Positions 1 through 64,000 of a stretch of DNA of 64,000 bases are shown piece after piece. Source of the DNA: Patescibacteria group bacterium (lineage in GTDB: Bacteria; Patescibacteriota; Minisyncoccia; Phycocordibacterales; Phycocordibacteraceae). The notes under the pieces were generated by a model, which had not been told where the DNA came from, made no database searches, and saw nothing but the letters and a program-made list of their open reading frames with translations. Within the stretch, counting starts at the first letter, position 1, and each line of letters begins with the position of its first letter. The translations under genes were made by a program, and so were the position numbers. The stretch spans positions 8,769 to 72,768 of the forward strand of contig JBBTSV010000009.1 in the NCBI GenBank assembly GCA_038064595.1. Direction: 5' to 3'.

Positions 1-267
1 GTTGAGCTCTTGGAACGTGGGGTAGAGCTTGGCCAGCTCCTCGAGCTCAGTCGGACAAATAAAGGTGAAGTCAGCAGGATAGAAGACGAGTACTGTCCAC
101 TTGCCACGCAGCTTCGAGAAACTCATGGTGTGTATCGCACCCTTGTGATACACCTCAAATTCAAAATCGGGAGCAGACTCCCCCACCTTCACCAAGGAGA
201 GGTGGTCGTGCACAAAGTCGTGGAACTCACCACAGTGTTCACAATAGTTGCTCTTGGTCTCTTTCAT
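1..267 (-). CDS. Peroxiredoxin (AhpC/TSA family), N-terminal 89 aa; gene continues past window start
   Basis: Reverse-strand translation from ATG at 265-267 reads MKETKSNYCEHCGEFHDFVHDHLSLVKVGESAPDFEFEVYHKGAIHTMSFSKLRGKWTVLVFYPADFTFICPTELEEL. The FTF(I/V)CPTE motif is the Prx peroxidatic-Cys motif. ORF is open to the window edge. Confidence 0.7.
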   Translation of the reverse strand, partial: MKETKSNYCEHCGEFHDFVHDHLSLVKVGESAPDFEFEVYHKGAIHTMSFSKLRGKWTVLVFYPADFTFICPTELEELAKLYPTFQELN

Positions 268-313
268 ACAAATGGAGTTTTTATTGATAAGGTGTAAAAC
301 TAGTCTACACGGT

Positions 314-1180
314 ATGATGCGCAACGCCAAATCGCTCAAAATCCTCTGTATCGCCGGGCCGACCGCTTCGGGTAAGTCTCCGCGCGCGGTCGAGGAGGCG
401 CTTCTGCGCGAGGGCGAGATTATCTCGGTCGATTCACGCCAAGTCTACCGCGGGCTCGACATCGGGACCGAGAAGATCACTACCGAGGAGATGCGAGACG
501 TGCCGCACCACCTGATCGACATTCGTGAGGTACACGAGCCCTACTCTGCCGGCGACTTCGTCGCTGATGCGACGCGCCTAATTGAGGAAATCTCGGCGCG
601 CGGCAAGCTGCCGATCTTGGTAGGCGGAACGCACTTTTACTTTGACGCACTCCTCTTAGGGCTCCCTGCGGTAGAGGGTGATCCGATGCTGCGCGCAGAA
701 CTTGAAAAGCTCTCGACCGAGGAGCTTTTTGCGCGCGTCCGCTCCGCGGACGCGCGCAGAGCGAGCGAACTCGACCCCAAAAATCGTCGGCGCCTCATTC
801 GTGCGCTCGAAATAATCGCCTCCCTCGGCAGCGTCCCGTCCCGCGCTGTACCTACGCCCCCTTTTGGAACAAGGTTTAACCTTGTTGAATGGATCGTGAT
901 TGACCCCTCGAGAGAGGAGTTGCGGCCGCGCATTGACGCCCGGCTTGAGGCCGCGCTTGCGCGCGGCCTCGTCGACGAAGTGCGTCGTGTGCGCGAGCAG
1001 GTCGGCGACGCGCGCCTCAACGAGCTCGGGCTTGAGTATAAAATCGTAGGTGAATATCTGCGTAATGAGCGCAGTGAGGAGTCGCTCCTCCCCGCTCTCT
1101 CGAGCAAGCTCTGGCAGTATGCGCGTCGCCAGAAAGCCTGGCTGCGCAAACTCCAACTTGGGGGTCCGACCCCCAAGTAA
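314..1180 (+). CDS. miaA: tRNA dimethylallyltransferase
   Basis: ILCIAGPTASGKS P-loop, DSRQVYRGLDIGTEKIT, HHLIDI, GGTHFY: the canonical MiaA motif order. Start is taken at the internal MM just before the P-loop. The C-terminal LGGPTPK plus stop codon is encoded by the P1 palindrome. Confidence 0.85.
   Translation: MMRNAKSLKILCIAGPTASGKSPRAVEEALLREGEIISVDSRQVYRGLDIGTEKITTEEMRDVPHHLIDIREVHEPYSAGDFVADATRLIEEISARGKLPILVGGTHFYFDALLLGLPAVEGDPMLRAELEKLSTEELFARVRSADARRASELDPKNRRRLIRALEIIASLGSVPSRAVPTPPFGTRFNLVEWIVIDPSREELRPRIDARLEAALARGLVDEVRRVREQVGDARLNELGLEYKIVGEYLRNERSEESLLPALSSKLWQYARRQKAWLRKLQLGGPTPK
1157..1177. repeat. P1 palindromic element copy a (CTTGGGGGTCCGACCCCCAAG) forming the miaA 3' end and stop
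   Basis: Perfect 21-nt palindrome, identical to copies at 2350, 45442 and 57947. Confidence 0.9.
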
Positions 1181-1215
1181 ACGAATCGCCCCTCGCGGAG
1201 CAATCCGCGAGGGGG

Positions 1216-1485
1216 CTAGACCCTCTTGTCGATCTGAATCAGCAAGTCGTCGATCTGCTTTTTCATCACCTCAAAACGCTGTTTGGTGTCGGCCTGCGCC
1301 GCAAACTCCTGTTCGAGGGGCTCCAGGATGGTCTGCAGTATGCAGACGAGCTCTCGGAGCTTTTCTGTTCGCCTTCCTCTCATGGGTTGGTTGACCCATA
1401 CCAGGTTCTGAACATCGAGCTCCGCGACCGCGAAATTAACCGCGACCAGAGACTCGATGTGGATTAGGCAGTCCTTTGTCATCAT
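1216..1485 (-). CDS. Hypothetical small protein (89 aa)
   Basis: ORF starting MMTKDCLIHIESLVAV..., with an AAAGGAG Shine-Dalgarno sequence 5 nt upstream of the ATG on the minus strand (plus-strand ctccttt at 1491-1497). No recognisable family. Confidence 0.45.
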   Translation of the reverse strand: MMTKDCLIHIESLVAVNFAVAELDVQNLVWVNQPMRGRRTEKLRELVCILQTILEPLEQEFAAQADTKQRFEVMKKQIDDLLIQIDKRV

Positions 1486-1537
1486 GGTGCTCCTTTCGAG
1501 CATTGTTGGATCCGCTGTTTGTATAGCACAGGAGAAG

Positions 1538-1572
1538 TATAAAAACAAAAGGCCCGTCACAATCGACGGGCC
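1538..1572 (-). terminator. Intrinsic terminator (GGCCCGTC-acaatc-GACGGGCC followed by a T-tract on the minus strand)
   Basis: Perfect 8-bp GC-rich stem with a 6-nt loop, followed on the minus strand by TTTTGTTTTTAT. Confidence 0.75.
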
Positions 1573-1831
1573 TGGGCGGGGACGAGAACGATTGGTTTTG
1601 GGGACTACTTCCCCGGGGCTCCTCTGGCTGCCCATCGTTCTCGCCCCCGACTTACATTGCATCCACGCCAGAGGTGGATGGCTGCACGCCTCACTCGGCG
1701 TCCCGCGTCTACACAGCTCAAGAGCGGGTCGAGGCCTCACACAGACCTCGGAAGGGCTTGTTGGCTTATTACTCCTATCTCCACACCGGGAGAGACAGAG
1801 GAGCGGCTAAGCTCTGAAGGCAAACAAGCTA
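1546..1831 (-). ncRNA. Candidate structured ncRNA or riboswitch-like leader (about 290 nt), identity unknown
   Basis: Bounded by a TTGACA-16-TATACT promoter and a perfect intrinsic terminator on the minus strand. No credible ORF. Internal long-range complementarity (GGGGACGAGAACGAT at 1577-1591 with ATCGTTCTCGCCCCC at 1636-1650) and a nested hairpin GGGGA-ctact-TCCCC. No match recognised by eye to the tmRNA, RNase P, SRP or 6S consensus. Confidence 0.35.
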
Positions 1832-1836
1832 GTTCA

Positions 1837-1864
1837 AGTATACACTCCCCCACCCTTTTGTCAA
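1837..1864 (-). promoter_or_regulatory. Sigma-70-like promoter, TTGACA-16 nt-TATACT, minus strand
   Basis: Plus-strand tgtcaa at about 1859-1864 and agtata at about 1837-1842 give a perfect -35 and a 5/6 -10 on the minus strand. Confidence 0.55.
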
Positions 1865-1976
1865 CCCCCGTAAGTGGTTCTCCCCATCTGGCCCGCAAAA
1901 CGCAGTGCGCTGCTGCTGGTATGATATATCATACCTTTTTTCCCTGATCGACTTAGAGACCTACGATGTCCGTAGG
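1859..1976 (-). repeat. Promoter-containing repeated module, copy A (about 118 bp; includes the GGTATGATATATCATACC palindrome and a TACGATGTCCGTA motif)
   Basis: Near-identical to 44621-44737 from the -35 TTGAC through gcgttttgcg-gtgcgctgctgctggtatgatatatcatacctttt-ccctgatcgacttag-gac-tacgatgtcc. Confidence 0.8.
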
Positions 1977-2038
1977 TGGGAGTTATAAACACACAAGCCC
2001 ACACGGGGTGGGCTTGTTTTCGGCGCGAGAAGGGGCGA

Positions 2039-2263
2039 TCAATCGGCTGCTGCCTCTCCCACACGCTTGGCAAGCATGGCCAGATATTTCTGGTTGCCCG
2101 TGCCGCGGTTGTGGTCGAAGAAGATGCCGCATGCAGTGCAGCACTCGACCATCCCGATCTCGTACTGCCCACTGCCGCAGTTGGGGCACGGCGGCTTCGC
2201 CGTATCGAGCGGCGCGACGAGGGCCGCCAAGGCTGGCGGCACATTTGAAAACGGTGGTGGCAT
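2039..2263 (-). CDS. Putative zinc-ribbon small protein (74 aa)
   Basis: MPPPFSNV...CPNCGSGQYEIGMVECCTACGIFFD gives a CxxC-18-CxxC arrangement. AAGAAAGG Shine-Dalgarno sequence 8 nt upstream of the ATG on the minus strand. Confidence 0.4.
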   Translation of the reverse strand: MPPPFSNVPPALAALVAPLDTAKPPCPNCGSGQYEIGMVECCTACGIFFDHNRGTGNQKYLAMLAKRVGEAAAD

Positions 2264-2345
2264 GAAAGGACCTTTCTTGTTGTCAGGAGACATTCCCGAC
2301 CCAGACTCAAAGCTACCCTCCCTCCCCCACCCCGTCAAGAATTCC

Positions 2346-2374
2346 CCAACTTGGGGGTCCGACCCCCAAGTTGG
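2346..2374. repeat. P1 palindromic element copy b (extended 29-nt palindrome CCAACTTGGGGGTCCGACCCCCAAGTTGG), intergenic
   Basis: Perfect palindrome, immediately followed by GGGACTTACGATGTCCGTA, which supplies the stop codon of the next gene. Confidence 0.9.
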
Positions 2375-2377
2375 GAC

Positions 2378-2806
2378 TTACGATGTCCGTAGATTGCCGT
2401 TGCGGGATTTGAGGTACTTCCAGCCGATGAGGAGGAAAGAGACGACAGTCAGAACCTGCGCGGCGAGCCGCGCCGCGTCGTCTCGGTAGAATGGATAGAG
2501 ATCCATGAACCCGCCAGACGTGACGGGATTTGAGGCGATGAAAATAATCGAGAGTGGCACCGCCCACACTGCCAGCTTGAGCCAGGAGTTAAAAATGGGT
2601 CGGGAAATCAGGACCAAAATAATCGTGAGAGGTAGGAGGTAGAGAGAAAAATTATAGAATGGGTTTGTAAAGTACTGGTAGATATGGCTGACCCAATTGC
2701 TATAACATACTCCGTATGAATACATACACCAATAACTAAAGTGGGCAAATCCGACGCCAACCAGTGCGATGACGAGTGGCACACTCTGCATGAGTTTGTT
2801 TTTCAT
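2378..2806 (-). CDS. Hypothetical polytopic membrane protein (142 aa)
   Basis: Several hydrophobic helices, no recognisable family. The stop codon lies within the ACGATGTCCGTA motif. Confidence 0.5.
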   Translation of the reverse strand: MKNKLMQSVPLVIALVGVGFAHFSYWCMYSYGVCYSNWVSHIYQYFTNPFYNFSLYLLPLTIILVLISRPIFNSWLKLAVWAVPLSIIFIASNPVTSGGFMDLYPFYRDDAARLAAQVLTVVSFLLIGWKYLKSRNGNLRTS

Positions 2807-2812
2807 TTTTGG

Positions 2813-5800
2813 TCAAAAGAGTTTTTTGAATGCAGTCCAGAGTCCATACGCACCATTATAGACTGCCGCGCCCACCTTCTTGAGCCATGACTGTTGAGAG
2901 ACTGCGTCAAGAGCTGATGCTGTCTGCGGGACATTCACTGGTGCCTTTTTCACTGTCGTAGTAGCCACTGTTACTGTCTTCTTGGTTTGAGCTACCTTCT
3001 TAGTAGTCGTGCTCGTAGCGGGGGGATGAGTGATAACGGGGCTCAGAGCCACTGTCGCTGTCGTCGTAGCGATAACAGGAATGGAGATGGCGCCAGCGCC
3101 TCCGCCAGAGCTTGCCTCTGGTACTGGAGGGGCTTGAGCTGGAGGCTCGTAGCTCACGGTCTCACCGGCCTTAAAGCCAATCAAGAGATCCTCTCTCCCA
3201 TCTCCGTCCTCATCCACCCGGAGCGTAGAGGCTGTGTCGAGGCCGCCGGAGATGTTGAGTCTCACGCTCGTTTTGGGAGTCACGGGGACGTCTGCGATGC
3301 TGCTTGAGGTGGCCACCACCCCACCCACGCTCTCCTCAATGTCGAGTGTGAAGGTCCCAGTATCTTGACCATACAACGTGAGTTCATATCGGCCACTCTC
3401 GGGTACGATGAGGTATTTAAGCTCGCCGAGCTCTCCGTAGGTCGAGCTTGGGATGTCTTCTGTGACCGACCCGTCGACAGCAAGGCCGGTGATATTGCCG
3501 AGTGAGTCTGTGGCCTGGAGAGTGAGTGGTGAGTGGAGGAAAAAGATGAGTTTCTTTTCGGAGGTGGATTCTGGTTGAGTAACAGTGATGAAGTTTGGCA
3601 AAGGATCAGAACCCTCCCTAATACTGTTTTGAATAAAATCCTTTAGCAAAGGTATCTCAAAAAGATTTTTGTGATCAAATTTTGTTTTAGTGCCGGGAAT
3701 GTTATTGATCTTTGCCAAATCAACCCAATACCTCTTCACGGCTGTGCTGGAGGCCATCATGATCGCGCTCGGGACGGTGACGGTACCATCGCCGTCTTCG
3801 ACAAAGATGGGCTTGTAGAGACGCTTTGACTTCCCGGGAGGAGAGTAGAAATTGATCCCTGCGAGTGTGTCGATGCCCCACCCGGCGATCTGATCGACTT
3901 TTATGCCGTCTGGCGGGGTCCAGAAGTCGAGTGCCGCGTGCTGCCTATTTGCGTAGTCAATCAGATCGGCATTAAGAATCTCTGCAGACTTGACGTCTTT
4001 TTCTTCCGGCTTCTCTCGCCCACCCTCCTTGGCGAGAAGAAAGTCGGCGAGCGCGACACGGTTTGCTATCGTTGCGCCATATGCTGCAAACTCTTTGGTG
4101 TACCCATTTCCTGAAAAGCGTATGACCGGGTGCGCTGCATCTCCCATAGTGCTCTCAAGGTAGTACTCCGACGGGAGGAGGTGGTATGCCATAGGCGCAT
4201 TCTGTGCGAGCGCCCGAGCGGTCGCTTCGTGCACAATCGAGAACCCGAGAAACGAGATGCCTTGGTTGTATCCGTACAAAAGCGCCCCGATGCTCTCCGG
4301 GGCGCCGCTCTGCGGCGCCCCGACCATAATCACCTTGTCCACCAGCGTGGGAGCTGCACTCCCGAGCTTTTTCAAGAGCGCCTTGGCAAGAAGACCGCCA
4401 TTGCTGTGCGCGACAATTGTCACCTTTCCGCTCTTCGATGAGGCGGCGAGCCGACGTAACTCCTGCAGTACATACGGAGTCGATGTGGCTCGCAAGTCTC
4501 CGGAGTAGTAGATGCGGCCATCTTTATTGTTCCCATAGGCGAGAATGTCGTCGAGAGAAAGTCGCCAATCATAGGCGATCGGCTCCCAGTCGTTGATAGT
4601 CCCATCGGCTTTGAGCGCATCCATCTGTGCGACGAGCGAGTCGTAGATCTTCCCGCCGAAGGGGATCTCTTCTATCACATCGCGCTCTTTTGCGTAAATA
4701 TCAAAACGCGCGCTCGTGCCGTCGGCGTTGAGATAGAGGTCTTTCATATCCGTATCACCCGCAGGTTCCCAAAGCTTCTCCGTCCCGCCATCATAATCAG
4801 GACGATAGAGCCGGCTCCCCTCTATACCGGGCAGAAAGAGAACATTTGAGAAGCCTGAGGTCGCCACGCCCCACGACGTAAGCCAAGGTGAGAACTGGAC
4901 CGTACTTCCCGTGACATACTCGACTGCGTTACCCGTGCCGCCAAGATTATCCGGGTCGTTATAAGGGCCACTCACATCGCCCCAGAAATTGTCGGTGGCA
5001 TCGATCGTTGCGGCGACATGTACCACAAGCCCTCCTGAGGTGTTGTCCGCGATCTTGTTCTGCGAGAGCGTATACAAAGAATTTGTTCCGTACGTGCTTA
5101 TACCCGTGTCATTCTGCGTAATTTCAGTATTGGTAAGCGCCAGTTCATTCGAAAATTCAGGCCTCGACCCGTAATCGGCGACCCCCGCTCCGTACGGAAA
5201 CTCAGAAATAATCGAGTCTCGCATTTCTATTTTCCCACCGTTAAAGGTAACGAGCGCGTCCCCCGTGCCCCCGATCATGCGCACCCCAGTAAGCGCGAGG
5301 CGTGCATCAGCAACTTCTATCGCGTCAAAAGCATCGGTATTGGTTATAGTCGCATCCTGTACGGTGAGTGACGACTGATCGTAGACCGCTAGGGCTGGTC
5401 CGTCTGAGATGGTATCGAACCGCGCATCGCGCATTTCAATAGAGCTCTGGACAAAGGTCATGACCGCTCCAGAGCTGTCAGAAATAGAACGTATCGTTGA
5501 GCTTGCCACACGAGCGCTACTGCCCACGTATACCGCAATAACTTGAGAGGAAACACCCTCAGCAAGAAAGTCAGAGATTGATGCGTGGCTGTTCTGGTAG
5601 ATCTGGATGCCGAAGTCCACGTTGTGCAGCGTGACCTGTGCAAGTGTCGCAGTACTCCCATAGCTAAGCTCGACCGCGGCATCTAAGATACGCTCAAAAC
5701 GGGCACGCTCAAGAAAAAGAGTTCCTCCTGATACAAGGATCCCACGATCGCTATCCTTCACAACAGAGTCAGAAAAGGTGAGTGGGTTCTTGCTGTCGTC

Positions 5801-6169
5801 ACGGAGAGTAGAGAGGTGTTCAAATTCAACCCACCGAAACGTTGACGAAAGACTCCCTGCGTCGAGATGCAGTGACCATGACCCGCTCGGTGCCGTAAGT
5901 GCGATGGGCGCGTCTTCTGTTCCTTGTGCACTGATCGCGCCGTGCACCTTCAAGCTGCTCCCAGGGGCAAAGTGTACGACAACCTCCGGCTCAATTGAGA
6001 GTGTGACACCCGCACCAATCGACACCACACCCTCAACAAGGTACGGACTTCCCTCTTTGGTCCATGTCGTCGATTCTGAAATAGATTCAGCGACCAGAGT
6101 GTCAGCAAAAGCGGTACCTGCGCTTAAGAAAAAAACGCAGACGATGCCGGTGCATATTGCCGCCTTCAT
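2813..6169 (-). CDS. Large secreted protein (1118 aa): signal peptide, parallel beta-helix-like repeats, lipase/esterase-like alpha/beta-hydrolase segment, Pro/Thr-rich stalk
   Basis: N-terminal MKAAICTGIVCVFFLSAGTAFA signal peptide. Repetitive Ser/Thr/Asp/Gly beta-helix-like segments. VTIVAHSNGGLLAKALL GXSXG-type nucleophile elbow. C-terminal PPAQAPPVPE...TTTATVALSP low-complexity stalk. Confidence 0.8.
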   Translation of the reverse strand: MKAAICTGIVCVFFLSAGTAFADTLVAESISESTTWTKEGSPYLVEGVVSIGAGVTLSIEPEVVVHFAPGSSLKVHGAISAQGTEDAPIALTAPSGSWSLHLDAGSLSSTFRWVEFEHLSTLRDDSKNPLTFSDSVVKDSDRGILVSGGTLFLERARFERILDAAVELSYGSTATLAQVTLHNVDFGIQIYQNSHASISDFLAEGVSSQVIAVYVGSSARVASSTIRSISDSSGAVMTFVQSSIEMRDARFDTISDGPALAVYDQSSLTVQDATITNTDAFDAIEVADARLALTGVRMIGGTGDALVTFNGGKIEMRDSIISEFPYGAGVADYGSRPEFSNELALTNTEITQNDTGISTYGTNSLYTLSQNKIADNTSGGLVVHVAATIDATDNFWGDVSGPYNDPDNLGGTGNAVEYVTGSTVQFSPWLTSWGVATSGFSNVLFLPGIEGSRLYRPDYDGGTEKLWEPAGDTDMKDLYLNADGTSARFDIYAKERDVIEEIPFGGKIYDSLVAQMDALKADGTINDWEPIAYDWRLSLDDILAYGNNKDGRIYYSGDLRATSTPYVLQELRRLAASSKSGKVTIVAHSNGGLLAKALLKKLGSAAPTLVDKVIMVGAPQSGAPESIGALLYGYNQGISFLGFSIVHEATARALAQNAPMAYHLLPSEYYLESTMGDAAHPVIRFSGNGYTKEFAAYGATIANRVALADFLLAKEGGREKPEEKDVKSAEILNADLIDYANRQHAALDFWTPPDGIKVDQIAGWGIDTLAGINFYSPPGKSKRLYKPIFVEDGDGTVTVPSAIMMASSTAVKRYWVDLAKINNIPGTKTKFDHKNLFEIPLLKDFIQNSIREGSDPLPNFITVTQPESTSEKKLIFFLHSPLTLQATDSLGNITGLAVDGSVTEDIPSSTYGELGELKYLIVPESGRYELTLYGQDTGTFTLDIEESVGGVVATSSSIADVPVTPKTSVRLNISGGLDTASTLRVDEDGDGREDLLIGFKAGETVSYEPPAQAPPVPEASSGGGAGAISIPVIATTTATVALSPVITHPPATSTTTKKVAQTKKTVTVATTTVKKAPVNVPQTASALDAVSQQSWLKKVGAAVYNGAYGLWTAFKKLF

Positions 6170-6208
6170 AGGAAAGGGGGTATGCCACTATGGTATCATC
6201 TCCACATC

Positions 6209-7879
6209 ATGGGTACATCAGTGGAAGATCTGAAAGAATCGTTGCAGGGGGTGATGAGGGGGGAGGTGAAGGATGACGAGGCGAGCCGTAGAGCGGCGAG
6301 CCGAGATACCTCGCTCTTTGAGCGGATGCCGTCGCTCGTGGTCTGCCCTGCTGATGCGGAGGACGTGAGCGCGGTGGTGAAGGAGGTGCGGCGCGCCCGC
6401 GAAGCGGGCGCGGAGATCTCTCTCACTGCTCGTGCCGGAGGTACCGACATGTCGGGCGGCCCACTGACTACCAGTGTGGTCCTCTCACTCACCCAACACC
6501 TGAATCACATTGCCGAGGTTGGCAACGACTACGCGATAACTGAACCGGGAGTGTATTATCGCGACTTCGAGAAAGCGACCCTCGAGAAGGGTCTCATCCT
6601 CCCCTCCTACCCCGCGAGCCGCGAGATCGCTGCAATGGGCGGTATCGTCGCCAACAACTCCGCCGGCGAGCGTACGCTTGAGTATGGACAAACCGAGCGG
6701 TATATCGAGGAGATGGATGTCGTCCTCTCTGACGGCTCGACGGCCCACTTTGGCCCCCTCACCCCTACCGAGCTCGAAGAGAAAAAGGGCCTCCAGAATC
6801 TTGAGGGGGAGATCTACCGCACTATGGACACTCTCCTTGCCGAGAACGCTGCCTTAATAGAGGAGAAACGCCCCAAGGTGTCCAAGAATGCGGCCGGTTA
6901 TGGCCTCTGGCGCGTCAAGGATCCTGCCACCGGCACTTTCAACCTCGCCCAACTTATCTGCGGCTCGCAGGGCACCCTCGCGCTCTGGACGAAGGCAAAG
7001 CTCTCGCTCGTAAAGCCTAAGGAGCATCGCGCGATGCTCGTCATCTTTCTCCATGAGATGGGGCTCCTCCCTGAAATCGTACAGCGCGTCCTCCCACACA
7101 ACCCGGAGTCATTTGAGTCCTACGACGACCACACCTTCACGCTCGCGGTGAAGTTTCTCCCCCAGGTGCTCTCTCAAATGGGCTTTATCAAGGCAGCCAA
7201 GCTCGGGATAGATTTTCTCCCTGAAGCGGCGATGGTCGCCACCGGCGGGGTGCCGAAGATGATCCTCATGGCCGAGTTCTCCGATGACACGATCGAGGCG
7301 GCTGACGCGCGCGCCGAGGCGGCGCGCGTCGCTCTCGTCGACCTCAACCTCCAGATGAAAATCGAAAAGGATGAGAAGGAGTCGGAGAAGTATTGGATCG
7401 TTCGTCGCGAGAGCTTCAACCTGCTCCGTAAAAATGTCCACGGGCTCCACACAGCACCCTTCATCGACGACTTTGTCGTCCCACCCACAAGCTACTCTGA
7501 ATTTTTGCCAAAATTGAATGCGCTTCTCGCTGAGTACTCCTCTCACTTCATCTACACCGTCGCGGGACACGTGGGTAACGGCAACTTCCATATCATCCCG
7601 CTCATGGATCTCACCAAAGAAGAGAATCGCCAGGTGATCCTCGATCTCGCGCCGCGCGTCTACGAGCTGGTGATTAAAGAAGGCGGCACCACCACCGGCG
7701 AGCACAACGACGGCATTATCCGCACCCCGTATCTCCCGATGCTCTTTGGCGAAGAGATGGTCGCGCTCTTTGAAAAGACGAAGAAAGTCTTTGACCCGCT
7801 CAACATTTTTAATCCTGGGAAAAAGGTCGGGGGCGTCTTCGAAGATATAAAAAGAGACATGCTGAAATCAGTGACTTGA
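6209..7879 (+). CDS. FAD-linked oxidase (GlcD / D-lactate dehydrogenase family)
   Basis: FAD-binding PCMH-like N-terminal domain (VVCPADAEDVSAVVKEVRRAREAGAEISLTARAGGTDMSGGP) and a C-terminal FAD-oxidase_C-like region. Start taken at the internal MGTSVEDL; the ORF extends to 6182. Confidence 0.7.
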   Translation: MGTSVEDLKESLQGVMRGEVKDDEASRRAASRDTSLFERMPSLVVCPADAEDVSAVVKEVRRAREAGAEISLTARAGGTDMSGGPLTTSVVLSLTQHLNHIAEVGNDYAITEPGVYYRDFEKATLEKGLILPSYPASREIAAMGGIVANNSAGERTLEYGQTERYIEEMDVVLSDGSTAHFGPLTPTELEEKKGLQNLEGEIYRTMDTLLAENAALIEEKRPKVSKNAAGYGLWRVKDPATGTFNLAQLICGSQGTLALWTKAKLSLVKPKEHRAMLVIFLHEMGLLPEIVQRVLPHNPESFESYDDHTFTLAVKFLPQVLSQMGFIKAAKLGIDFLPEAAMVATGGVPKMILMAEFSDDTIEAADARAEAARVALVDLNLQMKIEKDEKESEKYWIVRRESFNLLRKNVHGLHTAPFIDDFVVPPTSYSEFLPKLNALLAEYSSHFIYTVAGHVGNGNFHIIPLMDLTKEENRQVILDLAPRVYELVIKEGGTTTGEHNDGIIRTPYLPMLFGEEMVALFEKTKKVFDPLNIFNPGKKVGGVFEDIKRDMLKSVT

Positions 7880-8570
7880 AACAGCAAAGGCGCCCGTAGG
7901 CGCCTTTGATTTTGTGCATCGCGTCGATACATCAGTGCGCGGCTGCCCGCGCAATAATGCTCTCTGCAAGCCGGGGGGTGAGCTCAAGGAGTAGCAGCCG
8001 CGCGCGCATACTCTGCGAACGCATGAGTAGGTCGATGTTCTGCGGATGCAGCGCACACGACTGACACACACGACACGGGAGGGTGCACTCACTGCCGGGA
8101 CAGCTTGGGGAGGATATTTCCTCGCCCACCGGGAGCCTTTTGGTCGCAGCCATACTACGACCTCAACCCTGAACGTTGCCCGCGCTCTGCGGGTGCACGT
8201 TCCAGGCACTCCTGCCGCAGACGCGCGCCATATCGTGGCTTCTCGGCGAGAAGCCCGAGTCGGCGTTTGCGTCGCTCTGCCCGTGCCTGCTCAAAGAGCT
8301 CCGGTTCTTGGACCTCCAGCGGCTCGCTGGGAGGAACGTAGTCAAACACATGGTTCCGCATCTCACACTCCTTGGTTGTTGTTGTCCGAGCCCTCGGTAT
8401 GGGCTCGACGTTTTTGATACTACGCCTTCATTCTAAAAAGACAATCCGCTGTGCACAGAGCACAGAGTCTGCTACTATACTCCGCATATGAAACGCGCTT
8501 TCGCCATCGTTATTGTCGTCCTCCTTGTGCTCGGGATGATCGGGAGTCTCCTGCCAACCTTTTTTATTAG

Positions 8571-9794
8571 CTAATTAGGGGGCGCGACCACGACGCTAAT
8601 CGAGGCTGGGTCTTGTGGGAATGACTTACGCCAAAAGGGTCGCAGGATAAGAACTGCGCGCTTCACCTCTGGATAGTTAGTGAGGGCGACTTCAGCTGCC
8701 GAGCGAGTTTTACCGGCAACAGCAGCAGCGATGGTGGTGGGGTCAACTGTATATTCAAGTGCAGCGGTTCCTGAAAGCGCAAAGGTAAATGAGGGGACAT
8801 TTGGCTCTGGAAGATTCGGCGCAGTGAGACGAACCGCGCTCGTAGGCAAGAGAGTGAGCGCGCCACCTTGATACCCCAATCCAAGGACTGATCCTGCAAT
8901 AGCTTCTGCAAGAAGCGCGTTGGGGAAAACGACTGCCGTCACCGTCCCCTGCTCCTTCACATCAACCATGCCGGCCGTCGCTGAAGGAGTGGAGCTTAAA
9001 CTCTCAAAGGTCGTGGTCGCAGCACCTTCAAGCAGAACATACCCTTCTGGCACTTGTTCCTGAATACTCGTAAGGAGGTCTGGGGTGAGCGCTTTCACGA
9101 GCGCGTTGCGCGTCTCTTTCTCAAGTACGGCATCAACGACCGGCTCAACCCCTGAAGAACCACCCGTCATCGCATTCGTCGAACGTGCATACACTTGAGT
9201 CGCTTGAGGTGTGCCAGCAAAGCCGGGTACCGTAAACGAGGTTGGTCCAACGTTATACGTACTTCCTGGTTTGTCAGCCGTCACCTTGACTGAAATGGAT
9301 CCTGGTTTGGCAGTACTCCCTCCCGGGACAGTGATAGCTGACTTGATACGGAAGATGAGACCTGCCGTTGTCGCAAAGCGGGTATTCGCGACGAGGTGTT
9401 GTGCCTTCATCTGTGTGTTGTAGACCGTGATTGTTCCTGACGCACTCGTCGAGACCTCCTTGGTTCCGTTTCCTTTGACGCTCTGGGTCGCGATTTTTTG
9501 TGCGGTGATGATCTCATACGGGAGCGTGCCGGTGCTCTGCGTTGCGGTAAAAGAACTCTGGACCGCAGCCGACGCTGTGCTCGGCGTAATCTGTATCTTG
9601 GCACTCGAGAAGTAGAAGAGAGCACCGACTGAGGCACCGACCACGATGAGCACCGTAAAGAAGGTGATGAAAGGGAAGCGTGGGGAACGATCGATCGGCC
9701 GGGGCGGGATGCGACCTCCGGGGGTGGCTATATCAGTCATGGTATCAAACTCTTTTCGACGTGAGGGAGGGGTAATATCGTTTAGTGTGCGCAT
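8571..9794 (-). CDS. Single-pass membrane-anchored protein downstream of the PilM/FtsA-like gene, possibly a pilus or divisome partner
   Basis: Short Pro-rich cytoplasmic N-terminus, one transmembrane helix (FPFITFFTVLIVVGASVGALFYF), about 330-aa Thr/Ser/Ala-rich ectodomain. Confidence 0.5.
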   Translation of the reverse strand: MRTLNDITPPSRRKEFDTMTDIATPGGRIPPRPIDRSPRFPFITFFTVLIVVGASVGALFYFSSAKIQITPSTASAAVQSSFTATQSTGTLPYEIITAQKIATQSVKGNGTKEVSTSASGTITVYNTQMKAQHLVANTRFATTAGLIFRIKSAITVPGGSTAKPGSISVKVTADKPGSTYNVGPTSFTVPGFAGTPQATQVYARSTNAMTGGSSGVEPVVDAVLEKETRNALVKALTPDLLTSIQEQVPEGYVLLEGAATTTFESLSSTPSATAGMVDVKEQGTVTAVVFPNALLAEAIAGSVLGLGYQGGALTLLPTSAVRLTAPNLPEPNVPSFTFALSGTAALEYTVDPTTIAAAVAGKTRSAAEVALTNYPEVKRAVLILRPFWRKSFPQDPASISVVVAPPN

Positions 9795-9834
9795 ATGGTG
9801 GTAGTATAGCAGTTTTTATTCCGCCACCACCCTC

Positions 9835-10863
9835 TTAGGGTGTGCTCTGATTTTTCCAGTACAGCGTCATGAGAAGCATGAGGAGGTCGGCCGGGCTCGT
9901 CGTCGACTGTTGGACAAAATTGGCAAGCTGGCCGGCAACGACCGGGACCACCGTCGGGGGGCTATCAGAGAGCCAGAGGTCGCCGAGTTTAGCGGCCGCG
10001 AGCGCCTCTTGGAGACCAAATATCTCTGGCTCCCGAGCAAGAAGAAAGATCGTTCGTGGGAGCGGGAACTGGCGCGCAAGCTCCGCAAGCTCGGTCCGAA
10101 TCTGCTGAACCCACCCCTCGACGGTGGCAATGTTTTCAGTCACCTGTGAGTGCGCCATAAAGAGGTCACGTCGCACGAGCGCGATCGAGGTGAGTGGCTC
10201 GGTCACGTCAAAGATGAGTGCGTCGCGCTCGTGCGGGAAAACCGTGCGGATCACCTGATAGCGGAGCGAGCTGCCTGCAATCGGATACACATTCTTAGTA
10301 TGATAGGCGTGTTCGAGTGTGGTGATGATTGCGTTGGCAATCGACTCGTCAATAAGCGACGTGAGGATCACGATCTCCGCACGATGTACCTCTTTGTCGT
10401 ATGGATCTTTAGTCTCATAGCCGTTCAGAATGGTGCCGATCACGCTCTCGTCGACCAGTATTTTGCCGGTCGGTTTCGCTTGCGTTTTCTCGAGCACACT
10501 CGCGACGAGTCGCCTCGAGAAGACAAAGGGTTTCTGCTCCTCCAGGTACTCACTCCGGACAAAGGTGCGCTGCCAGGGTGCGTCGACCGAGACAAGAATA
10601 GCGTCTGCGCTCCCTCGGCCGGTAAGCCGCAAGAGCGCCGGCGCACCGTCTCGGATGAGCACTTCATCGAGCTCTGTGAGTGCACGGACAACTGCCTCCT
10701 GCTCCAGCTCTCCATCACGGAACTCAATCTGTACCCGCGTCGTGTAGACGAGCTGCGGGAGCACGTCTGCGGGAAAGTGGGCGTAGCCGCCCGTGACCGA
10801 GCGTGCGCCAACGTCGATCAACACCACCGACTCACCGGTATGCCGCTTTCCAAACAAGCTCAT
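9835..10863 (-). CDS. Actin-like (ASKHA) ATPase, PilM/FtsA family
   Basis: N-terminal VVLIDVGARSVTGGY phosphate-1-like motif and overall length about 340 aa, consistent with PilM/FtsA. The assignment between the two is not resolved. Confidence 0.45.
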   Translation of the reverse strand: MSLFGKRHTGESVVLIDVGARSVTGGYAHFPADVLPQLVYTTRVQIEFRDGELEQEAVVRALTELDEVLIRDGAPALLRLTGRGSADAILVSVDAPWQRTFVRSEYLEEQKPFVFSRRLVASVLEKTQAKPTGKILVDESVIGTILNGYETKDPYDKEVHRAEIVILTSLIDESIANAIITTLEHAYHTKNVYPIAGSSLRYQVIRTVFPHERDALIFDVTEPLTSIALVRRDLFMAHSQVTENIATVEGWVQQIRTELAELARQFPLPRTIFLLAREPEIFGLQEALAAAKLGDLWLSDSPPTVVPVVAGQLANFVQQSTTSPADLLMLLMTLYWKNQSTP

Positions 10864-10914
10864 CCCTTTATTCTAGCACTTCCGCTCTGCACTAAACTCC
10901 CTGTGCGTGCGTAC

Positions 10915-12732
10915 TCACTGCAAAACGGCTTTGATGCGCCGCACCCCCGCTGACGACGCTTCTTCTTTCACGATTTTAAACTGCGCACCACCCTCACCAA
11001 GCTCGCGCGTGTTGGAGACGTGTGGTCCACCACAAAACTCTATCGAAAATGCGCTCTCAAGGGGTCCCACCGAATACACCGAGACGGTCTCGGGGTAGGT
11101 GGCGCCAAACTCGTGTTCCGCCCCGAGCTTCTCTGCCTCCTCCTTCTTCATGTCGGTGCGCACCACCGGAATAGCCTCCATTATCTTCTCGTTCACGATT
11201 TCTTCTACCTTCTTGATTTGTTCGGAAGTCATTTTCGATCCGTACGAGAAATCGATACGCAGGCGCTCACTGGTGATATTGCTCCCCCTCTGGTGCACCT
11301 CGGGGCCGAGCACCATCTGGAGCGCCTTCAGGAGGAGGTGGTGCGCCGTGTGGTAGCGCACCGTCTCTACCGCGTGGTCAGCGAGCCCGCCGGCAAACTT
11401 CTGCGCGGCACCCGCCCGCGAGAGCGCCTGGTGCTCCGCCATCTTCTGCTTCACGTCTTCAAAGTCTATCCCCGCGCCGCGCTCCGCAGCGATCTCGGCC
11501 GTGAGCTCGACTGGAAAGCCGTAGGTGGTGAAGAGCATAAAGGCATCAATGTTTTCTCCCATCTTCTCAAGTTCGCGCATACCATTTGAGAGCGTCTTTC
11601 TGAATTGCTGTTCCTCTTTCTCAAGCTCCTCTTTGATAGTCTGCGCGGCCGCGTGCACAAACGGATACTGCGCAACGTACGCGGCGCCAAAGCCTTCGGC
11701 AACCTCGGCCAAGACGGCATCTTTGATCCCGAGCTTGTCGGCCTCGCGTATCGAGCGACGAATCAGGCGTCTAAGCACATAGCCCTGTTCGGCATTACTC
11801 GGCCGGATCCCCGACGCGATCATGAAGGTCGCTGCGCGCACGTGATCAAGGACGATCCTAAACGACCTTGTATCTGCGCCACCATTTTCGACAAGGTTTA
11901 ACCTTGTTTCGTAGGACTTTCCTGATCGCTGTTCTAGCACAGTGCGTGCTTGGTCGAATACGTCGGTGAGAAAGACGTCTGGGTTGTTGCGTGTCGCGGC
12001 CGTCATGCGCTCGAGCCCGCCGCCAAAGTCGACATTCTGCTTCGGCAATTTAGCGAATCCATCTGCCGTCTTGATGTATTCCATAAAGACCGAGTTGCCG
12101 ATCTCCATGAAGCGCCCACAGTCGCAGTTGGGGTGACACGCTTCGCCAAAGGCGCTGTCGTGTGGCGTCTGGAAGTCAAAAAAGAGTTCAGAATCGGGAC
12201 CGCCCGGCTCGCCCACAGGCATTTTGTCGGGAGTGCCGGAGCGGCTCCACCAATTCTTCTTGGCATCGTAGAAGAGAATGTGGTCGTCGGGCATGCCGAT
12301 CTGCTTCCAGATCTCAGCGGCCTCGGTATCCTTGGGTAGGCCGAGCGCTTCGTCGCCTAGGAAGCAGGTGACCCAGAGTCGCTCCTTGGGCAGCCCGAGC
12401 TCACTAGTGACAAACTCATAGACCCACGGGAGCTGCTCTTTTTTAAAATAATCACCGAGGCTCCAATTGCCGAGCATCTCAAAAAAGGTTGTGTGGCGAT
12501 TATCGCCCACCTCCTCGATGTCGCCGGCGCGGAACGAGAGCTGCGAGTCGACCAGCCGCGTGCCTAGGGCGTGCGGCTGGCCGAGGAGGTATGGCACCAA
12601 GGGCTGCATCCCCGAGCTCGTGAAGAGCGTGGTCGGGTCATTCTCGGGCACGATGGGCGCCGACGGTATCACCGCGTGCCCCCTTGCAGCAAAAAACGCT
12701 AAATATTTCTCCCGCACTTCGTTCACGGTCAT
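10915..12732 (-). CDS. alaS: Alanine--tRNA ligase, short form (605 aa, no C-Ala domain)
   Basis: MTVNEVREKYLAFFAARGHAVIPSAPIVPENDPTTLFTSSGMQPLVPYLLG AlaRS N-terminal signature, plus an editing domain with a Cys/His cluster near the end. Confidence 0.9.
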   Translation of the reverse strand: MTVNEVREKYLAFFAARGHAVIPSAPIVPENDPTTLFTSSGMQPLVPYLLGQPHALGTRLVDSQLSFRAGDIEEVGDNRHTTFFEMLGNWSLGDYFKKEQLPWVYEFVTSELGLPKERLWVTCFLGDEALGLPKDTEAAEIWKQIGMPDDHILFYDAKKNWWSRSGTPDKMPVGEPGGPDSELFFDFQTPHDSAFGEACHPNCDCGRFMEIGNSVFMEYIKTADGFAKLPKQNVDFGGGLERMTAATRNNPDVFLTDVFDQARTVLEQRSGKSYETRLNLVENGGADTRSFRIVLDHVRAATFMIASGIRPSNAEQGYVLRRLIRRSIREADKLGIKDAVLAEVAEGFGAAYVAQYPFVHAAAQTIKEELEKEEQQFRKTLSNGMRELEKMGENIDAFMLFTTYGFPVELTAEIAAERGAGIDFEDVKQKMAEHQALSRAGAAQKFAGGLADHAVETVRYHTAHHLLLKALQMVLGPEVHQRGSNITSERLRIDFSYGSKMTSEQIKKVEEIVNEKIMEAIPVVRTDMKKEEAEKLGAEHEFGATYPETVSVYSVGPLESAFSIEFCGGPHVSNTRELGEGGAQFKIVKEEASSAGVRRIKAVLQ

Positions 12733-12809
12733 ATGTAGAGAGAGTACCGCACTCATATAAAAAGCAGAAGCCCCATTGCTGGAGCTTCGCGGTCGTGCCG
12801 AACGGTTGG

Positions 12810-13343
12810 TCAGTGGCGCCGGACGAAGTTGGGGACCAGAAGAAGGTTGGCCGTCCCAAATTCGTTTTCGAACGCATGAAAGACATGCGTCCTGACTCCG
12901 TCGTCCCACCAATACTGCACACAGAAGAGAGCGACCGGTCTTTTCGGATCGCCCGTCGGGGTGAAGCAGTGGAGCGAGAAACTCCCGCTCAGATCTCGGA
13001 TCACCTGCGCTGGCCCCGTCTCCTCGAGGTGCGCCAAGACGGCTTCGACCTGCGACAAGGTCAGCGTGTGCCCCAACGCAATCAGCAGGGTGCCGAGTGC
13101 ACGCTCGGTGAGCCTATCACCCCGACCGAGTCCAAGAAGTGCAGCGGCGGCGTTGCGATCATTCCACTTCTCGCCGTCGTCCCAGGCAAACACCGTGACC
13201 AGCGTCAGCGGCGTCGCTGGCTGCATGATTGGTAACCACCGGTCGATGTCGGCGTCCCTACTAGCGACCTGATCAAAGCAGGTGAGCGTAGTCTTCTCCG
13301 CGGTGGGGCTCACGGGGATGTGACCCGCGATCCTAAGATCCAT
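12810..13343 (-). CDS. Hypothetical protein (177 aa)
   Basis: ORF only; no recognisable motifs. Confidence 0.35.
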   Translation of the reverse strand: MDLRIAGHIPVSPTAEKTTLTCFDQVASRDADIDRWLPIMQPATPLTLVTVFAWDDGEKWNDRNAAAALLGLGRGDRLTERALGTLLIALGHTLTLSQVEAVLAHLEETGPAQVIRDLSGSFSLHCFTPTGDPKRPVALFCVQYWWDDGVRTHVFHAFENEFGTANLLLVPNFVRRH

Positions 13344-13490
13344 TTCAATCTCCTTTGGGGTGGGGCCGCGGACGCGGCAGAAGCGAACGGGATTGTGCTT
13401 CTGGACGCATTATATAATAAAACTTTAAACTTGCAATTCTCCTCTTTTCTCTGATTTCCCTTCGATTCCCTTTCGGTATACGATGCAGAT

Positions 13491-15467
13491 ATGAAAAAGG
13501 ATTGGGGATTTGATACGCGCGATATTGATACCACGATGCGGCCGCAGGATGATTTTTATAAGTATGTGAACGGCGGGTGGTTGAACAAGAATCCGATACC
13601 GGCTGAAGAGTCGAGTTGGGGGTCATTCCGTATTTTGCGCTACGAGACCGAGAAGCAGCTGAAGCAGATTGTGACAAAGCTCGTTGCGCAGCCCCGACGC
13701 CGGGGGGTCGGGGCCCCGACCGATGCGTCGGGGCTCGTGCGTGACTTGTACCGCTCGGGGCTCGACATGCCGGCGCGTAACCGCGCCGGCCTCGCGCCGC
13801 TTAAGTCGTGGCTCGAGAGGATTGAGAAAATCAGGGATGTGAAGTCACTCGTCACCACCCTCGCCCACTTCGAGAAGATCGGTGGGGGCGGCCCGTGGGG
13901 CCTCATGGTTGATCAAGACATGAAGGACAGCCGGAAGTATGTGGTCTATGTACACCAGAGCGGGCTGGGGATGCCCGACCGCGACTACTACCTGAAGGAC
14001 GATGCCGAGTCCAAGCGGGTGCGGAGCGCCTATGAGAAGCATCTCGACGCGATTTTCATACTTTCGGGCGTGACGCGTGCTGAAGCCAAGAAGAAGCGCG
14101 ATGTTGTGATGCAGATCGAGAACGCGATTGCAAAGATCTCAATGAGCAAAGAGGAGCTGCGGGATGTGGATAAGACGTATCACAAGATGACCGTGCGGGC
14201 GCTTGCGAGCCTCTCGCCCGCCGTCGACTGGCAGAGCTACTTCAAAATCGTCGGCACGGGCACGCTACGTGAGGTCATCGTCATGCAGCCCACATTTATC
14301 AAGGCTGCTGCTGCCCTCTTGAAGAAGTTCTCGATCGAGGAATGGCAGACCTACCTCACCTGGCACCTCGTCGGCGGCGCCGCGAGCTACCTAGGGGAGA
14401 GATTTGAGAAACAGAACTTTGCCTTCTACGGCACCGTTCTCTCGGGCGTGAAGGTGATGAAGCCCGCGTGGCGCCGCGCACTCTCTACGGTCAACGGCTG
14501 CCTCGGCGAGGTCCTCGGGCAGCTCTATGTCAAAGCGTACTTTAGCCCACGCGCAAAGAAAGAGATCGAGACAGTCGTCACAGATCTCTTCAGAGCCTAC
14601 GAAAATCGGATCAAGAATCTCGACTGGATGAGTGTCGCGACCAAGAAAAAAGCACTCGTGAAGCTCTCGCAGGTGACGCGCAAGCTCGGCTACCCAGACA
14701 AGTGGAAGAGCTACAAGGGTCTCGTTATCCGACCCGACGACTACTTTGGCAATATTCTGCGTGCGTCACTCAAGGAACACGCACGGATGATGCGTCGGCT
14801 CCAGAAGCCGGTCGACCGTAAGGAGTGGTTCATGACCCCGCAGACCGTGAATGCCTACTGTAGCTTTGGCCTCAATGATGTCGTCTTCCCTGCCGCTATC
14901 CTCCAGCCGCCCTTCTTCAATGTCGATGCTGACGACGCGGTCAACTACGGCTCGATCGGCTCGGTCATAGGACACGAGATCACGCACGGCTTTGACGATC
15001 AGGGTTCCAAGTTTGACGGCTACGGCAACCGCACCACCTGGTGGACCCCGATCGACCGCAAACGATTTGAGAAAAAAGCGCACGTACTGGTCGAGCAGTT
15101 TAATCGCTACCGCGTCGCCGGCGGACTCAGGGTGAACGGCGAGCTCACGCTCGGCGAGAATATTGCCGACCTCGGTGGTGCGTCAATCGCCTTTGACGCC
15201 TATCAGCTCCGGCTGAAGAAAACGGGACGCAAGGATATTGACGATCTGACGCCCGAACAGCGATTCTTTATGAGCTTCGCCCTTTTTGAGCGCGAGAACC
15301 GCCGCAAGGAGGCGCAGATGACGCAGGTGCTCACCGATCCGCACTCGCCCGGCCAATTCCGCATCAACGGTCCCGCGTCAAACCTCCACGAGTTCTATGA
15401 AGCGTTTGGGGTCAAAAAGGGTGATGCGCTCTTTCGTGAGTCGTCAAAGCGTGCGAAGATTTGGTAA
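13491..15467 (+). CDS. M13-family zinc metallopeptidase (PepO / neprilysin-like)
   Basis: HEITHGFDD zinc-binding HExxH, ENIADLGG, NAYC motifs. Carries an in-frame E2 palindromic insertion near the N-terminus (RRGVGAPTDASGL). Confidence 0.9.
   Translation: MKKDWGFDTRDIDTTMRPQDDFYKYVNGGWLNKNPIPAEESSWGSFRILRYETEKQLKQIVTKLVAQPRRRGVGAPTDASGLVRDLYRSGLDMPARNRAGLAPLKSWLERIEKIRDVKSLVTTLAHFEKIGGGGPWGLMVDQDMKDSRKYVVYVHQSGLGMPDRDYYLKDDAESKRVRSAYEKHLDAIFILSGVTRAEAKKKRDVVMQIENAIAKISMSKEELRDVDKTYHKMTVRALASLSPAVDWQSYFKIVGTGTLREVIVMQPTFIKAAAALLKKFSIEEWQTYLTWHLVGGAASYLGERFEKQNFAFYGTVLSGVKVMKPAWRRALSTVNGCLGEVLGQLYVKAYFSPRAKKEIETVVTDLFRAYENRIKNLDWMSVATKKKALVKLSQVTRKLGYPDKWKSYKGLVIRPDDYFGNILRASLKEHARMMRRLQKPVDRKEWFMTPQTVNAYCSFGLNDVVFPAAILQPPFFNVDADDAVNYGSIGSVIGHEITHGFDDQGSKFDGYGNRTTWWTPIDRKRFEKKAHVLVEQFNRYRVAGGLRVNGELTLGENIADLGGASIAFDAYQLRLKKTGRKDIDDLTPEQRFFMSFALFERENRRKEAQMTQVLTDPHSPGQFRINGPASNLHEFYEAFGVKKGDALFRESSKRAKIW
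13691..13734. repeat. E2 nested-palindrome element copy 1 (CCCGACGC...GCGTCGGG), in frame in the peptidase gene
   Basis: gccccgacgccggggggtcggggccccgaccgatgcgtcggggc: outer arms CCCGACGC/GCGTCGGG, inner arms TCGGGG/CCCCGA. Confidence 0.85.
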
Positions 15468-15469
15468 TC

Positions 15470-15844
15470 ATGTCCAACACCACCGACGCGGTTATCGCCT
15501 TTGACTTCGACGGCGTCATTGCCTCGTACCAGGGCTTTATCTCTCATGCTGACGTTCAGCCACCGAATCCGGAAGTGGTAAAAACAATGCAGCTCCTGCG
15601 CGAGAAAGGATGCAAAATTATGATTCACTCCACCCGCGGCAATGACTTTCTCGCGCACTACTGCGAGCAGTTCTCACTTCCCGTCGACTACATCAATCGT
15701 CGCCCTGATCTGGTTGGCGAGAACCCCGGTAAGCCCATCGCCTTTGTGTATATCGATGATCACGCGCTCTGCTATCGAGGTCAAAACGCCGAGGACCTTG
15801 TCGACGAGGTAGTCAACTTCAAGCCCTACTGGCGCGACGCGTAA
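15470..15844 (+). CDS. Small HAD-superfamily phosphatase-like protein
   Basis: N-terminal IAFDFDGVIA with the DxDG(T/V) motif I of HAD hydrolases. Confidence 0.55.
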   Translation: MSNTTDAVIAFDFDGVIASYQGFISHADVQPPNPEVVKTMQLLREKGCKIMIHSTRGNDFLAHYCEQFSLPVDYINRRPDLVGENPGKPIAFVYIDDHALCYRGQNAEDLVDEVVNFKPYWRDA

Positions 15845-15898
15845 CTTTATACACTACTCATTGCTCGACCAGCTAACTGGGTTGCTATACTACTTTCA

Positions 15899-16369
15899 AT
15901 GAGTCCTGACTTACTTCAGTGGGCCACGATCCTCTTTAAAGAGCGGGGCGGGACATACGAGACCCTCAGCGCTGAACTGCTCAAGACCGGATATACCCGT
16001 AAGGACATCGATGCGGTATACGACGAGATGGTGCGGCTTGGGCACGCGCTCCCTCCTCCTCCCGCACCAGAAAAGCATATGCCCACGAGTGCTCAGAGCA
16101 CCCCAAGCGCGCCGCACGCGCCGACCTCACCAGAAGAAGTTCAGGCACACGTTGACGAGGCACGCGTTGTCGATGAAGAGGTGCACACCCGCATCTCAAA
16201 GCCTGTCGCGTTTCTCATACTTGGCATCATCCTAGCTCTTGTCGCTTCACTCTTCGGCACCTACTGGTACGCAAAAAATAATCCGCAAGGTTCCCTCGCT
16301 GCGGCCATAAACAAAATAGCCGTCACTCTCTACCTCAACCCGCCCTTCTCGCAAACCCCGGCGCCCTAG
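15899..16369 (+). CDS. Hypothetical protein with C-terminal transmembrane helix
   Basis: ORF with a Pro-rich linker and a single C-terminal hydrophobic helix. Confidence 0.35.
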   Translation: MSPDLLQWATILFKERGGTYETLSAELLKTGYTRKDIDAVYDEMVRLGHALPPPPAPEKHMPTSAQSTPSAPHAPTSPEEVQAHVDEARVVDEEVHTRISKPVAFLILGIILALVASLFGTYWYAKNNPQGSLAAAINKIAVTLYLNPPFSQTPAP

Positions 16370-16383
16370 CACTTGTTAAAGCA

Positions 16384-16408
16384 CGAGGGGCCCCGGTGGG
16401 GCCCCTCG
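16384..16408. terminator. Bidirectional hairpin terminator between convergent genes (CGAGGGGCCCC-ggt-GGGGCCCCTCG)
   Basis: Perfect 11-bp GC stem with a 3-nt loop. Confidence 0.6.
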
Positions 16409-16411
16409 AAT

Positions 16412-16786
16412 TCATCGCCTCTGCGGGGGAAACCTCGCGAAATGCTCGAACACATGGGCGAGCACGCCCAGAGTCAGAAGCATCCCGATGATTGCCGTCC
16501 AGGCGACCGGTGAGGTCGGTGAGGTATGGTAGGAGAACACTGCCCCCACCACCAAACCCACAGGGACGAGTCCAGCCACCACCGCGATCTCCGGAAGAGC
16601 CGGCCCCTCTTCGTTCTTACCGATATCGGCCAGAAGTGAGAGGAGTAGGCTCATGCCCGAAAACGGCATGGAAAGCCGCCAGAGCCAGTCGCCTGCCTCA
16701 AGCGACATGCTCGCCCACACTCCTCCAACGAGAAACGACACCCCCGTCATAAGGAGGCCCCCGTGAAAGATCTTCTCTGCCTTCAT
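16412..16786 (-). CDS. Hypothetical membrane protein
   Basis: Four predicted hydrophobic helices; start taken at the internal MKAEKIF. Confidence 0.4.
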   Translation of the reverse strand: MKAEKIFHGGLLMTGVSFLVGGVWASMSLEAGDWLWRLSMPFSGMSLLLSLLADIGKNEEGPALPEIAVVAGLVPVGLVVGAVFSYHTSPTSPVAWTAIIGMLLTLGVLAHVFEHFARFPPQRR

Positions 16787-16829
16787 GTGACCTCCTTGTC
16801 GAAGTGAAAGCAGGTTGACTGTATAGCGC

Positions 16830-17522
16830 CTACGAGATCCAGTCAATCGGGGTCTCGCCGTGAGCCTCCAGATAACCGTTCACTTTTTTAAAATGGCCAT
16901 TGCCGAAGAAACCCGATGCGGCCGAGAAGGGTGAGGGGTGCGCGGATTCAAGCACCAGGTGTTTAGTGCGGTCAATATGCGCGCCCTTGGCGCGAGCATA
17001 GTTGCCCCACAGCATGAAGACGAGGCGCGTGCGCTCCTCGGAAAGCGTGCGGATAACTGCATCGGTAAACTGCTCCCATCCTTGATTCTGATGCGAGCCA
17101 GCCGTGTGTGCCCGCACGGTGAGAGTTGCATTGAGAAGTAAGACCCCCTGCCTCGCCCACCGCGTGAGATCTCCTCCGCGATTGATGGACACTACGTGTC
17201 CATCAATCGCGCCGTATTCATCTGCAATTTCTTTGAAAATGTTTTGAAGTGAGGGCGGGGTCGCGACCCCCTCATCGACCGCGAAGCAGAGACCGTTGGC
17301 CTGATGCGCCCCATGGTAGGGGTCTTGGCCGAGAATAACGACCTTCACCTGCTCAAAGGGGCAAAGATCAAACGCTCTGAAGATATTCTTGGGCGCGGGA
17401 TACACCACTCCCTCCTGGTATTCTTTTTTTACAAAACTGGTCAGCACTGTGAAATATTCTTTTTCAAATTCACCAGAGAGCTTCTCCTTCCACGTTTTCT
17501 CAATCTTCACCTCCATAAACAT
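16830..17522 (-). CDS. ung: Uracil-DNA glycosylase (family 1)
   Basis: VVILGQDPYHGAHQANGLCFAV (GQDPY water-activating loop) and HPSPFSA near the C-terminus. The start codon overlaps the upstream gene's stop as TAATG, inside a REP. Confidence 0.9.
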   Translation of the reverse strand: MFMEVKIEKTWKEKLSGEFEKEYFTVLTSFVKKEYQEGVVYPAPKNIFRAFDLCPFEQVKVVILGQDPYHGAHQANGLCFAVDEGVATPPSLQNIFKEIADEYGAIDGHVVSINRGGDLTRWARQGVLLLNATLTVRAHTAGSHQNQGWEQFTDAVIRTLSEERTRLVFMLWGNYARAKGAHIDRTKHLVLESAHPSPFSAASGFFGNGHFKKVNGYLEAHGETPIDWIS

Positions 17523-17547
17523 TAGGACACTGGGTGTCCTAACTTTT
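17520..17547. repeat. REP palindrome copy R1 (TTAGGACAC-TGG-GTGTCCTAA)
   Basis: Same palindrome flanks the RAYT gene at 48662, 49338 and 49391. Here it encodes the last eight residues and the stop codon of the MGMT-like gene. Confidence 0.85.
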
Positions 17548-17791
17548 CTGCGTCGAGGAGCTTTCTTTTTACGTCAGGTCCGCCGCGGTTATACTCGCCG
17601 ATCTGTCCATCGCTCCGAACAACGCGGTGGCACGGCACCGTGGGGTCATAATTGTTTTTCATCACGGTGCCCACAGCGCGCGCGGCGCCTGGGTGCCCGA
17701 TGGCGCGCGCCACCTCGCTGTAACTCTTGGTCTGCCCTTTGGGAATCTGGCGCACGGCATCGCGCACGCGGTCGGCAAAGCTGCTCCTCAT
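17522..17791 (-). CDS. Methylated-DNA--protein-cysteine methyltransferase-like (Ogt/Ada C-terminal-domain only, 89 aa)
   Basis: HPGAARAVGTVMKNNYDPTVPCHRVV, with the PCHRV active-site motif. Start taken at the internal MRSSFADR. Confidence 0.7.
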   Translation of the reverse strand: MRSSFADRVRDAVRQIPKGQTKSYSEVARAIGHPGAARAVGTVMKNNYDPTVPCHRVVRSDGQIGEYNRGGPDVKRKLLDAEKLGHPVS

Positions 17792-17792
17792 A

Positions 17793-18656
17793 TTATTTCT
17801 TTCCCGACGCTTCGGTCGGGACCCCGACCCCTTGGCGTCGGGGCTTATTCTTCGCATGCAGTGCTTGAAGCGCTTTCCCGGCTGCCTCACGGTAAGTGCA
17901 ATGCTCGCAGGGGCCGCCGCCAAAGGAGGTTCCTATCTTAGGGATCTCGTCACTCATGAGCATTGCCTTTAGGTCATACACCGCCCCCTCGACCCATGCA
18001 TCGCTTCCGGTATACGCTATGAGTTCGACGTCAAACTCGAGCTTCCCGTCAAAAGCCTCGGCATCTGCCTTCCCGTTCACGTAGACAAAGTAGGCCGTCG
18101 GCGAAACGCTGAAGCCATTTTTGCGAAAGAGCCACTGATAGATCTCGAGCTGGCGCTTGTACGCATCGTAAAGGTCGTCCTCGGTTGAAGGGCCGACCTT
18201 CTTACTGGTCGCTTTATAGTCGGCGATGATGAGCTCGCCGGTGGGCGTCACCCAGACGTCGTCGATCCCTCCGCGCACAAGAATGTTAGTCGGCTCATGG
18301 AGATGGCTTATCCCGCGCCGGAGCGCATCACGCCACTCCTCCATCCGCTCGTCAGCAAAAGGGACAGCATCGAGCCCGTATTTCTGGAGCAAAGGATGTC
18401 TGGTCTTGTGGGCGCGATGGATGTCAAACTCACGCTTCAGGAGCTCATCGACCGCGTTGTTGAGAGTGAAAGAAGGCATCGAGGGGCGCTTCACCCCGAG
18501 CCGCATATCGAGGTAGGCACAGCGCGGACACTCGACAAAGAGGTCGATCTTGGAGCGACTCACCTTAAAGGGCTCCGGTGAAGCGGGGTCAAAGGTACTG
18601 CTTTTGCGGGTGAAGGCCATGTTAGGAAAGGGTGAGCGCGTCGGTGAAGTATGCAT
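17793..18656 (-). CDS. PD-(D/E)XK nuclease, Cas4/RecB-like with four Cys (putative Fe-S cluster)
   Basis: N-terminal FVECPRCAYL, IADYKATSK (D-x-K), C-terminal GGGPCEHCTYREA. The C-terminal tail RRQGVGVPTEASGKK is encoded by E2 element copy 2. Confidence 0.65.
   Translation of the reverse strand: MHTSPTRSPFPNMAFTRKSSTFDPASPEPFKVSRSKIDLFVECPRCAYLDMRLGVKRPSMPSFTLNNAVDELLKREFDIHRAHKTRHPLLQKYGLDAVPFADERMEEWRDALRRGISHLHEPTNILVRGGIDDVWVTPTGELIIADYKATSKKVGPSTEDDLYDAYKRQLEIYQWLFRKNGFSVSPTAYFVYVNGKADAEAFDGKLEFDVELIAYTGSDAWVEGAVYDLKAMLMSDEIPKIGTSFGGGPCEHCTYREAAGKALQALHAKNKPRRQGVGVPTEASGKK
17802..17844. repeat. E2 nested-palindrome element copy 2, forming the C-terminal tail of the Cas4-like gene
   Basis: tcccgacgcttcggtcgggaccccgaccccttggcgtcggggc. 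Confidence 0.85.
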
Positions 18657-20484
18657 CGTACCACGCCGCGAGCATCATGAGGATAAAAATCTTGCGGGCG
18701 TTGTTACGCGCGCCTGAGACGTGGTCCTGGATGAGCTTGCGCACGATAGTCATATCAAAATGCTGCGCGAGAAAGGGGTGGTTCACCAGAGGTCCCTGCC
18801 AGTCGGTGCGTTCCTTGAGCCACGCGGCAAGCGGGATCGGGAAGCCGAGCTTTTTCCGCTTCTGGGTGGTCGGCGGGACAAAGGCCTTGGCGGCCTTGCG
18901 CAAGAGGTACTTGGCATTCTCTACCGTGCCGTCCTGATAGCGTAGACGATCAGGGATCGTACGGGCAAAGTTGGCCACCTTCATGTCGAGAAAGGGAACC
19001 CGCAGCTCAAGCGAGTGCGCCATGGTCATCTTGTCGGCCTTCGCGAGGATATCGCCGGGGAGCCAGAGGTGCATATCGGCATACTGCATCTGGGTCGGCT
19101 CTGACCATCTCTGGACCTTCGCATAGAACGGATGCAGGTCGATACGTTTGTGAGGTGTACCCTTCCAGATCTTCCGTGCATCAGCGTCAGAAAAGATGTA
19201 GGCGTTCCCGATATAGCGTTCCGCGAGCGGCTTGCCGTAGCGCTTTAGAAAGTTGAGGCCGCGCAGAGAAAACGGGAGGCGGCCAAGCCAGAGCAACGGG
19301 ACGCGCAGCAGTGCCGGTAAACGTGCGAACGTGGCAAAGGAGTAGGGCTCGCGGTAAATCCCGTACCCGCCAAAGAGTTCGTCTGCTCCCTCGCCGGAGA
19401 GCACCACCTTCACGTGCTTGTGTGCCTCGCGCGCGAGGAAGTAGAGTGCGATGGCGGCCGGGTCAGCCACCGGCTCGTCAAAGTGCCACGCAATCTTCGG
19501 TAACATTTTGAAATATTCATCGGGGTCAAGCACGATCTCCGTGTGCGTTGTGTGAAGTGCGTCAGACTGCTCGCGCGCCTCGGCAAACTCATTGATCTCT
19601 TTTGACCCGATGGTGAAGGTCTTCAACTCTCCGGTGGGGTGCACCGCGCGGATGGCACCCACGATCAGCGCGCTATCGACGCCGCCGGAGAGGAAGGCTC
19701 CCAGCGGCACGTCGCTGATAAGATGATGTGCGACCGAGTCCTGTAGAATCTCCTCCAGCTCTTTGGTCGCTGTTCCCTCCTCCATGTGCCCATTCTCTTC
19801 AAAGCGATAATCCCAGTAGGTGGTGGCCTCGGCCTTACCGCTCGCCGCGTCGATCATGAGGTAGGTCGCCGGTGGGAGACGGTAGATCCCCTTGAAGAGA
19901 GTCTCGGGGAGCGGGTTGTACTGAAATGAGAGGTATTGGTAAATCGCCGCTTCATTCACCACCTTCTCAAAACCAGGATAGGTGAGTAAGCTCTTCACCT
20001 CCGAGCCGAGCGCACGTATCTTTCCTTCTTGTTCCAAGTAGTAGAGCGGCTTAATGCCAAAGGGGTCGCGCGCCGCCATCACCGTACCCTTTTTCATATC
20101 GTAGAGAAAGAAGGTGAACATCCCGCGCAGGAGCTTGACCACATCGGCGCCGCGCTCCTCGTACAGGTGGAGAATGACCTCCGTGTCACTCTCGGTCTTA
20201 AAGGTGTGTCCGCGCTCGAGGAGGCCGGTGCGGAGCTCGCGGTAGTTGTAGATTTCGCCATTGAAGACGATGAGGAGTGAACCGTCTTGTGAAGTGATCG
20301 GTTGCTTGCCGCCCGCAACGTCGATGATACTCAAGCGCCGCATCCCGAGCGCGACCGCCGGGTCAACGAAGGTGCCGCTATCGTCGGGGCCACGGTGTAT
20401 AATGCGCTCCAGCATCAGATCAAGCGCCTCCTGGGCCCCCTTTTTGCCCCCCACGGGGTGAATGATGCCAGCAATACCACACAT
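18622..20484 (-). CDS. asnB: Asparagine synthetase (glutamine-hydrolysing)
   Basis: MCGIAGI N-terminal nucleophile Cys; SGGVDS PP-loop motif (FLSGGVDSALIV). Confidence 0.9.
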   Translation of the reverse strand: MCGIAGIIHPVGGKKGAQEALDLMLERIIHRGPDDSGTFVDPAVALGMRRLSIIDVAGGKQPITSQDGSLLIVFNGEIYNYRELRTGLLERGHTFKTESDTEVILHLYEERGADVVKLLRGMFTFFLYDMKKGTVMAARDPFGIKPLYYLEQEGKIRALGSEVKSLLTYPGFEKVVNEAAIYQYLSFQYNPLPETLFKGIYRLPPATYLMIDAASGKAEATTYWDYRFEENGHMEEGTATKELEEILQDSVAHHLISDVPLGAFLSGGVDSALIVGAIRAVHPTGELKTFTIGSKEINEFAEAREQSDALHTTHTEIVLDPDEYFKMLPKIAWHFDEPVADPAAIALYFLAREAHKHVKVVLSGEGADELFGGYGIYREPYSFATFARLPALLRVPLLWLGRLPFSLRGLNFLKRYGKPLAERYIGNAYIFSDADARKIWKGTPHKRIDLHPFYAKVQRWSEPTQMQYADMHLWLPGDILAKADKMTMAHSLELRVPFLDMKVANFARTIPDRLRYQDGTVENAKYLLRKAAKAFVPPTTQKRKKLGFPIPLAAWLKERTDWQGPLVNHPFLAQHFDMTIVRKLIQDHVSGARNNARKIFILMMLAAWYDAYFTDALTLS

Positions 20485-20504
20485 ATTGAACTACTATACC
20501 ACGC

Positions 20505-21782
20505 ATGGAAAAACTCCTTAAAACGGCCAAGAAATTCATCCCGCACTGGCTTTTTACTACCCTCCAGCCGGCCTATCACTACCTCCTCGCCGCGGTCGGT
20601 GCGGTGCGCTTTGGGTTCCCGTCACGGAAACTCTGTGTGGTCGGCGTCACCGGAACCAATGGCAAGACAACAACGGCTACCCTGCTCTATCGCGTCGCAA
20701 CTGCGCTTGGTTATAAGGCAGGTCTTATTTCTACCGTGGAGAACATTATTGCGGGCACCGTGGTTCCCACTAACCACACGACCCCCGACCCGATCTCGCT
20801 CAACAGAACCTTGCGAGACATGGTTGACGCAGGCTGCACTCACGTCTTTATGGAGGTGTCATCACACGCACTGCATCAGAACCGTGTGATGGGCGTACGA
20901 TTTGCTGGAGGGATATTTACCAATATCACACACGACCATCTCGACTATCACAAAACTTTTGAGAACTATTTTCGGGCAAAGAAAAAATTCTTTGAGATGC
21001 TCCCCAAGGGCGCCTTTGCTCTCTCCAACACCGACGCGAAGCACGGAGACACGATGCTTGAACACATCGACGCCACGCCCTACTCGTACGGCTTCCAAGG
21101 GAGCGAGAACTTCCATGGTGAAATAGTGGAGGTTAGCGTTCATGGATTGCGCCTTGTCTTTAATGGCGTCGCGGTGAGTGCCAAACTCCTCGGCACCTTC
21201 AATGCCTACAATCTTCTCGCGGTGTGGAGCGCGTGCCAGTTACTCGGTTTCGACGGAGAGAAGGTCACGGAAATTTTGAAAGATATAGAACCCCCGACGG
21301 GACGCTTTGAGCACTTCATGTCGCCCTTGGGCGTGATGGTGATCGTTGACTACGCCCACACGCCTGACGCTCTAGAGAACGTGCTCCGCACGATACGAAC
21401 CTCGTTTACAGGTGCACGAGTGATTTCTATCTTTGGGTGCGGCGGTGATCGCGACCCGATGAAGCGTAAACTGATGGGAGAGATTGGCACACGACTCTCC
21501 GACATCGCCATATTCACCTCCGACAATCCGCGAAGCGAGGATCCCGAAAAGATTCTTGACCAGATGGAGAGCACGCTCTCCGAGGCAGAGCGAGAGAAAG
21601 TGACTCGCATCGCCGATCGTCGTGCGGCGATCGCGCACGCGCTGGAAATAGCTCGCAAGGGCGAAATCGTGCTGTGCGCCGGCAAGGGGCACGAAGACTA
21701 TCAGGAGATCAGGGGCGAGAGGCACCACTTCAACGACGCTGAAGAGTTCAAGAAGCTTTTTGTAAAGAACGTAGGCCCGTAA
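20505..21782 (+). CDS. murE: UDP-N-acetylmuramoyl-tripeptide synthetase (MurE-like Mur ligase)
   Basis: VVGVTGTNGKTTTATLL P-loop, DNPRSEDP motif, three-domain Mur ligase length. Confidence 0.8.
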   Translation: MEKLLKTAKKFIPHWLFTTLQPAYHYLLAAVGAVRFGFPSRKLCVVGVTGTNGKTTTATLLYRVATALGYKAGLISTVENIIAGTVVPTNHTTPDPISLNRTLRDMVDAGCTHVFMEVSSHALHQNRVMGVRFAGGIFTNITHDHLDYHKTFENYFRAKKKFFEMLPKGAFALSNTDAKHGDTMLEHIDATPYSYGFQGSENFHGEIVEVSVHGLRLVFNGVAVSAKLLGTFNAYNLLAVWSACQLLGFDGEKVTEILKDIEPPTGRFEHFMSPLGVMVIVDYAHTPDALENVLRTIRTSFTGARVISIFGCGGDRDPMKRKLMGEIGTRLSDIAIFTSDNPRSEDPEKILDQMESTLSEAEREKVTRIADRRAAIAHALEIARKGEIVLCAGKGHEDYQEIRGERHHFNDAEEFKKLFVKNVGP

Positions 21783-21809
21783 AGATAAGCTGAAATATAT
21801 GGCGAGTAA

Positions 21810-22649
21810 CTAGCCCTCGAGGAGGCTGGTTGCTTCGGCGAGAATTTCGCCGACCCGTTCACTCGAGAGGTGGAGTACATCGAGACGCGTCCGATCTTCA
21901 ACCAATTCGTCGACCGCGATGGTTCCATGCTCAATCAACATCCGCTTCTCGGCGAGTGAGAAATTCGTGAGCGCAGTTATGGGATAGACTTTTGTGCGAG
22001 ACATCTGCATGTACAGTGTGTTGTCGAGAGGATACCCCCACCCCAAGAGCTCAACTCCCGAGCACTGTGCATAGGCAATCGCCTCCGAAGTAAATTTAGT
22101 ATTGGTGACGAGCATGCCACGATCAATCGGACACTCACGTTTTGTTGGATCGCATGAAAAAATATCGTCAAAACGACTCTTGACATACAGGGCGACCTTG
22201 AGGTCAGTCTTATACCCCGGATCATTATGGTACTTCAGCTCGGCCGCAAGAAATGTGTTTTGGTCTGGATGCGACGCGTAAAAATCAACTTCATGGGCGA
22301 CACACTTCCCTTGGATTATTTTTCGTGTCTCGACCTGCCAGCCCTCTTTTTTAAAAAGGTGAGAGATGAAATCTTCAAATGGGTGTCCTGTCGGCCCAAG
22401 CTCAAGAAGCGCACGGCGGAGCGCGTAGCGGGCGGCGACGGGGCGCGCTTCCCTCCGCAGAAGGGCAAACGCGCGAGAATAAATCTCTCGTGAGGACGCG
22501 CCCGGCAAAACGGTTGTGGTGATAGCACGAGCGATACGTTCAGCGGTATGTGCGCCAGCCCCCGCGCGCTCAAGTGAGACAATGAGCCGTGTTGGATCAA
22601 ACACCTCGTGTGTCCCGTCGGCCTTGACGATGGTAGGAGGTGGGATCAT
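21810..22649 (-). CDS. ATP-cone domain fused to a restriction-endonuclease-like (Mrr-cat-type) domain
   Basis: N-terminal ATP-cone-like IVKADGTHEVFDPTRLIVSLERAG...AERIA. C-terminal region with DFYASHPDQNTFLAAELKYHN, which looks like a PD-(D/E)XK-type D...E-x-K. Confidence 0.5.
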   Translation of the reverse strand: MIPPPTIVKADGTHEVFDPTRLIVSLERAGAGAHTAERIARAITTTVLPGASSREIYSRAFALLRREARPVAARYALRRALLELGPTGHPFEDFISHLFKKEGWQVETRKIIQGKCVAHEVDFYASHPDQNTFLAAELKYHNDPGYKTDLKVALYVKSRFDDIFSCDPTKRECPIDRGMLVTNTKFTSEAIAYAQCSGVELLGWGYPLDNTLYMQMSRTKVYPITALTNFSLAEKRMLIEHGTIAVDELVEDRTRLDVLHLSSERVGEILAEATSLLEG

Positions 22650-23062
22650 GAGCGTGTAGTGCTTGCCGTGACACCGTTGACGGTCACGGTTATCGGCAGC
22701 TCGGCGGGCGCCGCAAGCGTGGTCGAAAAAGAGACTGTCGTAGGGAGTTGGAGACACACTCCCGTATCAGAGGATACGGTAAGGGCAACCTCGATGCTCT
22801 CTGGACTCGTTGAGGCCCCGCGGAGGTATGCCGCAGCGACAATGGTCGTACAAACGGTTGGTACCTCAAGCGAGCCTGAGAGCGTGTGCTGTCCTTTTTG
22901 ATAACTATCGCGAAGCGACACGACTGGGATTATTAGTGCAGCCTGTTTCTCGTCAGAAGGGGGGATGATGTCGCGCGTTGTGTGCGGAACTGAAATCACA
23001 AACCCGCCGACGATAATAACTGCGATGATGGTCGCTGCGACCCATAGTCGTCTCTGATTCAT
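22646..23062 (-). CDS. Hypothetical membrane-anchored or secreted protein (138 aa)
   Basis: N-terminal transmembrane or signal-anchor segment (LWVAATIIAVIIVGGFVI), followed by a Ser/Thr-rich segment. Confidence 0.4.
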   Translation of the reverse strand: MNQRRLWVAATIIAVIIVGGFVISVPHTTRDIIPPSDEKQAALIIPVVSLRDSYQKGQHTLSGSLEVPTVCTTIVAAAYLRGASTSPESIEVALTVSSDTGVCLQLPTTVSFSTTLAAPAELPITVTVNGVTASTTRS

Positions 23063-23994
23063 GCGGTAATAATACCACCACCCGCGAGCATTCCACGAGC
23101 GGTAAAGAAAACAATCGACTGACCCGGCGTTGGGAGTTCAGGGAGTGTGGTGAGTGCACCAAACGTGTCTCCCTTCACGTGGCCCGCAGAGCGCGGGCCA
23201 CGATAGCGATACTGTGCATCGACCACTTCTTGTGGGTCGGTGAACCAGTTCGCATCGCGGAAGCGGATCGCGGTCACCGTTGATGCGCGCGTCTTGGACA
23301 CCTGCACTTCTCCGGTCTCGACATCCTTACCAACCACATACCACGGCCCCCCTGTCCGAGGGATGCGCTGACCGATGGTGTATAAAAGCGCTGGGTTATC
23401 ACTCCCCAATTCAGCGCGCAAGAACTCTTCAACCGAGACGCTCCCTAGAAAACAGACACCCTGACTATCCTTTTTTTCTGCAACGGGAAGATTGAACTTC
23501 TGTGCAAGCTCACGCACTTTTTCTTTCTCCATCTGGCCGACCGGAAAGAGTGTCGCCTCAAGAACTTCTTTCGGCACTGCCCAGAGAAAGTAACTCTGAT
23601 CTTTCTCACCGGAGCGATAGTGGCCCATCGCGATAGCATCGGCACCCTGTGCCATCGCATAGTGATAGAATGCGCCAAACTTCACTTCCTTATTGCACAT
23701 CACGTCTGGATTGGGAGTACGGCCAGCGCGATACTCGCGCAGCAAGTAATCGATGACACCTTTCTTATATTCTGCACTCGCGTCAAGCGTGAGGAACGGG
23801 ATCTGGAGACGTGCCGCAACGCGCATCGCATCGCGACGCTCCTCTGCCCAGCTGCAGGGCATGCCGGGCGGGTACCAGCCCTTGATAAACACGCCAGTCA
23901 CGTGCGCTCCCGCCTCCTGAAGAAGTGCGGCAGACACCGCCGAGTCCACCCCTCCCGAGAGCCCCACGTATATCTCCTTTCCTTTCACATCCAT
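23059..23994 (-). CDS. mnmA: tRNA-specific 2-thiouridylase
   Basis: IYVGLSGGVDSAVSAALL PP-loop; catalytic Cys-containing motifs of MnmA. Confidence 0.9.
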   Translation of the reverse strand: MDVKGKEIYVGLSGGVDSAVSAALLQEAGAHVTGVFIKGWYPPGMPCSWAEERRDAMRVAARLQIPFLTLDASAEYKKGVIDYLLREYRAGRTPNPDVMCNKEVKFGAFYHYAMAQGADAIAMGHYRSGEKDQSYFLWAVPKEVLEATLFPVGQMEKEKVRELAQKFNLPVAEKKDSQGVCFLGSVSVEEFLRAELGSDNPALLYTIGQRIPRTGGPWYVVGKDVETGEVQVSKTRASTVTAIRFRDANWFTDPQEVVDAQYRYRGPRSAGHVKGDTFGALTTLPELPTPGQSIVFFTARGMLAGGGIITA

Positions 23995-24026
23995 TGAGAC
24001 ATCTAATCATGCTTCCCGTTTGGTAG

Positions 24027-24986
24027 CTATCGTGAGAGATATTTGGCTTGATTGGCCTGGTGGCCTGCGTAAGTAGCGGCGTAACGCATCACGCCGTCGC
24101 GGTCGGTGAGGTAGTAGAGGTAGGGGGTTTTCGTCGGGTGGAGCGCCGCCTCGATGCTCTCAAGTCCTGGGTTACAGATGGGTCCCGGCGGGAGCCCCCG
24201 ATAGAGGTAGGTGTTATACGGTGAGTCGACTTTGAGGTCCTCATACGAGGGCGAGTATGTGGGGCGCGCAAAAATATACCCAAAGACAGCGTCGACCTGA
24301 AGCGGCATGTCAATCAAGAGGCGGCGCCAGAGAATCCCGGAGATGACGCGCTTGGTCTCAAGGGTGCGCGCCTCCCGCTCAAGGAGCGACGCCATGATGA
24401 CAATGTCGGAAAGGCGGCGACCCGACGCGCGAATCTCGGCGGCATAGGGCGCGATCTTGGCGTCGAAGGTGGTGCGCATTGCCTGTACCACGGAATCTGC
24501 ATCAGCTCCGGGCGGGAAAATATAGGTATCGGGAAAGAGGTATCCCTCATACTCTTTTCCTGCCACCCTCACCTCTTCAGCAGAGATCTCCGGAAGCGCA
24601 TCGGCAACTCGGTCCGCGATCTCACGCACCGTGAGTCCTTCAAAGATCGTGATTCGTGCAGGGGGTATCCCGTAGTCGCCGTGTCCAAGTCGCCACGCAA
24701 TCAAGAGGCTACTCTGCGGTTTTGAAAAGTTGTAGGCCCCCGCCTGCACGGTCGTAGCCGACCCAAAGAGACGAAGCACATAGGGGAAGAGGCTCTCATG
24801 GCGAATGAGGCGGGCGGCAGCGAGCTTCTGTGCAATTACCGGAGCGGGATCCCCTTTTTTAACGACAAAGATCTCTCCCGTAGGGAACGCAGTCGGCGAC
24901 CCAAAGAGATACGCATAGCTCAACAGGCAGAAAAGAACGACCACGCCCGCTACCGCCCACCGCTTGTGTCCTAGAATGTGCCGCAT
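24027..24986 (-). CDS. mltG: Endolytic murein transglycosylase (YceG/MltG)
   Basis: N-terminal transmembrane helix; YceG-like domain with C-terminal YLYYLTDRDG...YAATYAGHQAN. Confidence 0.85.
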   Translation of the reverse strand: MRHILGHKRWAVAGVVVLFCLLSYAYLFGSPTAFPTGEIFVVKKGDPAPVIAQKLAAARLIRHESLFPYVLRLFGSATTVQAGAYNFSKPQSSLLIAWRLGHGDYGIPPARITIFEGLTVREIADRVADALPEISAEEVRVAGKEYEGYLFPDTYIFPPGADADSVVQAMRTTFDAKIAPYAAEIRASGRRLSDIVIMASLLEREARTLETKRVISGILWRRLLIDMPLQVDAVFGYIFARPTYSPSYEDLKVDSPYNTYLYRGLPPGPICNPGLESIEAALHPTKTPYLYYLTDRDGVMRYAATYAGHQANQAKYLSR

Positions 24987-24995
24987 GCCCGTGTA

Positions 24996-26405
24996 TTAAA
25001 TAGGGAGATCGGTTGGTGCGTCGCCGGTTGCCGAATGGACGCGATTAAGCCCCGGCGTCTCCACCGAGCGCGAGGGGATATGAAAAATGGTCGCAAGCTC
25101 TTCGGTACTCATCACCATAAGTTCATGCATTTTGAGCCCACCCTCAAAAAAGGGGTCGTAAAAGAATTGCCGGCGACGGTACGCCTCAACAAGCTCGTGC
25201 CGGAATTCATTCTTACGCTTCTCGACGCCGATTTCCCACGGATAATCGTCAAATTTTTTCATCCAGTTGGTCGAATTGATACCGTTCCACCCCTCGGTCG
25301 AGAAAGGCTTGAAGAGTGCGATCATATGCGCAATGGTAGGACCGTAGAAATTCTCGGGGCGGGCGAGATAGATGCAGCGCGCACCGACATCAAAACCCAG
25401 TTTGGAGACATTCCGGTCAATAGCAGCCATCTTCTCAAGTTGTCCCTTTGTCGGGTTCGGGAATCCAGGGCGTTCCTCTCCTGTCACAATGTCGATATAG
25501 GTATCACGAGTCGTTTCTCGAATTTTCATTATGAGCTCCTTGGCCTGATCCTTCCAGGTGTAGACCTTTCCTTCGGTATTGAGCTTCCCGTATTTCTCGC
25601 CCTTGTGGGCGCGAATAACAAACTGGAGCCAGAGATACTCCCCTTTTCCGACTGACGCCATAAACTCGATGAGGTTAGCGAGCGGGTCCGTCTGTTCCGG
25701 CTCTTTCTGAACCTTATCGAGCCCATACTCAACGTACGTTTTAATAGGAAGCGCGTCGTTGTCGGCGGTGTGTTTAAAATCACAGCCCCAGATGCTCCAT
25801 TCATGAGACGGTGCATTCAGCATGCGGGTGTAGTCGGGTGCCTCGATGATCTGCATCCCGGGGTACTGTGCGTAGAGCTGGCTCTCGACGAGGCGTCGAA
25901 GCTCTGCGCGTCCCCAGATAAAGAAATGTACTTCACCTTCAAATGAGGCTATCTCGAGTGAGAAGTAGGGGCGGATGCCTCCCTGGAAGCGCTGCCACCA
26001 CGTCGACTCCCCGCCCGTGAGGTGAAGGGTCGAGAGAAAGGCCTCCATAGCAAGCGGGGTCTTGACTAGGGTGCGCGGCGGCTTGAGCTCAAGAAGGATG
26101 TAGTTCTTCTTGGCAATAAATTCTGAGCGTTTCAAGATATACCACAGATGGTACGCACTCCCGACCAGAAGGATAGGGAGCCACATGGGTGCGAGCCAGA
26201 ACGCTATCGCCAGTGCCTCTGACACCGTCGCAGGCATAAAAACAAATGCCATGAGGAGTACCGAGAGACCGAGGAGCAGAACCGGCCATTTCTCAAAACG
26301 GAGGCCAATCCGGTTATTAAGGTCTTTTTGTATCGCCTCAAGCTGGTGCAGAAATAACATGGATGACTCCAGTATATCAAACAAAGTGCGGTGCCCACCG
26401 GGCAC
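24996..26405 (-). CDS. Hypothetical membrane protein (469 aa; two N-terminal transmembrane helices plus a large soluble domain)
   Basis: ORF with clear hydrophobic helices and good coding periodicity; no recognisable family by eye. Confidence 0.5.
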   Translation of the reverse strand: MPGGHRTLFDILESSMLFLHQLEAIQKDLNNRIGLRFEKWPVLLLGLSVLLMAFVFMPATVSEALAIAFWLAPMWLPILLVGSAYHLWYILKRSEFIAKKNYILLELKPPRTLVKTPLAMEAFLSTLHLTGGESTWWQRFQGGIRPYFSLEIASFEGEVHFFIWGRAELRRLVESQLYAQYPGMQIIEAPDYTRMLNAPSHEWSIWGCDFKHTADNDALPIKTYVEYGLDKVQKEPEQTDPLANLIEFMASVGKGEYLWLQFVIRAHKGEKYGKLNTEGKVYTWKDQAKELIMKIRETTRDTYIDIVTGEERPGFPNPTKGQLEKMAAIDRNVSKLGFDVGARCIYLARPENFYGPTIAHMIALFKPFSTEGWNGINSTNWMKKFDDYPWEIGVEKRKNEFRHELVEAYRRRQFFYDPFFEGGLKMHELMVMSTEELATIFHIPSRSVETPGLNRVHSATGDAPTDLPI

Positions 26406-26432
26406 CGCACTTTGTGTGTCGATATTAGATAT

Positions 26433-27512
26433 CTAAACTGCGACGTAGCGTCCGTCCTTGAGACGTTTGAAATAGCGTGCGTCGTTGAGGTTGACCAAGA
26501 TGGTGTTGTCCTTCACAAACCGTGCACGCTTCACCTGATGAATAATTTCATCCTTTTTCATCGGGCCATTACTCGCCAGTGTCTCGCGGATCACATCGCG
26601 CACGACGCCGGGCTTGTAGCCCCACTCGGTGAGTGCGTAGAGTCCTCGGCCCACGAGTACAAACCGGGGATCCTTGATGAGCTCGTTGTGGGTCGTCGCA
26701 ATGTGCGCCTTCTTGGAGAAGAGCGAGCCGATGGTCTTGGCAACGGTGGAGAAGTGCATCGGTTCGCCATGGCGCTTCACGGCGAGATAGGCATAGTCAC
26801 GGATACCCTTGATGCGAATCGCTGGAGCTGACGCGCGCCCCCACTCAGCGAGCGGATTATTCCCGATGTGCTTTGAGAGTGAGAGCCACCGCTTGAGCAC
26901 CTCTTCATTCTTATACGCATCATTAACCTCTTTGAGTTCCTCGAGAAAACGGTCGAGGAGATCACCCTCGGAGAGGACCTCGTCATCAGAAAGCGAAGCG
27001 TAGAGACGCGAGAGCGCGTCGTGAATATGCTTTGCCGTTGCCTTATCGACGTGCCAGCGGGCAAAAAATTCATTTGTCTCGCGCTCGCGATAAAATGCTG
27101 AATCGAGCATCAAGAAAAAGCGGAAACGGTTGCGCGTCTTCTCGTCTTTCCCAAGAAGCGCGAGCAGCACCTCTTCAGGAACGATTGCGCCAAGCGCGTC
27201 GATGTACGCCGCGAGCTCCGTGAATGAGGCTGCCGCCTCTTTAAACGCCTTGCTCGCACGGACGGCGTCAAGACCTGCGGCCTCGATCTGGCGAACACGC
27301 TCACGGGTCACCCCTGCGTGGTCACCGATCGCCTCAAGAGTTTCGCGGGTCGCCGTGGTACCAAGCCCAAAACGGCGTGTGAGTACTTCGCGTGCCCGAG
27401 TCGGCGCGGCCGCGAGGAGACGCTTGACCAGTGCTGCACTGTCAAACGAAAACGAGGCGGGCGAAGCCGTCTTGGCGGGCATGGGCCGTTTCGATTTAGC
27501 GACCTTCTTCAT
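26433..27512 (-). CDS. Sigma-70 region-4-like HTH protein (359 aa)
   Basis: N-terminal REVLTRRFGLGTTATRETLEAIGDHAGVTRERVRQIEAAGLDAVR, which is canonical sigma-70 region 4. The rest is unassigned. Confidence 0.5.
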   Translation of the reverse strand: MKKVAKSKRPMPAKTASPASFSFDSAALVKRLLAAAPTRAREVLTRRFGLGTTATRETLEAIGDHAGVTRERVRQIEAAGLDAVRASKAFKEAAASFTELAAYIDALGAIVPEEVLLALLGKDEKTRNRFRFFLMLDSAFYRERETNEFFARWHVDKATAKHIHDALSRLYASLSDDEVLSEGDLLDRFLEELKEVNDAYKNEEVLKRWLSLSKHIGNNPLAEWGRASAPAIRIKGIRDYAYLAVKRHGEPMHFSTVAKTIGSLFSKKAHIATTHNELIKDPRFVLVGRGLYALTEWGYKPGVVRDVIRETLASNGPMKKDEIIHQVKRARFVKDNTILVNLNDARYFKRLKDGRYVAV

Positions 27513-27707
27513 GTGGTCTAATATATACCAAATCCCTTACAAGACGTCAATAGGCCGGTTTTTACCCCACCACCCGTATCCACAGGGACTTGCAAAAAGG
27601 GTACATTTCTGGCATATTGTGGTTACTCGCAGAGTATTCGAGCTTCGCTCGGTCGTATACGACCGCAAGTGTTCAGTTTCGGCGAGATTAACCGGTTAGA
27701 TCTACAC

Positions 27708-28073
27708 ATGGACAATCAGCAGGCAGCAGTTCAGGGAAACAAGCTCTACGTAGGCGGTATTCCCTACCGCTCGACCGAGGACGACCTTAAGAAGGCCTTT
27801 GGTGAGGCCGGAAACGTCGTTTCCGCGAGCATTATTAGCGACCGCATGACAGGTCGTTCACGTGGCTTCGGCTTCGTTGAAATGGCATCTGAAGCGGAAG
27901 CTCAAGCAGCTATCGACCGCTGGGATGGCAAAGAGATGGATGGGCGCACGCTCTCCGTCTCCTTTGCTCGCCCGCAAGGTGATCGTCCTCCGCGCCGCGA
28001 CGGCGGTTTTGGGGGCGGTGATCGTGGTGGTTTCGGTGGTGGTCAAGGCGGCTATGGCCGCGGTGGGTACTAA
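27708..28073 (+). CDS. RRM-type RNA-binding protein with Gly-rich (RGG) tail
   Basis: RNP-2 LYVGGIPY and RNP-1 RGFGFVEM motifs; C-terminal GGFGGGDRGGFGGGQGGYGRGGY. Confidence 0.85.
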   Translation: MDNQQAAVQGNKLYVGGIPYRSTEDDLKKAFGEAGNVVSASIISDRMTGRSRGFGFVEMASEAEAQAAIDRWDGKEMDGRTLSVSFARPQGDRPPRRDGGFGGGDRGGFGGGQGGYGRGGY

Positions 28074-28084
28074 CTCACGCCCCA

Positions 28085-28130
28085 CAAAACAGTCCCGCCC
28101 GTTCATAAAGAACGGGCGGGACTGTTTTGT
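28085..28130 (+). terminator. Long perfect hairpin terminator after the RRM gene
   Basis: CACAAAACAGTCCCGCCCGTTC-ataaa-GAACGGGCGGGACTGTTTTGTG, a 22-bp perfect stem. Confidence 0.6.
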
Positions 28131-28144
28131 GGTAGCGTCTCTCT

Positions 28145-29014
28145 ATGACCAAGGACGAGCTGTGGCTCCTCACTGAAAAATACGGCGGCGCACTTTCTCC
28201 CGCATACGAAGCCGACCGCGCCCGGCTCGCCTCTGGCGAGCCGCTGGCCTACGTCATCGGCTGGCAACCTTTTCTCGGTCTCAAAATATATCTCGACTCC
28301 CACCCTCTCATTCCCCGACCAGAAACGGAGTGGTGGGTCGACGCACTGCTGCGAGAGCCGAGTCGGGGCGTTCCCGAGAAGAGAGTCCCGCAGCGCGTCG
28401 GCGCGAGGGGAGGCGATTTTTCAGCAGAAAAAGACGCCGCTCTCCTCGAGGGAACACTCGACGAGGCGCCACTGAAATTTCTCGACCTCTGCGCCGGATC
28501 GGGCGCGATAGGGTGTGCAGCATTGAAGCTGACTGACGCCGACATCTATTTTGGCGAGATCGACCCGGCGCACCAAGCAACGATTGAGAAAAATGTCCGT
28601 GAGAATGATCTCGACGCGTCGCGTGCACATATTAAAATCGGTGATCTCTTTGAGCCCTTTGGTGACATGCGTTTCGACATCATCGCCTGTAACCCGCCAT
28701 ACATTCCTACGGAGCGAGTGCTCGAGAAAAGCGTTGCCGACTACGAGCCCGCGCTCGCGCTCCGCTCGGGCAACGACGGACTCGACCTGATCCGTCGTAT
28801 CGCCACCGAGCTCCGACAGCACCTCACTCCTGCCGGAGTTGCCTGGATCGAGTGCGACAGCGCGCACGCGGCAGCTCCGACGCCCAGAGGGGGCGGAGCC
28901 CCGATCACAAGCGTCGGGGCCGCGTGCGCGCTGTTCACCTCCGCAGGCTTCTCTGCCACGATACGCACCGACCAGTACAAAGTACCCCGAGTGATTGTAG
29001 TATCATTCTCGTAA
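28145..29014 (+). CDS. prmC: Release-factor glutamine N5-methyltransferase (PrmC/HemK)
   Basis: DIIACNPPYIP (NPPY) motif, SAM-binding DLCAGSGAIG. Contains low-complexity insertions and an in-frame E2 element near the C-terminus. Confidence 0.8.
   Translation: MTKDELWLLTEKYGGALSPAYEADRARLASGEPLAYVIGWQPFLGLKIYLDSHPLIPRPETEWWVDALLREPSRGVPEKRVPQRVGARGGDFSAEKDAALLEGTLDEAPLKFLDLCAGSGAIGCAALKLTDADIYFGEIDPAHQATIEKNVRENDLDASRAHIKIGDLFEPFGDMRFDIIACNPPYIPTERVLEKSVADYEPALALRSGNDGLDLIRRIATELRQHLTPAGVAWIECDSAHAAAPTPRGGGAPITSVGAACALFTSAGFSATIRTDQYKVPRVIVVSFS
28873..28920. repeat. E2 nested-palindrome element copy 3, in frame in prmC
   Basis: gctccgacgcccagagggggcggagccccgatcacaagcgtcggggcc. Confidence 0.8.
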
Positions 29015-29274
29015 TGCCTGGACAGCCACTCCAACCCTTTGCGCCGCCGAACATGATTCTCGGTAACCTGCCCGGCGGCCTCACGTCAGGCATGCTCATA
29101 ACCTGGGGCTGGTACGCTGTGTGCGCCTTTTGGGTCGTCTACACGCTCGTCGCGATCTACCACTGGATCAAATATTCCCACGCATCTTGGGTTATGGTTC
29201 CTGCAATCGCACTCCACCTCCTAGTCTCGTCCTCTCTTATCGTCTATGCTTTTACGGGCATCTGGTATCTATGA
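29014..29274 (+). CDS. Small membrane protein (86 aa)
   Basis: Start ATG overlaps the prmC stop (TAATG); two hydrophobic helices; stop overlaps the next start (ATGA). Confidence 0.4.
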   Translation: MPGQPLQPFAPPNMILGNLPGGLTSGMLITWGWYAVCAFWVVYTLVAIYHWIKYSHASWVMVPAIALHLLVSSSLIVYAFTGIWYL

Positions 29275-29816
29275 AAGAATTTGAACTCGAACCGGGAGAG
29301 TTTGTCGTGGAGCAGCTCCGCAAACATTGGCTCCTCTTTGTGGGTGAGCTCTTGCCCTTTGCCATCCTCGCCGCCCTCCCTTTTGCGATCCCCAAACTCC
29401 TCCCCCTTGCACCACCACTCGCCTCTTTTTCAGTGTATTTCGACTACAGCACGGCGGGTGGGCGGGTCCTCTTGGGGATCTGGCTCCTTGTCACCTGGAC
29501 AAGCGCATGGGGCGCCTTTACCCGCTACTTCCTTAACGTGTGGGTGCTCACGAGCCAGAGGATCGTCAATATTAAGCAACGCCAATTCTTCTCGCGCGCC
29601 GTATCGAGCCTCTTCCTCTCCCGCGTCCAAGACGTGACCACCACAGTCGAAGGGGTCCTCTCCTCTTTTCTCAATATCGGCGATATAAAAGTGCAGTCTG
29701 CTGGTGAGGAGATCGAGTTTGTTATGCGCGGTATCCCCCGCCCAGAGTCTATGCGTGATTTGATCCTTAAGTATGTCCCTGAGGAGGATGAACAGAAACC
29801 AGCTGATCGGCAGTAA
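29271..29816 (+). CDS. Membrane protein with bacterial PH-like (YdbT/bPH_2-like) domain
   Basis: Two transmembrane helices followed by a region resembling DUF304/bPH_2 (SQRIVNIKQRQFFSRAVSSLFLSRVQDVTTTVEGVLSSFLNIGDIKVQSAG). Confidence 0.5.
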   Translation: MKEFELEPGEFVVEQLRKHWLLFVGELLPFAILAALPFAIPKLLPLAPPLASFSVYFDYSTAGGRVLLGIWLLVTWTSAWGAFTRYFLNVWVLTSQRIVNIKQRQFFSRAVSSLFLSRVQDVTTTVEGVLSSFLNIGDIKVQSAGEEIEFVMRGIPRPESMRDLILKYVPEEDEQKPADRQ

Positions 29817-29841
29817 GGGAGAGACGTGATAAAATCACGTC

Positions 29842-31077
29842 ATGAGCGAGCCTCTTTCTACCGACTCCTATAAAGGCGTCCGCGACTTCTACCCCAAGGA
29901 CTGGGCGCGGCTTTCCGCGCTCTTCACCCGTGTGCGCGAAACGCTTGCACGCTGGGGCTATGAAGAATACAACGCCTCCCCGCTCGAGCGTGCCGAACTC
30001 TATGAGGCCAAAACATCAGAAGAGATCGTGGGCGAGCAGACGTACACCTTCACCGACCGCGGCGACCGGCGCGTGACACTTCGACCCGAGATGACCCCCA
30101 CCCTTGCGCGCATGGTGGCCGGCAAGCGTCGCGAGATGCCCTTCCCGCTTCGCTGGTTCTCGATCGGCAACCGCTTCCGCTATGAGCGTCCACAGAAGGG
30201 ACGCCTCCGTGAGTTTTACCAAGTCGACGTTGACCTTGTTGGGCTCCCTGAGGGCGAGGCCGACCTTGAGATTATCCAGCTTGCCTCGGCACTCGTGCGC
30301 GACTGCGGTGCTGCTGAAAAAGATTTTGTGATACGCGTGAACTCACGCACCCTTCTCAACGCTGCGTGTAAGGCCGCAGGGTTACAAGGCGATGCGGTGC
30401 GCTCCTATCTCCATCTCTTGGACAAGCGCGCGAAGATGACCCCCGAGGCCTTCACCGCCGCGCGCGAGACTATCACAACAAAAGATCCTCTTACCTTCAT
30501 TAAGACAGATGAGATGGAGACGTTTGTCGCGACGCTGAAAGCACGTGGAGTGAGCAATGTTGTGTTTGACTCCGGAATCACGCGCGGCTTCGACTATTAC
30601 ACCGGGCTCGTTTTTGAGGTCTTCGACACGAGCCTTGAGAATCCGCGCGCACTCTTTGGCGGTGGCCGCTACGACCAGCTCGTCGCACTCTTTGGCGGTG
30701 AGCCTATCCCTGCGGTGGGCTTCGCCTTTGGCGATGTCGTTTTCGCTGACTTCCTCGAGACGCATGACCTCACGCTTCCCGCCAGCACAGCGCGCCCCCA
30801 GCTCTACCTGGGCACCCCCATCGAGAGCGATATCCCCGCGACACAAGCGTTTGCCCAGACACTGCGCGCAGAGGGTGTGCGCGTCTTCGTGAATCTCACC
30901 CAGAAGTCGCTCGGAGAGCAGATCAGGGATGCCGTGAAGCGCGAGATTCCCTTCTTCATCGCCTACGGCGCCGACGAGATCGCGAACAATACCGTGCGGA
31001 TGAAAATCCTCGCGACGAGCGAGGAAGAGGAGCTCTCTATCACCAATATCGCCGCGCGTCTGCACGCGGAAAGCTAA
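29842..31077 (+). CDS. hisS: Histidine--tRNA ligase
   Basis: GVRDFYP, class II aaRS motifs, FGGGRYD motif 3 region, and a C-terminal anticodon-binding domain. Confidence 0.9.
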   Translation: MSEPLSTDSYKGVRDFYPKDWARLSALFTRVRETLARWGYEEYNASPLERAELYEAKTSEEIVGEQTYTFTDRGDRRVTLRPEMTPTLARMVAGKRREMPFPLRWFSIGNRFRYERPQKGRLREFYQVDVDLVGLPEGEADLEIIQLASALVRDCGAAEKDFVIRVNSRTLLNAACKAAGLQGDAVRSYLHLLDKRAKMTPEAFTAARETITTKDPLTFIKTDEMETFVATLKARGVSNVVFDSGITRGFDYYTGLVFEVFDTSLENPRALFGGGRYDQLVALFGGEPIPAVGFAFGDVVFADFLETHDLTLPASTARPQLYLGTPIESDIPATQAFAQTLRAEGVRVFVNLTQKSLGEQIRDAVKREIPFFIAYGADEIANNTVRMKILATSEEEELSITNIAARLHAES

Positions 31078-31078
31078 C

Positions 31079-31660
31079 ATGCGCGCTATCACCTTTGACA
31101 TTGAATCTATATCGGACTCGATGGTGCGTGGCCGCGTCGACGTGAACGAGCAGGAGCTCATCGTGATCGCTACCCATGACTCCGAAACCGACGCCTACAC
31201 TTCCTACTTTCGTGAAGACCTGCCCAAGCTCTGGCCGATACTCGAGCATGCCGACATGCTGATTGGTTTTAATTCTGACTTCTTCGACATCCCGCTGCTC
31301 AACCGCTACTACCCCGGCGACCTCTCCCATATCCGCTCACTCGACCTCCTCGCGGAGGTGCAGAAAGTGCTCGGCCGCCGCATCCGGCTCCAGTCGCTCG
31401 CTGAAGCGACGCTGGGGAGAGGGAAAAAGGGGGATGGGCTGAAGGCACAGGACTGGTGGCGCGAGGGCAAACGCGACAAGGTCGCCGAATACTGCATTGA
31501 AGACGTGCGACTTACGCGCGAGCTCTATGACTACGCGCGTAAAAACGGTGTTCTTAAATTTAAGGATTTGCGCGATATTCGCGACATCAAGCTCGACACG
31601 AGCCGTTGGGAGGAGCAGCGCATGAACGCACCTACCCTAACTCACGCGCTACAACTATGA
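31079..31660 (+). CDS. DEDD-type 3'-5' exonuclease
   Basis: Exo I ITFDIES, Exo II FNSDFFDIPLL and Exo III YCIEDVRLT motifs in the canonical order. Confidence 0.55.
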   Translation: MRAITFDIESISDSMVRGRVDVNEQELIVIATHDSETDAYTSYFREDLPKLWPILEHADMLIGFNSDFFDIPLLNRYYPGDLSHIRSLDLLAEVQKVLGRRIRLQSLAEATLGRGKKGDGLKAQDWWREGKRDKVAEYCIEDVRLTRELYDYARKNGVLKFKDLRDIRDIKLDTSRWEEQRMNAPTLTHALQL

Positions 31661-32322
31661 AAACCTCCTCTATCCCCCTTGCGATTGTGGCTGGTGGCAT
31701 CATCATCGCCGGTGCGATCTATCTCGCTGCGCCTCGTGGTCCCGTAGCGACTGAAGACGGGGACCCGCGTCTGGTCCGACCCGTGACGAGTGCAGACCAC
31801 ATACTCGGCAACCCCACCGCACAAGCCTTTATTATCGAGTACTCCGATATCGCCTGCGACTTTTGCAAAGACTTCCACACCACCATGCGCCAGCTCATGA
31901 CTAGTGAGAGCGCGTCAGGAAAAGTAGCGTGGGTCTTCCGACACTTCCCGCTCACCGAGATACACCCCACCGCTCTCTCGCTTGCGCGCGCCACAGAGTG
32001 TGCCGCGAGTGTCGGGGGGAATGAAATGTTCTGGAAATTTACTGACGCGCTCTACGCCAAACAGCCGGTCGACCCGAGCACGCTCGGGAGCCTTGCGAGT
32101 TCAGTCGGCATCTCGGGCACTGCCTTCGCGAGCTGCTACGCAACCGCCTCGTCAACCATCGAGGCACGCATTCAAGCTGATCGCCAAAATGCGCTCGACA
32201 TTGGCGCACAAGGAACGCCTTATTCGCTCATCGTCGTCCCGGGCAAAGCACCGGTGGTCGTCGACGGCGCCTACCCCTACGACAGCCTGAAGCTCCTGCT
32301 CGACAACGCCCTCTCAAATTAA
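31657..32322 (+). CDS. DsbA-family thiol:disulfide oxidoreductase (membrane-anchored)
   Basis: N-terminal transmembrane helix; thioredoxin-fold CxxC as DIACDFCKDF. Confidence 0.7.
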   Translation: MKTSSIPLAIVAGGIIIAGAIYLAAPRGPVATEDGDPRLVRPVTSADHILGNPTAQAFIIEYSDIACDFCKDFHTTMRQLMTSESASGKVAWVFRHFPLTEIHPTALSLARATECAASVGGNEMFWKFTDALYAKQPVDPSTLGSLASSVGISGTAFASCYATASSTIEARIQADRQNALDIGAQGTPYSLIVVPGKAPVVVDGAYPYDSLKLLLDNALSN

Positions 32323-32363
32323 AGCGCGAAGGCTGTAAGCGATTTTTAGGGCTCCGCAGCGCA

Positions 32364-33209
32364 CTACTCCTCGCCGATTAAACCAAGTCGGTAGAGCTCA
32401 AAAGAGTGGTCGCCCTCGAACATGTCGGAGGGGTTGGGGAGATAGGTACGTGCGCGCATGATCTCAGCCGTTGCTTCTTCAAGGAGACGATGGAAGACGT
32501 TGAAGTCTTCAGCGTGCTCCTTAAAGTCAATCGCGTAGCGCCGCATCTGTGGGCTGCTGTCCGCATTTTTGGTCTTCTTGCACTCGTAGACGATAAATTG
32601 ACGCACCGGCTTATTGAAGAGCTCCCGCACCGTGTAGTAGTTAAATATCGCCTGAATAATAAAGAGTGTCTTGACCGCCCCGCCCTTACTAAACGCGGCG
32701 ACGAACTTATGATCGACGATATCTACCGCGCCCTCCTCCAGCTTCGACGCGACCACGAGATCAGAGACCGCCTTCAAGGGGAGCGAGAGTCCGGTGACCT
32801 CGACCACCCCCTTCACCTCGACCCCGAGCACCGTATGGCGTGGTGGACGCGCGAGGTAATAACCGATCGCACGTAGATACTCTATCTCCATTAATTTCCG
32901 TTTCTCCTTCTGTGCACGCATCGACTTAGCCTTCCCGAAATTGATTTCAAAGTCGGCAATGGCGCGTAGATACTCGAGCCCGCGCGCTATCGCGAGCTCC
33001 TTGGGCACGCCACTATAAAAATGCTCGAGCGCGTAGTGCCCTGCGCTACCCACCGCCGAGGCGGGGGTGCGCGGGGTGTCGTAGATCTCCTCGACATAGC
33101 GCGCGTACCACGCAAGTGGGTTGCGTAAAAACGCCATCAAGCTCGAGTGGCTCCAGTGCTTAATCGGCGCCTTCTTCCGCTTCCCCACCTGTTTTCTCTT
33201 TTTCTGCAT
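32364..33209 (-). CDS. PD-(D/E)XK nuclease (RecB/Cas4-like PDDEXK_1 type, no Cys cluster)
   Basis: N-terminal WSHSSLMAFLRNPLAWY, like the SxSxL..F..CP..Y motif. Catalytic region GAVDIVDHKF (D-x-D-x-K). Confidence 0.6.
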   Translation of the reverse strand: MQKKRKQVGKRKKAPIKHWSHSSLMAFLRNPLAWYARYVEEIYDTPRTPASAVGSAGHYALEHFYSGVPKELAIARGLEYLRAIADFEINFGKAKSMRAQKEKRKLMEIEYLRAIGYYLARPPRHTVLGVEVKGVVEVTGLSLPLKAVSDLVVASKLEEGAVDIVDHKFVAAFSKGGAVKTLFIIQAIFNYYTVRELFNKPVRQFIVYECKKTKNADSSPQMRRYAIDFKEHAEDFNVFHRLLEEATAEIMRARTYLPNPSDMFEGDHSFELYRLGLIGEE

Positions 33210-33228
33210 ATTTTTAGTTTAGTATAGA

Positions 33229-33273
33229 CTATCCAAGCTTTGTCCCTATAGAGACATATCTTGGATACCTCTC
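33229..33273. promoter_or_regulatory. 45-nt operator/promoter-like element copy 1 (TATCCAAG-N22-CTTGGATA), about 20 bp upstream of the nuclease gene
   Basis: ctatccaagctttgtccctatagagacatatcttggatacctc, near-identical to the copy at 33878. Confidence 0.55.
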
Positions 33274-33857
33274 TATTCTGGAGGGAGGTCAAAGTGTTCC
33301 CGGAGATGCGCATCTCGCTCCAACCGCTCTACGATCATGTACAACACATCTGCTCCTACACGAAAGCTCGCTTTAACGAGCGCAATGAGATCCTCACAGT
33401 CATATGGGTAGATCCATACACTGTCCTGTAGTCGAACAAACCCGTACTCCTGCATAAAACGACGGAGACTTACGCGTATACCCTTACGTCGCTCCGGAAT
33501 ATCAAAGATGACCACCCGCCACCGCCTATCCCAGCGTCTTTTCTTATTGCTTACCTTCTTTTCAAGTTCCATCTTGACCACAAGCTCCCCTTTTTCAGTT
33601 ATGCGCGCCACACGCCTCCCCCTCACTTCACTAAATTCTATAAGCCCGCGGGCAGCAAGACGTCCGAGCGCCGACTTTGTTTGATAATTAAACCGTGCAC
33701 CTTTCTTGTATCCGGGAAAGTACTCAATCAGACGAAGGGCGTTCGGTATCGCTACCGCCGTCATCACCACACCCCCGACAACCACCGCGGCAAGGAGTGC
33801 TTGTTGAAATGTACCCAGTCGCCGTTCGCGTCGTGCAACTCGCTCAAGATTCCCCAT
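33273..33857 (-). CDS. PaaX-like regulator: N-terminal transmembrane helix, winged HTH, and a Cas2/VapD-like fold domain
   Basis: wHTH SALGRLAARGLIEFSEVRGRRVARITEKGEL. Next comes WRVVIFDIPERRKGIRVSLRRFMQEYGFVRLQDSVWIYP. This mirrors the PaaX GKWLLLLSEG...LIWQGFGALAPSLMA segment and the Cas2 beta1-alpha1 pattern, with Asp on beta1. Confidence 0.5.
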   Translation of the reverse strand: MGNLERVARRERRLGTFQQALLAAVVVGGVVMTAVAIPNALRLIEYFPGYKKGARFNYQTKSALGRLAARGLIEFSEVRGRRVARITEKGELVVKMELEKKVSNKKRRWDRRWRVVIFDIPERRKGIRVSLRRFMQEYGFVRLQDSVWIYPYDCEDLIALVKASFRVGADVLYMIVERLERDAHLREHFDLPPE

Positions 33858-33877
33858 TCATTTCAGGCTAGCACATC

Positions 33878-33922
33878 ACTATCCAAGCTTTGTACCTATA
33901 GAGACATAGTGTGGATACCTCC
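33878..33922. promoter_or_regulatory. 45-nt operator/promoter-like element copy 2, about 20 bp upstream of the PaaX-like gene
   Basis: cactatccaagctttgtacctatagagacatagtgtggatacctcc. Confidence 0.55.
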
Positions 33923-34141
33923 TTTGTAAAAGACGGTCCGCGTGGTGACACGCGAACCGAAGCATTTGGATCTGGGCACTGATGACTCCTATTCACCCGG
34001 TCCATCTTCCGGTTCAACAGGAGCCTTGCACACTGCGTACAGCATTCCCTTATGGGAATGCTTTCCTCGATCCTCATTGGCTGTTTCCGCTTTTTCGATC
34101 ACTCTATCGTTGGATTTTTTGCAGTTCACCAAAGCAGAGAT

Positions 34142-35461
34142 CTAGTAACTCTTCAGATGGCGGGCTTTGTTGTGGGTGCGGATTTTCTCAAGCGCTTTTG
34201 CCTCGATCTGGCGGATGCGCTCTCGCGTGACGCCGAACTCTCTACCCACCTCTTCAAGCGTGTGGTAAATACCGTCCATAAGTCCATGGCGCATCTCAAG
34301 GATCCTGCGCTCCTTAGGCGAGAGATCATTCAAGATCTGACGCACCTGCTCAGAGAGAATGCGCTCTGACGACTCTTGTACTGGTGAGGGGATTTTGTCG
34401 TCGGGAATAAAGTCGCCCAGTGTGGACTTCTCATCATCATCGGAGCCAACCGGATTCTCCAAAGAGAGTGTATCTTGGTTAATCTTCTCGATTTGATAAA
34501 TCTTCTCCGGCTCAACGCCCATCTCAACTGCGATTTCTTCAGCCTGCGGATCACGCCCAAGAACCTGTGCGAGACGGCGCGAGACCTGCTTATACTTGGC
34601 GATCGTCTCCACCATATGCACGGGGATACGGATCGTGCGGCTTTGATCAGCGAGCGCGCGCGTGATCGCCTGGCGGATCCACCACGTCGCGTAGGTGGAG
34701 AACTTGTACCCCTTCTTCCAGTCAAACTTGTCCACCGCACGGAAGAGTCCCAAATTCCCTTCTTGAATAAGATCAAGGAGAGTGAGGTCTGGGCTACGGC
34801 CGACATACTTCTTGGCAATCGAGACCACGAGACGCAGGTTGCTGCGCGCGAGGATGTTGCGTGCTTCGGCGTCACTCTTCTCGATACGCTTGGCGAGCTC
34901 ACGCTCCTCAGCGGCAGTGAGGAGCGGGTACTGCCCAATCTCACGGAGATAGATCTGGATAGAATCGTAGCCGGTGGAGTGCCGGTCTTTAATGTTGCGT
35001 GTTGCGAGGTATTCGTCAGCGGCATCTTCAAGCATGCCGCCCTCGAGCACGTCTACACCGGCGATAGCAAAACGTTCGTACAGCGACTCGAGGAAGTTGA
35101 CATCCTCTTCAACATGCGGAAATGATTTTAGAATCTCGTTATAGGTGACATAGCCGCGCTCCTTTCCCTTCTCAATAAGTGCTTCAGCCGAGAGTGCTTT
35201 CTGTGCGCCGGCTTTTGCCTTTGCACCACGCACAGCAGCGCGCACCACCTGCTTCTTGGAGACCTTGTGCGTGGTCACTTTTTTGGCCTTCTTCTTGGCA
35301 GGCACGCGCTTCTTAACCGATTTTTTGATCGGCTTTCTGGTACGTTTTGTTGCTTTGGGATGAGACGTGGCCCTCTTCTTTTTGGTAGCGGATTTTTTGG
35401 TCATAAATAAAATAGGTCGGTCAACCGCCGAGCACAGAAAGACGTGCAGAGAGTGTGGCAC
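34142..35461 (-). CDS. rpoD: RNA polymerase sigma factor (sigma-70 family, primary)
   Basis: Region 1.2/2 [16 protein letters not shown], region 2.4 [14 protein letters not shown], region 4; Lys-rich N-terminus. Confidence 0.9.
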
Positions 35462-37106
35462 ACCGCTGCTGCGCCTCCGTGATGCGGAGTAAGTTGTTGG
35501 CCGTTTCGGCTCTCCGTAATTGTGCTACTGCGTCCTCATACGCCTCGCGGATCACCGCTTCTTCAAAGGCGCGGAGAAGCTCATCTCCCGCATGCTCGTC
35601 CGGACCTTCGCCCACCATTTCTTCAGCATGAAATATGGCGGCCTCCGGAGGCGAGTCAGACGGGAAGATTTCAGCCTCGGTAATTCGACAATACTCTGAT
35701 TTGACGTGCTCTGCAAGCGGTGTTTCGGGGTACGCGTGGACAAGCGCGCGCAGTAGTTCATCGCGTGTCTCACGCGCGGTACGCGTGACACCAATCTCCG
35801 ACTGAGCCCCCACCTCTCCAGTAGAGACGGGCATGCGTGGGACTCGTTTCAATGACTCCCGCACCGCTTCACTGCTCACTCCCAAGGTGCGCGCGGTCAC
35901 TTGGATAAAGTGATCCCGTTCCATCGGACTCGGGAGCGCGATCAGGAGCGGGAGCACGATAGCCTCCACCTTACGCAAGAGCCGGTGAGAGTCGTGTTCA
36001 CTCTCGGCAAGCTCGGCGAGGAAGAACTCGATAATCGGCTGCGCCGCGAGCACGCGCTTGGTGAACTCTTTGGGATCTTCGTGCACGAGATCGGCCGGAT
36101 CCTTGCCCTTAGGCAAACGTGCTGCCTTGACCCGCAGCCCGGCAGCGAGCGCGAGTGTGGCTGAGCGCGCCGTGGCGGAGAGCCCGGCCGGGTCCGCATC
36201 AAGCACGAGCATGAGGTTCTCACTAAAGCGCTTCATAAGTCGCAGGTGCTGCTCCGTAAGCGCAGTGCCCGAGAGCGCGACCGCGCTTGAGAAGCCGGCC
36301 TGATGCGCCAAGAGCACGTCCATCTGCCCTTCAACCAGCATCACGAAGCCCCGGGTCCGGATTGCATCTTTAGCACGATCAAGCCCAAAGAGAAGCTCCG
36401 ATTTGTGATAGAGCTCGGTCTCCGGACTGTTCAGATATTTCGCCGGTTCATCGGCAGAAAGTGCCCGCCCTGTGAAAGCGACCACCCGCCCCGCGCTGTC
36501 ACGAATTGGGAACATGAGTCGATTGCGGAAGCGATCATAGTAGGTGCCCGGCTTGCCGTCGGCCTCCTTCACGAGCCCGGCAGAAAGCAGCTCTTCGAGT
36601 GTGAAGCCTTTAGCGGAAAGCGCTTCTAGGAGCGCGCGCCACTCTGCCGGCGCAAAGCCAAGCCGCCACTCTTTTATCGTTTCGGCAGTGAGCCCCCGTG
36701 TATGGGCATAGGCTTCCGCCGTGCTCCCCGAAAACTGTCCGGCATACCACTCGCTCGCGGTACTCATCACAGCATACAGCCGTTCTTTTTTAGTCGAATC
36801 TTCTCGCGGACCACCTTGGTATGTTTCAATCACCACGCCGGCTTTCTCAGCGAGAATCTTGAGCGCACCCTTGAAGTCGACCCCTTCGATTTTCTCGATG
36901 AATGAGAACCCATCCCCGCCGAGCCCACAGCCAAAGCAGTGCCACGTCCCCCGCTCTGGAGAAACATGGAAGCTGGGCGTCTTCTCTTTATGAAAGGGGC
37001 AGAGCCCTCTCACCGACTTTCCCGCCCGCACAAGCTTCACGTACGGACTGACGATGTCCGTAATCGAGAGACGCTCCTTGATGAGAGCGACCGTGTCTTG
37101 TGCCAT
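35421..37106 (-). CDS. dnaG: DNA primase
   Basis: Zinc ribbon [13 protein letters not shown]...[10 protein letters not shown]; TOPRIM region with MLVEGQMDV. Confidence 0.9.
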
Positions 37107-37109
37107 AGA

Positions 37110-40100
37110 CTAGAGCGCGCGGGTGGTGCGGGTGGTGCTGGTGTAATCCGTCTGAGCAGGTGCTGGACGTGACGCCTGGAGATTTTTGATGTGAGCAAAC
37201 TTCTTCGATCCCATGAAGCCCGTACCTGCAGGTATGAGACGGCCGAGAATCACGTTCTCCTTGAGGCCGCGGAGACGATCTACCGAGCCGCGCAGCGCAG
37301 CATTGATGAGGATTTTGGTGGTCTGTTCGAAGGAAGCGGCCGAGAGGAATGACCGGCGCGAGAGGGCACTCTCCTTAATGCCCAACACGATATCGTGTGC
37401 CGTGGGCGGCATCTTGTTGGCATCATTCATCTCCTTAACTGCCTTCGCAAACTCCCAGTCTTCGACGACATCGCCGATCGAGTAGTCCGTGTCGCCGGCG
37501 TCCGTGATCTTTACGCGAGAGAACATCTGCTTCACCACCACCTCGAGGTGCTTACGGGAGACGGAGGCACCCTGAAGCTCATAGATCTTGGACGCTTCAG
37601 CGATGATGTATTCCTGAACCATCGCGCGGCCCGCATAGTCGAAGAGCTCGTCAAGATCAGCAGAACCGTCGGTGAGAATCTGACCCTTCTTGACTTCATC
37701 GCCCTCCTTCACCAAGGGAACGCGTGGATATGGCGCGAGATACTCGTACGCGGAACCATCCTTCTTACCCTGACCCGCTGTCGGTGCAACCACGATAACC
37801 TTCTCGCGACCCTCTTCCTTAATTTCAGAGACGATGCCGTCTGACTTAGAGACCACGGCCGGGTTCTTCGGCGCGCGCTTCTCAAACACTTCCTCCACGC
37901 GCGGGAGACCGCTCGTGATGTCACCGCCGACTGATGCCACGCCGCCGGCGTGGAAGGTGCGCATCGTGAGCTGCGTACCCGGCTCACCGATCGCTTGAGC
38001 AGCGACTGTCCCCACTGCCTCACCGAGATCAACGGGTTCTTGGGTGGTGAGATCCATACCATAGCAGGTCTGGCAGATGCCATAGCGCGTCTCACACGAC
38101 ATAGGCGAGCGTGCGACTACCGACGAAACCGATGAAGCGGCAAGCTTTTCTGCGTCTGCAATCGAGAGATAGTGTCCGGCGGTAAAGAGCGCTCCGCTCT
38201 CGTCCTTGACTTCTTCAGCAAGCACGCGCCCCCGGAGCGCTTCAGCGTAGTTAATCTGGATACCCGAAGCACTGACCCGATTAATCTTCACGCCTCGTTT
38301 CGTTCCACAATCGATCTCGGTCACAATCGAGTCTTGCGCGACGTCAAAGAGGCGGCGCGTGAGGTAGCCCGCCTTTGCCGTGCCGAGTGCGGTGTCAGTG
38401 AGACCTTTGCGCGCTCCGTGCGTTGACATGAAGTACTCGATGGGGTTGAGTCCTTCGATCATTGAGGAGATAATTGGCACTTCGATCGTTTCGCCCGCTG
38501 TGTTCTGGATGAGACCCTTCATACCGGCCATCTGGGTGAGGTTACCCAAGGTACCGCGCGCACCCGACTTCACCATGTCGGCCACCGAACCCATCGGATC
38601 AAGCTCCGCCGCCACTTTTTCCTCAACGAGCTGCTTCGCACCCTGCCACGTCTCGATCGCCATGCGACGCTTCTCCTCTTCAGAGAGGAGGCCGTTTTGA
38701 TAATCCTCCTGAATTTTCACCACCTTAGCCGCAGCTTCGGTAATAATGTCTGACTTTGCTTCAGGCACTGATACGTCATCTATTGACCACGAGATACCTG
38801 AGCGGGTTGCGTAGTCGAAGCCGAAGCGCTTCACCTTGTTGACGATATCGGGCACCGCATCGAGTCCATACCGAGCAATACAATCCGTGACAATACGAGC
38901 GAGCACCTTCTTGGTGATGGTCTCGTTCACAAACGGGTAATCCGCGGGGAGCACGGTGTTGAAGAGGAGCCGTCCGACCGTTGTTTCAAACGGACGTCCG
39001 TCAAACATCTTGTACTTCTCCTTCCCTGTAACTGGCAACACCTTGATCTTGGCGCGCAGGTCGATCGCGTTATATTCTGACGCGAGGATCGCGGAATTCG
39101 GTGACGAGAAATGCTTCCCTTCTCCCGTGAGACCATCGACCGCCTTCGTAAGCCAGTAGACGCCGAGAATGATGTCGAGTGGCTTCCCCGTGAGCACAAT
39201 CATGTCGCCGGAACCTGGCTTGAGGATATTTTTGTTGGCGCTCATGATGTGAGCTGCTTCCCACTGTGCCTCGTCAGAGAGCGGTACGTGCACGGCCATT
39301 TGGTCGCCGTCGAAGTCGGCATTAAACGCGTTACAGACGAGTGGGTGAAGCTGGATTGCGTCTCCTTCAATGAGGCGGGGGCGAAATGCTTGTATGCCTT
39401 GACGGTGGAGCGTCGGGGCGCGGTTGAGGAGGACATACTTGCCAGCAATAGCCTCTTCAAGCAACTCCCATACCTCTGCAACACCGTCTTCAATAAGACG
39501 ACCTGCGCCGCGTATGTTGAATGCAAGCTCGCGCGAAAGCAGGCCGGCGATGACAAACGGGCGGAAGAGCTCGAGCGCCATGTGCTTGGGGAGTCCGCAC
39601 TCATCAAGCTCGAGGTCGGGACCAACAACAATCACTGAGCGACCAGAGTAGTCAACGCGCTTACCGAGGAGATTCTGACGGAAGTAACCCTGCTTCCCTT
39701 TCAGGTAGTCAGCGAGGGACTTCAGCGGGCGACGCTGCGCCATGGTCATTGCGCCAGCAGCGGCACCACTCTTCCTGATCGAGTTGTCGAGCAAAGCGTC
39801 GACCGCCTCCTGGAGAATGCGCTTTTCATTTCGGAGGATCACCTCCGGCGCATGGATGTCAATCAGCTTCTTGAGACGATTGTTGCGGTTGATCACGCGA
39901 CGATAGAGGTCGTTCACGTCACTTGTTGCATGGCGACCGCCCTCAAGCGCGACCATCGGCCGCAGTGCCGGTGGGATCACCGGGATGCGTGTGAGGAAGA
40001 GCCACTCGGGACGGACGCCTGAAGCGATGAGCCCCGCAATAAGCGAGAGGCGCTTCGCGAGTTTCTCGCGCTCGGCCGCGCCTGCGTGCTCATAACGCGC

Positions 40101-40820
40101 CGCAAGCGTTTTCTCGAGTTCTTTCAGATCAAGTTTGCAGAAAATATCATAAATGGCCTCCGCGCCGATGCGTGCCTCAAAGAGACCGCCGTATTTGACC
40201 GAGAAGCGGTGGTACTCAAGCTCGTCGAGCACTCTGCCGATTACCATACCGTCAATCTCTGTCTTGGTGATGGTCATTTTCTCCTTGAGTGCATCACGCT
40301 CTTTGTCGCTCTCGAGCGACTTGTACTTTGACTTATATTCACTCTCGAGCTCAGAGAGAAGGCGCTTTTTCTCCTCTTCTGCAATCCTCGTCACGATGTA
40401 GCCGGCAAAGTAGACGACTTTTTCAATATCGGTGGCCGACGCTCCAAGCAGAAGTGCCATGCGACTCGGGACTGAACGAAGAAACCAAATGTGAGCGACG
40501 GGCGTACAGAGCTCGATGTGGCCCATGCGCTCGCGACGAACGATCGAGCGAGTGATCTCGACCCCACACTTGTCACAGACAATGCCTTTGTAGCGGATGC
40601 CTTTGTACTTACCGCAGTAACACTCATAGTCCTTTTCGGGACCAAAGATTTTCTCGTCAAAGAGTCCGTGCTTCTCCGAGCGCTGGGTGCGGTAGTTGAT
40701 GGTCTCCGGCTTGGTGACCTCTCCTGACGACCAAGCGAGAATACGCTCGGGAGATGCGAGAGCGAGGCGCAGTCCATTCCACGTATCACGCGGAGGAAGT
40801 TTGCGGGGGGTGAATGCCAT
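37110..40820 (-). CDS. rpoC: DNA-directed RNA polymerase subunit beta-prime
   Basis: NADFDGDQMAVH catalytic motif, zinc-binding Cys clusters, full length 1236 aa. Confidence 0.95.
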   Translation of the reverse strand: MAFTPRKLPPRDTWNGLRLALASPERILAWSSGEVTKPETINYRTQRSEKHGLFDEKIFGPEKDYECYCGKYKGIRYKGIVCDKCGVEITRSIVRRERMGHIELCTPVAHIWFLRSVPSRMALLLGASATDIEKVVYFAGYIVTRIAEEEKKRLLSELESEYKSKYKSLESDKERDALKEKMTITKTEIDGMVIGRVLDELEYHRFSVKYGGLFEARIGAEAIYDIFCKLDLKELEKTLAARYEHAGAAEREKLAKRLSLIAGLIASGVRPEWLFLTRIPVIPPALRPMVALEGGRHATSDVNDLYRRVINRNNRLKKLIDIHAPEVILRNEKRILQEAVDALLDNSIRKSGAAAGAMTMAQRRPLKSLADYLKGKQGYFRQNLLGKRVDYSGRSVIVVGPDLELDECGLPKHMALELFRPFVIAGLLSRELAFNIRGAGRLIEDGVAEVWELLEEAIAGKYVLLNRAPTLHRQGIQAFRPRLIEGDAIQLHPLVCNAFNADFDGDQMAVHVPLSDEAQWEAAHIMSANKNILKPGSGDMIVLTGKPLDIILGVYWLTKAVDGLTGEGKHFSSPNSAILASEYNAIDLRAKIKVLPVTGKEKYKMFDGRPFETTVGRLLFNTVLPADYPFVNETITKKVLARIVTDCIARYGLDAVPDIVNKVKRFGFDYATRSGISWSIDDVSVPEAKSDIITEAAAKVVKIQEDYQNGLLSEEEKRRMAIETWQGAKQLVEEKVAAELDPMGSVADMVKSGARGTLGNLTQMAGMKGLIQNTAGETIEVPIISSMIEGLNPIEYFMSTHGARKGLTDTALGTAKAGYLTRRLFDVAQDSIVTEIDCGTKRGVKINRVSASGIQINYAEALRGRVLAEEVKDESGALFTAGHYLSIADAEKLAASSVSSVVARSPMSCETRYGICQTCYGMDLTTQEPVDLGEAVGTVAAQAIGEPGTQLTMRTFHAGGVASVGGDITSGLPRVEEVFEKRAPKNPAVVSKSDGIVSEIKEEGREKVIVVAPTAGQGKKDGSAYEYLAPYPRVPLVKEGDEVKKGQILTDGSADLDELFDYAGRAMVQEYIIAEASKIYELQGASVSRKHLEVVVKQMFSRVKITDAGDTDYSIGDVVEDWEFAKAVKEMNDANKMPPTAHDIVLGIKESALSRRSFLSAASFEQTTKILINAALRGSVDRLRGLKENVILGRLIPAGTGFMGSKKFAHIKNLQASRPAPAQTDYTSTTRTTRAL

Positions 40821-40846
40821 GGTGGTGAAATTAGAAATGGATAGGA

Positions 40847-43800
40847 CTACTCAGCATCTGGCTCGGGTGGCAGGTTGAGTGGCTCAACATCAAGCGCGAG
40901 GCCGCGGATCTGATTGGTAAGAACCGCAAAGGACGCCGGCGTGCCTGAGTGACTAATCGGCTCGCCCTTCACAATAGCGTCAAAGGCTGCCGAACGGCCC
41001 TGAATATCGTCAGACTTGATGGTGAGCATTTCGCGGAGTGTGTACGCTGCGCCATACCCAAGCAGCGCCCACACTTCCATTTCACCAAAACGTTGCCCAC
41101 CGTTCTGTGCTTTACCGCCCAAGGGCTGTTGGGTGATAAGACTGTAGGGACCAATCGAGCGCATGTGGATCTTGTCTTCAACCATGTGATGGAGCTTCAA
41201 GATGTACATGTACCCAACCGCGATATGTTGTGCAAAGGCCGCACCCGTCCGTCCGTCAAAGAGCTGCATCTTACCGCCGCGATCAAAGCCCGCAGCTTCA
41301 AGCTCGTTACGGATCTCGTCAGGTGTCGCCCCAGCAAACGGCGGAACTACCGCTTGGTACCCTAGGGTGTGAGCAGCAAGCCCGAGGTGCATCTCGAGGA
41401 TTTGGCCGAGATTCATACGGCTCGGGACGCCAAGCGGGGTGAGAATGAGGTCGATTGGGTTCCCGTCTTTATCAAACGGCATATCGGCGATCGGGAGCAC
41501 TCGTGAGATCACTCCCTTGTTTCCGTGGCGACCTGCGAGCTTGTCACCCACTGAGACGTTGCGCACCTGCGCCACCGTCACCACAATCTTCTTGATGACA
41601 CCGCTCTCAAGCTGGTCTCCCTTCTCGCGTGAGAAGACCCGCACACCGATAGTACGTCCCCGCTTGCCTCCCTCCATGCGAAGACTGGTGTCCTTTACGT
41701 CCTTCGCCTTATCACCAAAGATGCTGCGCAGGAGGCGCTCCTCGGGCGTGAGCTGGGTCTCGCCCTTCGGCGTCACCTTACCGACGAGGATGTCACCTGG
41801 ACGTACCTCTGCACCAATGCGGATCACGCCCTCTTCATCAAGATTTTTGAGACGGAGCTCACCGACATTTGGAATATCGTGCGTCGTGGTCTCCGGACCG
41901 AGCTTGGTGTCGCGTACGACACACTCGAAATCTTCAATGTGCACGGTAGTAAACTTGGCTTCCTCCACGAGACGCTCTGAGATAATGATGGCATCCTCAT
42001 AGTTGGCACCACTCCAGCTCATGAAGGCAACGCGCACATTCTGACCGAGCGCGAGCTGACCATGATCGGTCGAGGAGTTATCGGCGAGCACATCACCTTT
42101 CTTGATCGTATCTCCAAGCACCACAGACGGGCGTTGCATGAAGGTTGAGTTCTGGTTGGTCTGGGTCAAGCCCTGGAGGCGATATTCTTTCTTTTTCCCC
42201 TCTTTGTTCTCGACGACAACCTTGCGCGCATCGACGTAGGAGACGGTACCGGACTCTGTGGCGACCACCAAGCGACCGGTACTCATTGCAGCGTGCTCCT
42301 CAATACCCGTCGCCACGAGCGGCGCTTCAGGAATGAGCACAGGAGTTGCCTGCTTTTGCATGTTAGAGCCCATCAGAGCACGGTTTGCGTCGTCGTGATC
42401 AACAAATGGGATCATGCAGGTTGCGATACTAAACATTTGATAGGTTGACGCGTCCATAAGCGTGATCTGTTCACGCGACACAATAATAGGGTCACCCTTG
42501 AAGCGCGCCTCGACCCGATCAGTGATGATCCGGTGTTGCTCGTCGAGCTGGGTCGCGCCGTGCGCAATGAGTTCAAGCTCTTCGTCGAGCGCGTTGAGAT
42601 ACACAATCTCTTCTGTCACTTTCCCGTTCTTCACCTTGGCGTATGGAGTCTCAATAACGCCAAAGTCATTGGTACGCGCGTGGGTCGCCAGGCGCAAAAT
42701 GAGACCAATGTTTTGTCCTTCTGGGGTGTGGATGGGACACAGGCGACCGTAGTGAGAAGGGTGCACGTCACGCACCTCAAAGCCTGCACGCTCGCGCGTG
42801 AGACCGCCCGGCCCGAGCGCGGAGAGGGTGCGCATATTCTCGAGCTCCGCGAGAATATTCTGCTGATCCATAAACTGCGAGAGTTGGTTAGCCGTGAAGA
42901 ACTCATGCACCGACGCGTGGAACGGGCGCGGATTCACAAGTGCCATCGGGAGTGTGGTCTCGCTCTCGATTGTCGACATGCGGTCTTGGATGTTGCGCTT
43001 CATGCGGCTCATGCCGACCCGCATGCGCGCCTGTAAGAGCTCGCCGACAAAGCGTACGCGACGGAACCCAAGGTGATCGATGTCATCTGGGCGCGCATGC
43101 GGGTCGGCATTGAGCTTCGTAATCTCTGAAATGATGCGGACGAAGTCAGCGAGCGTGAGGACACGCTTCTCGAGTGCTTTCTCGGTGGTGGGGAGACCAA
43201 AGCGAGAGTTAAGACGGTGACGCCCCACCTTACCGAGGTCGTAACGTTCAGCCGAGAAGAGCGACTGAACGAAGTTCTTTGCGTTTTCAGGGGTCGCGAG
43301 ATCGCCATCGCGCATACGGCGATGGATCTCGATATACGCTTCCTCAACCGACTTCGCCTCCTCATGCTCAAGAGTCGCCTTAATAGCGGCAAGTGCGAGC
43401 GGGTCGTTGGCAAAGTGCTTAGTGACCGCCTCGCCCACGCCACCACCAAAGACCGTGAGGAGTTCAGTGATTGGAAACTTGCGCTTACGATCGATCTTCA
43501 CAAAGATCGCGCCATCTGCTTCAGAGTCAAACTCGATCCATACCCCGCGAAGCGGGATGATCTTAGCGCCAAAGAAGGGCTTCCCGCGCAAGAGTTCAGA
43601 AACAAAAAATACCCCAAAGCTTCGTGCAAGCTGTGGGACAATCGCACGCTCCACCCCCGAAACGATGAATGAGCCGTGTGGCGTCATCATCGGCATGTCA
43701 GCAAGGAAGATCTCCTGTGACTTCTCCGAGCCGAGCGTCTTATTAATGAGCTTCACGGTCGCTTTGACTGGAGCCTCATAGGTGCGCATATTCTGACGCG

Positions 43801-44026
43801 CGAAATCCTCATCATACTTTGGCTCACCCACTTCAAACTTCTCAAACTGGAGTTCAAACTTTTTACCCGAGTAGTCGGTAATAGGCGAGAACTCACGGAA
43901 CAATTCCGCGAGACCGTCCTTAAGCAACCAGTCGAAGGAGCCACGCTGGTGGCCGACGAGGTCAGGGAACGACACCTTGGGAGCCCGGTACGCACCAAAG
44001 GTCTTCTGCACGAGGTTCTTGCGCAT
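40847..44026 (-). CDS. rpoB: DNA-directed RNA polymerase subunit beta
   Basis: Conserved GRHGNKGV, rifampicin-region and fork-loop motifs; length 1059 aa. Confidence 0.95.
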   Translation of the reverse strand: MRKNLVQKTFGAYRAPKVSFPDLVGHQRGSFDWLLKDGLAELFREFSPITDYSGKKFELQFEKFEVGEPKYDEDFARQNMRTYEAPVKATVKLINKTLGSEKSQEIFLADMPMMTPHGSFIVSGVERAIVPQLARSFGVFFVSELLRGKPFFGAKIIPLRGVWIEFDSEADGAIFVKIDRKRKFPITELLTVFGGGVGEAVTKHFANDPLALAAIKATLEHEEAKSVEEAYIEIHRRMRDGDLATPENAKNFVQSLFSAERYDLGKVGRHRLNSRFGLPTTEKALEKRVLTLADFVRIISEITKLNADPHARPDDIDHLGFRRVRFVGELLQARMRVGMSRMKRNIQDRMSTIESETTLPMALVNPRPFHASVHEFFTANQLSQFMDQQNILAELENMRTLSALGPGGLTRERAGFEVRDVHPSHYGRLCPIHTPEGQNIGLILRLATHARTNDFGVIETPYAKVKNGKVTEEIVYLNALDEELELIAHGATQLDEQHRIITDRVEARFKGDPIIVSREQITLMDASTYQMFSIATCMIPFVDHDDANRALMGSNMQKQATPVLIPEAPLVATGIEEHAAMSTGRLVVATESGTVSYVDARKVVVENKEGKKKEYRLQGLTQTNQNSTFMQRPSVVLGDTIKKGDVLADNSSTDHGQLALGQNVRVAFMSWSGANYEDAIIISERLVEEAKFTTVHIEDFECVVRDTKLGPETTTHDIPNVGELRLKNLDEEGVIRIGAEVRPGDILVGKVTPKGETQLTPEERLLRSIFGDKAKDVKDTSLRMEGGKRGRTIGVRVFSREKGDQLESGVIKKIVVTVAQVRNVSVGDKLAGRHGNKGVISRVLPIADMPFDKDGNPIDLILTPLGVPSRMNLGQILEMHLGLAAHTLGYQAVVPPFAGATPDEIRNELEAAGFDRGGKMQLFDGRTGAAFAQHIAVGYMYILKLHHMVEDKIHMRSIGPYSLITQQPLGGKAQNGGQRFGEMEVWALLGYGAAYTLREMLTIKSDDIQGRSAAFDAIVKGEPISHSGTPASFAVLTNQIRGLALDVEPLNLPPEPDAE

Positions 44027-44222
44027 GTGAGTTTTGCGTGAAGTAATAATTTCTCTATATATAAATGCGAACGCACGAAGGACTTCCCTCGCTTGTGCGT
44101 TTCTTCAGTTCCCGCTATAAATCTTGCTCACCCCCTCACATCGTAACTCAGTCGTATCTTGTATCAGCAGAGTACCACCCCTACTCCACCCATGCAACCC
44201 CCTATGGGGATAAGCAAAACCC

Positions 44223-44528
44223 CTACTTCTCGCCTGTCTTTGCGTCGTCCGACCCGGATTGAAAATCTTCAACCGAGAACGGGCTCTTCATGCCTGGCGT
44301 CCAGTCCTCGACTTTGATTTCCCCATCAGTCTTTTCATACTCACCTACGTTATAGGCAATGAGTTGGGAGAATCGCTTCATATGTTCGGGAGTAAATGCA
44401 AAGACTTGCGCATTCGCCCCAGACAGTATTGCTAGTAGGATTGTCTTACCAGCATTGCCACGCATCACTGCCACATTGGTGTCGTCTGCAAACTGCTTCG
44501 GCGCACTTCTCCAAAATTGTTCATTCAT
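44223..44528 (-). CDS. Hypothetical small protein (101 aa) downstream of repeated promoter module copy B
   Basis: ORF from the internal ATG (MNEQFWRSAPKQ...), because the predicted transcription start of module B lies downstream of the longer ORF's start. Contains a P-loop-like GNAGKT but has no assignable family. Confidence 0.3.
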   Translation of the reverse strand: MNEQFWRSAPKQFADDTNVAVMRGNAGKTILLAILSGANAQVFAFTPEHMKRFSQLIAYNVGEYEKTDGEIKVEDWTPGMKSPFSVEDFQSGSDDAKTGEK

Positions 44529-44595
44529 ATATATCAATTGGCTGATAACTCGATCTGCCGAAATCACATACGTCCTCGTACGATTTGACCTTACT

Positions 44596-44737
44596 ACTAT
44601 CACCTTTTACTGCACCCCGCGTCAACCTCTGCGCAATGGTTCACACCCCCTTGGCTCGCAAAACGCGGTGCGCTGCTGCTGGTATGATATATCATACCTT
44701 TTCCCTGATCGACTTAGGGACTTACGATGTCCCTATA
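44596..44737 (-). repeat. Promoter-containing repeated module, copy B
   Basis: Shares the -35 TTGAC, gaacca, gcgttttgcg, GGTATGATATATCATACC palindrome and GGGACTTACGATGTCC motif with copy A at 1859-1976. Confidence 0.8.
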
Positions 44738-45025
44738 AAAGCGCACCGCCCCGGGTGGGGCGGCGTGGCGCACAAGGTCGATCACCGTTTAGTCTTCTTA
44801 TTGTTCGGCGTGACCGACTTCTTGGCACGGCTCTTTGCCGCTGCGAAATCACCAACGTAGACGCTGACGAGGCGACGCACGCCCGAATCAGGATGATTCA
44901 TCTTGTCGAACATCCTCGCCTCGTGTGCGAGTGAAGGAACTCCTTTTGCCATGGCGAACTCCTTTGGTTGACACGTCTGGGCCTGCGAACAGGCTTGGGG
45001 ATTAGTTTACCACTCAAAACGCGAA

Positions 45026-45694
45026 TTATTTCTTCTCGCGCCACTTTTCAATCTCGGCGTGGTGGCCGGTTTGGAGGACTTTTGGCACGCGATAATTCTT
45101 CTTTTTGTATGAAATAGTTTCTGGCCGGGTGTAGACGGCACTTGACGCGACGCGACGCTCCTCGACGGAGGCGTCCTTACCGAGAACGCCCGGGAGCCGG
45201 CGCGTCACCGCGTCGACTACCGCGAGCGCCGGTAATTCCCCACCCGTGTAGACCGCCTCGCCCACGGCATACTCCTTCACTGGCGCGAGGGTCTTGAGGA
45301 TTTTCTTGGCGCGCTCATCGATCCCCTCGTAGCGGCCGCATACGAGGATCACGTCGCTATACTTTTTTATAAGCGCGTCAGCGTCTTTATTGGTGAACTG
45401 CTTCGCGCTCGGGCTGAACCACACAATCACCGATTTCTTCAACTTGGGGGTCCGACCCCCAAGTGATTTCTGAACGGCTTTGACTACGGGAAGCGCCATC
45501 ATCACCATCCCGGGGCCCCCGCCGTAGGGCTTTTCATCTACTTTCTTGTAGCTCCCTGCAGGGCCCGCGACGAAGTCGCGGGGGTTCTGATACTTCACCA
45601 CTATCTTCTTCTCCTTACGCGCACGTCCGATAATCGACGCGCCCAAATATGCGTCGCACGCTTCTTCAAAAAGAGTGACGAGATGGAATCTCAC
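45026..45694 (-). CDS. trmD: tRNA (guanine37-N1)-methyltransferase
   Basis: SPOUT-fold TrmD motifs (VILVCGRYEGIDERA, GGELPALAVVDAV). Contains an in-frame 21-nt P1 palindrome encoding LGGRTPK. Confidence 0.85.
   Translation of the reverse strand: MRFHLVTLFEEACDAYLGASIIGRARKEKKIVVKYQNPRDFVAGPAGSYKKVDEKPYGGGPGMVMMALPVVKAVQKSLGGRTPKLKKSVIVWFSPSAKQFTNKDADALIKKYSDVILVCGRYEGIDERAKKILKTLAPVKEYAVGEAVYTGGELPALAVVDAVTRRLPGVLGKDASVEERRVASSAVYTRPETISYKKKNYRVPKVLQTGHHAEIEKWREKK
45442..45462. repeat. P1 palindromic element copy c, in frame inside trmD
   Basis: cttgggggtccgacccccaag. Confidence 0.9.
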
Positions 45695-46011
45695 AGCGAG
45701 AGTTCGTCGACCACTTGGTCGACGGTCTTATGCTCGGAAGTAGTCGGGATCTCGCGCTTGCCGCCCACCGGCTCGTTGATCTTGAGGCTGACGCGCGCAT
45801 TGTGCTTCATGCCAAAAACGCGCAGAAGCGGGCGCAGTGCCAGCGTGGCGAGCTTGCCGTCTTTTCCAATAATCCGACCCATGTCGTCGGGGTGGACCGT
45901 AAGGGTGAGGAGGACGCCCAGGTTGTCGGCCGTGCGCTCGATCACTACCGCCTCAGGGTGGTCAACGAGTGCCTTGATGACATAGTCGAGAAATGCATGT
46001 TCCGGTTCCAT
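45691..46011 (-). CDS. KH-domain RNA-binding protein (YlqC-like)
   Basis: GRIIGKDGK GXXG loop of the KH fold; conserved position between rpsP and trmD. Confidence 0.75.
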   Translation of the reverse strand: MEPEHAFLDYVIKALVDHPEAVVIERTADNLGVLLTLTVHPDDMGRIIGKDGKLATLALRPLLRVFGMKHNARVSLKINEPVGGKREIPTTSEHKTVDQVVDELSL

Positions 46012-46044
46012 ATTGAGAATAGTAGCACCGCCTGTAGCGGTGTT

Positions 46045-46533
46045 TTATGCAGCAGGAGTTTCCTCTGCAACCGGCGTGACCTCTGGTGCAGGTTCTGCCT
46101 CTGCGACGACTTCAGCCTCAGTCGGCATTTCTACCGGAGCTTCAGCGGCAGGAGCTTCCTCAACTGCCGGTGCTTCTGCGGCGACCTTCTCTGCAGCAGT
46201 AGCGTCAGCAACGGCCTTGGCCGCCGCTGCCTCCTCGGCGATCTTTGCCTCATTCTTCTGCGGACTCTTCTTGGGAAGGACATTCACCTTCTTGCCCGCA
46301 ATCACCCCCTTGTTCACTAGGAGATTGTGGATCGAGTCGGTCGGCTGGGCCCCTTTGCTGATCCAGTGCTTGACCTGCTCCTCGTCGAGGGTGAGCGCCT
46401 TGCTGCGCGGATTGTAGGTACCGAGGAGCTCGACGATATTGCCCGCCTTGGCAGCGCGCTCTTTCTCGAGGACGACAATGCGAAACGCCGGATCATTGGT
46501 CCGGCCGATGCGCTGGAATCGAATCATCAACAT
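46045..46533 (-). CDS. rpsP: 30S ribosomal protein S16 with about 80-aa Ala/Glu/Pro-rich C-terminal extension
   Basis: MLMIRFQRIGRTNDPAFRIVV...LGTYNPR S16 signature. C-terminal tail AAEKVAAEAPAVEEAPAAEAPVE... Confidence 0.85.
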   Translation of the reverse strand: MLMIRFQRIGRTNDPAFRIVVLEKERAAKAGNIVELLGTYNPRSKALTLDEEQVKHWISKGAQPTDSIHNLLVNKGVIAGKKVNVLPKKSPQKNEAKIAEEAAAAKAVADATAAEKVAAEAPAVEEAPAAEAPVEMPTEAEVVAEAEPAPEVTPVAEETPAA

Positions 46534-46580
46534 GAGAGCGACTATAGCAGAAGGCGCATAATATTGCTAGAGTACGGGAA

Positions 46581-48581
46581 ATGTCGGCAGACGCATCTCT
46601 CGAAGGCCCCATCGTCATGACCCGCAAGGGCTTTGGCTTCTTCCCCTTGGGCGACGATCAAGAAGACCTCCTGATCCCGCCGGAGTGGACCGGCCACGCG
46701 CTCTCAGGCGACGTGGTCAAGGTCGAGCGTGTCGGGACCTATCAAGACCCTTCAGGCCGGATGGCTCCGAGGGAGGCTGGGAAGGTGGTCGAGATCGTCT
46801 CGCGCGCTCGAGAGACATTTGTCGGCACTCTTATTGCCCCGACGCCAGAAGTCGGGGTCCCGACCGAAGCGTCGGGAAAGAGTGAGATCACATTGCTCCA
46901 GTGTGACTATAAGAAGATGTATGTGCCGATTGTCATACTCGACCGCGGTGATGCACCGCTCGGCTACAAGGTGCTTGTGCGCCTGGTAAGCTGGGAGGCC
47001 GACAAAGCGTATCCCCTCGGCGAGATTGAAGAAGTGATCGGCCCCGCAGGAAATCATGAGACCGAGATGCGCTCGCTCGCACTTGGGCAGGGGTTCAGGA
47101 GCGACTTCCCTCCTGGCGTCGTCACAGCAGCACGGGATCTCGAGATGCGCGGTCGGCAGATGCTCGCGGACGAAGCCGAGAATCCCAAACGACGTGATTT
47201 TAGAAAAGTACCGACCTGCACCATCGACCCCTTTGATGCCAAAGACTTTGACGATGCCCTCTCGGTGCAGACCTTGCCCGATGGAAACATTGAAGTGGGC
47301 GTGCACATCGCCGACGTCTCCTTTTTTGTGAAGCCCGGCAACGAGCTCGACAAAGAGGCGCGTGAACGGGCCACGAGTGTCTACCTCGTCGACCGCACGA
47401 TCCCGATGCTCCCCCACATTCTCTCCACCGACCTCTGTTCACTCAATCCCAATGAAGATCGTCTGTCGGTCTCGGCAGTGTTCACGCTCGATACGGATGC
47501 AAACATTGTGAATGAATGGTTCGGCGAAACGGTGATTCACTCTGATAAACGCTTCACGTATGAGAATGCACAAGAGGTGCTCGATGCCGGAAAAGGCGAG
47601 CTTCATGCTGAACTCTCGCTCCTCTACGACCTCTCGAAGAAGATCCGCACGCGCCGCCAAGAGAAGGGGGCGATCGAGTTCGACACCGCTGAAGTCAAAA
47701 TCGAACTCGATGAGACGGGTAAACCAATCGCAATAAAACTCAAAGAGCGCAAAGCGACCAATCTCCTCATTGAAGATTTTATGCTCCTTGCCAACGAGGC
47801 CGTCGCCAAGCACTTGAATAAGCTCACCCGTAACGGCGGCCCCCACTTCGCCTCGCTCTACCGTATCCACGACGAGCCGGACTCTGACCGCATCGAGAAC
47901 CTCGCACACCTCCTGCGCGTCATGGGCTATCACCTGAAAACTGCCGGCGGCAAGGTCACCGGCGCAGAACTGAACAAACTCATGGAGTCGGTCAAGGGCA
48001 CGCCCGAGGAATACCTGGTCAAGACCGCGACCCTGCGCTCGATGAGTAAGGCGGTCTACACGACCCGCAACATTGGCCACTTTGGTCTGGCGTTTGAGTT
48101 CTATACTCACTTCACCTCCCCGATCCGTCGTTATCCCGACCTTATCATCCACCGCTTGGTGAAGGCGCACAGCGGCGGCGACCCTATCACGCCCGCGGAG
48201 ATGCAGGAGTTTGACCGGCTCGCGGTGCACGCCTCGGAGCGCGAGGTGGCGGCCGCCGACGCCGAACGTGATTCTATCAAGATGAAGCAGGTTGAATTTC
48301 TCGCGGAACATATCGGCGAGACCTTTGACGCCGTGATCTCGGGCGTGACCGAGCGCGGCCTCTACGTAGAAGAGCAGACCACCCACGCCGACGGCATGAT
48401 CAACATCCGCGTCCTCGGCGAGCTCCCGGATCAGGTGGGTGATTACTTCGACTTCGAAGAAAAACAGTACAGGCTCGTCGGCCGTCGGACCAAGAAGAGC
48501 TACCGTCTCGGCGACCCCATCCGCGTGAAGCTCATCGCCGCCCGTATTGCCGAAAAAGAGCTCGACTTCCTCCCCGCCTAA
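46581..48581 (+). CDS. rnr: Ribonuclease R (RNB family 3'-5' exoribonuclease)
   Basis: Cold-shock-like N-terminus; RNB catalytic motifs (DPFDAKDFDDALS, GHFGLAFEFYTHFTSPIRRYPDL); C-terminal S1 domain. In-frame E2 element near the N-terminus (EVGVPTEASGKS). Confidence 0.9.
   Translation: MSADASLEGPIVMTRKGFGFFPLGDDQEDLLIPPEWTGHALSGDVVKVERVGTYQDPSGRMAPREAGKVVEIVSRARETFVGTLIAPTPEVGVPTEASGKSEITLLQCDYKKMYVPIVILDRGDAPLGYKVLVRLVSWEADKAYPLGEIEEVIGPAGNHETEMRSLALGQGFRSDFPPGVVTAARDLEMRGRQMLADEAENPKRRDFRKVPTCTIDPFDAKDFDDALSVQTLPDGNIEVGVHIADVSFFVKPGNELDKEARERATSVYLVDRTIPMLPHILSTDLCSLNPNEDRLSVSAVFTLDTDANIVNEWFGETVIHSDKRFTYENAQEVLDAGKGELHAELSLLYDLSKKIRTRRQEKGAIEFDTAEVKIELDETGKPIAIKLKERKATNLLIEDFMLLANEAVAKHLNKLTRNGGPHFASLYRIHDEPDSDRIENLAHLLRVMGYHLKTAGGKVTGAELNKLMESVKGTPEEYLVKTATLRSMSKAVYTTRNIGHFGLAFEFYTHFTSPIRRYPDLIIHRLVKAHSGGDPITPAEMQEFDRLAVHASEREVAAADAERDSIKMKQVEFLAEHIGETFDAVISGVTERGLYVEEQTTHADGMINIRVLGELPDQVGDYFDFEEKQYRLVGRRTKKSYRLGDPIRVKLIAARIAEKELDFLPA
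46838..46877. repeat. E2 nested-palindrome element copy 4, in frame in rnr
   Basis: ccccgacgccagaagtcggggtcccgaccgaagcgtcggg. Confidence 0.8.
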
Positions 48582-48582
48582 T

Positions 48583-48603
48583 TACGGACATCGTAAGTCC
48601 GTA
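48583..48603. repeat. TACGGAC-atcgtaa-GTCCGTA stem-loop motif (fourth copy of the ACGATGTCCGTA family)
   Basis: 7-bp inverted arms; related copies at 1958, 2373 and 44717. Confidence 0.6.
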
Positions 48604-48645
48604 TATTTACTTCGCCACGGCGACGGCTTCGTCGAACTTGACGGA
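48600..48645 (-). other. Duplicated remnant of the smc 3' end (encodes LSVKFDEAVAVAK plus stop), a direct repeat of 49752-49797
   Basis: cggcgacggcttcgtcgaacttgacggagag is shared between the two sites. Both encode the identical SMC C-terminal peptide with a few silent differences. Confidence 0.7.
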
Positions 48646-48661
48646 GAGCAGTCTCCGCCCA

Positions 48662-48688
48662 AAGTTAGGACACCCAGTGTCCTAACTT
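48662..48688. repeat. REP palindrome R2 (AAGTTAGGACAC-CCA-GTGTCCTAACTT)
   Basis: Perfect palindrome; contains the RAYT stop codon. Confidence 0.9.
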
Positions 48689-49329
48689 TCTATCTCATCC
48701 GCTCTTGATGCGAGGTCTGGATTTGAAATGATTTCCTCTATAGTTTGTTCATATTCGCTTGGCATTCCGAGCACAGGAGAAATCTCATTGGACTCGATAA
48801 TTGAAGGAAAATTATGATTACCAAAATAGTCGAGATGACTACTCCACCGATAATTTTGCAAAGCAGTCAGAGCACCTGATACATCCTGTACCTCTCCTTT
48901 TCTCCATTCGGGATGCGTATAGTCAAGCGGGTTCAAATGAATATAGAACGGGATGTAAAGGAAGTGGGCGTCTCGCTCAATGAGCACTTTACGGTATTTG
49001 CCTTGCCACAAGACACCCGATCGCTCGTATCGCCTATTAAAGTATTTTGTGTACCCCATATTCATCTTGTGCATGAACATTGAAATTCCGTTTTCGACCC
49101 TTTCTGATACCAAGAGATGATAGTGATTTTTCATCAGACAGAAAGCATGAATATCAATGAGCCGCTCGCGTTTACGGTGCTCGTCCTTCCGTTCATTCAA
49201 AATATAATTCGGTACGGGATGTACGTCATTGAGAACGAATAAATCATGGGTAAACCTCACTCTGTCTTGATCGTCCATAACAACGTCTCGTTTATCGACT
49301 CCGCGCCCAATCAGATGCCAAAAGTTCAT
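48682..49329 (-). CDS. REP-associated tyrosine transposase (RAYT; IS200/IS605 TnpA-like HUH-Y1)
   Basis: HUH motif in CLMKNHYHLLV and a downstream catalytic Tyr region (YTKYFNRRY), about 215 aa. Flanked on both sides by the same palindrome, which is the classic REP-RAYT arrangement. Confidence 0.8.
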   Translation of the reverse strand: MNFWHLIGRGVDKRDVVMDDQDRVRFTHDLFVLNDVHPVPNYILNERKDEHRKRERLIDIHAFCLMKNHYHLLVSERVENGISMFMHKMNMGYTKYFNRRYERSGVLWQGKYRKVLIERDAHFLYIPFYIHLNPLDYTHPEWRKGEVQDVSGALTALQNYRWSSHLDYFGNHNFPSIIESNEISPVLGMPSEYEQTIEEIISNPDLASRADEIES

Positions 49330-49337
49330 AGCTCTAT

Positions 49338-49359
49338 GTTAGGACACCCAGTGTCCTAG
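49338..49359. repeat. REP palindrome R3
   Basis: gttaggacacccagtgtcctag, immediately upstream of the RAYT start codon. Confidence 0.85.
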
Positions 49360-49390
49360 TTTTTGTCCTATCCCCTGTTTACCATTTCTG

Positions 49391-49420
49391 AAAGTTAGGA
49401 CACTGGGTGTCCTAACTTTC
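49391..49420. repeat. REP palindrome R4 (inverted relative to R3; forms a REPIN-like doublet with a 31-nt spacer)
   Basis: aaagttaggacactgggtgtcctaactttc. Confidence 0.9.
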
Positions 49421-49422
49421 AG

Positions 49423-49749
49423 TTACTCAATGACAAAATCGAGTTGTATTTCTGGGATGCCGAGAGACTTCCCATACTCAACCGCGTCATGCCAGGTCGA
49501 TTTATTGGAGTATAAAATCTCAAACGTTTTGTCCTTAAATACTACGAGCACTTTGTCGTGGCCCGGCTCCCAAAAATGCACGTACCACTTCCCACCTTTA
49601 AGATAGGAGCCAAATTCGGCCGCGAGGTTCTCGCTTATACTTACTTTGTGCACTATCCAATCCCCACTGTGCCACGTCTTTAAAATCTGTACGTTATCGA
49701 GCACACCTCTATCGCTCAAACTATTCTCAATTACCGTGCCCGTAAGCAT
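49423..49749 (-). CDS. Hypothetical protein (108 aa) carried inside the REP/RAYT module
   Basis: ORF MLTGTVIENSLSD...KWYVHFWEPGHDKVLVVF..., no known family. Its stop abuts REP R4 and its start abuts the smc stop. Confidence 0.4.
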   Translation of the reverse strand: MLTGTVIENSLSDRGVLDNVQILKTWHSGDWIVHKVSISENLAAEFGSYLKGGKWYVHFWEPGHDKVLVVFKDKTFEILYSNKSTWHDAVEYGKSLGIPEIQLDFVIE

Positions 49750-49750
49750 G

Positions 49751-51967
49751 CTATTTCGCGACGGCGACGGCTTCGTCGAACTTGACGGAGAGAAGCTTAC
49801 TGACGCCGTCTGAACCCATGGTCACGCCGTAGAGGATACTGGTGCGGCTCATGGTCTCGCGGTTATGGGTGATTACAATCAGCTGACTCTTCTGCGCCAA
49901 GTTTTCGATCATGTCGCCGTAGCGGCGGCTGTTGGCCTCGTCGAGCGCCGCGTCGGTCTCGTCGAGGATGAGGAAGGGCGGCGGGTTGACCTGGCTCATG
50001 GCGAAGATGAGTGCGATCGAGGTGAGCGCGCGCTCACCACCTGAAAGCTGCATGAGTGAGCGCACCTTCTTCTTGGGTAGATTGACCGCAATCTCGATGC
50101 CCGCGCGCTCCTTCTTTTCTTCTGCTCCACTCTCGAGCTCGGTCTCATCGAGATCGTCAAGTACTTCCACTTCTTCAGGCTCTTCGAGCGTGAGGCGTGC
50201 GTTCCCGCCACCGAACATAAGCGCAAAATATTCACTAAAGGAGGCATTCACCTTTGCTAACCCTTCTGAGAAATGCTTAGCTAGTTCCGTATCCAAGTCG
50301 GTGATGAGTCCGCGCAGGCTCGCGGCAGACTTCGCGAGATCGTCGAGCTCACTCGCGAGGAATGTCTCGCGCTCTGACACTTCTTTATGCTCCTGACGAA
50401 TCTCTTCACCGGTACCCCCCGCTTCTTCAAGGCGGATCTTGAGGCGCTCAAGACCGCGCTGACGGTCTTCTTGTGCCTTACGCTCTTCTTCTGGCACACG
50501 CTCAAGCGGCGTGTACGAGAGCGCCGCAATGCCCGCGATCGCGAGTACCTCGCTCTTATTGCGCTCGAGCGTCTCCACAAGAAGCGTGAGTTCATATTCT
50601 CGTGCTTCATACTTGGCTATCATCCCTTCCTCATGCGCCTTTGACTGCGCTGCGTCGAGGATTCGACGGCGGATCTCACGCCCCGTTTCTTCAAGCACTA
50701 TCATCCCTTCTCTCGCGCGGGCGCGCGCAAGCTCGGCTTCTTCAAGAGCGCGAGAGGTTTGGGTAAATTTTTCTGCAAGCTCGGTCTGTTCACGTTCAAG
50801 CTTGTGTACCGCATCTTCTTCATCAGAGAGCCGCTCACTGTTTGGCGATCCATGCCGTGTAAAGAAAAAACGAATTGCACGAGTAATTGCGTCGAGTGCC
50901 GCACGTAACGACTCGACGGTCCCCCCTGCGTTCGCCGACTGCGTCTCCACTTCTGCGCGTAGCGACTCAAGCTCCTCACGCGCGACCTTGGCATATGGCT
51001 CACGCGCAACCGCTGCTGCACGACGCTTCACTTCAGCAAGTGCACCTTCAACACGACCCGTCTCCCGTGAGAGTGTGGCGCGCGCGCTTGAGAGCTCGGA
51101 GACCTCGCGCTCTGCTCTGCGCAGTACCTCAGTACGCGATATCGTCTCCTTGTCTGCCGACTTGGGGTCGGCGACCAGATCAAGCTCCGCGCTCACGGCC
51201 GCGAGTCGCTCCTTGGCATGCGCAAGCGCGACTGCTGCTGCCTGCTTCTCTCTCACTACATAGGCATCTTCGATAGAGAAGTATGTTTGTGCAAGACTCG
51301 TGAGCTCGCTCCGGAGCGCGTCTGAACGCTCAAGCTTCTTAACTTGACCTTCCAAGAAGCGCAGATGCGGTGCGAGCTCGCGACGGAGTGAGTTCACTTG
51401 GACAATGTTGTCCTCCGTCTTCTCGAGCTTACGCGTGGCCTCCTGCTTTTTAAACTCATACACTTTGAGCCCAAGCGCGTCCTCGAGCATCGCGCGGCGA
51501 TCTCGCGCTGACGCGAGCAGGATCCGGTCTGCCTCGCCTTGAGAAATAATGTGGTGACTCGTGTCGCCGATGTTCGCCCCCGCAAGCAACTCCTCGATAT
51601 CACGCAGTCGGACTCGAGAACCATTAATCGAATACTCGCTCGTCCCATCACGGAAGACAACGCGCTCGATCGCCACTTCGTCAAAATCGATTTTGAAAAT
51701 GCGTCGCGCATTATCGAAGACGACCACCACTGATGCACGGTTTGCGCGAGACGCCGTGTGGGAACCGTTGAAGATAAGATCCTCCGCGCGCTTGCCGCGC
51801 ATGCTCTTCATCGACTGCTCGCCAAGCGCAAAGCGAAATGCTTCGGCGACATTACTTTTGCCGGAACCATTCGGCCCTACGATCGCCGTAGTCGCACTCG
51901 AAAAGTCGAGTACCGTTTTCTTGGCAAAGGATTTAAACCCAACGATCTCAAGTCGCTTTAACATCAC
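49751..51967 (-). CDS. smc: SMC-like chromosome segregation ATPase, short form (738 aa)
   Basis: Walker A VGPNGSGKSN, coiled coils, ABC signature LSGGERALTSIAL, Walker B/D-loop ILDETDAALD. Confidence 0.75.
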   Translation of the reverse strand: MMLKRLEIVGFKSFAKKTVLDFSSATTAIVGPNGSGKSNVAEAFRFALGEQSMKSMRGKRAEDLIFNGSHTASRANRASVVVVFDNARRIFKIDFDEVAIERVVFRDGTSEYSINGSRVRLRDIEELLAGANIGDTSHHIISQGEADRILLASARDRRAMLEDALGLKVYEFKKQEATRKLEKTEDNIVQVNSLRRELAPHLRFLEGQVKKLERSDALRSELTSLAQTYFSIEDAYVVREKQAAAVALAHAKERLAAVSAELDLVADPKSADKETISRTEVLRRAEREVSELSSARATLSRETGRVEGALAEVKRRAAAVAREPYAKVAREELESLRAEVETQSANAGGTVESLRAALDAITRAIRFFFTRHGSPNSERLSDEEDAVHKLEREQTELAEKFTQTSRALEEAELARARAREGMIVLEETGREIRRRILDAAQSKAHEEGMIAKYEAREYELTLLVETLERNKSEVLAIAGIAALSYTPLERVPEEERKAQEDRQRGLERLKIRLEEAGGTGEEIRQEHKEVSERETFLASELDDLAKSAASLRGLITDLDTELAKHFSEGLAKVNASFSEYFALMFGGGNARLTLEEPEEVEVLDDLDETELESGAEEKKERAGIEIAVNLPKKKVRSLMQLSGGERALTSIALIFAMSQVNPPPFLILDETDAALDEANSRRYGDMIENLAQKSQLIVITHNRETMSRTSILYGVTMGSDGVSKLLSVKFDEAVAVAK

Positions 51968-51994
51968 TCACTATTGTAGCAAATGTCTGTGGCA

Positions 51995-52687
51995 CTACGC
52001 CCACGCAAGTGTGGCAAGTCCCGCCTCGGCAGCAGCCTGCTCGGCCTCCTGCTTGCTCTGCCCGTTGCCGCGCGCAATCTCCTTCTCACCGATAAAGACG
52101 CCGACCGTGAAGAGCTTGGCGTGGTCGGGACCCTCCTCTGAAATCGTTTCGTAGGTGGGAGTGATGCCCTTCTTCTCCTGCGCAAGCTCCTGAAAGCGGC
52201 TTTTCGCGTCTTGGTAAGAACGCAGGGCGATGATGTCATCAATTTTTCCAAAAAGATTCTTCGCGATAAATGATTCGGCCTCCCCAAAGCCTTGGTCAAG
52301 ATACAATGCGCCGATGATCGCCTCAAATGCATCAGCAAGGATCACGTCGCGCGCGCGGCCGGTATCTTTCGCTTCGCCCTTCGACAATAGAAGAAATTCA
52401 TTGATCCCAAGTGCTTGAGCGCTCTCGGCGAGCGAGACTGTGTTCACGAGCGCGGCACGGTAGCTGGTGAGCTCGCCCTCTGGCTTGGCCGGATATTTTT
52501 TATAGAGAAAGTCGGTCGCGGCGAGCTCCAAAACCGCGTCGCCGAGAAACTCGAGTCGCTCATTATGAGCTCCCGAATAATCGCGATGTTCGTTGAGATA
52601 GGAGCGGTGCGTCAGCGCCTCGACCAAGAGGGCGGGGTTGATAAATGTGAGACCGAGCTTCTCTGCACAGAGGGAGACGTCAGGCAT
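51995..52687 (-). CDS. rnc: Ribonuclease III
   Basis: NERLEFLGDAVLE RNase III signature; C-terminal dsRBD. Confidence 0.9.
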   Translation of the reverse strand: MPDVSLCAEKLGLTFINPALLVEALTHRSYLNEHRDYSGAHNERLEFLGDAVLELAATDFLYKKYPAKPEGELTSYRAALVNTVSLAESAQALGINEFLLLSKGEAKDTGRARDVILADAFEAIIGALYLDQGFGEAESFIAKNLFGKIDDIIALRSYQDAKSRFQELAQEKKGITPTYETISEEGPDHAKLFTVGVFIGEKEIARGNGQSKQEAEQAAAEAGLATLAWA

Positions 52688-52719
52688 ATCAAGCTAGTAT
52701 GCCGCAGACAGACGAGAAA

Positions 52720-53646
52720 TCAATGCCCCGACTTACTCGACTTATCGAGAAGCTTCTGAACTGCGTTCGTCACGATCGGCAGCATGTCGTCGTAAAAATT
52801 GAGATCAATGATGTCTTGAAGGCGGAACCATTTGGCGTCGTCGAGCCCTCCCTTGCCTTGCTGGAGCTGAAGCGGCTCAAAGGCTGAGTGTGCAAGAAAG
52901 TAGACCACACGCTTACGGTACTTCCCGCGCTCAGGGTGTGACGCGGTGTACTCATTTTCACCGATCTTCTCCTCGATTGTAATATCGAGCCCGATCTCCT
53001 CTTTAATTTCCCGCACCGTGCCCTGCTCAGCGGTCTCGTTCTCGATTGCCGGATTGTCGCCAATTTTACCCTTTGAGAGTGTCCAGTGGCCAAATACGTC
53101 GTGCACGAGCGCAAGATAAATCTGACCCTCGTGTTTAGCGTAGACCACCGCACCACCAAGCTGCTGCAAAGGAAGATCTTCATACCGCTTCTTCTGTTTG
53201 TTCTTTCCTTGATCTTCTTTGCCCGGTTCACCGAGCTCCTTATAGACGGCGCCAAGGACTCCGTTCACGAAGCGTCCGCTTGAATCACCACCGAAGGTTT
53301 TGGCGAGTTCGATCGCCTCGTTGATCGCCACCTTAGCCGGCACCTGGGTCCGATCGGCAAAGAGAAGCTCAAAGAGCCCCAGCCGGAGAATGTTGCGGTC
53401 GACGGGAGCAATACGGTCAAGTGGCCACTCGGGAGCGGCCTTCTCGATCACGAGATCAATGTCTTGTTGCTTTGCGAGCACGCCGTGAAGGAGGCCGTCC
53501 ACAAACGATCGATCAATATCATCGCCCCCAAACTCGACAATATTACGCTCGAGAATGGCTTTGGCTTCTTCAAGAGAAGCGTGCGTCGTATCCCACTCAA
53601 ACAGTGTTTGGAGAACAACGGAGCGTGCGAGATGTCGGTTCGCCAT
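52720..53646 (-). CDS. nusB: NusB-like antitermination domain fused to a Nudix hydrolase domain
   Basis: N-terminal about 150 aa carrying NusB signatures (ARSVVLQTLFEWD..., RIAPVDRNILRLGLFELLF, INEAIELAKTFGGDSSGRFVNGVL). C-terminal Nudix box GKIGDNPAIENETAEQGTVREIKEEIGLDI (Gx5Ex7REUxEExGU). Confidence 0.75.
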   Translation of the reverse strand: MANRHLARSVVLQTLFEWDTTHASLEEAKAILERNIVEFGGDDIDRSFVDGLLHGVLAKQQDIDLVIEKAAPEWPLDRIAPVDRNILRLGLFELLFADRTQVPAKVAINEAIELAKTFGGDSSGRFVNGVLGAVYKELGEPGKEDQGKNKQKKRYEDLPLQQLGGAVVYAKHEGQIYLALVHDVFGHWTLSKGKIGDNPAIENETAEQGTVREIKEEIGLDITIEEKIGENEYTASHPERGKYRKRVVYFLAHSAFEPLQLQQGKGGLDDAKWFRLQDIIDLNFYDDMLPIVTNAVQKLLDKSSKSGH

Positions 53647-53813
53647 GGAAAGATCTGTACTTGGAGTATATCAGTAAAAAGAGATGCGCAAACGCACAAT
53701 GTGTAAAAGCGCGCACCTTTGTTTATTGAGGGAGCTCCGCAGCGCTGGCGCGAGGCCGAGCAAATTTTCAGCAGAAAATTATGCGTCTCCCGAAAGAGAC
53801 AAAGGTGCGGCGC

Positions 53814-54170
53814 TTAAACCCCGCCGCCGAAACCTGAACGTGCCTTGGGGCGCCCACCGGTCGAGACCTTGCCCGTCACTCCCTTACCGAGCTTCGCCTC
53901 TGCGTTGGCGTGCTCATCGTGGGCATGATCGTGCGCATGCGGCGCGACCGGCGCCGTCGAAGGGCCCTTCACCTTCTCTTTGCCCGAGACCTTTGCCACG
54001 CGCGCCGGCGCGATCTGCTTGCCGCGATACATGCCGGTCGCTTCGTCGAGACGGTGCGGGAGACGGGTGTTACCGCTCTCCTTGTCCTTGACGACTTTCG
54101 TCGCCGTGAGGGCGTGGTGAGAGCGGCGGTTGTTGGTGTGGCCACGGGTGTGGCGCATGCGGATTGACAT
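53814..54170 (-). CDS. rpmF: 50S ribosomal protein bL32 with His-rich C-terminal extension
   Basis: NRRSHHALTATKVVKDKESGNTRLPHRLDEATGMYRGKQI matches the bL32 pattern (R.HDAL.A...D..SGE..L.HH....G.YRG..V). Start taken at the internal MSIRMRHTRG. C-terminal APHAHDHAHDEHANAE extension. Confidence 0.55.
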   Translation of the reverse strand: MSIRMRHTRGHTNNRRSHHALTATKVVKDKESGNTRLPHRLDEATGMYRGKQIAPARVAKVSGKEKVKGPSTAPVAPHAHDHAHDEHANAEAKLGKGVTGKVSTGGRPKARSGFGGGV

Positions 54171-54867
54171 ACGCCCTACCCTACCATGCCTGCGTAAAAT
54201 TGGAAAGCGCCGGCCCGTTGTGGTGGGTCGGCGCTGTCTCGGGCGGCGCTTGTGGCGCCTCACCCGTTTGGCGAAGCCTGCTGCTTCGCGGACTTCACGG
54301 CGTAGATGGCCGCGAAGACCGGATGCGGCTCGTGAATCGGCACCGGTGGGCGTTGCGGGAACTGCAGGGGTACCCCCTGTTTCTCGGGGGTAGGAGTTCT
54401 CGACTCCTTCTTTTTCATGTGTTTCTCCTAGGTTTTTTCCTTCTTTGCATCCAACCACCCGGCTGGACACAAGCTGATAGTATAGTCTTATTTGTATATG
54501 AAATCAAGGCTTTCTCGTGACGGGTGTGGAAATCAAAACGCCGCCCGGGTGTGGCGGCGTTTCGTGGGCGGCCCTTGTGGGGCCTAGCGACGAAGATCGC
54601 AGTGGAGTGCCTGCCCCGGGTTCACCGGCGCGTGGCGGATGCTGCAACAGACGGTCTCTCCGTGCGGCGTCGGGTCGATGACCCGAGCACCCACGCACGG
54701 CCGCCCATTGATCACGCACGACCCAAAGTCGTGCAGTTTCAGTAGGTCGACGGTCGCCGATAGCGTGCCGTTGTCGTTCTGCTGCGGAATCAGTAGTTCT
54801 GAACGCATATCCTCACTCCTCAGTGTTCCTGCCATTTTGTGATGGGACCCCATCACAAGCCTCCACA

Positions 54868-55467
54868 CTACCCCTGCCCCTTTGGCAAATCAAGGTGGAT
54901 GAAAGTGCGGCGGTGGATAGCTGATAGGCCGTATTTTTTAAGTGCTTCATAGTGCGCCGCGGTACCATACCCCTTGTGTTGCTCAAGGCCGTAGTGCGGA
55001 TACTCTTTTGCGAGCTCCACCATGAGTCTGTCGCGCGTCACCTTGGCCACTATTGAGGCGAGCGATATGAGCGGCACGAGCTCGTCGCCGTTAATAATCG
55101 TCTCTTGCGCATATTCACTCGGCGCGCGTAGCGCGCCGTCAAGTAGCACGTGCACCAACGCGCTGTCTGGTGCAAGTGCGCTCACGCCGCGCGCGAGCGC
55201 GCGGCGCACTGCAGTCGCTATCCCCTCCTCATCTATCGCTGCGGCACTCTCGATCTCAACACGAAACTGCGCGTCGCCTTTGGCGACGCGTTCTTCAAGC
55301 ATCGTAAAAAGTGCCTCGCGTTTCTTTTCTGAAAGCTTCTTCGAGTCCCGCACGCCCGGGAACTCCTTCGCGACGTCGAAGCCTTCTGGCACCATCACGA
55401 CCCCCACGGCCACCGGCCCTGCCAAGGGGCCCCTCCCCGCCTCATCTGCCCCCAGGAGAAACTGCAT
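54868..55467 (-). CDS. rnhB: Ribonuclease HII
   Basis: GADEAGRGPLAGPV N-terminal motif with the catalytic DE. Confidence 0.85.
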   Translation of the reverse strand: MQFLLGADEAGRGPLAGPVAVGVVMVPEGFDVAKEFPGVRDSKKLSEKKREALFTMLEERVAKGDAQFRVEIESAAAIDEEGIATAVRRALARGVSALAPDSALVHVLLDGALRAPSEYAQETIINGDELVPLISLASIVAKVTRDRLMVELAKEYPHYGLEQHKGYGTAAHYEALKKYGLSAIHRRTFIHLDLPKGQG

Positions 55468-55490
55468 GAGAAAAGTATATACTGGAGCCT

Positions 55491-58004
55491 ATGGCCGCGC
55501 GATTTATTCATCTCCATACTCACAGCCACTACTCCTTCCTCCAGGCGCTGCCAAAAATTGATGAGCTCGTGGAGAAGGCGGTCGCAGAGGGGATGGACGC
55601 CCTCGCACTCACCGACGCTGGCAACATGCACGGCGCGATTGATTTCTACAAGGCCGCCACCAAGGCCGGGATTAAACCGATCCTTGGCGTCGATGCGTAC
55701 CTCGCTCCCCGCTCGCGCCACGATCGCGACCCACAGGTGGACAGCAAACGCTCGCGCATCGTGCTCCTTGCAGAAAATAATACGGGCTACACCAATCTCC
55801 TCGCGCTCGTGACACAATCGTGGACGGAGGGGTTCTATGAGCGCCCGCGCCTCGATAAAGAGCTCTTACGCGCGCATGCCACAGGCGTGATCGCGGTGAT
55901 CCCCTCATTTGCAGGCGATGTCGCCCAACACCTGCGCGCCGGCGACCCTGCCGGCGCGGCCGCTGCCATCGCAGAATATAAAACTATATTTGGTGTGGAG
56001 AATCTCTTTCTTGAGATCACGCACCACCCCAAGGTCGCTGGACACGAGGTACTGATGAAAAAAATAGTCGCGCTCGCGAGAGAAACGAAAACCCCGCTCC
56101 TCGCCCAGCACGATGTCTACTACCTCTCTCCCGACGATCGCGCGGCGACCGAGATCATGCGTCGTATCCAGCACGGCGAGCGCGGGAGAAATGAAGATGA
56201 AGACTTCTCCTTTATTAGTGACGCAACAGCGCGTTCTTTTTTCAAAGACCTCCCCGACGCGATCGAGAACTCTGGAAGAATCGCCGACCGCTGCAGCCTC
56301 TCTTTTGAGCTCGGCAAGTGGACCTTTCCTGCAGTACCCGTCTCACCCGGATTTGCCGACCATAATGAAGAGCTACGCGCCAAAGCATTTGCCGGGATCA
56401 GAGCACGCAGCCTTGAGGAGACGAAGGAGGTCGTCGACCGCATCGAGTACGAGTTGAAAATTATTATCGACAAAGGGTTCGCGGTGTACTACCTGATCGT
56501 CGCCGACCTCCTCGGCTTTGCGCGCCGCTCCGGTATTCTCACTACCACGCGAGGCTCCGCCGCAGGGAGCCTTGTCGCCTATCTCATTGGTGTGACCAAC
56601 GTGAACCCGCTTTTCTATAAACTCCCTTTTGAACGCTTCCTCAACCCCGAGCGCCCCAAGGCGCCAGACATCGACATGGACATAGCCGACAATCGTCGTG
56701 ACGAGATGATCGCCTATACCAAGCAGAAGTACGGCGAGGATCACGTCGCTCAGATCGGCACCTTCGGCACTATGATGGCGCGTGCCGCGGTGCGCGATGT
56801 CTCACGGGCGCTCGGTCACGCGTACGCGACCGGTGACCGGATCGCTAAACTCATCCCGATGGGCTCACAGGGATTCCCGATGACCATTGATCACGCTCTC
56901 GATCTTGAACCAGATTTGAAAGTGCTCTACGACGAAGACGACGACGCGCACGAGATTCTTGACCTCGCGAAACGTATTGAGGGGTGTGTACGTCACGTCG
57001 GCGTCCATGCGGCCGGTGTGGTGGTCGCCCCGACCCCTCTCATTAATTGGACACCCATCCAGCCCGACCCAAAGGGCACCGGCAAGCTCATCACTCAGTA
57101 CGACATGTACTCGATCACCGACGAGTATGGCGGGGTCGGACTGCTCAAATTCGACTTCCTCGGGATTAAGAACTTGGCGATTCTCGCCGACGCTGTCTTG
57201 CGGGTGAAAGAGACTCGCGGGATCGATGTTGATATCGAAAATGTCCCCATCGACGACACCAAGACGTATGAAATGCTGGCGCGCGGCGAGACTGAGGGCA
57301 CGTTTCAGTTAAACGGCTCAGGTATGACGCGCTGGCTTAAAGAGCTTCGCCCTTCGACTATCCACGACATCAACGCCATGGTTGCGCTCTACCGACCCGG
57401 ACCGATGGAAACAATCCCTCAGTATATTGAGCGTAAACATAGCCCAAAACTCATCCGCTTCGTTGACCCACGGATGAAAGACTATCTTGATTTCTCGTAC
57501 GGCTTGCTCGTGTATCAAGATGACGTGCTCCTTACCGCGATCACTCTTGCGGGCTACTCCTGGCTTGAGGCCGACCAGCTCCGCAAAGCGATGGGCAAAA
57601 AAATTCCAAAAGTGATGCGGGCTGAAAAAGAGAAGCTCCTCAAGGGGTTTATAGAATATGGAAAGCTCACTCCTGAAAAAGCTGAGAAACTCTGGTCGCT
57701 CATCGAGCCCTTTGCTGCCTACGGCTTTAACAAGGCACACGCCGCAAGCTATGGTAAGGTCGCCTACCAGACCGCGTATATGAAGGCAAATTACCCTGTC
57801 GAATATCTCTGCGCACTTCTCACTGCCGAGTCGGGCGACACCGAACAGGTCGCTGTTTTTGTCGGGGAAGCGAAGCGTATGGGTATCTCCGTCCTCCCGC
57901 CAGACGTCAACGAGAGCGGGAGCGACTTCACGGTGGTGCAGCGTGACTTGGGGGTCGGACCCCCAAGTTGGGGGAGGCCATCCGTTTCGGTTTGTCTTCT
58001 ATAA
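55491..58004 (+). CDS. dnaE: DNA polymerase III alpha subunit, N-terminal 837 aa (PHP, palm and fingers); frame broken at a P1 palindrome
   Basis: PHP motif FIHLHTHSHYSFLQA; DnaE catalytic-region length. The ORF ends 37 nt after a P1 element and the downstream ORF continues the protein in another frame. Confidence 0.85.
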   Translation: MAARFIHLHTHSHYSFLQALPKIDELVEKAVAEGMDALALTDAGNMHGAIDFYKAATKAGIKPILGVDAYLAPRSRHDRDPQVDSKRSRIVLLAENNTGYTNLLALVTQSWTEGFYERPRLDKELLRAHATGVIAVIPSFAGDVAQHLRAGDPAGAAAAIAEYKTIFGVENLFLEITHHPKVAGHEVLMKKIVALARETKTPLLAQHDVYYLSPDDRAATEIMRRIQHGERGRNEDEDFSFISDATARSFFKDLPDAIENSGRIADRCSLSFELGKWTFPAVPVSPGFADHNEELRAKAFAGIRARSLEETKEVVDRIEYELKIIIDKGFAVYYLIVADLLGFARRSGILTTTRGSAAGSLVAYLIGVTNVNPLFYKLPFERFLNPERPKAPDIDMDIADNRRDEMIAYTKQKYGEDHVAQIGTFGTMMARAAVRDVSRALGHAYATGDRIAKLIPMGSQGFPMTIDHALDLEPDLKVLYDEDDDAHEILDLAKRIEGCVRHVGVHAAGVVVAPTPLINWTPIQPDPKGTGKLITQYDMYSITDEYGGVGLLKFDFLGIKNLAILADAVLRVKETRGIDVDIENVPIDDTKTYEMLARGETEGTFQLNGSGMTRWLKELRPSTIHDINAMVALYRPGPMETIPQYIERKHSPKLIRFVDPRMKDYLDFSYGLLVYQDDVLLTAITLAGYSWLEADQLRKAMGKKIPKVMRAEKEKLLKGFIEYGKLTPEKAEKLWSLIEPFAAYGFNKAHAASYGKVAYQTAYMKANYPVEYLCALLTAESGDTEQVAVFVGEAKRMGISVLPPDVNESGSDFTVVQRDLGVGPPSWGRPSVSVCLL
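57947..57967. repeat. P1 palindromic element copy d inside dnaE (net 20-nt insertion flanked by direct TTGGGGG repeats)
   Basis: gacTTGGGGGtcggacccccaagTTGGGGGaggcc. Confidence 0.9.
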
Positions 58005-58699
58005 AAAATTTCGGCGAGGGGATCTCGGAAGCGATTATCGCCGAGCGTAAAGCGCACGGCTCCTACGCCTCGCTCTCCGACTTTCTCGCGCGTGTGGGCT
58101 CCAAAAATTTAAATCGTAAATCGCTCGAATCACTGATTAGGTGTGGTGCGCTCGACTCTCTCACCACCGCCACCCACAAACGCGGAACGCTTCTTGAGAA
58201 CATTGAGACCTTGCTTTCCTTCCATCGCGAGGCGACTGCGATCGCTCCTCAAGATTCGCTCTTCGGCACACTCATGGCACCACCACCACTCACGCTCCCC
58301 GAGGGTGCTGCGACGTCACTCACCGACAAACTTATGTGGGAGAAGGAACTCCTCGGGATCTACGTGAGCGGGCATCCGCTCGACGCACACGCGGCTCTCA
58401 CCCAGAAAGCAGTCCTCTCTATAGCAAAGATTAAAGAAGAAATGCAGCCGGGACTCCTCCTGATTCTCCCGGTCCTCCTCACCACCGTGCGCAGTATCCT
58501 CACCAAGAGCGGAGAGAAGATGGTCTTTCTCACGGTTGAAGATAAGAGTGGGTCCATTGAGGCGGTCGTCTTCCCGAGGCTCCTGAAGGAACATGCGCGC
58601 ATTCTCACCCCGGGCGCGTGCCTCCTGATTAAAGGCAAGGTCTCGGTGCGCAACGGCGAGCCCTCGCTCGCTATCGAGGAGCTGAAGCTGCTTTCCTAG
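57968..58699 (+). CDS. dnaE: DNA polymerase III alpha subunit, C-terminal part (HhH, OB region), in a different frame from the N-terminal part
   Basis: Begins LGEAIRFGLSSIKNFGEGISEAII, the conserved DnaE IRFGL.AIK.(V/F)G segment that normally follows ...DFTVV... Confidence 0.8.
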   Translation: MGEAIRFGLSSIKNFGEGISEAIIAERKAHGSYASLSDFLARVGSKNLNRKSLESLIRCGALDSLTTATHKRGTLLENIETLLSFHREATAIAPQDSLFGTLMAPPPLTLPEGAATSLTDKLMWEKELLGIYVSGHPLDAHAALTQKAVLSIAKIKEEMQPGLLLILPVLLTTVRSILTKSGEKMVFLTVEDKSGSIEAVVFPRLLKEHARILTPGACLLIKGKVSVRNGEPSLAIEELKLLS

Positions 58700-58718
58700 T
58701 GTGGTATATTCTCGATAT

Positions 58719-59960
58719 ATGGATACCCCTGCCCCCAAAGAGAATGATCACAAAAAGCTCGGCCGCGAGCTCGACCTCTTCGCCTTCTCTGACGCGGTGG
58801 GCAAAGGACTCCCCCTCTTCACCCCCAAAGGTTCGGTGATCCGCCGTGAACTCGAGCGCTTTATCGTTGACGAAGAGATCCGCCGCGGTTACCTACATGT
58901 TTACACCCCTGATATTGCCAAGATCGATTTGTATAAAAAGAGTGGACACTACCCACACTACAAGGACTCTATGTATGCACCGATAGAGATCGACGACGAA
59001 CAATTCATGCTTCGCCCGATGACCTGCCCGCATCACTTTGAACTCTACCTTCGTAAACCAGTGAGCTACCGAGAGTTGCCGATGCGCATCGCCGAGCTCG
59101 CCCAACTCTATCGCTATGAACAGTCCGGTGAGCTTATGGGGCTCCAGAGAGTCCGCACCTTCTGCCTCGCTGATGCTCACATCATATGTGCAAACGACGA
59201 GCAGGCCGTGCAAGAAGTGGCCGGAGCGCTCGACCTCATCGAATACGTCGCCAGTGTGTTTGGTCTCGCCTACGGTACTGATTATCGTTATCGACTCTCA
59301 CTCGGGGATCGTACGAATACAGAAAAATATGTAAAAAATGACGCGGCGTGGGAAAAGAGTGAAGATCTTCTGCGTAAACTTCTCGTGCAACGTGGCAAAG
59401 ATTTTATCGAAGCAAAAGATGAGGCAGCGTTCTATGGTCCAAAGATTGATATCCAAATGAAGAATGTGAACGGCAAAGAGGATACTGCCTTCACAGTCCA
59501 ATATGACTTTCATTTCCCTGTTCAATTTGATCTCACCTATATGGGTGAAGATGGCGAGAAACACCGCGCCGTCGTCGTTCACCGTTCTTCAATTGGTGCT
59601 ATCGAACGTATCATGGCCTTCTTGATTGAGAAATATGCCGGTGCCTTCCCGCTCTGGCTCTCGCCGGTGCAGGTGAAGGTCCTCTCCATATCTGAAAAGC
59701 ATGCGGCGTATGCAAGGCAGGTGGTGGACGCGCTTAAGGGCGCGCGTATCCGCGCAGAACTCGACAACTCGAACGAGTCACTCGGAAAGAAGATCCGCAG
59801 CGGCAAAGAGGAGAAAGTTCCCTACCTCCTCGTCGTGGGCGATAAAGAAGCGGATACTCAAACAGTGTCCGTCGAAAGTCGTGACCACGGCAAGCTCGAG
59901 AGCTCTGCGATCGCCGCCTTCATCGCACGCGCGTCTGAAGAGATTACGCGCCGAGCGTAA
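58719..59960 (+). CDS. thrS: Threonine--tRNA ligase, short form (catalytic plus anticodon-binding domains only)
   Basis: Class II motifs (FMLRPMTCPHHFELY, RVRTFCLADAHIIC, GAIERIMAFLIEKY). Lacks the N-terminal TGS/editing domains. Confidence 0.85.
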   Translation: MDTPAPKENDHKKLGRELDLFAFSDAVGKGLPLFTPKGSVIRRELERFIVDEEIRRGYLHVYTPDIAKIDLYKKSGHYPHYKDSMYAPIEIDDEQFMLRPMTCPHHFELYLRKPVSYRELPMRIAELAQLYRYEQSGELMGLQRVRTFCLADAHIICANDEQAVQEVAGALDLIEYVASVFGLAYGTDYRYRLSLGDRTNTEKYVKNDAAWEKSEDLLRKLLVQRGKDFIEAKDEAAFYGPKIDIQMKNVNGKEDTAFTVQYDFHFPVQFDLTYMGEDGEKHRAVVVHRSSIGAIERIMAFLIEKYAGAFPLWLSPVQVKVLSISEKHAAYARQVVDALKGARIRAELDNSNESLGKKIRSGKEEKVPYLLVVGDKEADTQTVSVESRDHGKLESSAIAAFIARASEEITRRA

Positions 59961-59967
59961 AAAATGA

Positions 59968-59995
59968 TGGACATGATGGACACGTAGTGTCCATC
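59968..59995. terminator. Hairpin terminator between convergent genes (GATGGACAC-gta-GTGTCCATC); core resembles the REP palindrome
   Basis: 9-bp perfect stem; the adjacent AAAAGTTAGG resembles the REP flank. Confidence 0.5.
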
Positions 59996-60000
59996 AAAAG

Positions 60001-63000
60001 TTAGGCTCCGAGGACGGCGAGGGCGCGGGCGAGGGCGAGCTTCGCACCGGTCACGCCCGTTGAATAACTTGAGTCAATCGCATTACTCAAAGAAGAGATA
60101 AGCTTCTCCAGGGTCGGAGTGTCGAGGCGAGCTGTGAGCCGCGCAATGTCGGGCGCACAGGGCGTGCCGTCAACACGCGCGCGGTACGCGTCATCGAGGA
60201 GACATGCGGTGGCCGAGAGAAGCTCTTCTGCAGCTCCTCCTCCCCGTACTTCTTGACGCAGCCCCGCGAAGACCGCCGTGCGATCACCCTCAATAAGCGC
60301 AGCGACAAAGCCGCGCACTGATGCCGGGGCCGCACTCTCTGGTACCAACGCTACTGCTGGGGTCTCCGCAACAACCGGCTCTACGTTCTCGTAGATCGGC
60401 TCTACATTTTCATATATTGGCTCAACATTCTGGTGTTCCTTCGCCGCCGCCGCGCTCGCATGACGACGAGAGAGACCTTTCACAATATCGTCGATCGAAA
60501 GCGATCCTCCTTCAGCAAACGACTTAAAGCCGTCATAGGTCGAGTAGGTACGAGGTGCGTCTGACGCGGGTGGAGGTGTGTGTTGAGGTTGAGGCGTTGG
60601 AGCCGGCGAAGCAGAGGCGGCAAGAGCCACGGTAGGAGCTGACTCAGATGAATTAAGAACGGTGTGAATCCGAGCACCAAACATGCGGAATTGGCGATTC
60701 GTAAAGGGTACTGCCCGGAAGAGAATAAGATAGGCAACCGCAAGCGCCCACATGATAAGCGCTAGCCAATAGAGCGTCGTTCCGAGGGGTCCGAGAGAGA
60801 GACCAGTCTGTGGAATCTGCGCGAGGTAGAGGTACGCAAGCGACTGTGCTTGTGGAAATACTGCAAGACTCACTGTGGGTGGCGGCGCACTGCCACCGCC
60901 ACCGCCACTAGGCGGCGGTTGCCCACAGTTTCCGCTACAACCACCGCCGCCACCCGACGAGTCAACAATGAGTGCTGTCGAACAGGTGACGGTTTGCCCG
61001 TTCGTCCCTGTGAACGTGCCCACATAGGTGTACGTCTGTGCGTTGGTCGGCGAAACTCTTGTCGAACTCGGGATAGTGGTGGTCGCGCCGATACCGTTAT
61101 CTATCGTTACACTTTGGACATTAGTGCCGCCCCACGAAAGGGTCGCGCTGCCACCGGTCGTATAGCGCGTTGGCGAGAGGCTCATCGTACAGGTCGGCGC
61201 GGGCGGAGTGGTCGTCACCGTGACAGTTGCCGAGCATACTGCTGATGCACCCGAGGCGCCGGTTACCGTACCGGTATACGTTGTCGTTGTAGTCGGAGTG
61301 GTCGATGTCGCACCTGACACTATCGAGGTCACTGCACCGATCCCTTGGTTAATCGAGAAGGCAGTAGCGTTGCTGGTATTCCACGAAAGAGTCGAGGTTG
61401 CACCCTGCTGAATTGCGGCCGGGGTCGCCGTGAGGGTACAGGTCGGTGCCGGAGGAGTAACTGAGACCGTCACCGTATCCGCACACGTCACAGTACCGCC
61501 CGGACCCGTTGCGGTGCCGCTATAGATGGTGGTCGCGGTTGGTGTGACCGAGCGAGAACCGCCCGCAAGAGGAGTCACTGATCCCACACCACGATCGATA
61601 GTGAATGAGGTGGTGTTGGTGGTGGTCCACGCGAGACTGGAGGCAGTGCCTTCGACAATCGTCTTGGGAGACGCGGTGAGGGTGCAGGTGGGGGCGGGGT
61701 GGTCAGTAACGGCCACGGTGTCAGCACAGGTATTGGTCAACCCATTTGCTCCGGTCACGGTGCCGGTGTACGTGGTCGTCACGCTCGGTGAGACCGAGCG
61801 GGAACCGCCAACAACGGGGGTCACAGAACCAATCCCCTGGCTGAGGGAGATGGATGTCGCATTGGTCGTCGTCCATGCAAGTGAAGAAGCTGCGCCGTTG
61901 AGTATGGATGCGGGAGACGCCGTGAGGGTACAGCTCGGGACCGGCACTGCCGTCACCGTCACGGTGGCGGTACATGGTGTGGAACCTCCCGGACCCGTTG
62001 CGGTGCCGCTATAGATGGTCGTCGTTGAGGGTGAGACCGAACGAGAGCCGGCAGCGACTGGCGTCACCGAACCAACGGCGTGATCAATGACAAATGAGGT
62101 GGCGTTGGTGGTAGTCCACTCAAGTGAAGATGCCGAACCGGTTTGAATGATGGAGGGAGATGCGGTGAGGGTGCAGGTGGGTGCGGGAGGGGGTGTCACC
62201 GTGATCGTTCTGCTGCAGGTATCTGAACCGCCTGCGCCCGTCACGGTGCCGGTGTACGTGGTCGTCACGCTCGGTGAGACCGAGCGAGAACCACCAATAA
62301 CGGGTGTCACGGAGCCAATCCCCTGATTGAGGGAGATGGATGTCGCATTTGCCGTGTCCCAGGAGAGGGTGGTTGAGGATCCGGCTTCAATGGAGAGCGC
62401 TGATGCAGTGAGTACGCACGTGGGAGGAGGAGGTGGAGGAAGTGGCGTCACCGTCACCGTATCCGCACACGTCACAGTACCGCCCGGACCCGTTGCGGTG
62501 CCGCTATAGATGGTGGTCGCGGTTGGTGTGACCGAGCGAGAACCGCCCGCAAGAGGAGTCACTGATCCCACACCACGATCGATAGTGAATGAGGTGGTGT
62601 TGGTGGTGGTCCACGCGAGACTGGAGGCAGTGCCTTCGACAATCGTCTTGGGAGACGCGGTGAGGGTGCAGGTGGGGGCGGGGTGGTCAGTAACGGCCAC
62701 GGTGTCAGCACAGGTATTGGTCAACCCATTTGCTCCGGTCACGGTGCCGGTGTACGTGGTCGTCACGCTCGGTGAGACCGAGCGGGAACCGCCAACAACG
62801 GGGGTCACAGAACCAATCCCCTGGCTGAGGGAGATGGATGTCGCATTGGTCGTCGTCCATGCAAGTGAAGAAGCTGCGCCGTTGAGTATGGATGCGGGAG
62901 ACGCCGTGAGGGTACAGCTCGGGACCGGCACTGCCGTCACCGTCACGGTGGCGGTACATGGTGTGGAACCTCCCGGACCCGTTGCGGTGCCGCTATAGAT

Positions 63001-64000
63001 GGTCGTCGTTGAGGGTGAGACCGAACGAGAGCCGGCAGCGACTGGCGTCACCGAACCAACGGCGTGATCAATGACAAATGAGGTGGCGTTGGTGGTAGTC
63101 CACTCAAGTGAAGATGCCGAACCGGTTTGAATGATGGAGGGAGATGCGGTGAGGGTGCAGGTGGGTGCGGGAGGGGGTGTCACCGTGATCGTTCTGCTGC
63201 AGGTATCTGAACCGCCTGCGCCCGTCACGGTGCCGGTGTACGTGGTCGTCACGCTCGGTGAGACCGAGCGAGAACCACCAATAACGGGTGTCACGGAGCC
63301 AATCCCCTGATTGAGGGAGATGGATGTCGCATTTGCCGTGTCCCAGGAGAGGGTGGTTGAGGATCCGGCTTCAATGGAGAGCGCTGAGGCGTTCAGCACA
63401 CAGGTGGGTGCGGGAGCGGGCGGAGGCGGGGCCGTCACGGTGATCGTTGCGACGCAAGAATTTGAACCGAAAGCGCCGACCGCGGTACCCGTGTAGGTGG
63501 TCGTAACGGTGGGCGAAACCGTTTGTGAACCGGATCCCGTGAGAAAGAGACCGACTATTTTATCGATAAAGAAGAGGGTGGAGTTGGTCGTCGTCCACGA
63601 GAGCACAGCGCTCGATCCCTCCTCTATGGTCGTAGGAGATGCGGTAAACGTACAGGACGGATCCGGAGAAGGAAACGCGCACCCGCCAAGGTAGGTAACG
63701 TCCCAGGTGCAGCTGTTGCGCGTCCATGACGCCATACCAACGGTAGCGCCAGCAGGGATACCGTACTGACCAGCCCAGTCGGCGCAGGCGACTGGATCTT
63801 GTGGAATCTCGTTTGGTACGCACGCCGGAGGTGGCTCGGTGCAGCCGCCCGTGTACGTTACGTCCCAGGTGCAGCTATTGCGCGTCCAAGAAGCCATGCC
63901 GACCGTGGCGTTCGCTGGGATACCGTACTGACCAGCCCAGTCGGAACACGCAACTGGCTCTTGTGTGATTTCAGTTGGTACGCACGCCGGAGGTGGCTCG
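60001..64000 (-). CDS. Giant cell-surface protein with tandem Ig-like repeats, 5'-partial (over 1330 aa in window)
   Basis: At least 12 repeats of about 95 aa (TCTLTASP..I..G.SS.L.WTTTNATS..I..G.GSVTP..GGSRSVSP..TTTY.GT.TG.GG...C..T.TVT). Three N-terminal MASWTRNSCTWDVTY modules. Gly-rich linker, one transmembrane helix (LGPLGTTLYWLALIMWALAVAYLILF), and a roughly 340-aa cytoplasmic tail containing an NVEPIYE x3 repeat. The ORF is open at the window end. Confidence 0.85.
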   Translation of the reverse strand, partial: EPPPACVPTEITQEPVACSDWAGQYGIPANATVGMASWTRNSCTWDVTYTGGCTEPPPACVPNEIPQDPVACADWAGQYGIPAGATVGMASWTRNSCTWDVTYLGGCAFPSPDPSCTFTASPTTIEEGSSAVLSWTTTNSTLFFIDKIVGLFLTGSGSQTVSPTVTTTYTGTAVGAFGSNSCVATITVTAPPPPAPAPTCVLNASALSIEAGSSTTLSWDTANATSISLNQGIGSVTPVIGGSRSVSPSVTTTYTGTVTGAGGSDTCSRTITVTPPPAPTCTLTASPSIIQTGSASSLEWTTTNATSFVIDHAVGSVTPVAAGSRSVSPSTTTIYSGTATGPGGSTPCTATVTVTAVPVPSCTLTASPASILNGAASSLAWTTTNATSISLSQGIGSVTPVVGGSRSVSPSVTTTYTGTVTGANGLTNTCADTVAVTDHPAPTCTLTASPKTIVEGTASSLAWTTTNTTSFTIDRGVGSVTPLAGGSRSVTPTATTIYSGTATGPGGTVTCADTVTVTPLPPPPPPTCVLTASALSIEAGSSTTLSWDTANATSISLNQGIGSVTPVIGGSRSVSPSVTTTYTGTVTGAGGSDTCSRTITVTPPPAPTCTLTASPSIIQTGSASSLEWTTTNATSFVIDHAVGSVTPVAAGSRSVSPSTTTIYSGTATGPGGSTPCTATVTVTAVPVPSCTLTASPASILNGAASSLAWTTTNATSISLSQGIGSVTPVVGGSRSVSPSVTTTYTGTVTGANGLTNTCADTVAVTDHPAPTCTLTASPKTIVEGTASSLAWTTTNTTSFTIDRGVGSVTPLAGGSRSVTPTATTIYSGTATGPGGTVTCADTVTVSVTPPAPTCTLTATPAAIQQGATSTLSWNTSNATAFSINQGIGAVTSIVSGATSTTPTTTTTYTGTVTGASGASAVCSATVTVTTTPPAPTCTMSLSPTRYTTGGSATLSWGGTNVQSVTIDNGIGATTTIPSSTRVSPTNAQTYTYVGTFTGTNGQTVTCSTALIVDSSGGGGGCSGNCGQPPPSGGGGGSAPPPTVSLAVFPQAQSLAYLYLAQIPQTGLSLGPLGTTLYWLALIMWALAVAYLILFRAVPFTNRQFRMFGARIHTVLNSSESAPTVALAASASPAPTPQPQHTPPPASDAPRTYSTYDGFKSFAEGGSLSIDDIVKGLSRRHASAAAAKEHQNVEPIYENVEPIYENVEPVVAETPAVALVPESAAPASVRGFVAALIEGDRTAVFAGLRQEVRGGGAAEELLSATACLLDDAYRARVDGTPCAPDIARLTARLDTPTLEKLISSLSNAIDSSYSTGVTGAKLALARALAVLGA
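61468..63435. repeat. Perfect tandem duplication (2 x 984 bp, identical over about 930 bp) inside the giant surface-protein gene
   Basis: 61468-62400 is identical to 62452-63384; the encoded 162-aa and 84-aa alternative-frame ORFs are also identical. Confidence 0.9.

Follow-up and report, generated by a model that had tools for sequence, protein, structure and literature searches.

The E2 element is probably a short, non-autonomous hairpin repeat of Patescibacteria (CPR), similar to a REP dimer or a Rickettsia palindromic element (RPE). It behaves like these known selfish repeats; we found no prior description of the E2 family, and a full-text search returned no literature pairing REPs with CPR names. 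The window, i.e., the whole 64-kb stretch of DNA that was analysed, belongs to a Patescibacteria contig from Hainich groundwater. It contains four E2 copies, or about 1 per 16 kb, all lying where the sequence-only reading had placed them, in the M13 peptidase, nuclease, prmC and rnr genes between 13691 and 46877 (Table 1). Scored with a covariance model built from E2 copies of other genomes, three copies are intact (55.8 to 60.4 bits) and the prmC copy is decayed (40.6 bits, E = 4.5e-8); the next-best match in the 64 kb reached 18 bits, and the model gave no false matches in 235 kb of control DNA. The pattern CCCGACN{3,12}GTCGGG matched six times in the window and GTCGGGN{0,6}CCCGAC three times, compared to 0.06 expected for each, and a chance origin of the E2 motifs is thus excluded. 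The family had also been proposed to be independent of the other palindromes of the window, and E2 is indeed distinct from the GTTAGGACAC hairpins. None of the curated Rfam covariance models matched any part of the window at the gathering threshold.

Table 1. Coordinates of the E2 copies, their host genes and the prmC palindrome in the 64-kb window
Feature	Coordinates	Strand	Remarks
E2 copy c1, 42 nt	13692..13733	+	In frame in M13 peptidase; encodes QPRRRGVGAPTDASGL; 55.8 bits
Layout of c1	13692..13733	+	CC-CCGAC-G-CCGGGGG-GTCGG-GG / CC-CCGAC-CGAT-GC-GTCGG-GG
E2 copy c2, 42 nt	17802..17843	-	3' end of PD-(D/E)XK nuclease ORF; 60.4 bits
E2 copy c4, 45 nt, decayed	28875..28919	+	In frame in prmC/HemK; encodes APTPRGGGAPITSVG
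E2 copy c3, 41 nt	46837..46877	+	In frame in RNase R; encodes APTPEVGVPTEASG; 57.9 bits
M13 family metallopeptidase (PepO-like)	13491..15467	+	Host gene 1; Pfam PF05649, PF01431; PDB relatives
PD-(D/E)XK nuclease	17793..18656	-	Host gene 2; Pfam PF12705
HemK/PrmC-type methyltransferase	28145..29014	+	Host gene 3; Pfam PF05175; HemK structures
Ribonuclease R	46581..48581	+	Host gene 4; Pfam RNB, CSD2, OB_RNB; PDB 8cdu, 5xgu
Pre-existing prmC coding palindrome	28857..28934	+	Arms 28857-28872 and 28919-28934; 16-nt perfect inverted repeat

The segments encoded by these copies are lacking in orthologues of all four genes. The RNase R insert and the 15-aa prmC insert were each absent from 118 of 120 orthologues, with only the query and P0242 carrying the prmC insert, while the ancestral loop of the M13 peptidase was retained in 107 of 120 orthologues. 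Copy c2 encodes KPRRQGVGVPTEASGKK followed by a stop and supplies the PD-(D/E)XK (Cas4-like) nuclease with its C-terminal tail, the stop codon lying 9 nt beyond the element; none of 150 cluster representatives carried this peptide or aligned beyond query residue 276. Judged by presence and absence among close orthologues of all four window genes, the copies are in-frame insertions, or a C-terminal extension, rather than ancestral sequence. This agrees with the in-frame insertion claimed for them; conservation in distant orthologues, which would speak against it, was looked for, and nearly all homologues are without the segment. Alignment of orthologues revealed that E2 substitutes for 42 ancestral nt in M13 and is not a simple addition, and that c3 adds a net 39 nt (13 aa) to the N-terminal cold-shock region, in the link between two beta-strands. 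Placement in surface loops had been expected, and the AlphaFold models are in line with this: the M13 insert is a low-confidence loop at residues 67-78 (pLDDT about 59) flanked by helices 45-66 and 79-91, and RNase R residues 86-103 (pLDDT below 50) are flanked by strands 79-85 and 104-108.

The E2 unit, about 20 nt long, forms a hairpin in which a 7-bp stem (NNCCGAC/GTCGGNN) is combined with a single bulged G and a small inner stem-loop, i.e., NNCCGAC-G-loop-GTCGGNN. It is usually followed by its twin in inverted orientation with a 0-nt spacer, for a total of 39-48 nt, and a symmetric YAR...YTR trinucleotide lies on either side, a consensus matched by the CAG...CTC flanks of c1. The arms of the decayed c4 contain an A.G mismatch and a G.T pair and differ from the motif as first written at two positions (GGCGGAG instead of GTCGGAG and CCCCGAT instead of CCCCGAC). 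Covariation was examined in 114 distinct copies among the matches listed, drawn from about 84 assemblies. Pairing as tandem hairpins scored 0.261 compared to 0.090 in shuffled alignments, with none of 500 shuffles as high, and double-sided changes numbered 175 in the E2 alignment versus 51 in shuffles. Covariation is seen at four stem positions that were free to vary and at one closing pair (CG/UA; CG/UA/AU; CG/GC/UA; CG/UA/AU); the genome-scan pattern fixed the CCGAC/GTCGG cores, so that their invariance is not evidence. DNA folding z-scores of E2 were -3.2 to -3.9.

The sequence-only reading had described a nested palindrome, and every window copy can be written in that form; c1 has hairpins with identical stems, and its minimum-energy DNA fold is a long nested hairpin. 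It is nonetheless very unlikely that E2 is built as one nested palindrome or cruciform with outer arms CCCGACGC/GCGTCGGG and inner GTCGGG/CCCGAC. Covariation of the outer/inner pairing was 0.031 compared to 0.038 in shuffles, 496 of 500 of which were as high as observed; of the 114 copies, 59 and 41 do not form the outer pairs 1-48 and 2-47, respectively, and 50 do not form pair 23-26, and c2 and c3 both adopt a two-hairpin fold. The nested form is refuted as a conserved structure, being a way in which the window copies can be drawn, although homodimeric copies may still adopt it.

Copies within genes bear the marks of filtering by translation. Length was divisible by 3 in 38 of 47 intragenic copies (81%) compared to 11 of 63 intergenic-like copies (17%; Fisher p = 2.6e-11), the PT/PT frame was used in 23 of the 47 versus 1/9 expected (p = 1.2e-10), and no in-frame stops were found in E2 copies within long ORFs. 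Intragenic copies are therefore filtered for 3n length and for the Pro-Thr/Val-Gly frame, whereas their orientation in genes is unbiased (18 same, 15 opposite). Nearly always of 3n length and free of stops, mostly in a favoured frame, and located in low-confidence surface loops in two models and in a C-terminal tail in one further copy, they are translated as neutral Gly/Pro/Thr/Ser/Ala/Val linkers. These same data make it highly improbable that intragenic copies are untranslated, being excised from the transcript or skipped by the ribosome in the manner of the GC-rich hairpin inserts ('byps') of some yeast mitochondria or of T4 gene 60. Such a fate would suit stable GC-rich hairpins in essential genes (SecA, aminoacyl-tRNA synthetases, UvrB), but splicing or bypass would free length and stops; instead, the 3n bias contrasts with intergenic copies, the frame is biased to benign residues, and where an element is not 3n long, changes at its borders make up for it (c3, 41 nt, net +39).

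Similar Gly/Pro/Thr/Ser-rich peptides had been noted at the four sites. The window peptides are indeed alike, and intragenic E2 is mostly translated as xPTxxVGxPTxxVG, but across the family all three frames are used: the same E2 DNA gives GVGAPTDASG, GRGPDPSASG or SGLRPKRRG, and the frame may switch inside one element. The likeness arises because a GC-rich DNA free of stops is translated for the most part in a single favoured frame. We consider it scarcely plausible that what is repeated is a protein module, with selection acting on xPTxxVGxPTxxVG as a flexible linker or recognition loop and the DNA palindrome arising as a by-product. The frame bias and the alike window peptides would fit; about half of the copies lie outside long ORFs, which contradicts such a module, base pairing rather than residue identity covaries, the host proteins are unrelated, and the segments are low-confidence loops in the AlphaFold models.

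Conservation of the arms extends far beyond the four window sites: E2 occupies at least 131 sites in at least 119 loci of at least about 84 species-level assemblies with a GC content of 30-60%, and its core is common to many CPR classes among the matches listed. One Taylorbacteria assembly (MHSK01) carries at least 20 dimers; 22 kb of a related genome (L003) contain no copy. Monomer hairpins numbered 37 in 936 kb of CPR loci compared to 1 in 204 kb of control DNA. Host ORFs among the matches listed (68) fall into 55 homology groups, including IleS/ValS-like proteins, LeuS, SecA, UvrB, PilB and an M17 peptidase. The description of E2 as a coding-sequence invader did not hold, with about half of the at least 131 sites being intergenic. 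Outside the window, 48% of the copies listed lie in short-ORF, presumably intergenic DNA compared to 23% of random positions, and 36% lie within long ORFs compared to 63%, the classes being defined by ORF length and not by a gene caller. Because of this depletion, coding copies are a tolerated minority and not a preferred target. Position relative to gene ends did not differ from background, and neighbouring genes, called as heuristic ORFs, were tandem in 28 cases, convergent in 10 and divergent in 6 versus a background of 453, 116 and 93, with no enrichment.

The same E2 site is occupied in scattered lineages, i.e., in 11 M13 and 2 RNase R orthologues. M13 orthologues with E2 are dispersed through the tree, and each of them has a sister without E2 whose lineage is tracked by the DNA flanks of the element, and the two E2-bearing RNase R genes are non-sisters. 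Orthologous copies are 84-100% identical compared to 59-78% for host DNA (per case, 100% vs 70%, 93% vs 63-71% and 84% vs 59-78%); c2 matches its same-site copy in locus L092 at 42 of 42 positions with the host gene 70.4% identical, and in two more pairs that share a site the copies are 84-89% identical, with 48-51% identity between the host proteins. This excess of conservation is not what decaying selfish DNA would give, and points to constraint, concerted evolution or re-insertion. Such constraint would also suit an E2 that is not selfish but a selected cis-acting binding or processing site, as a DNA or RNA hairpin, for a CPR-wide protein (a nucleoid, replication or repair factor, an RNase or a DNA-uptake receptor), with gene copies tolerated for density. 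This possibility, which we regard as unlikely but worth serious consideration, gains from the compensatory changes that keep the stems paired, from the sharing of one core by genomes of such different GC content and class, and from a two-fold symmetry like that of binding sites for dimeric proteins, with coding copies lacking strand bias. It loses from the patchy presence of E2 even among sister orthologues, the background-like gene-end position and neighbour arrangement, the modest density with the empty L003 stretch, and the direct repeats that flank some copies. We know of no cognate E2-binding protein.

Signs of mobility were found at a subset of sites. Direct repeats of at least 9 nt flank 6 sites compared to 0.33 expected, and those of at least 10 nt flank 3 compared to 0.03. 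Repeats of 9-14 nt resembling target-site duplications (TSDs) occur at about 5% of sites, with variable length and with 7-12 extra bases separating them from the hairpins, a spacing and length that fit no classical transposase. At least two window copies are placed within the loop of a hairpin or palindrome that was there before, c3 only perhaps. The prmC palindrome encodes DSAHAA|AACAL and has c4 at its exact centre; in the prmC orthologues L208 and L209, which are without E2, it is uninterrupted and shows a compensatory G/C swap. The c3 copy is flanked by CACTCTT and AAGAGTG. If E2 is a non-autonomous repeat, as we prefer, its hairpins would form on single-stranded DNA, and a putative trans-acting, hairpin-specific enzyme would recognise them and copy E2 to new sites, either by targeting hairpin-like or E2-like proto-sites or through copy-repair from another E2 after cleavage. 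The flanking direct repeats, the insertion in palindromes and the repeated same-site occupation suggest such proto-site targeting or copy-repair. Against the preferred reading stand the lack of a linked enzyme, the sparse TSD-like repeats, the replacement in M13 and the high conservation of orthologous copies.

No enzyme linked to E2 was found in the scanned loci and the window. By tblastn, Y1 genes were detected within 8 kb of E2 at only 3 of the 119 loci listed (L005, L093 and the related L002), and in the window. Hairpins of the GT(T)AGGAC...GTCCTAAC type, never E2, flank the window RAYT (48682-49329) and those of L002 and L005; the nearby RAYT transposase is thus paired with another hairpin family. 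MITEs derive from a parent IS and have terminal inverted repeats plus a target-site duplication of fixed length. The whole of E2 is an inverted repeat, the direct repeats at about 5% of its sites vary in length and distance, and no parent IS was found.

Two REP superfamilies, GTAG- and CGTC-tagged, are distinguished (PMC3733652), and REPINs have been defined (Bertels and Rainey 2011, PMC3116915). Like REPs, E2 consists of palindromic units of 20-40 nt, here a repeated unit of about 20 nt with four dimers in 64 kb, which occur as singletons but mainly as inverted dimers, at times 0-2 bp apart and with unlike partners, and which are dispersed and mainly intergenic. A minority is intragenic, with dimers adding 15-30 residues to hosts including UvrB, tRNA synthetases and RNA-binding proteins; intragenic REP dimers encode 20-30 aa, and RPE-4 and RPE-6 are described alongside (Di Nocera et al. 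2013, PMC3733652). CGTC-type REPs share with E2 the lack of a dedicated transposase, and have an 8-9-bp stem, a complementary A/T start, a 4-5-nt loop and a CCA-like tail (PMC3733652). E2 differs in its 7-bp stem, GC-only core without A/T first positions, absence of a CCA tail and an inner loop plus mini-stem of 3-9 nt; it has no unpaired terminal GTAG or CGTC tag, its CGTC being the bulged C plus three stem bases. REPs prefer sites downstream of genes where the neighbouring ORFs converge or run in the same direction (PMC3733652), whereas E2 shows no gene 3'-end enrichment, no RAYT flanking, CPR hosts, and one core common to many classes of a superphylum. Compared to REPINs, the inverted twin is present, but a long hairpin across both units is not conserved, and, of the single-copy RAYT (Y1 HUH transposase) with a cognate REP or REPIN at its flanks, no E2 counterpart was found in the scanned loci and the window.

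Rickettsia palindromic elements were reportedly described by Ogata et al. in 2000. RPE families span about 100-150 bp in the single genus Rickettsia, RPE-1 being about 150 bp and encoding 45-50 aa; the elements are reviewed in PMC10969869. E2 resembles them as an in-frame palindromic repeat in unrelated housekeeping genes with presence varying among orthologues, translated as extra surface segments that fit the fold and lacking a known transposase. It is set apart by its size and host description (39-48 nt, 13-15 aa, Patescibacteria) and by recurrent same-site occupation and TSD-like repeats at some sites, neither of which, to our knowledge, is reported for RPEs.

Fungal mitochondrial GC clusters and double-hairpin elements are likewise very short, GC-rich and mobile with two hairpins, and invade coding regions where they are tolerated in frame, some being bypassed and not translated; E2 is bacterial rather than from a eukaryotic organelle and has no sequence relation to them. 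DNA uptake sequences (Neisseria DUS, Pasteurellaceae USS) mark DNA that is preferentially taken up, have a clade-wide short core, often in inverted pairs, are frequent in genes in harmless-peptide frames, are better conserved than their surroundings and spread by recombination and not transposition. They arise mainly by substitution without length change, need no hairpin covariation and occur at about 1 per kb, about 10-20 times denser, whereas E2 is a length-adding insert. IS elements such as IS1397 and ISKpn1 enter the hairpin loops of REPs. ISPpu9 is also reported inserted in REPs (PMC8450116). Unlike these transposase-carrying elements, E2 is 42 nt long and encodes nothing of its own, but it shares with them insertion at a palindrome apex, as in c4 and perhaps c3.

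The motif of E2, a 40- to 45-base repeat, occurs in the window far beyond chance, as two half-unit patterns gave six and three matches against 0.06 expected for each. All four copies described in the sequence-only reading, one each in the genes for an M13 metallopeptidase, a PD-(D/E)XK nuclease, a HemK/PrmC methyltransferase (prmC) and RNase R, were confirmed at its positions, and the peptides it quoted were correct. A covariance model trained on copies from other genomes and run on the window with filters off recovered exactly these four copies, at 60.4, 57.9, 55.8 and 40.6 bits, with the next match at 18 bits, and it produced no spurious matches in 235 kb of control DNA. The copy in prmC measures 45 nt and has two substitutions in its arms. 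The 18-bit match (E 0.012), a GC-rich palindrome that encodes MVGAPQSGAPESIGA in a lipase-like domain and lies in a GAPxSGAP motif, was not accepted as a fifth E2; a conserved protein motif is more probable here than a decayed copy. No Rfam family matched the window. The window sequence matches ENA metagenome contig ERZ1292625 (139,562 bp; Hainich groundwater, 0.1-µm fraction), and its proteins bear Patescibacteria labels in NCBI. A metagenome scan with the M13 alignment, used as a negative control, returned distant M13 genes only (40 to 47% identity).

Coordinates of E2 copies and other features in the window
Feature	Position	Strand	Remark
E2 copy, M13 metallopeptidase gene	13692-13733	+	
E2 copy, PD-(D/E)XK nuclease gene	17802-17843	-	3' end of gene
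E2 copy, prmC	28875-28919	+	decayed copy
E2 copy, RNase R gene	46837-46877	+	
Rejected E2 candidate	4285-4353		ORF 2813-6169, minus strand
Palindrome around the prmC E2 copy	28857-28934		
Second prmC insert	28353-28455		residues about 70-105
Arms of second prmC insert	28370-28385/28440-28455		
Arms of second prmC insert	28353-28364/28433-28444		
Y1_Tnp/RAYT gene	48682-49329	-	region 48661-49425; next to RNase R
Other hairpin family	17177-17211		
Other hairpin family	17514-17550		
Other hairpin family	59953-60008		

In all four window genes, E2 is an in-frame insertion, as first proposed, and most aligned orthologues have no counterpart. The 13-residue insert of RNase R is absent from 118 of 120 orthologues (76 to 82% identity), the empty site reading ATAGAG followed directly by GAAGAG, and the 15-residue insert of prmC is likewise absent from 118 of 120. 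The nuclease has a tail of 32 residues downstream of its conserved CxxC motif versus a median of 15; no alignment to the 150 best cluster representatives extends past query residue 276, and none of these proteins holds an E2-type peptide. For the M13 peptidase, 107 of 120 orthologues have the ancestral loop KVQKMKxxKAGSPEQ, whose length is the same in a solved structure, while 11 have E2 and 2 have an apparent deletion remnant, "ASG." In the latter two (P0200 and P0214) the whole loop is lost and only "(T/G)ASG" is left before MVRD. Both resemble E2-bearing alleles with an internal deletion, a pattern suggesting that the E2 hairpin promotes deletions. The AlphaFold models agree with the loop placement expected from the sequence: the M13 insert is predicted to be a loop (pLDDT of about 59) between two confident helices, and the RNase R insert lies between two predicted beta-strands with a pLDDT below 50.

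The degenerate-pattern scan, covering one genome per GTDB species, found at least 119 E2 loci from at least about 84 assemblies, so the arms are conserved well outside the four window sites. E2 is widely distributed in the Patescibacteria (CPR): the taxon labels of the listed loci are CPR lineages nearly throughout, including Nomura-, Taylor-, Yanofsky-, Zambryski-, Kaiser-, Adler-, Jorgensen-, Komeili-, Doudna- and Uhrbacteria as well as Paceibacterota, Minisyncoccia, and "Saccharibacteria," and the GC content of the E2-bearing genomes ranges from 30 to 60% among the matches listed. A few matches carry non-CPR labels, one of them a Chloroflexia genome of 71% GC, which looks like chance. E2 is effectively absent from viral contigs, since the single match there has unpaired outer stems. 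In the Taylorbacteria genome MHSK01 (L017, L059, L069, L076, and L106), E2 sits within a composite repeat, GATACGAAT-ATACGA-[E2]-ATG-GATACGAAT, present in at least 20 mostly intergenic copies.

The CCGAC/GTCGG cores were fixed by the scan pattern, which leaves the free positions as the sole evidence on structure. In 93 to 98% of copies, the dinucleotide 5' of each CCGAC is complementary to the one 3' of the next GTCGG, with three types of Watson-Crick pair, and the loop-closing pair of hairpin 1 covaries too. A tandem-hairpin model accordingly scored 0.261 for covariation versus 0.090 in shuffles (0 of 500 as high), with 175 double-sided changes. The nested palindrome proposed from sequence alone did not hold: it scored 0.031 versus 0.038 in shuffles, and half of its outer pairs are broken. 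Covariation at the free positions thus defines the unit as NNCCGAC-G-(mini stem-loop)-GTCGGNN, and E2 is a double hairpin in which one such unit is followed directly by its inverted twin, with a symmetric YAR...YTR trinucleotide beyond the hairpins. Single hairpin units were found as well. When folded as single-stranded DNA, the window copies had z-scores of -3.2 to -3.9; those in the nuclease and RNase R genes form two hairpins, and the M13 copy, whose stems are identical, forms one long hairpin.

E2 had also been described as a coding-sequence-invading family, a view that its genomic positions do not support. Only 36% of 131 sites fall well within ORFs of 150 codons or more versus 63% of random positions, and 48% lie in short-ORF DNA versus 23% of random positions. 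Intergenic copies are not concentrated at gene 3' ends or between convergent genes, and for lack of such a positional bias a terminator or 3'-end role was rejected. Copies within genes are nonetheless filtered for length and frame. Lengths divisible by three occur in 38 of 47 intragenic versus 11 of 63 intergenic-like copies (P = 2.6e-11), the core has no stop codon in any frame, and the preferred reading is CCG-ACG (Pro-Thr) and GTC-GGN (Val-Gly), with both hairpins in this frame in 23 of 47 intragenic copies versus an expected 1/9 (P = 1.2e-10). Other frames occur too, even inside one orthologous site, and intragenic copies lie in either orientation to the coding strand without bias. The constraints on length, stops and frame speak for translation of the inserts and against splicing or bypassing. 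The 68 host ORFs fall into 55 homology groups and include those for SecA, Ile/Val- and Leu-tRNA synthetases, UvrB, a PilB-type ATPase, and an M17 peptidase.

E2 recurs at the same sites and is conserved above its host genes. In a loop-masked neighbor-joining tree of M13 proteins, the 11 genes with E2 are spread over the tree, each beside an E2-less relative, and for two sister pairs the flanking DNA on either side agrees with the sister lineage up to the patch. Likewise, the two RNase R genes with E2 lie far apart (distance of 0.204, rank 110 of 120), and each has closer E2-less relatives. Same-site copies are identical at 42 of 42, 38 of 41, and 38 of 45 positions versus host-gene DNA identities of 70%, 63 to 71%, and 59 to 78%, respectively, and two more same-site pairs are 84 to 89% identical at 48 to 51% host protein identity. 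This excess conservation keeps alive the main rival explanation, that E2 is a selected binding or processing site.

Further signs of how E2 moves were found at the flanks. With the Taylorbacteria composite-repeat loci removed, direct repeats of at least 9 nt flank E2 at 6 sites versus 0.33 expected, and of at least 10 nt at 3 sites versus 0.03; they are 9 to 14 nt long, with 7 to 12 bases between repeat and hairpins, and in two coding cases with such repeats the insertion adds 63 nt in all. The direct repeat ATACGAAT found around many Taylorbacteria copies was rejected as a target-site duplication, as it belongs to the longer composite repeat. The RNase R copy has CACTCTT on one side and AAGAGTG on the other; flanking inverted repeats are not enriched as a general feature of E2 (3.1% versus 2.5%). 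In the M13 gene, E2 and a four-codon "LVxQ" stand in place of 42 ancestral nucleotides ("VQKMKxxKAGSPEQ"), and a weak hairpin similar to a pair of E2 arms, TCCCGA...TCGGGA, is present in the ancestral site. Three origins were considered for this patch (duplicated MVRD codons, a deletion following insertion, or patch recombination), and no single one is consistent with every lineage. In prmC, E2 sits precisely in the middle of a 33-nt palindrome, which is uninterrupted in orthologues lacking E2 and shows a compensatory G/C exchange between lineages; it is therefore a conserved coding palindrome independent of E2 and a property of the prmC gene. Perfect over 23 to 33 nt, it encodes a helix reading DSAHAA followed by AACAL (also in L208 and L209).

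We infer that E2 is or was mobilized as a single-stranded hairpin by an enzyme favoring hairpin-like sites. It is conceivable, though on balance improbable, that E2 is the footprint of a previously undescribed, CPR-wide, hairpin-guided copy-and-repair ("homing-like") system. Its enzyme would recognize CCGAC...GTCGG hairpins on single-stranded DNA and cut at hairpin-like proto-sites, such as TCCCGAgcaaatggtTCGGGA in the M13 gene or the center of the prmC palindrome, and repair of the break would draw on another E2 copy. Such a system would account for the independent conversion of the same loop in many lineages, the replacement of ancestral codons rather than mere addition to them, direct repeats of variable length, and near-identical copies across genomes whose genes share 50 to 80% protein identity. 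In a variant of the homing-like reading, E2 would double as a DNA-uptake or recombination signal; CPR are naturally DNA-scavenging bacteria.

The window also encodes a Y1 HUH transposase (RAYT) with GTTAGGACAC-NNN-GTGTCCTAAC hairpins on both flanks, and this is a textbook REP-RAYT "REPtron" of another palindrome family. The same arrangement occurs downstream of RNase R at L002, and another RAYT, at L005, is flanked by ATGTAGGACGT hairpins. No E2 flanks a RAYT in the window, L002, or L005, and since these RAYTs carry another hairpin family on their flanks, a link to them as the E2-mobilizing enzyme is unsupported.

REP dimers and the short Rickettsia palindromic elements, which are CGTC-type REPs (Di Nocera et al., PMC3733652; RPEs are reviewed in PMC10969869), are the nearest match to E2 in behavior and architecture. 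In PMC3733652, dimers with 1 to 2 bp between the REPs are described, as are intragenic dimers that lengthen proteins by 20 to 30 residues; the hosts include UvrB and tRNA synthetases, and CGTC REPs have no dedicated transposase. E2 nevertheless falls outside the formal definition of both REP superfamilies, as it has no unpaired terminal tag, a 7-bp stem with a GC-only core, no CCA tail, and no 3'-end preference, and it flanks no RAYT. A full-text literature search combining REP terminology with CPR names found no paper.

E2 is common to many CPR classes and is present even in essential genes (SecA, tRNA synthetases, UvrB, and RNase R), which shows that selfish or semi-domesticated DNA shapes CPR proteins. 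CPR genomes are tiny and streamlined and are thought to be poor in repetitive DNA. E2 explains some lineage-specific loops in CPR proteins and is a source of annotation and alignment artifacts; it is also a marker for CPR contigs, and the covariance model splits it cleanly from background. Same-site recurrence together with excess conservation makes testable the long-standing question of how REP-like elements manage to move and persist when they lack a transposase.

Other inserts were observed in the same host genes. prmC contains a second, larger in-frame insert of about 32 amino acids, an imperfect palindrome of about 100 nt that is absent from HemK structures and from about 9 of 60 close orthologues. 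In others, related insert DNA appears to be read in different frames (..SQRDGARGGDFSAEKDAAL.., ..MGVRLGQAARSA.., and ..ERTERDGVSQSNFSAEKY..). RNase R orthologues (P0055, P0062, P0064, P0096, P0115, P0016, P0036, P0075, P0092, and others) carry recurring short lineage-specific inserts, including RPYSAEATK at two different sites, PTASSE/ASSEAL near the N terminus, and PSTxLGT after the VPIVIL strand, which suggest more mini-insert families in these genomes.

Follow-up and report, generated by a model that had tools for sequence, protein, structure and literature searches.

The window, namely the whole stretch of DNA that was analyzed (64 kb), carries a gene for a predicted regulator of 194 amino acid residues between rpoD and a nuclease gene. 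The regulator belongs to ultra-small groundwater bacteria, and its gene is flanked by two copies of a palindromic element, which are treated below as a putative upstream operator (U) and a putative downstream operator (D). The features of the locus, with the basis of each assignment in parentheses, are as follows.

34142-35461, minus strand: rpoD (sigma-70), the upstream neighbor (ORF and conserved synteny)
33934-33959, minus strand: intrinsic-terminator-like hairpin with a T-run, closing rpoD (terminator scan)
33878-33921, minus strand: putative operator copy U, core palindrome at 33880-33917 (repeat comparison)
33865-33870, minus strand: -10-like hexamer of the regulator gene, TAGCCT, spaced 7 nt from its ATG (sequence and family-wide register)
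33273-33857, minus strand: regulator gene, 194 aa (ORF, Pfam PaaX_M, AlphaFold, Foldseek and hydropathy)
33228-33271, minus strand: putative operator copy D, outer inverted repeat at 33230-33267 (repeat comparison)
33221-33226, minus strand: -10-like hexamer in the nuclease promoter, TATACT, spaced 11 nt from the start codon (sequence)
32364-33209, minus strand: PD-(D/E)XK nuclease (RecB/Cas4-like, PDDEXK_1), 281 aa, with a basic N-terminal tail (ORF and Pfam)

The gene order rpoC-dnaG-rpoD-(regulator)-nuclease-dsbA-like was found to be conserved, and the neighbors within 10 kb on either side of the regulator were rpoB, rpoC, dnaG, rpoD, the nuclease gene, the dsbA-like gene and hisS.

Palindromic elements and promoter signals

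Copies U and D, which lie about 650 bp apart, are 44 nt each and are identical at 40 of 44 positions (91%). The initial annotation had described one and the same 45-nt inverted element before both genes; the repeat is real and inverted, but it measures 44 nt and its copies are not the same throughout. D forms an exact inverted repeat, TATCCAAG-N22-CTTGGATA (33230-33267), and the outer arm of U contains two mismatches. On the gene strand, the U core reads TATCCACA...TTGGATA, and the half-sites at both promoters are laid out as TATCCA-N26-TGGATA with CTATAG at the center. When the 31-nt core pattern was searched for with up to three mismatches, only U and D were found in the 64 kb (0 expected from 100 shuffles). 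A DnaA-box-like motif coincides with the TATCCACA arm of U, and this motif is confined to the upstream copies. Between U and the regulator ATG there are 20 nt, and between U and the -10-like hexamer 7 nt (9 nt from the core palindrome). D starts 1 nt past the regulator stop codon, ends 1–3 nt before the nuclease -10-like hexamer and lies 18 nt from the nuclease start codon, so that the element does stand about 20 bp upstream of both start codons, as originally noted.

The promoters were deduced from the family-wide register of the -10 hexamer, with a negative consensus promoter scan (no canonical sigma-70 -35/-10 pair was found). A TANNNT hexamer ends 6–7 nt before the regulator ATG in 66 of 79 loci, and a Shine-Dalgarno-like motif before this ATG was rare (7/81). 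Given that the -10-like hexamer of the regulator lies 7 nt from the ATG, a leaderless mRNA is implied. Because the rpoD terminator is located just upstream of U, transcription of the regulator would have to start from a separate promoter, within the operator or downstream of it, and U would cover the -35/spacer region of this promoter. In the distant paralogs, the -10 hexamer was found within the palindrome, with the palindrome ending at the ATG. In most of the 30 loci with adjacent regulator and nuclease genes, the D copy is directly followed by TATAAT or TATACT and the nuclease start.

Domain structure of the regulator

The regulator consists of a basic N-terminal tail, a hydrophobic segment (residues 20–38), a predicted winged helix (approximately residues 40–105) and a Cas2-like PaaX_M domain (residues 107–177). 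The last of these matched Pfam PaaX_M (PF20803, “PaaX protein central Cas2-like domain”) with an E-value of 3.9e-18 and 65.8 bits against a cut-off of 24. No Pfam match was found to the PaaX-type N-terminal winged helix (PF07848; E ≤ 1) or to PaaX_C (PF08223), and the protein ends 17 residues past PaaX_M. The PaaX equivalog TIGR02277 scored 31.8 bits, far under its cut-off of 264.55; in the NCBIfam PaaX alignment, residues 61–158 of the regulator corresponded to model positions 38–134. The Pfam Cas2 model (PF09827) gave a weak, below-threshold match (19.5 versus 23.8), the NCBIfam cas2 model TIGR01573 reached 26.5 bits against a cut-off of 24.5 while spanning 37 residues only, and Cas2 models of PADLOC matched with E-values up to 5e-7.

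An earlier AlphaFold model, built from 24 close homologs, had a pLDDT of just 49.5. When 84 sequences from two paralog clades were used, a beta-alpha-beta-beta-alpha-beta fold was predicted for residues 110–190 with a pLDDT above 90; the values were about 70 for residues 54–105 and below 50 for residues 1–53. As shown by Foldseek, the top match was E. coli PaaX (8A39; E 5e-4, 142 aligned columns), followed by Rv0674 (3KFW) and then by many Cas2 structures. A PDB sequence search with the regulator profile returned marginal matches only (3KFW, E 0.16). The beta1 aspartate, D119, was invariant in both the 76-sequence and the 84-sequence alignments of the homologs; it belongs to the motif “FDIPE”, which is accompanied by “LQDSVW”, and across the family the Cas2-like domain was far more conserved than the winged helix. 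According to the PaaX_M match, the Cas2 fold model and the first rank of 8A39, the initial recognition of the protein as a winged-helix regulator of the PaaX kind that includes a Cas2-like domain is supported. It is a truncated PaaX-family protein, in which a winged helix is fused to a Cas2-like domain and the PaaX C-terminal domain is missing.

The same succession of a winged helix and a Cas2-like middle domain is found in PaaX of E. coli and Pseudomonas (8A39; COG3327). PaaX is larger, however (∼305–316 aa), and its C-terminal helical domain, which binds phenylacetyl-CoA (reviewed in PMC9493321), is absent from the regulator. Helix 1 of PaaX is replaced by the basic tail and an uncharged hydrophobic segment of 18–19 residues, and, in contrast to the linkage of PaaX, no paa genes were found within 10 kb on either side. 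The regulator also differs from PaaX in that a genome encodes several paralogs, and each of their genes lies between two putative operators of its own. Rv0674 of Mycobacterium tuberculosis, a PaaX-like protein of unknown function, was the best PDB sequence match and covers the linker and the Cas2-like domain; it has 247 residues, a C-terminal extension and no hydrophobic N-terminal segment, and its beta1 aspartate is not conserved in the alignment. With Cas2 and VapD, the regulator shares the ferredoxin-like fold, “FDIPE” with the invariant aspartate and “LQDSVW”. Unlike these proteins, it is fused to a winged helix, lacks a cas1, CRISPR array or toxin–antitoxin partner, and would act on a sequence-specific palindrome.

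The regulator had also been described as membrane-anchored. Among 76 homologs, residues 20–38 are nearly uncharged (charged residues at 2 of ∼1,400 positions), and a Kyte-Doolittle mean of about 2.4 was computed by hand for this segment, which is thus transmembrane-like by hydropathy; membrane anchoring is plausible. In the same homologs, the N-terminal flank of the segment is much more basic than the C-terminal flank, which predicts an N-in/C-out topology. With that topology the winged helix would be extracellular, which conflicts with a role as regulator. Like ToxR and CadC, which act on nearby genes, the regulator joins a winged-helix domain and one hydrophobic span in a single chain. In these proteins, however, a cytoplasmic N-terminal DNA-binding domain precedes the span, and a periplasmic sensor comes after it, whereas the span of the regulator is N-terminal, no external domain is present, and the predicted topology does not agree with DNA binding.

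The nuclease and the regulator family in related genomes

The identity of the PD-(D/E)XK nuclease, as initially proposed, was confirmed by its match to Pfam PDDEXK_1 (PF12705; E 9.3e-17). Residues D150, D166, H167, K168, Q186 and Y191 were invariant in 20 homologs, and the catalytic D...(D/E)xK...QxxxY pattern is present. Assignment to Cas4 was rejected: the four-cysteine Fe-S module is missing (C210 is the sole invariant cysteine in the alignment) and there was no PADLOC match, the nuclease matching none of the known defense systems in PADLOC. A PDB sequence search with the nuclease profile likewise gave no match.

The two genes had been taken as a two-gene module. As an obligate unit this did not survive the comparison, given that the nuclease is linked to rpoD by itself and that no regulator stands next to it in 41 of 76 nuclease loci (45% carry one). 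At the rpoD–nuclease site, the regulator cassette was present in 34 loci and absent in 41. The nuclease gene, conserved beside rpoD and with a putative promoter of its own, is not an obligate partner of the regulator. Most of the regulator-less nuclease loci also lack the operator. At six of them, a solo operator of a paralog's type is kept, which matches paralogs sited elsewhere and is not a leftover of the local type. The presence of such operators before regulator-less nucleases argues that the nuclease is a genuine target, and the proposal that the regulator controls its adjacent nuclease is, on this comparison, probably sound. These sites lie about 30 nt upstream of the -10 hexamer, a position that would also fit activation. 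A distal regulator serving a solo operator was not placed in one assembly with it: loci L118 and L011 share an aquifer well.

The regulator family comprises at least 4,805 proteins in Patescibacteria; 332 clusters at 50% identity matched with E < 1e-30. Several paralogs, 45–60% identical to one another, occur per genome, each with its own operator. The conservation of the gene pair and its upstream element in relatives was upheld by the gene neighborhoods: the arrangement is kept, and the operator pairs co-vary, although common ancestry confounds the co-variation between protein subfamily and operator. A matching palindrome pair brackets the regulator gene in about 72 of 79 loci, and the palindromes differ between loci. 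When the U and D flanks of the same gene were aligned, a median score of 24 was obtained (79 loci), as against 8 for flanks of different loci and 8 for shuffled flanks (maximum, 12). The palindrome arms vary among paralogs, and the center conforms to C-N4-G in 93 of 101 copies. A D copy was present even before a convergent next gene (L033, L036, L046 and L072), so it cannot simply be equated with an operator of that gene; by sequence comparison, the second palindrome is found throughout the family as part of the 3′ flank that belongs to the regulator gene itself.

The neighbors of the paralogs include genes for RNase HII, a methyltransferase, ComEC, glycosyltransferases, a ComEA-like protein, RecJ and ExoX, each accepted only if confirmed by Pfam, since greedy ORF calling is noisy in GC-rich DNA. 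Among the loci, rpoD-linked and gyrA-linked groups of stable synteny were observed. The regulator thus belongs to a multi-paralog family located beside many different genes. Helical phasing of the U and D copies was weak (Rayleigh p ∼0.03–0.08, with non-independent loci) and was not taken as evidence of looping. In viral contigs, only one distant partial match to the family was found, and a phage origin of the regulator was dropped.

A candidate control circuit and competing readings

In the reading that we favor (probability about 0.7), the regulator would act locally to repress its own gene and would also control the nuclease promoter. A dimer of the regulator would bind the 38–42-bp operator, its two winged helices reading the variable outer half-sites TATCC and GGATA, about three helical turns apart, while the Cas2-like dimer would lie over the conserved center (CTATAG in the window). 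In CRISPR adaptation, the Cas2 dimer extends over the central duplex of a prespacer, and a like role is proposed for the regulator at the center of its operator. At U, binding would exclude RNA polymerase and lead to autorepression, as for PaaX of E. coli, which obstructs RNA polymerase at Px and so represses its own promoter (PMC9493321). With their 6-bp inverted half-sites and their spacing (N26 versus N27), the putative operators here resemble that of E. coli PaaX, TGATTC-N27-GAATCA (PMC9493321), in geometry only. As D abuts the nuclease -10 hexamer, the same regulator may gate the PD-(D/E)XK nuclease, and the two copies may act together, through a DNA loop or by forming a roadblock.

Such a circuit would recall the C proteins of restriction–modification systems (e.g., C.PvuII). 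These are small autoregulating helix-turn-helix proteins encoded just upstream of a nuclease gene; they bind palindromic boxes at their own promoter and set nuclease expression. They differ from the regulator in fold, in operator size, in the co-transcription of the endonuclease and in the pairing with a methyltransferase; the nuclease considered here belongs to the rpoD-linked core genes, has a putative promoter of its own and is not accompanied by a methyltransferase.

The tight bracketing of the regulator gene, with palindromes 0–30 nt from its ATG and its stop codon in most loci, would also fit a selfish or mobile cassette of ∼700 bp. The palindromes would then be ends recognized by the cassette's own winged-helix-targeted, Cas2-like nuclease or recombination factor, the unit would insert beside conserved genes such as rpoD and gyrA, and control of the nuclease would be incidental. 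Consistent with this are the presence or absence of the cassette at one rpoD–nuclease site, the diverged, scar-like second copy of the last 11–13 rpoD codons after the cassette (L019, L022 and L028/L128), the several paralogs in each genome, and the far better conservation of the Cas2-like domain, with its beta1 aspartate, than of the winged helix. However, near-identical copies would be expected of such a cassette and none were seen, the copies within a genome being diverged and having their own operators. HUH, tyrosine-recombinase and DDE features were all absent, the synteny of the rpoD-linked and gyrA-linked groups is stable, and the -10 hexamers are precisely positioned relative to the palindromes. 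The solo operators match paralogs sited elsewhere and not remnants of the local type, and the family is essentially missing from viral contigs. A mobile cassette is thus considered unlikely. An IS200/IS605-type element or REP/RAYT unit was rejected, given that no HUH motif occurs among the invariant residues and that two copies are present per 64 kb, with a third copy in 2 of 67 loci only. A related and quite improbable possibility is a self-recognizing cassette, in which a winged-helix-guided Cas2-like protein with a metal-binding aspartate and a membrane anchor would bind, and perhaps cut or capture, the DNA bracketing its own gene, to the benefit of its own maintenance, excision, uptake or insertion beside highly conserved genes (rpoD, gyrA). 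If true, this would add a kind of selfish element not known before, and a relative of the Cas2 DNA “ruler” that stands on its own.

The palindromes could instead act as RNA or single-stranded DNA hairpins, with D as a 3′ terminator or stabilizer of the regulator mRNA and U as an insulator. D does follow the stop codon directly and folds with −19.5 kcal/mol (z −4.2 against shuffles), and many downstream copies are perfect palindromes with 19-bp arms. U, by contrast, reached −9.1 kcal/mol (z +0.5), no better than shuffles, and it lies upstream of the inferred leaderless start. No T-run follows the D hairpin, the terminator scan did not call D, and an Rfam search gave a sub-threshold chance match only. 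On the sense strand, G.T mismatches, which are compatible with G.U pairing, were not in excess over A.C mismatches (52 versus 42 in D copies and 38 versus 45 in U copies). This balance, together with the folding of U, points to a function at the DNA level. The sharing of sequence within a locus and its difference between loci would also be left unexplained, and a hairpin function is therefore regarded as very unlikely.

The predicted N-in/C-out orientation could also indicate a surface-exposed DNA receptor or nuclease, held by a signal anchor, whose winged helix and Cas2-like domain would meet extracellular DNA, for instance during uptake. A dependence on DNA uptake has been suggested for Patescibacteria, and some paralogs lie beside ComEC, ComEA-like, RecJ or ExoX genes. 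Operators on the gene's own promoter in exact -10 register, with the geometry of the cytoplasmic repressor PaaX, speak against such a receptor, as does the occurrence of only two sites per 64 kb, unlike uptake sequences, and we hold it to be highly improbable. Finally, a genuine CRISPR-associated Cas2, as given in the NCBI and JGI annotations (“CRISPR-associated endonuclease Cas2”) and suggested by the TIGR01573 and PADLOC matches, is effectively refuted, and that annotation is not supported, since no CRISPR-like array was found in the 64-kb window and no cas genes within 10 kb on either side, PaaX_M dominates over the Pfam Cas2 model, the protein, at double the size of Cas2, also carries a winged helix and a hydrophobic segment, and several paralogs per genome are found in housekeeping contexts.

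In the literature searched, PaaX and Cas2 were not found together, and PaaX was not mentioned in the 15 top-ranked papers on Patescibacteria/CPR. Patescibacteria have tiny genomes with few recognizable regulators, and their gene control is almost uncharted. The genes under control of the kind favored here would be the rpoD-linked nuclease at this locus and, for the paralogs, those of RNase HII, ComEC and others. As each paralog has its own pair of 40-bp sites, the family would offer a protein–operator code whose specificity may be readable from sequence. A regulator family of thousands carries a Cas2 label in public databases, a systematic annotation error that inflates the counts of “orphan Cas2” in CPR genomes. 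A Cas2-type dimer that keeps two DNA readers at a set distance would link the PaaX repressors and Cas2.

Gene layout and promoter geometry

The regulator and nuclease genes lie behind rpoC, dnaG and rpoD; after them come a convergent dsbA-like gene, an RNase-H-fold exonuclease gene and hisS.

Features of the regulator-nuclease locus (window coordinates)
33934-33959: rpoD terminator hairpin, 12 nt upstream of the upstream copy
33878-33921: 44-nt palindromic element, upstream copy (5' of the regulator gene)
33910-33917, minus strand: DnaA-box-like motif TATC[CA]ACA
33273-33857, minus strand: regulator gene, 194 aa
33228-33271: 44-nt palindromic element, downstream copy (3' of the regulator gene)
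32364-33209, minus strand: nuclease gene, 281 aa

The initial annotation had placed the same inverted-repeat element about 20 bp before both start codons, and this was borne out: both copies were located, 40 of their 44 positions are identical, and the element ends 18 nt from the nuclease start codon and 20 nt from that of the regulator. The downstream copy, before the nuclease, is an exact inverted repeat (TATCCAAG-N22-CTTGGATA), and the upstream copy, before the regulator, carries two mismatches in its outer arm. With up to three mismatches allowed, the 31-nt core pattern was found at only two sites in the 64 kb; the chance expectation is zero.

On the gene strand, the downstream copy is followed by 1-3 nt, TATACT, 11 nt and the nuclease ATG, and the upstream copy by 7 nt, TAGCCT, 7 nt and the regulator ATG. 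Since the terminator-like hairpin of rpoD precedes the upstream copy, the regulator needs its own promoter there. In 66 of 79 family loci, the distance from the end of a TANNNT hexamer to the ATG was exactly 6-7 nt, and Shine-Dalgarno-like motifs were rare (7/81 loci), which together indicate leaderless mRNAs in the regulator family. The family-wide register of the hexamer also indicates that the putative operator is placed over the -35/spacer region; in distant paralogs, the palindrome covers the -10 itself and ends at the ATG. Residues 1-5 of the regulator (window 33843-33857) follow the pattern MGxLE, which is almost invariant across paralogs (M1, G2, E5), the rest of the N-terminal tail being variable; this invariance may reflect a constraint from leaderless initiation or from the overlap of operator and ATG.

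According to a review of the phenylacetate pathway (PMC9493321), the site of E. coli PaaX reads TGATTC-N27-GAATCA, and the protein obstructs RNA polymerase at its own promoter, which it thereby represses. The geometry of the window element, TATCCA-N26-TGGATA, equals that of this site. The best-supported mechanism, with a probability of about 0.7, is that the PaaX-like regulator would control its own gene and would gate the promoter of the nuclease as well. Autoregulation and control of the nuclease, as proposed earlier, are partly supported, with a PaaX-type site geometry at both promoters, and what was given up is the idea of a dedicated nuclease-control module, the locus being one instance of a large family.

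Two further motifs were observed around the operators. A TTTATACACC(A/T) motif recurs 25-30 nt before the operator or, at nuclease promoters that lack one, before the promoter (TCGTCAAGTATCTGGTATACT).

Related loci (L-handles) with the TTTATACACC(A/T) motif
Upstream of upstream-copy operators: L010, L012, L018, L021, L022, L105, L148
Upstream of nuclease promoters: L019, L022, L084, L086

The putative operator gives the impression of an insertion into an older promoter. The second motif, TATC[CA]ACA, holds 8 of the 9 bases of a DnaA box. In 40/78 loci the upstream copy has it in its promoter-distal arm, at a constant distance from the ATG (49-62 nt); 5/78 downstream copies have it. It is rare in the window (4 sites) and is shared by paralogs whose arms otherwise differ; this may point to a second factor, perhaps DnaA, or to an asymmetric half-site. 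The spacer between rpoD and the upstream operator (33922-34141, 220 nt) consists of the terminator hairpin plus some 180 nt to which no feature was assigned; an Rfam search of it gave no match. At the window end, 61495-63333 and 63691-64000 are occupied by long tandem repeats (periods 243/489 nt and 162 nt) in GC-rich DNA, probably inside a gene for a repeat-domain protein.

The nuclease as a probable regulatory target

The nuclease is a PDDEXK_1 protein in which D150, D166-H-K168 and Q186/Y191 are invariant. The Cas4-type cysteine cluster is absent from it, PADLOC returned no match, and no solved close relative was found. A set of 76 nuclease loci with sufficient upstream DNA, drawn from metagenomes and look-ups, was compared. 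The regulator was upstream of the nuclease in 34 of them (adjacent in 30), and rpoD was directly upstream with no regulator in 41, sometimes with a gap of 0-26 nt. Linkage to rpoD is therefore the conserved state of the nuclease gene, with the regulator as a facultative insert between these two genes; the two-gene module of the initial annotation is not an obligate one. At 'empty' sites with neither regulator nor operator (L087 3960-4003; L091, L092, L101, L151, L158), the rpoD stop and the nuclease start are contiguous or overlapping (-4 to +26 nt), and the two genes are probably co-transcribed.

Where regulator and nuclease are adjacent, TATAAT/TATACT and the nuclease start come immediately after the downstream operator in most loci, and six regulator-less loci carry a solo operator about 70 nt (about 70-110 nt) before the nuclease ATG (L103, L105, L118/L123, L148, L150). 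Both arrangements point to real control of the nuclease. The solo operators match in sequence the types of paralogs encoded elsewhere, beside RNase HII or other genes, and would imply regulation in trans. Between the solo site of L118 and the downstream copy of L011, a locus whose regulator adjoins RNase HII, a single base differs; the two loci were not traced to one assembly by look-up.

Palindromes bracketing the regulator family

Thousands of relatives of the regulator, and likewise of the nuclease, are found in Patescibacteria, mostly in Paceibacteria, and the closest 120 of each share at least 68-70% identity. At 50% identity (E<1e-30) the regulator family fell into 332 clusters, and of the 150 representatives with the best scores nearly all had the ~190-aa architecture. 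Scanning species-representative genomes yielded 480 relatives. A genome carries several paralogs; among the best 80 loci, for instance, six MAGs have three each. In ~72/79 loci the regulator gene stands between two copies of a 38-42-bp palindrome, 0-30 nt upstream of the ATG and 0-30 nt downstream of the stop; the median local-alignment score was 24 for flanks of the same locus, 8 for different loci and 8 for shuffled flanks (maximum 12). The arms vary between paralogs, and the centre is C-N4-G in 93 of 101 copies (CGGTCG/CGACCG 48, CTATAG 34). In the family alignments, conservation is highest in the Cas2-like domain, and the winged helix is more variable. From these parallel patterns we infer that the winged helices would read the arms and a Cas2-like dimer would sit on the centre. 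Cas2 dimers carry the central duplex of the prespacer, which the proposed placement would resemble.

The 3' neighbours of close paralogs are RNase HII or ComEC, and a gyrA-linked paralog is followed by a SAM methyltransferase and a solute-binding protein; others adjoin glycosyltransferases, a ComEA-like gene, PurD or DnaE, or face convergent ExoX, RecJ or metallo-beta-lactamase-fold genes. Third operator copies are rare (2/67 loci): in L040 (copies at ~900-940 and 1887-1925), the additional copy lies behind the next gene, a short-chain dehydrogenase gene, so that this gene is bracketed as well as the regulator, and in L004 (3662-3697) an extra copy lies ~240 nt upstream of the usual one.

The downstream operator is kept even beside a convergent, Pfam-confirmed next gene (L033, L036, L046, L072), and must therefore serve the regulator gene in these loci, for example by looping with the upstream site, as a roadblock or in some other way; helical phasing of the two copies was weak. 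Its retention also keeps alive the explanation that the regulator gene and its palindromes form a cassette or mobile unit, as do the presence/absence polymorphism of the regulator at the rpoD-nuclease site and a diverged second copy of the last 11-13 rpoD codons (...ARHLKSY and stop), found between the regulator cassette and the nuclease promoter, close to the latter, which looks like the scar of an insertion into the 3' end of rpoD.

Duplicates of the rpoD 3' end
L019: 3154-3182 and 4676-4704
L022: 3208-3243 and 4663-4698
L001: 2334-2348
L028 and L128/L130/L131: between regulator and nuclease

However, the cassette copies are deeply diverged, synteny is stable, transposase features are absent and viral contigs are nearly free of the family, and PaaX-like autoregulation remains the best-supported reading. 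As for an RNA hairpin, the palindrome mismatches have no sense-strand bias (G.T vs A.C, 52 vs 42 downstream and 38 vs 45 upstream), neither a T-run nor an Rfam match was found for the window palindromes, and a duplex protein-binding site is favoured because the two copies are alike in sequence and not in foldability, the window upstream copy folding at the level of shuffled sequence (z +0.5) and the downstream copy folding well (z -4.2).

The regulator protein and its Cas2 label

Pfam PaaX_M, the central Cas2-like domain of PaaX, matched residues 107-177 of the regulator (E 3.9e-18); the match to Pfam Cas2 was weak and under the cut-off, and that to NCBIfam cas2 was slightly over it, spanning 37 residues. 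In the AlphaFold model (84-sequence alignment), residues 110-190 form a beta-alpha-beta-beta-alpha-beta fold at pLDDT >90, and a helix plus beta-hairpin wing was modelled at pLDDT ~70; residues 1-53 stayed under pLDDT 50. Foldseek placed E. coli PaaX (8A39, 142 aligned columns) and Rv0674 at the top, followed by about thirty Cas2 chains. Unlike PaaX, the regulator has no PaaX C-terminal domain, and its score is far under the PaaX equivalog threshold.

All 76 homologs have almost no charge in residues 20-38, and five to eight Arg/Lys cluster directly N-terminal of them, so that the segment looks like a signal anchor. The membrane anchoring claimed earlier agrees with this uncharged stretch but is unproven, and the charge balance around a signal anchor predicts the DNA-binding part outside the cell. 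Alternatively, the segment may belong to the winged helix or an oligomerisation surface, since in a hand alignment it presumably occupies the position of PaaX helix 1, conserved Gly included.

The NCBI/JGI name 'CRISPR-associated endonuclease Cas2' probably results from the marginal NCBIfam match. Neither a CRISPR array nor a cas gene was found near the regulator. In the literature searched, no paper combined PaaX with Cas2, and PaaX was absent from the top-ranked papers for PaaX with Patescibacteria/CPR terms. The Cas2 naming across the family (proteins P0001, P0011, P0021, P0250 and others) is likely a systematic mis-annotation, its likely cause being a marginal, partial TIGR01573 match. The unit belongs to a large family of self-bracketed mini-PaaX regulators that carry a Cas2 label in databases, and such mis-naming would inflate the counts of orphan Cas2 in Patescibacteria.

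Follow-up and report, generated by a model that had tools for sequence, protein, structure and literature searches.

A nusB–Nudix gene fusion of Patescibacteria in which the Nudix-fold domain is conserved while its catalytic box often decays

NusB, a core factor of rRNA antitermination, is universal in bacteria and normally consists of a single domain, and described NusB proteins are of ca. 130–150 aa. In the 64 kb stretch of Patescibacteria DNA analysed here (the window), by contrast, a NusB sequence is followed by a Lys-rich linker and by a Nudix-fold domain of ca. 140 aa. This raises the questions of whether both halves belong to a single gene, whether each of them is what it resembles, and whether the arrangement couples antitermination to hydrolysis, as a sequence-only reading of the locus had proposed.

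The combination of nusB and a Nudix-type domain is a genuine single-gene fusion (Table 1). In the window sequence, no stop or frameshift occurs across the NusB/Nudix junction of the 308-aa ORF, and the same fusion is found in relatives, so the expectation that the two halves form one gene is borne out. Both halves were recognized by Pfam models, with PF01029 (NusB) matching aa 7–136 (E = 2e-35, 122.4 bits against a cut-off of 23.1) and PF00293 (NUDIX) matching aa 174–283 (E = 2e-10, 41 bits against a cut-off of 21). The linker begins right after alpha7, the BoxA-binding helix of NusB, and it includes a GEPGK motif that is conserved among relatives. Its pLDDT is below 50 for aa 140–152, and the AF2 model as a whole has a pTM of 0.50, which indicates that the two domains have no fixed orientation with respect to each other.

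Table 1. Features of the nusB::nudix locus, with positions as in the window.
Feature	Position	Strand	Basis or remarks
nusB::nudix, whole ORF	52720..53646	-	308 aa plus stop codon, ATG to stop
NusB domain, aa 1–139, all-helical	53230..53646	-	HMMs, predicted fold, PDB NusB alignment
Linker, aa 140–162, EPGKEDQGKNKQKKRYEDLPLQQ, Lys-rich, predicted disordered	53161..53229	-	pLDDT
Nudix-fold domain, aa 163–300 (start approximate), ApnA-hydrolase-like	52747..53160	-	PF00293, Foldseek, family profile against PDB
Nudix box, aa 193–220, GKIGDNPAIENETAEQGTVREIKEEIGL	52987..53070	-	G193, E204, R212, E213, E216, E217 and G219 present
NPAIE insertion, 5 aa (aa 198–202), clade-specific, in the G-E loop	53041..53055	-	Alignment; bases read from sequence
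rpmF (ribosomal protein L32), upstream neighbour	53814..54170	-	PF01783, synteny
rnc (RNase III), downstream neighbour, 32 bp gap	51995..52687	-	Ribonuclease_3 and dsrm, synteny
Short SMC-like ATPase, 27 bp after rnc, conserved cluster member	49751..51967	-	Synteny
rnhB (RNase HII), upstream cluster member	54868..55467	-	Synteny

An apparent frameshift in dnaE, also within the window, indicates that its assembly is not error-free, and this would favour the view that an error of sequencing or assembly at the junction has joined two neighbouring genes, nusB and a Nudix gene. Against it, the ORF is continuous and complete (296–333 aa) in 76 of 80 independent species genomes, with the other four lying at a contig end (three) or containing an N-gap (one); besides, the same ORF appears in hundreds of metagenome clusters, and the GEPGK motif of the linker is itself conserved. 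The comparative sequence data already refute such an artefact, whose probability we consider negligible.

The same two-domain protein, matching over nearly its whole length, is present in at least 80 species genomes of Patescibacteria (Paceibacteria-type). The best 120 database clusters show 79–100% identity and contain 297–333 aa; both Pfam domains were detected in 119 of them, with only P0089 lacking the NUDIX match. Around 50 clusters, defined at the 50% identity level, contain the protein in full length, the most divergent of them with 33% identity, and hundreds of metagenome clusters from NCBI, JGI, ENA and Logan also carry the fusion, which is stable from ca. 88% down to ca. 30% identity without any observed fission. 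Likewise, the gene cluster rnhB-rpmF-nusB::nudix-rnc-smc is conserved across the 80 species loci, with rpmF upstream in nearly all of them, and a member of 35% identity, located on a contig of 930 kb, keeps both fusion and synteny. In the window, an Rfam scan for rRNA, leader or other RNA elements yielded nothing at the gathering thresholds, and a scan for promoters and terminators around the cluster gave counts not above the shuffled expectation.

Three kinds of apparent exceptions were discarded. A putative triple fusion of NusB, Nudix and RNase III in L056 contains a stop codon (…ERK-stop) 8 nt before the start of rnc, and the seemingly interrupted gene of L050 is explained by a stretch of N within its scaffold. 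Standalone Nudix or split genes were suggested by several entries (P0181, P0223, P0232 and others); however, P0223 lies on a contig of only 992 bp, begins at base 23 of it and is therefore a fragment of a fusion. There is thus no evidence of natural fission among the Nudix-only entries, the one checked, P0223, being this contig-end fragment.

These results modify the idea that the architecture is not a standard one: in a large clade of Patescibacteria, ultra-small uncultivated bacteria, NusB regularly takes this form, but we found no description of a NusB-Nudix architecture in the literature, as judged by titles and abstracts, and the full text of the main review of the Nudix clan never mentions NusB. 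In public databases the fusion proteins are annotated simply as NusB, so that thousands of entries with only this label are two-domain proteins; for instance, P0001, an identical (100%) protein from a Patescibacteria MAG at NCBI, carries the name NusB.

As had been proposed, the N-terminal half is NusB proper: it exceeds the cut-offs of both PF01029 and the NCBIfam model TIGR01951 (nusB; 126.5 bits against a curated equivalog cut-off of 88.35). The AF2 model contains helices over aa 2–138, with pLDDT values mostly of 77–94 per block of 10 residues. Foldseek matched it to the Aquifex NusB-NusE-BoxA structures 3r2c/3r2d (TM 0.89, rmsd 1.8 Å), and also to 1tzv and 1eyv, and alignments to NusB proteins from PDB gave E values of 1e-15 to 9e-19. 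The protein shares with Aquifex aeolicus NusB (3R2C) and E. coli NusB (3D3B) the all-helical fold and the signature VAINEAIELAK..FG..S..FVNGVL. In the known complexes, F122 stacks on U8 of BoxA, which is read by the acidic Aquifex E81, and the aromatic Y18 of E. coli is part of the NusE interface (PMC3177189). F126 of the window protein corresponds to F122 and is invariant even in members of ca. 30% identity, whereas D83 and F16 occupy, with conservative changes in the alignment to PDB NusB proteins, the positions of Aquifex E81 and E. coli Y18.

Genomic context agrees with this assignment. The nusB::nudix gene follows rpmF just as the standalone nusB of relatives does, and neither a second NusB ORF nor a second Nudix ORF exists within the 64 kb window. 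nusB::nudix is probably the resident NusB orthologue of this Patescibacteria (Paceibacteria-type) genome, and it differs from the known NusB examples 3R2C and 3D3B in having rpmF and rnc-smc as neighbours.

The C-terminal half has a predicted Nudix alpha/beta/alpha fold, with strands and helices over aa 160–306 in the AF2 model, and Foldseek matched it at probability 1.00 to more than 30 Nudix structures, including 3gz8, the top match, and 3i7u (TM 0.85–0.89), as well as 9cxx, 1ktg, 1vc8 and 4mpo. A profile of the family against PDB retrieved 3i7u (6.9e-11), 4ilq (CT771, 2.6e-9), 1vc8 (2.6e-9), 9cxx (1.7e-8) and, at 2e-7 to 8e-7, the Ap4A hydrolases of C. elegans and human (1kt9, 2.2e-7; 3u53, 4.3e-7). 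As judged by these profile and model comparisons, the Nudix half is closest to diadenosine-polyphosphate (ApnA) hydrolases, namely Aquifex aq_158 (3I7U), Thermus Ndx1 (1VC8), Chlamydia CT771 (4MPO), the Nudix domain of M. tuberculosis Rv2985/MutT1 (9CXX) and human NUDT2 (3U53), together with the C. elegans Ap4A hydrolase (1KTG, also 1kt9). Other assignments were rejected: RppH, MutT, NudC and ADPRase models of NCBIfam all scored far below their cut-offs (NF001936, for RppH, with 15.6 bits against 118), and BdRppH (3ees) was only in rank 44 of the Foldseek matches.

The kinship with ApnA hydrolases extends to individual residues. The catalytic residues of the window protein match one for one E43, R51, E52, E55 and E56 of the C. 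elegans enzyme 1kt9, and hmmalign equates K192, K242, K245, W273 and Y285 with K36, K81, K83, W109 and Y121 of the same protein, although the alignment of Y233 to its F75/Y76 is ambiguous. Among these, we take K36, K81, K83 and Y121 of 1kt9 to be substrate-site residues of Ap4A hydrolase. The fusion proteins and the ApnA hydrolases have in common an H-W-T/S-x-x-K-G motif before the box, the lysines equivalent to K242 and K245 after beta-strand 5, W273 and a C-terminal Tyr (Y285) and, in the case of the window protein, also the E/R/E/E/E catalytic set. They differ in that identity is only ca. 22–26%, in the fusion to NusB and in an insertion of 5 aa in the box loop of the window clade. Also, the box is not degenerate in the characterised ApnA hydrolases, whereas it is degenerate in most nusB::nudix members.

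The box had been described as complete, and this holds for the catalytic residues, all of which are present, but not for the spacing. Its layout is G193-x10-E204-x7-R212 E213 I K E216 E217 I G219 L220, and the window protein has no match to the strict GX5EX7REUXEEXGU pattern because the insertion of NPAIE (N198–E202) in the G-E loop breaks the GX5E spacing. This insertion is absent from 65 of the 77 aligned relatives, and those 65 show the canonical GX5E spacing.

At least one of E204, R212, E213, E216 and E217 has been lost in 45 of the 77 species-level orthologues, leaving an intact set in 32, and on a rough NJ tree of the orthologues we counted at least 18 changes of box state. For example, P0067 and P0089, of 81–82% identity, already contain RK, NE or SE substitutions in the box, and most of the distant members have no recognisable Nudix box. 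In contrast, H182, D183, F185, G186, W188, K192, Y233, K242, K245, G267, L268, W273, F274 and Y285 are invariant or nearly so, in the groups with an intact and with a degenerate box alike, and the motif VHDxFGxWTLSKG around the box stays invariant in the family. The decay of the box in most relatives, together with the invariance of the surrounding motifs, suggests that the conserved role is most likely binding, be it of an adenine polyphosphate, of the 5′ end of an RNA or of a partner located at the BoxA complex; the added domain, therefore, probably serves for binding, and not in every case for cutting. Conversely, the intact box persists in scattered lineages over deep divergence, which argues that catalysis is selected in some of them, and hydrolysis appears to have been kept only in some lineages, including that of the window. 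On these sequence grounds, it is plausible that the window protein hydrolyses ApnA or cap-like substrates. The idea that the fusion serves to couple antitermination to hydrolysis is weakened by the 45 orthologues that lost catalytic residues and kept domain, fusion and non-catalytic motifs.

The explanation that we prefer, even if we would give it somewhat less than an even chance, is that of a resident NusB with a tethered domain, formerly an ApnA hydrolase, which binds throughout the family and hydrolyses in some lineages. The C-terminal Nudix-fold domain derives from the ApnA hydrolase branch and is joined to the end of alpha7 by the flexible linker of ca. 23 aa. As in other bacteria, the NusB half would bind, with S10, to BoxA in the nascent rRNA leader, and this binding would park the tethered domain at the transcription/antitermination complex, beside the leader RNA. 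What the family as a whole has kept would then be the capacity of the old ApnA pocket to bind, and not hydrolysis. Going by the homology of pocket residues, the ligand might be an adenine-nucleotide polyphosphate, most likely the 5′-terminal ppp-N or Np4-capped end, or the part flanking it, of the leader RNA held by NusB. In the window lineage, which keeps all the catalytic glutamates, the domain is predicted to be probably also an active pyrophosphohydrolase that might convert the leader 5′ end or clear ApnA locally, while in most other lineages it would be a catalytically impaired binding module. A possible precedent, by analogy, for an enzyme fold present in the antitermination complex without activity is SuhB, whose recruitment to the rRNA antitermination complex depends on BoxA/NusB and whose own enzyme activity is not needed (PMC6614801).

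The same pocket could instead serve as a sensor of a free ligand, as in NrtR, with the domain binding Ap4A/ApnA, ADP-ribose or an alarmone and modulating the assembly of NusB, S10 and BoxA, which would tie rRNA synthesis to nucleotide or stress status. Indeed, the top Foldseek match, 3gz8, is the ADP-ribose-bound Nudix domain of NrtR, which is also among the matches of the family profile; catalytic residues disappear while those of the pocket remain, as would be expected of an enzyme on its way to becoming a sensor, and non-enzymatic Nudix domains are an accepted class in transcriptional regulation (PMC5389931). We nevertheless find a sensor unlikely, because the disordered linker of ca. 23 aa and the lack of a confidently predicted interface between the domains leave no obvious allosteric route, and because a pure sensor would not need the fully catalytic box kept in many lineages. 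As modelled, a flexible linker without fixed docking fits a tethered domain that reaches and binds better than an allosteric sensor. NrtR of Shewanella oneidensis (3GZ5/3GZ6/3GZ8) resembles nusB::nudix in carrying a Nudix-fold domain, with a ligand-binding rather than catalytic role, on a transcription factor. However, NrtR is a repressor of NAD genes in which the partner is a winged-helix DNA-binding domain, whereas the partner here is an RNA-binding elongation/antitermination factor; nusB::nudix has no wHTH, and the protein ends ca. 8 aa after the C-terminal helix of the Nudix domain, the likeness being confined to that domain.

The example of SuhB, recruited through BoxA/NusB and not requiring its activity, can also be read as favouring a protein scaffold acting in cis, in other words, an accessory subunit with a structural role in the rRNA antitermination complex, one that contacts NusA, S4, RNAP or RNase III and whose conserved residues would form an interface or the fold core and not a pocket. 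The dispensability of the catalytic residues, the flexible tether and the tight, universal linkage of the gene to rnc agree with such a role; yet the invariant K192, K242, K245 and Y285 coincide with substrate-site positions of ApnA hydrolases, which is better explained by ligand binding, and we consider a scaffold quite improbable. SuhB, an inositol monophosphatase of the E. coli rrnTAC, is likewise an enzyme fold, acting together with NusB/BoxA on the rRNA leader; its fold is unrelated, it is a separate polypeptide, and the analogy is only functional and hypothetical. The persistence of intact boxes is, in turn, equally compatible with a plain housekeeping enzyme riding on NusB, that is, the ApnA or nucleotide-sanitising hydrolase of the cell, fused in a streamlined genome to a constitutively expressed neighbour and uncoupled from antitermination. 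In its favour, the window protein has an intact box, as do 32 of 77 species, ordinary ApnA hydrolases are the nearest kin of the domain, and the linker is flexible, with seemingly independent domains. What makes this reading improbable to us is the strong constraint on fusion and domain wherever catalytic residues are gone, namely in 45 of the 77 species and in most of the distant members, as well as the stability of the fusion from ca. 88% to ca. 30% identity without observed fission.

Going back to a tethered binding domain, we propose, as a tentative and rather doubtful extension, that the Nudix-fold domain is a new cis-attached part of the rRNA antitermination and processing machinery of Patescibacteria, whose former ApnA-hydrolase pocket would read, and in some lineages trim, the 5′-polyphosphate or Np4-capped end of the leader, or else read a free adenine-polyphosphate signal. 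If true, rRNA transcription and RNase III processing would be coupled to nucleotide status in organisms with a minimal regulatory repertoire. The fusion does not settle any long-standing question; it indicates, though, that a class of uncultivated, genome-reduced bacteria has a nucleotide-binding enzyme fold permanently attached to NusB. The repeated catalytic loss with conservation of the domain suggests some accessory role at the rRNA leader that has not been described so far, for which 5′-end handling, nucleotide sensing and scaffolding are candidates, and the family offers a natural series of predicted active and inactive variants for studying the passage from an enzyme to a binding module.

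To our knowledge, RsmB/Sun is the only well-known case of a NusB-type domain fused to a catalytic domain that acts on rRNA. Both proteins are alike in this respect, with an RNA-binding NusB-type domain accompanied, in RsmB/Sun, by a SAM-dependent m5C methyltransferase. However, nusB::nudix has no methyltransferase domain, and RsmB models matched only its NusB part, with at most 59.5 bits against cut-offs of 269–540 (319 for the model giving 59.5). The NusB-like domain of RsmB is a paralogue, whereas that of nusB::nudix is probably the NusB orthologue.

The nusB::nudix gene is a single unbroken reading frame whose product contains the Pfam domains PF01029 (NusB, aa 7–136, E 2e-35) and PF00293 (NUDIX, aa 174–283, E 2e-10), and which scores 126.5 bits with the NCBIfam nusB equivalog TIGR01951, against a cut-off of 88.35. 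The two-domain reading is thus correct, far beyond chance, as the sequence-only reading had proposed for both the NusB half and its fusion to a Nudix half in one gene. That reading also held the Nudix box to be complete: every signature residue is present (G193-KIGD-NPAIE-N-E204-TAEQGTV-R212-E213-I-K-E216-E217-I-G219-L220), but the strict GX5EX7REUXEEXGU pattern is not matched, because NPAIE (aa 198–202) adds five residues to the loop between the G and the first E. Canonical spacing, without this type of insertion, was found in 65 of the 77 aligned orthologues. The insertion (consensus GD-x-P-x-[IVT]-x-x-E-[TS]) occurs at the relatives' loci L009, L010, L012, L014 and L027 and in the window's clade (L002–L005, L018), groups that are not adjacent on a rough neighbour-joining tree, and it nearly always accompanies an intact catalytic box, with the exception of L009 (ERGEE).

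A protein database search found both Pfam domains in 119 of the best 120 protein clusters (79–100% identity, 297–333 aa) from NCBI, JGI, ENA and Logan assemblies; cluster P0001 is an identical protein in NCBI, from a Patescibacteria MAG, named 'transcription antitermination factor NusB'. A species-level scan, with one genome per GTDB species, retrieved 570 relatives, the best 80 of which showed 51–83% identity and near-full-length matches in all cases, and came from Paceibacterota/Parcubacteria, Kaiser-, Nomura- and Zambryskibacteria MAGs. The ORF was complete (296–333 aa) in 76 of these 80, and was interrupted by a contig end in three and by an N-gap in one. After clustering at 50% identity, 142 representatives reached E≤1e-30, and about 50 of them, by our count, were full-length two-domain proteins, with identities down to 33%. 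The fusion is neither rare nor an artefact, an explanation to which we assign a negligible probability. A Nudix-only database entry, considered as a possible standalone gene, proved to be a contig-end fragment, and a read-through of nusB::nudix into rnc at L056 was discarded because the stop codon is present. Many of the MAGs (e.g. L002, L016, L017, L022–L025) are titled 'uncultured Candidatus Saccharibacteria bacterium', which looks like a generic or wrong assignment for genomes of Paceibacteria type.

These sequences were already public, labelled only 'NusB'. At the level of titles and abstracts, we found no paper containing both NusB and Nudix or dealing with such a protein, and the full text of the main review of the Nudix clan never mentions NusB. 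NusB::Nudix is a real and widespread extension of a core transcription factor, and one that is apparently undescribed; it has no direct bearing on any long-standing open question.

Searches by tblastn with the neighbouring genes recovered the order rnhB-rpmF-nusB::nudix-rnc-smc in essentially all of the 80 loci that reached far enough, and the same order occurs on the 930 kb contig of a 35%-identical member, whose C-terminal half is very divergent and which has only PF01029 on record. Since the standalone nusB of relatives (144–157 aa) also directly follows rpmF, nusB::nudix lies where nusB was located ancestrally. The 64 kb window, which also encodes rpoB, rpoC, dnaG and rpoD, holds no second NusB- or Nudix-like ORF. 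At L084 and L086, patescibacterial loci with a NusB that has no Nudix domain, nusB likewise comes directly after rpmF; the next gene downstream in L084 encodes an HU-like DNA-binding protein, not RNase III.

Coordinates of nusB::nudix, its neighbours and other features of the window
Feature	Position	Strand	Remarks
rnhB		as nusB::nudix	further upstream than rpmF
rpmF (L32)	53814..54170	-	end 167 bp upstream of nusB::nudix
Two terminator-like hairpins with T-rich tails	53801-53784; 53698-53685	-	in the 167-bp rpmF/nusB spacer
nusB::nudix	52720..53646	-	ATG to stop, 308 aa, no internal stop or frameshift
rnc (RNase III)		as nusB::nudix	start 32 bp downstream of nusB::nudix
Short SMC-like ATPase	49751..51967	-	27 bp after rnc
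ORF with IS200-like Y1 transposase domain	48682..49329	-	215 aa; PF01797, E 5e-9; just beyond the conserved cluster
dnaE	55491..58699	+	two overlapping ORFs
dnaE, first ORF	55491..58004	+	PHP, pol III alpha and finger domains
dnaE, second ORF	57968..58699	+	HHH_6 and OB fold
Large ORF	60001..63897	-	1298 aa; no Pfam match at E≤1e-5

The NusB half matches solved NusB proteins with E values of 1e-15 to 9e-19, and the superposition of its structural model on Aquifex NusB, as solved in the NusB-NusE-BoxA complex, gives a TM score of 0.89 (rmsd 1.8 Å). In the solved proteins, F122 (Aquifex and E. coli) stacks on U8 of BoxA, E81 (Aquifex) reads the same base and Y18 (E. coli) belongs to the NusE interface (PMC3177189). 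By alignment, F122 corresponds here to F126, invariant even among 30%-identical members, and the other two to D83 and F16, both conservative changes. From these matches, the superposition and the contact residues, we treat this half as a functional NusB that would bind S10 and BoxA.

AlphaFold2 predicted two confident domains joined by a linker with pLDDT below 50 at aa 140–152; pTM was only 0.50, and no fixed packing between the domains was predicted. Foldseek comparisons of the Nudix half with the PDB ranked first the Nudix domain of NrtR (3gz8), and also retrieved the Ap4A hydrolases of Aquifex (3i7u, TM 0.85–0.89) and C. elegans (1ktg), the 'Nudix diadenosine polyphosphatase' Rv2985 (9cxx), the Thermus Ap6A hydrolase Ndx1 (1vc8) and CT771 with bound Ap4A products (4mpo). 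Searched against PDB sequences, a profile built from 44 Nudix halves matched 3i7u (E 7e-11), CT771 and Ndx1 (both 3e-9), Rv2985 (2e-8), the C. elegans and human Ap4A hydrolases (2e-7 to 8e-7), Dcp2 (2e-6) and NrtR (6e-6), while the NCBIfam models for RppH, MutT, NudC and ADPRase all fell far under their cut-offs. Together, these results indicate that the Nudix half descends from the branch of diadenosine polyphosphate (ApnA) hydrolases. It shares with them fold and affinities, but differs in the non-canonical box spacing of the window protein and the decayed box of most relatives; the N-terminal half, for its part, falls within NusB by sequence score, fold and contact residues. The defining features of RppH, NrtR and RsmB were not found in the protein, and these identities were rejected.

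Aligned to the family profile, the C. elegans Ap4A hydrolase (sequence confirmed against 1kt9) pairs H31, W32 and K36 with H187, W188 and K192 before the box; E43, R51, E52, E55 and E56 with E204, R212, E213, E216 and E217 within it; and K81, K83, W109 and Y121 with K242, K245, W273 and Y285 after it, the counterpart of Y76 being ambiguous. K36, K81, K83 and Y121 presumably line the substrate site.

Within the Nudix domain, conservation is lowest in the catalytic box. All five box residues are kept in 32 of 77 species-level orthologues and at least one is missing in 45; E213 is present in 37, and is otherwise replaced by K, V, A, I and others. H182, D183, F185, G186, W188, K192, Y233, K242, K245, G267, L268, W273, F274 and Y285 vary little or not at all, in the intact and degenerate groups alike; the two groups have similar mean pairwise identities over the domain (0.60 and 0.54, respectively). 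At least 18 changes of box state are needed on a rough, approximate neighbour-joining tree that leaves out the box region. In the clade that is sister to the window's, position 204 is A/V/P and position 213 is I/V, and clusters P0067 and P0089 (81–82% identical) show RK..NE or RK..SE in the box. Most of the fusions at the greatest distance have no recognisable box (e.g. ALKEVIQKELG, IIQILNNKFA), yet W188, Y285, K192, L251 and W273 persist. Box decay beside invariant residues elsewhere suggests that the domain keeps a function needing no hydrolysis, and the family bears a clear pseudoenzyme signature. Because regain of the exact five-residue set is unlikely, the fact that scattered lineages separated by deep divergence, the window's among them, have kept it suggests that catalysis is still under selection there.

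In what we tentatively consider the most likely reading, the NusB half and S10 would bind BoxA on the nascent rRNA leader, bringing the Nudix-fold domain to the transcription complex and alongside the RNA, where it would hang from the BoxA-binding helix end by a Lys-rich tether of ~23 aa. The old ApnA pocket would bind an adenine-polyphosphate moiety of, or near, the leader, candidate ligands being the leader's 5' end, as 5'-ppp or Np4-capped, or flanking RNA. Lineages with an intact box, the window's among them, would also hydrolyse the bound moiety. A module for rRNA leader handling would fit with the conserved linkage to rnc. The antitermination complex of E. coli is believed to present the RNase III stem and includes SuhB, another enzyme-fold protein whose activity is not required (PMC6614801).

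Analogy with NrtR would instead make the domain a sensor of free nucleotides, which we consider unlikely, and the flexible linker counts mildly against allosteric sensing. A housekeeping ApnA hydrolase uncoupled from NusB is similarly improbable, since the domain persists after catalytic decay, and a pure protein scaffold is rather doubtful given the conservation of pocket residues, which weighs mildly against it.

Other observations concern the neighbouring genes. Terminator-like sites in the nusB::nudix region are no more numerous than expected from shuffled sequence. The C-terminal ~65 aa of the rpmF product form a tail enriched in His, Ala, Lys and Gly (…APHAHDHAHDEHANAEAKLGKG…GRPKARSGFGGGV), the usual zinc-knuckle Cys residues were not seen, and the ORF as listed (to 54470, GTG) probably has an N-terminus that starts too early. 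The gene after rnc encodes a short SMC/RecN-like ATPase, conserved at this position in the clade with the fusion; its 738-aa product (700 aa in the L082 orthologue) has the SMC_N model split across residues 2–723 and no hinge-domain hit. The division of dnaE into two overlapping ORFs implies a frameshift near 57970–58004, which is either an artefact of assembly or sequencing or a genuine disruption of the gene; in L082 and L083, dnaE lies beside the same cluster as a single 1030-aa gene.
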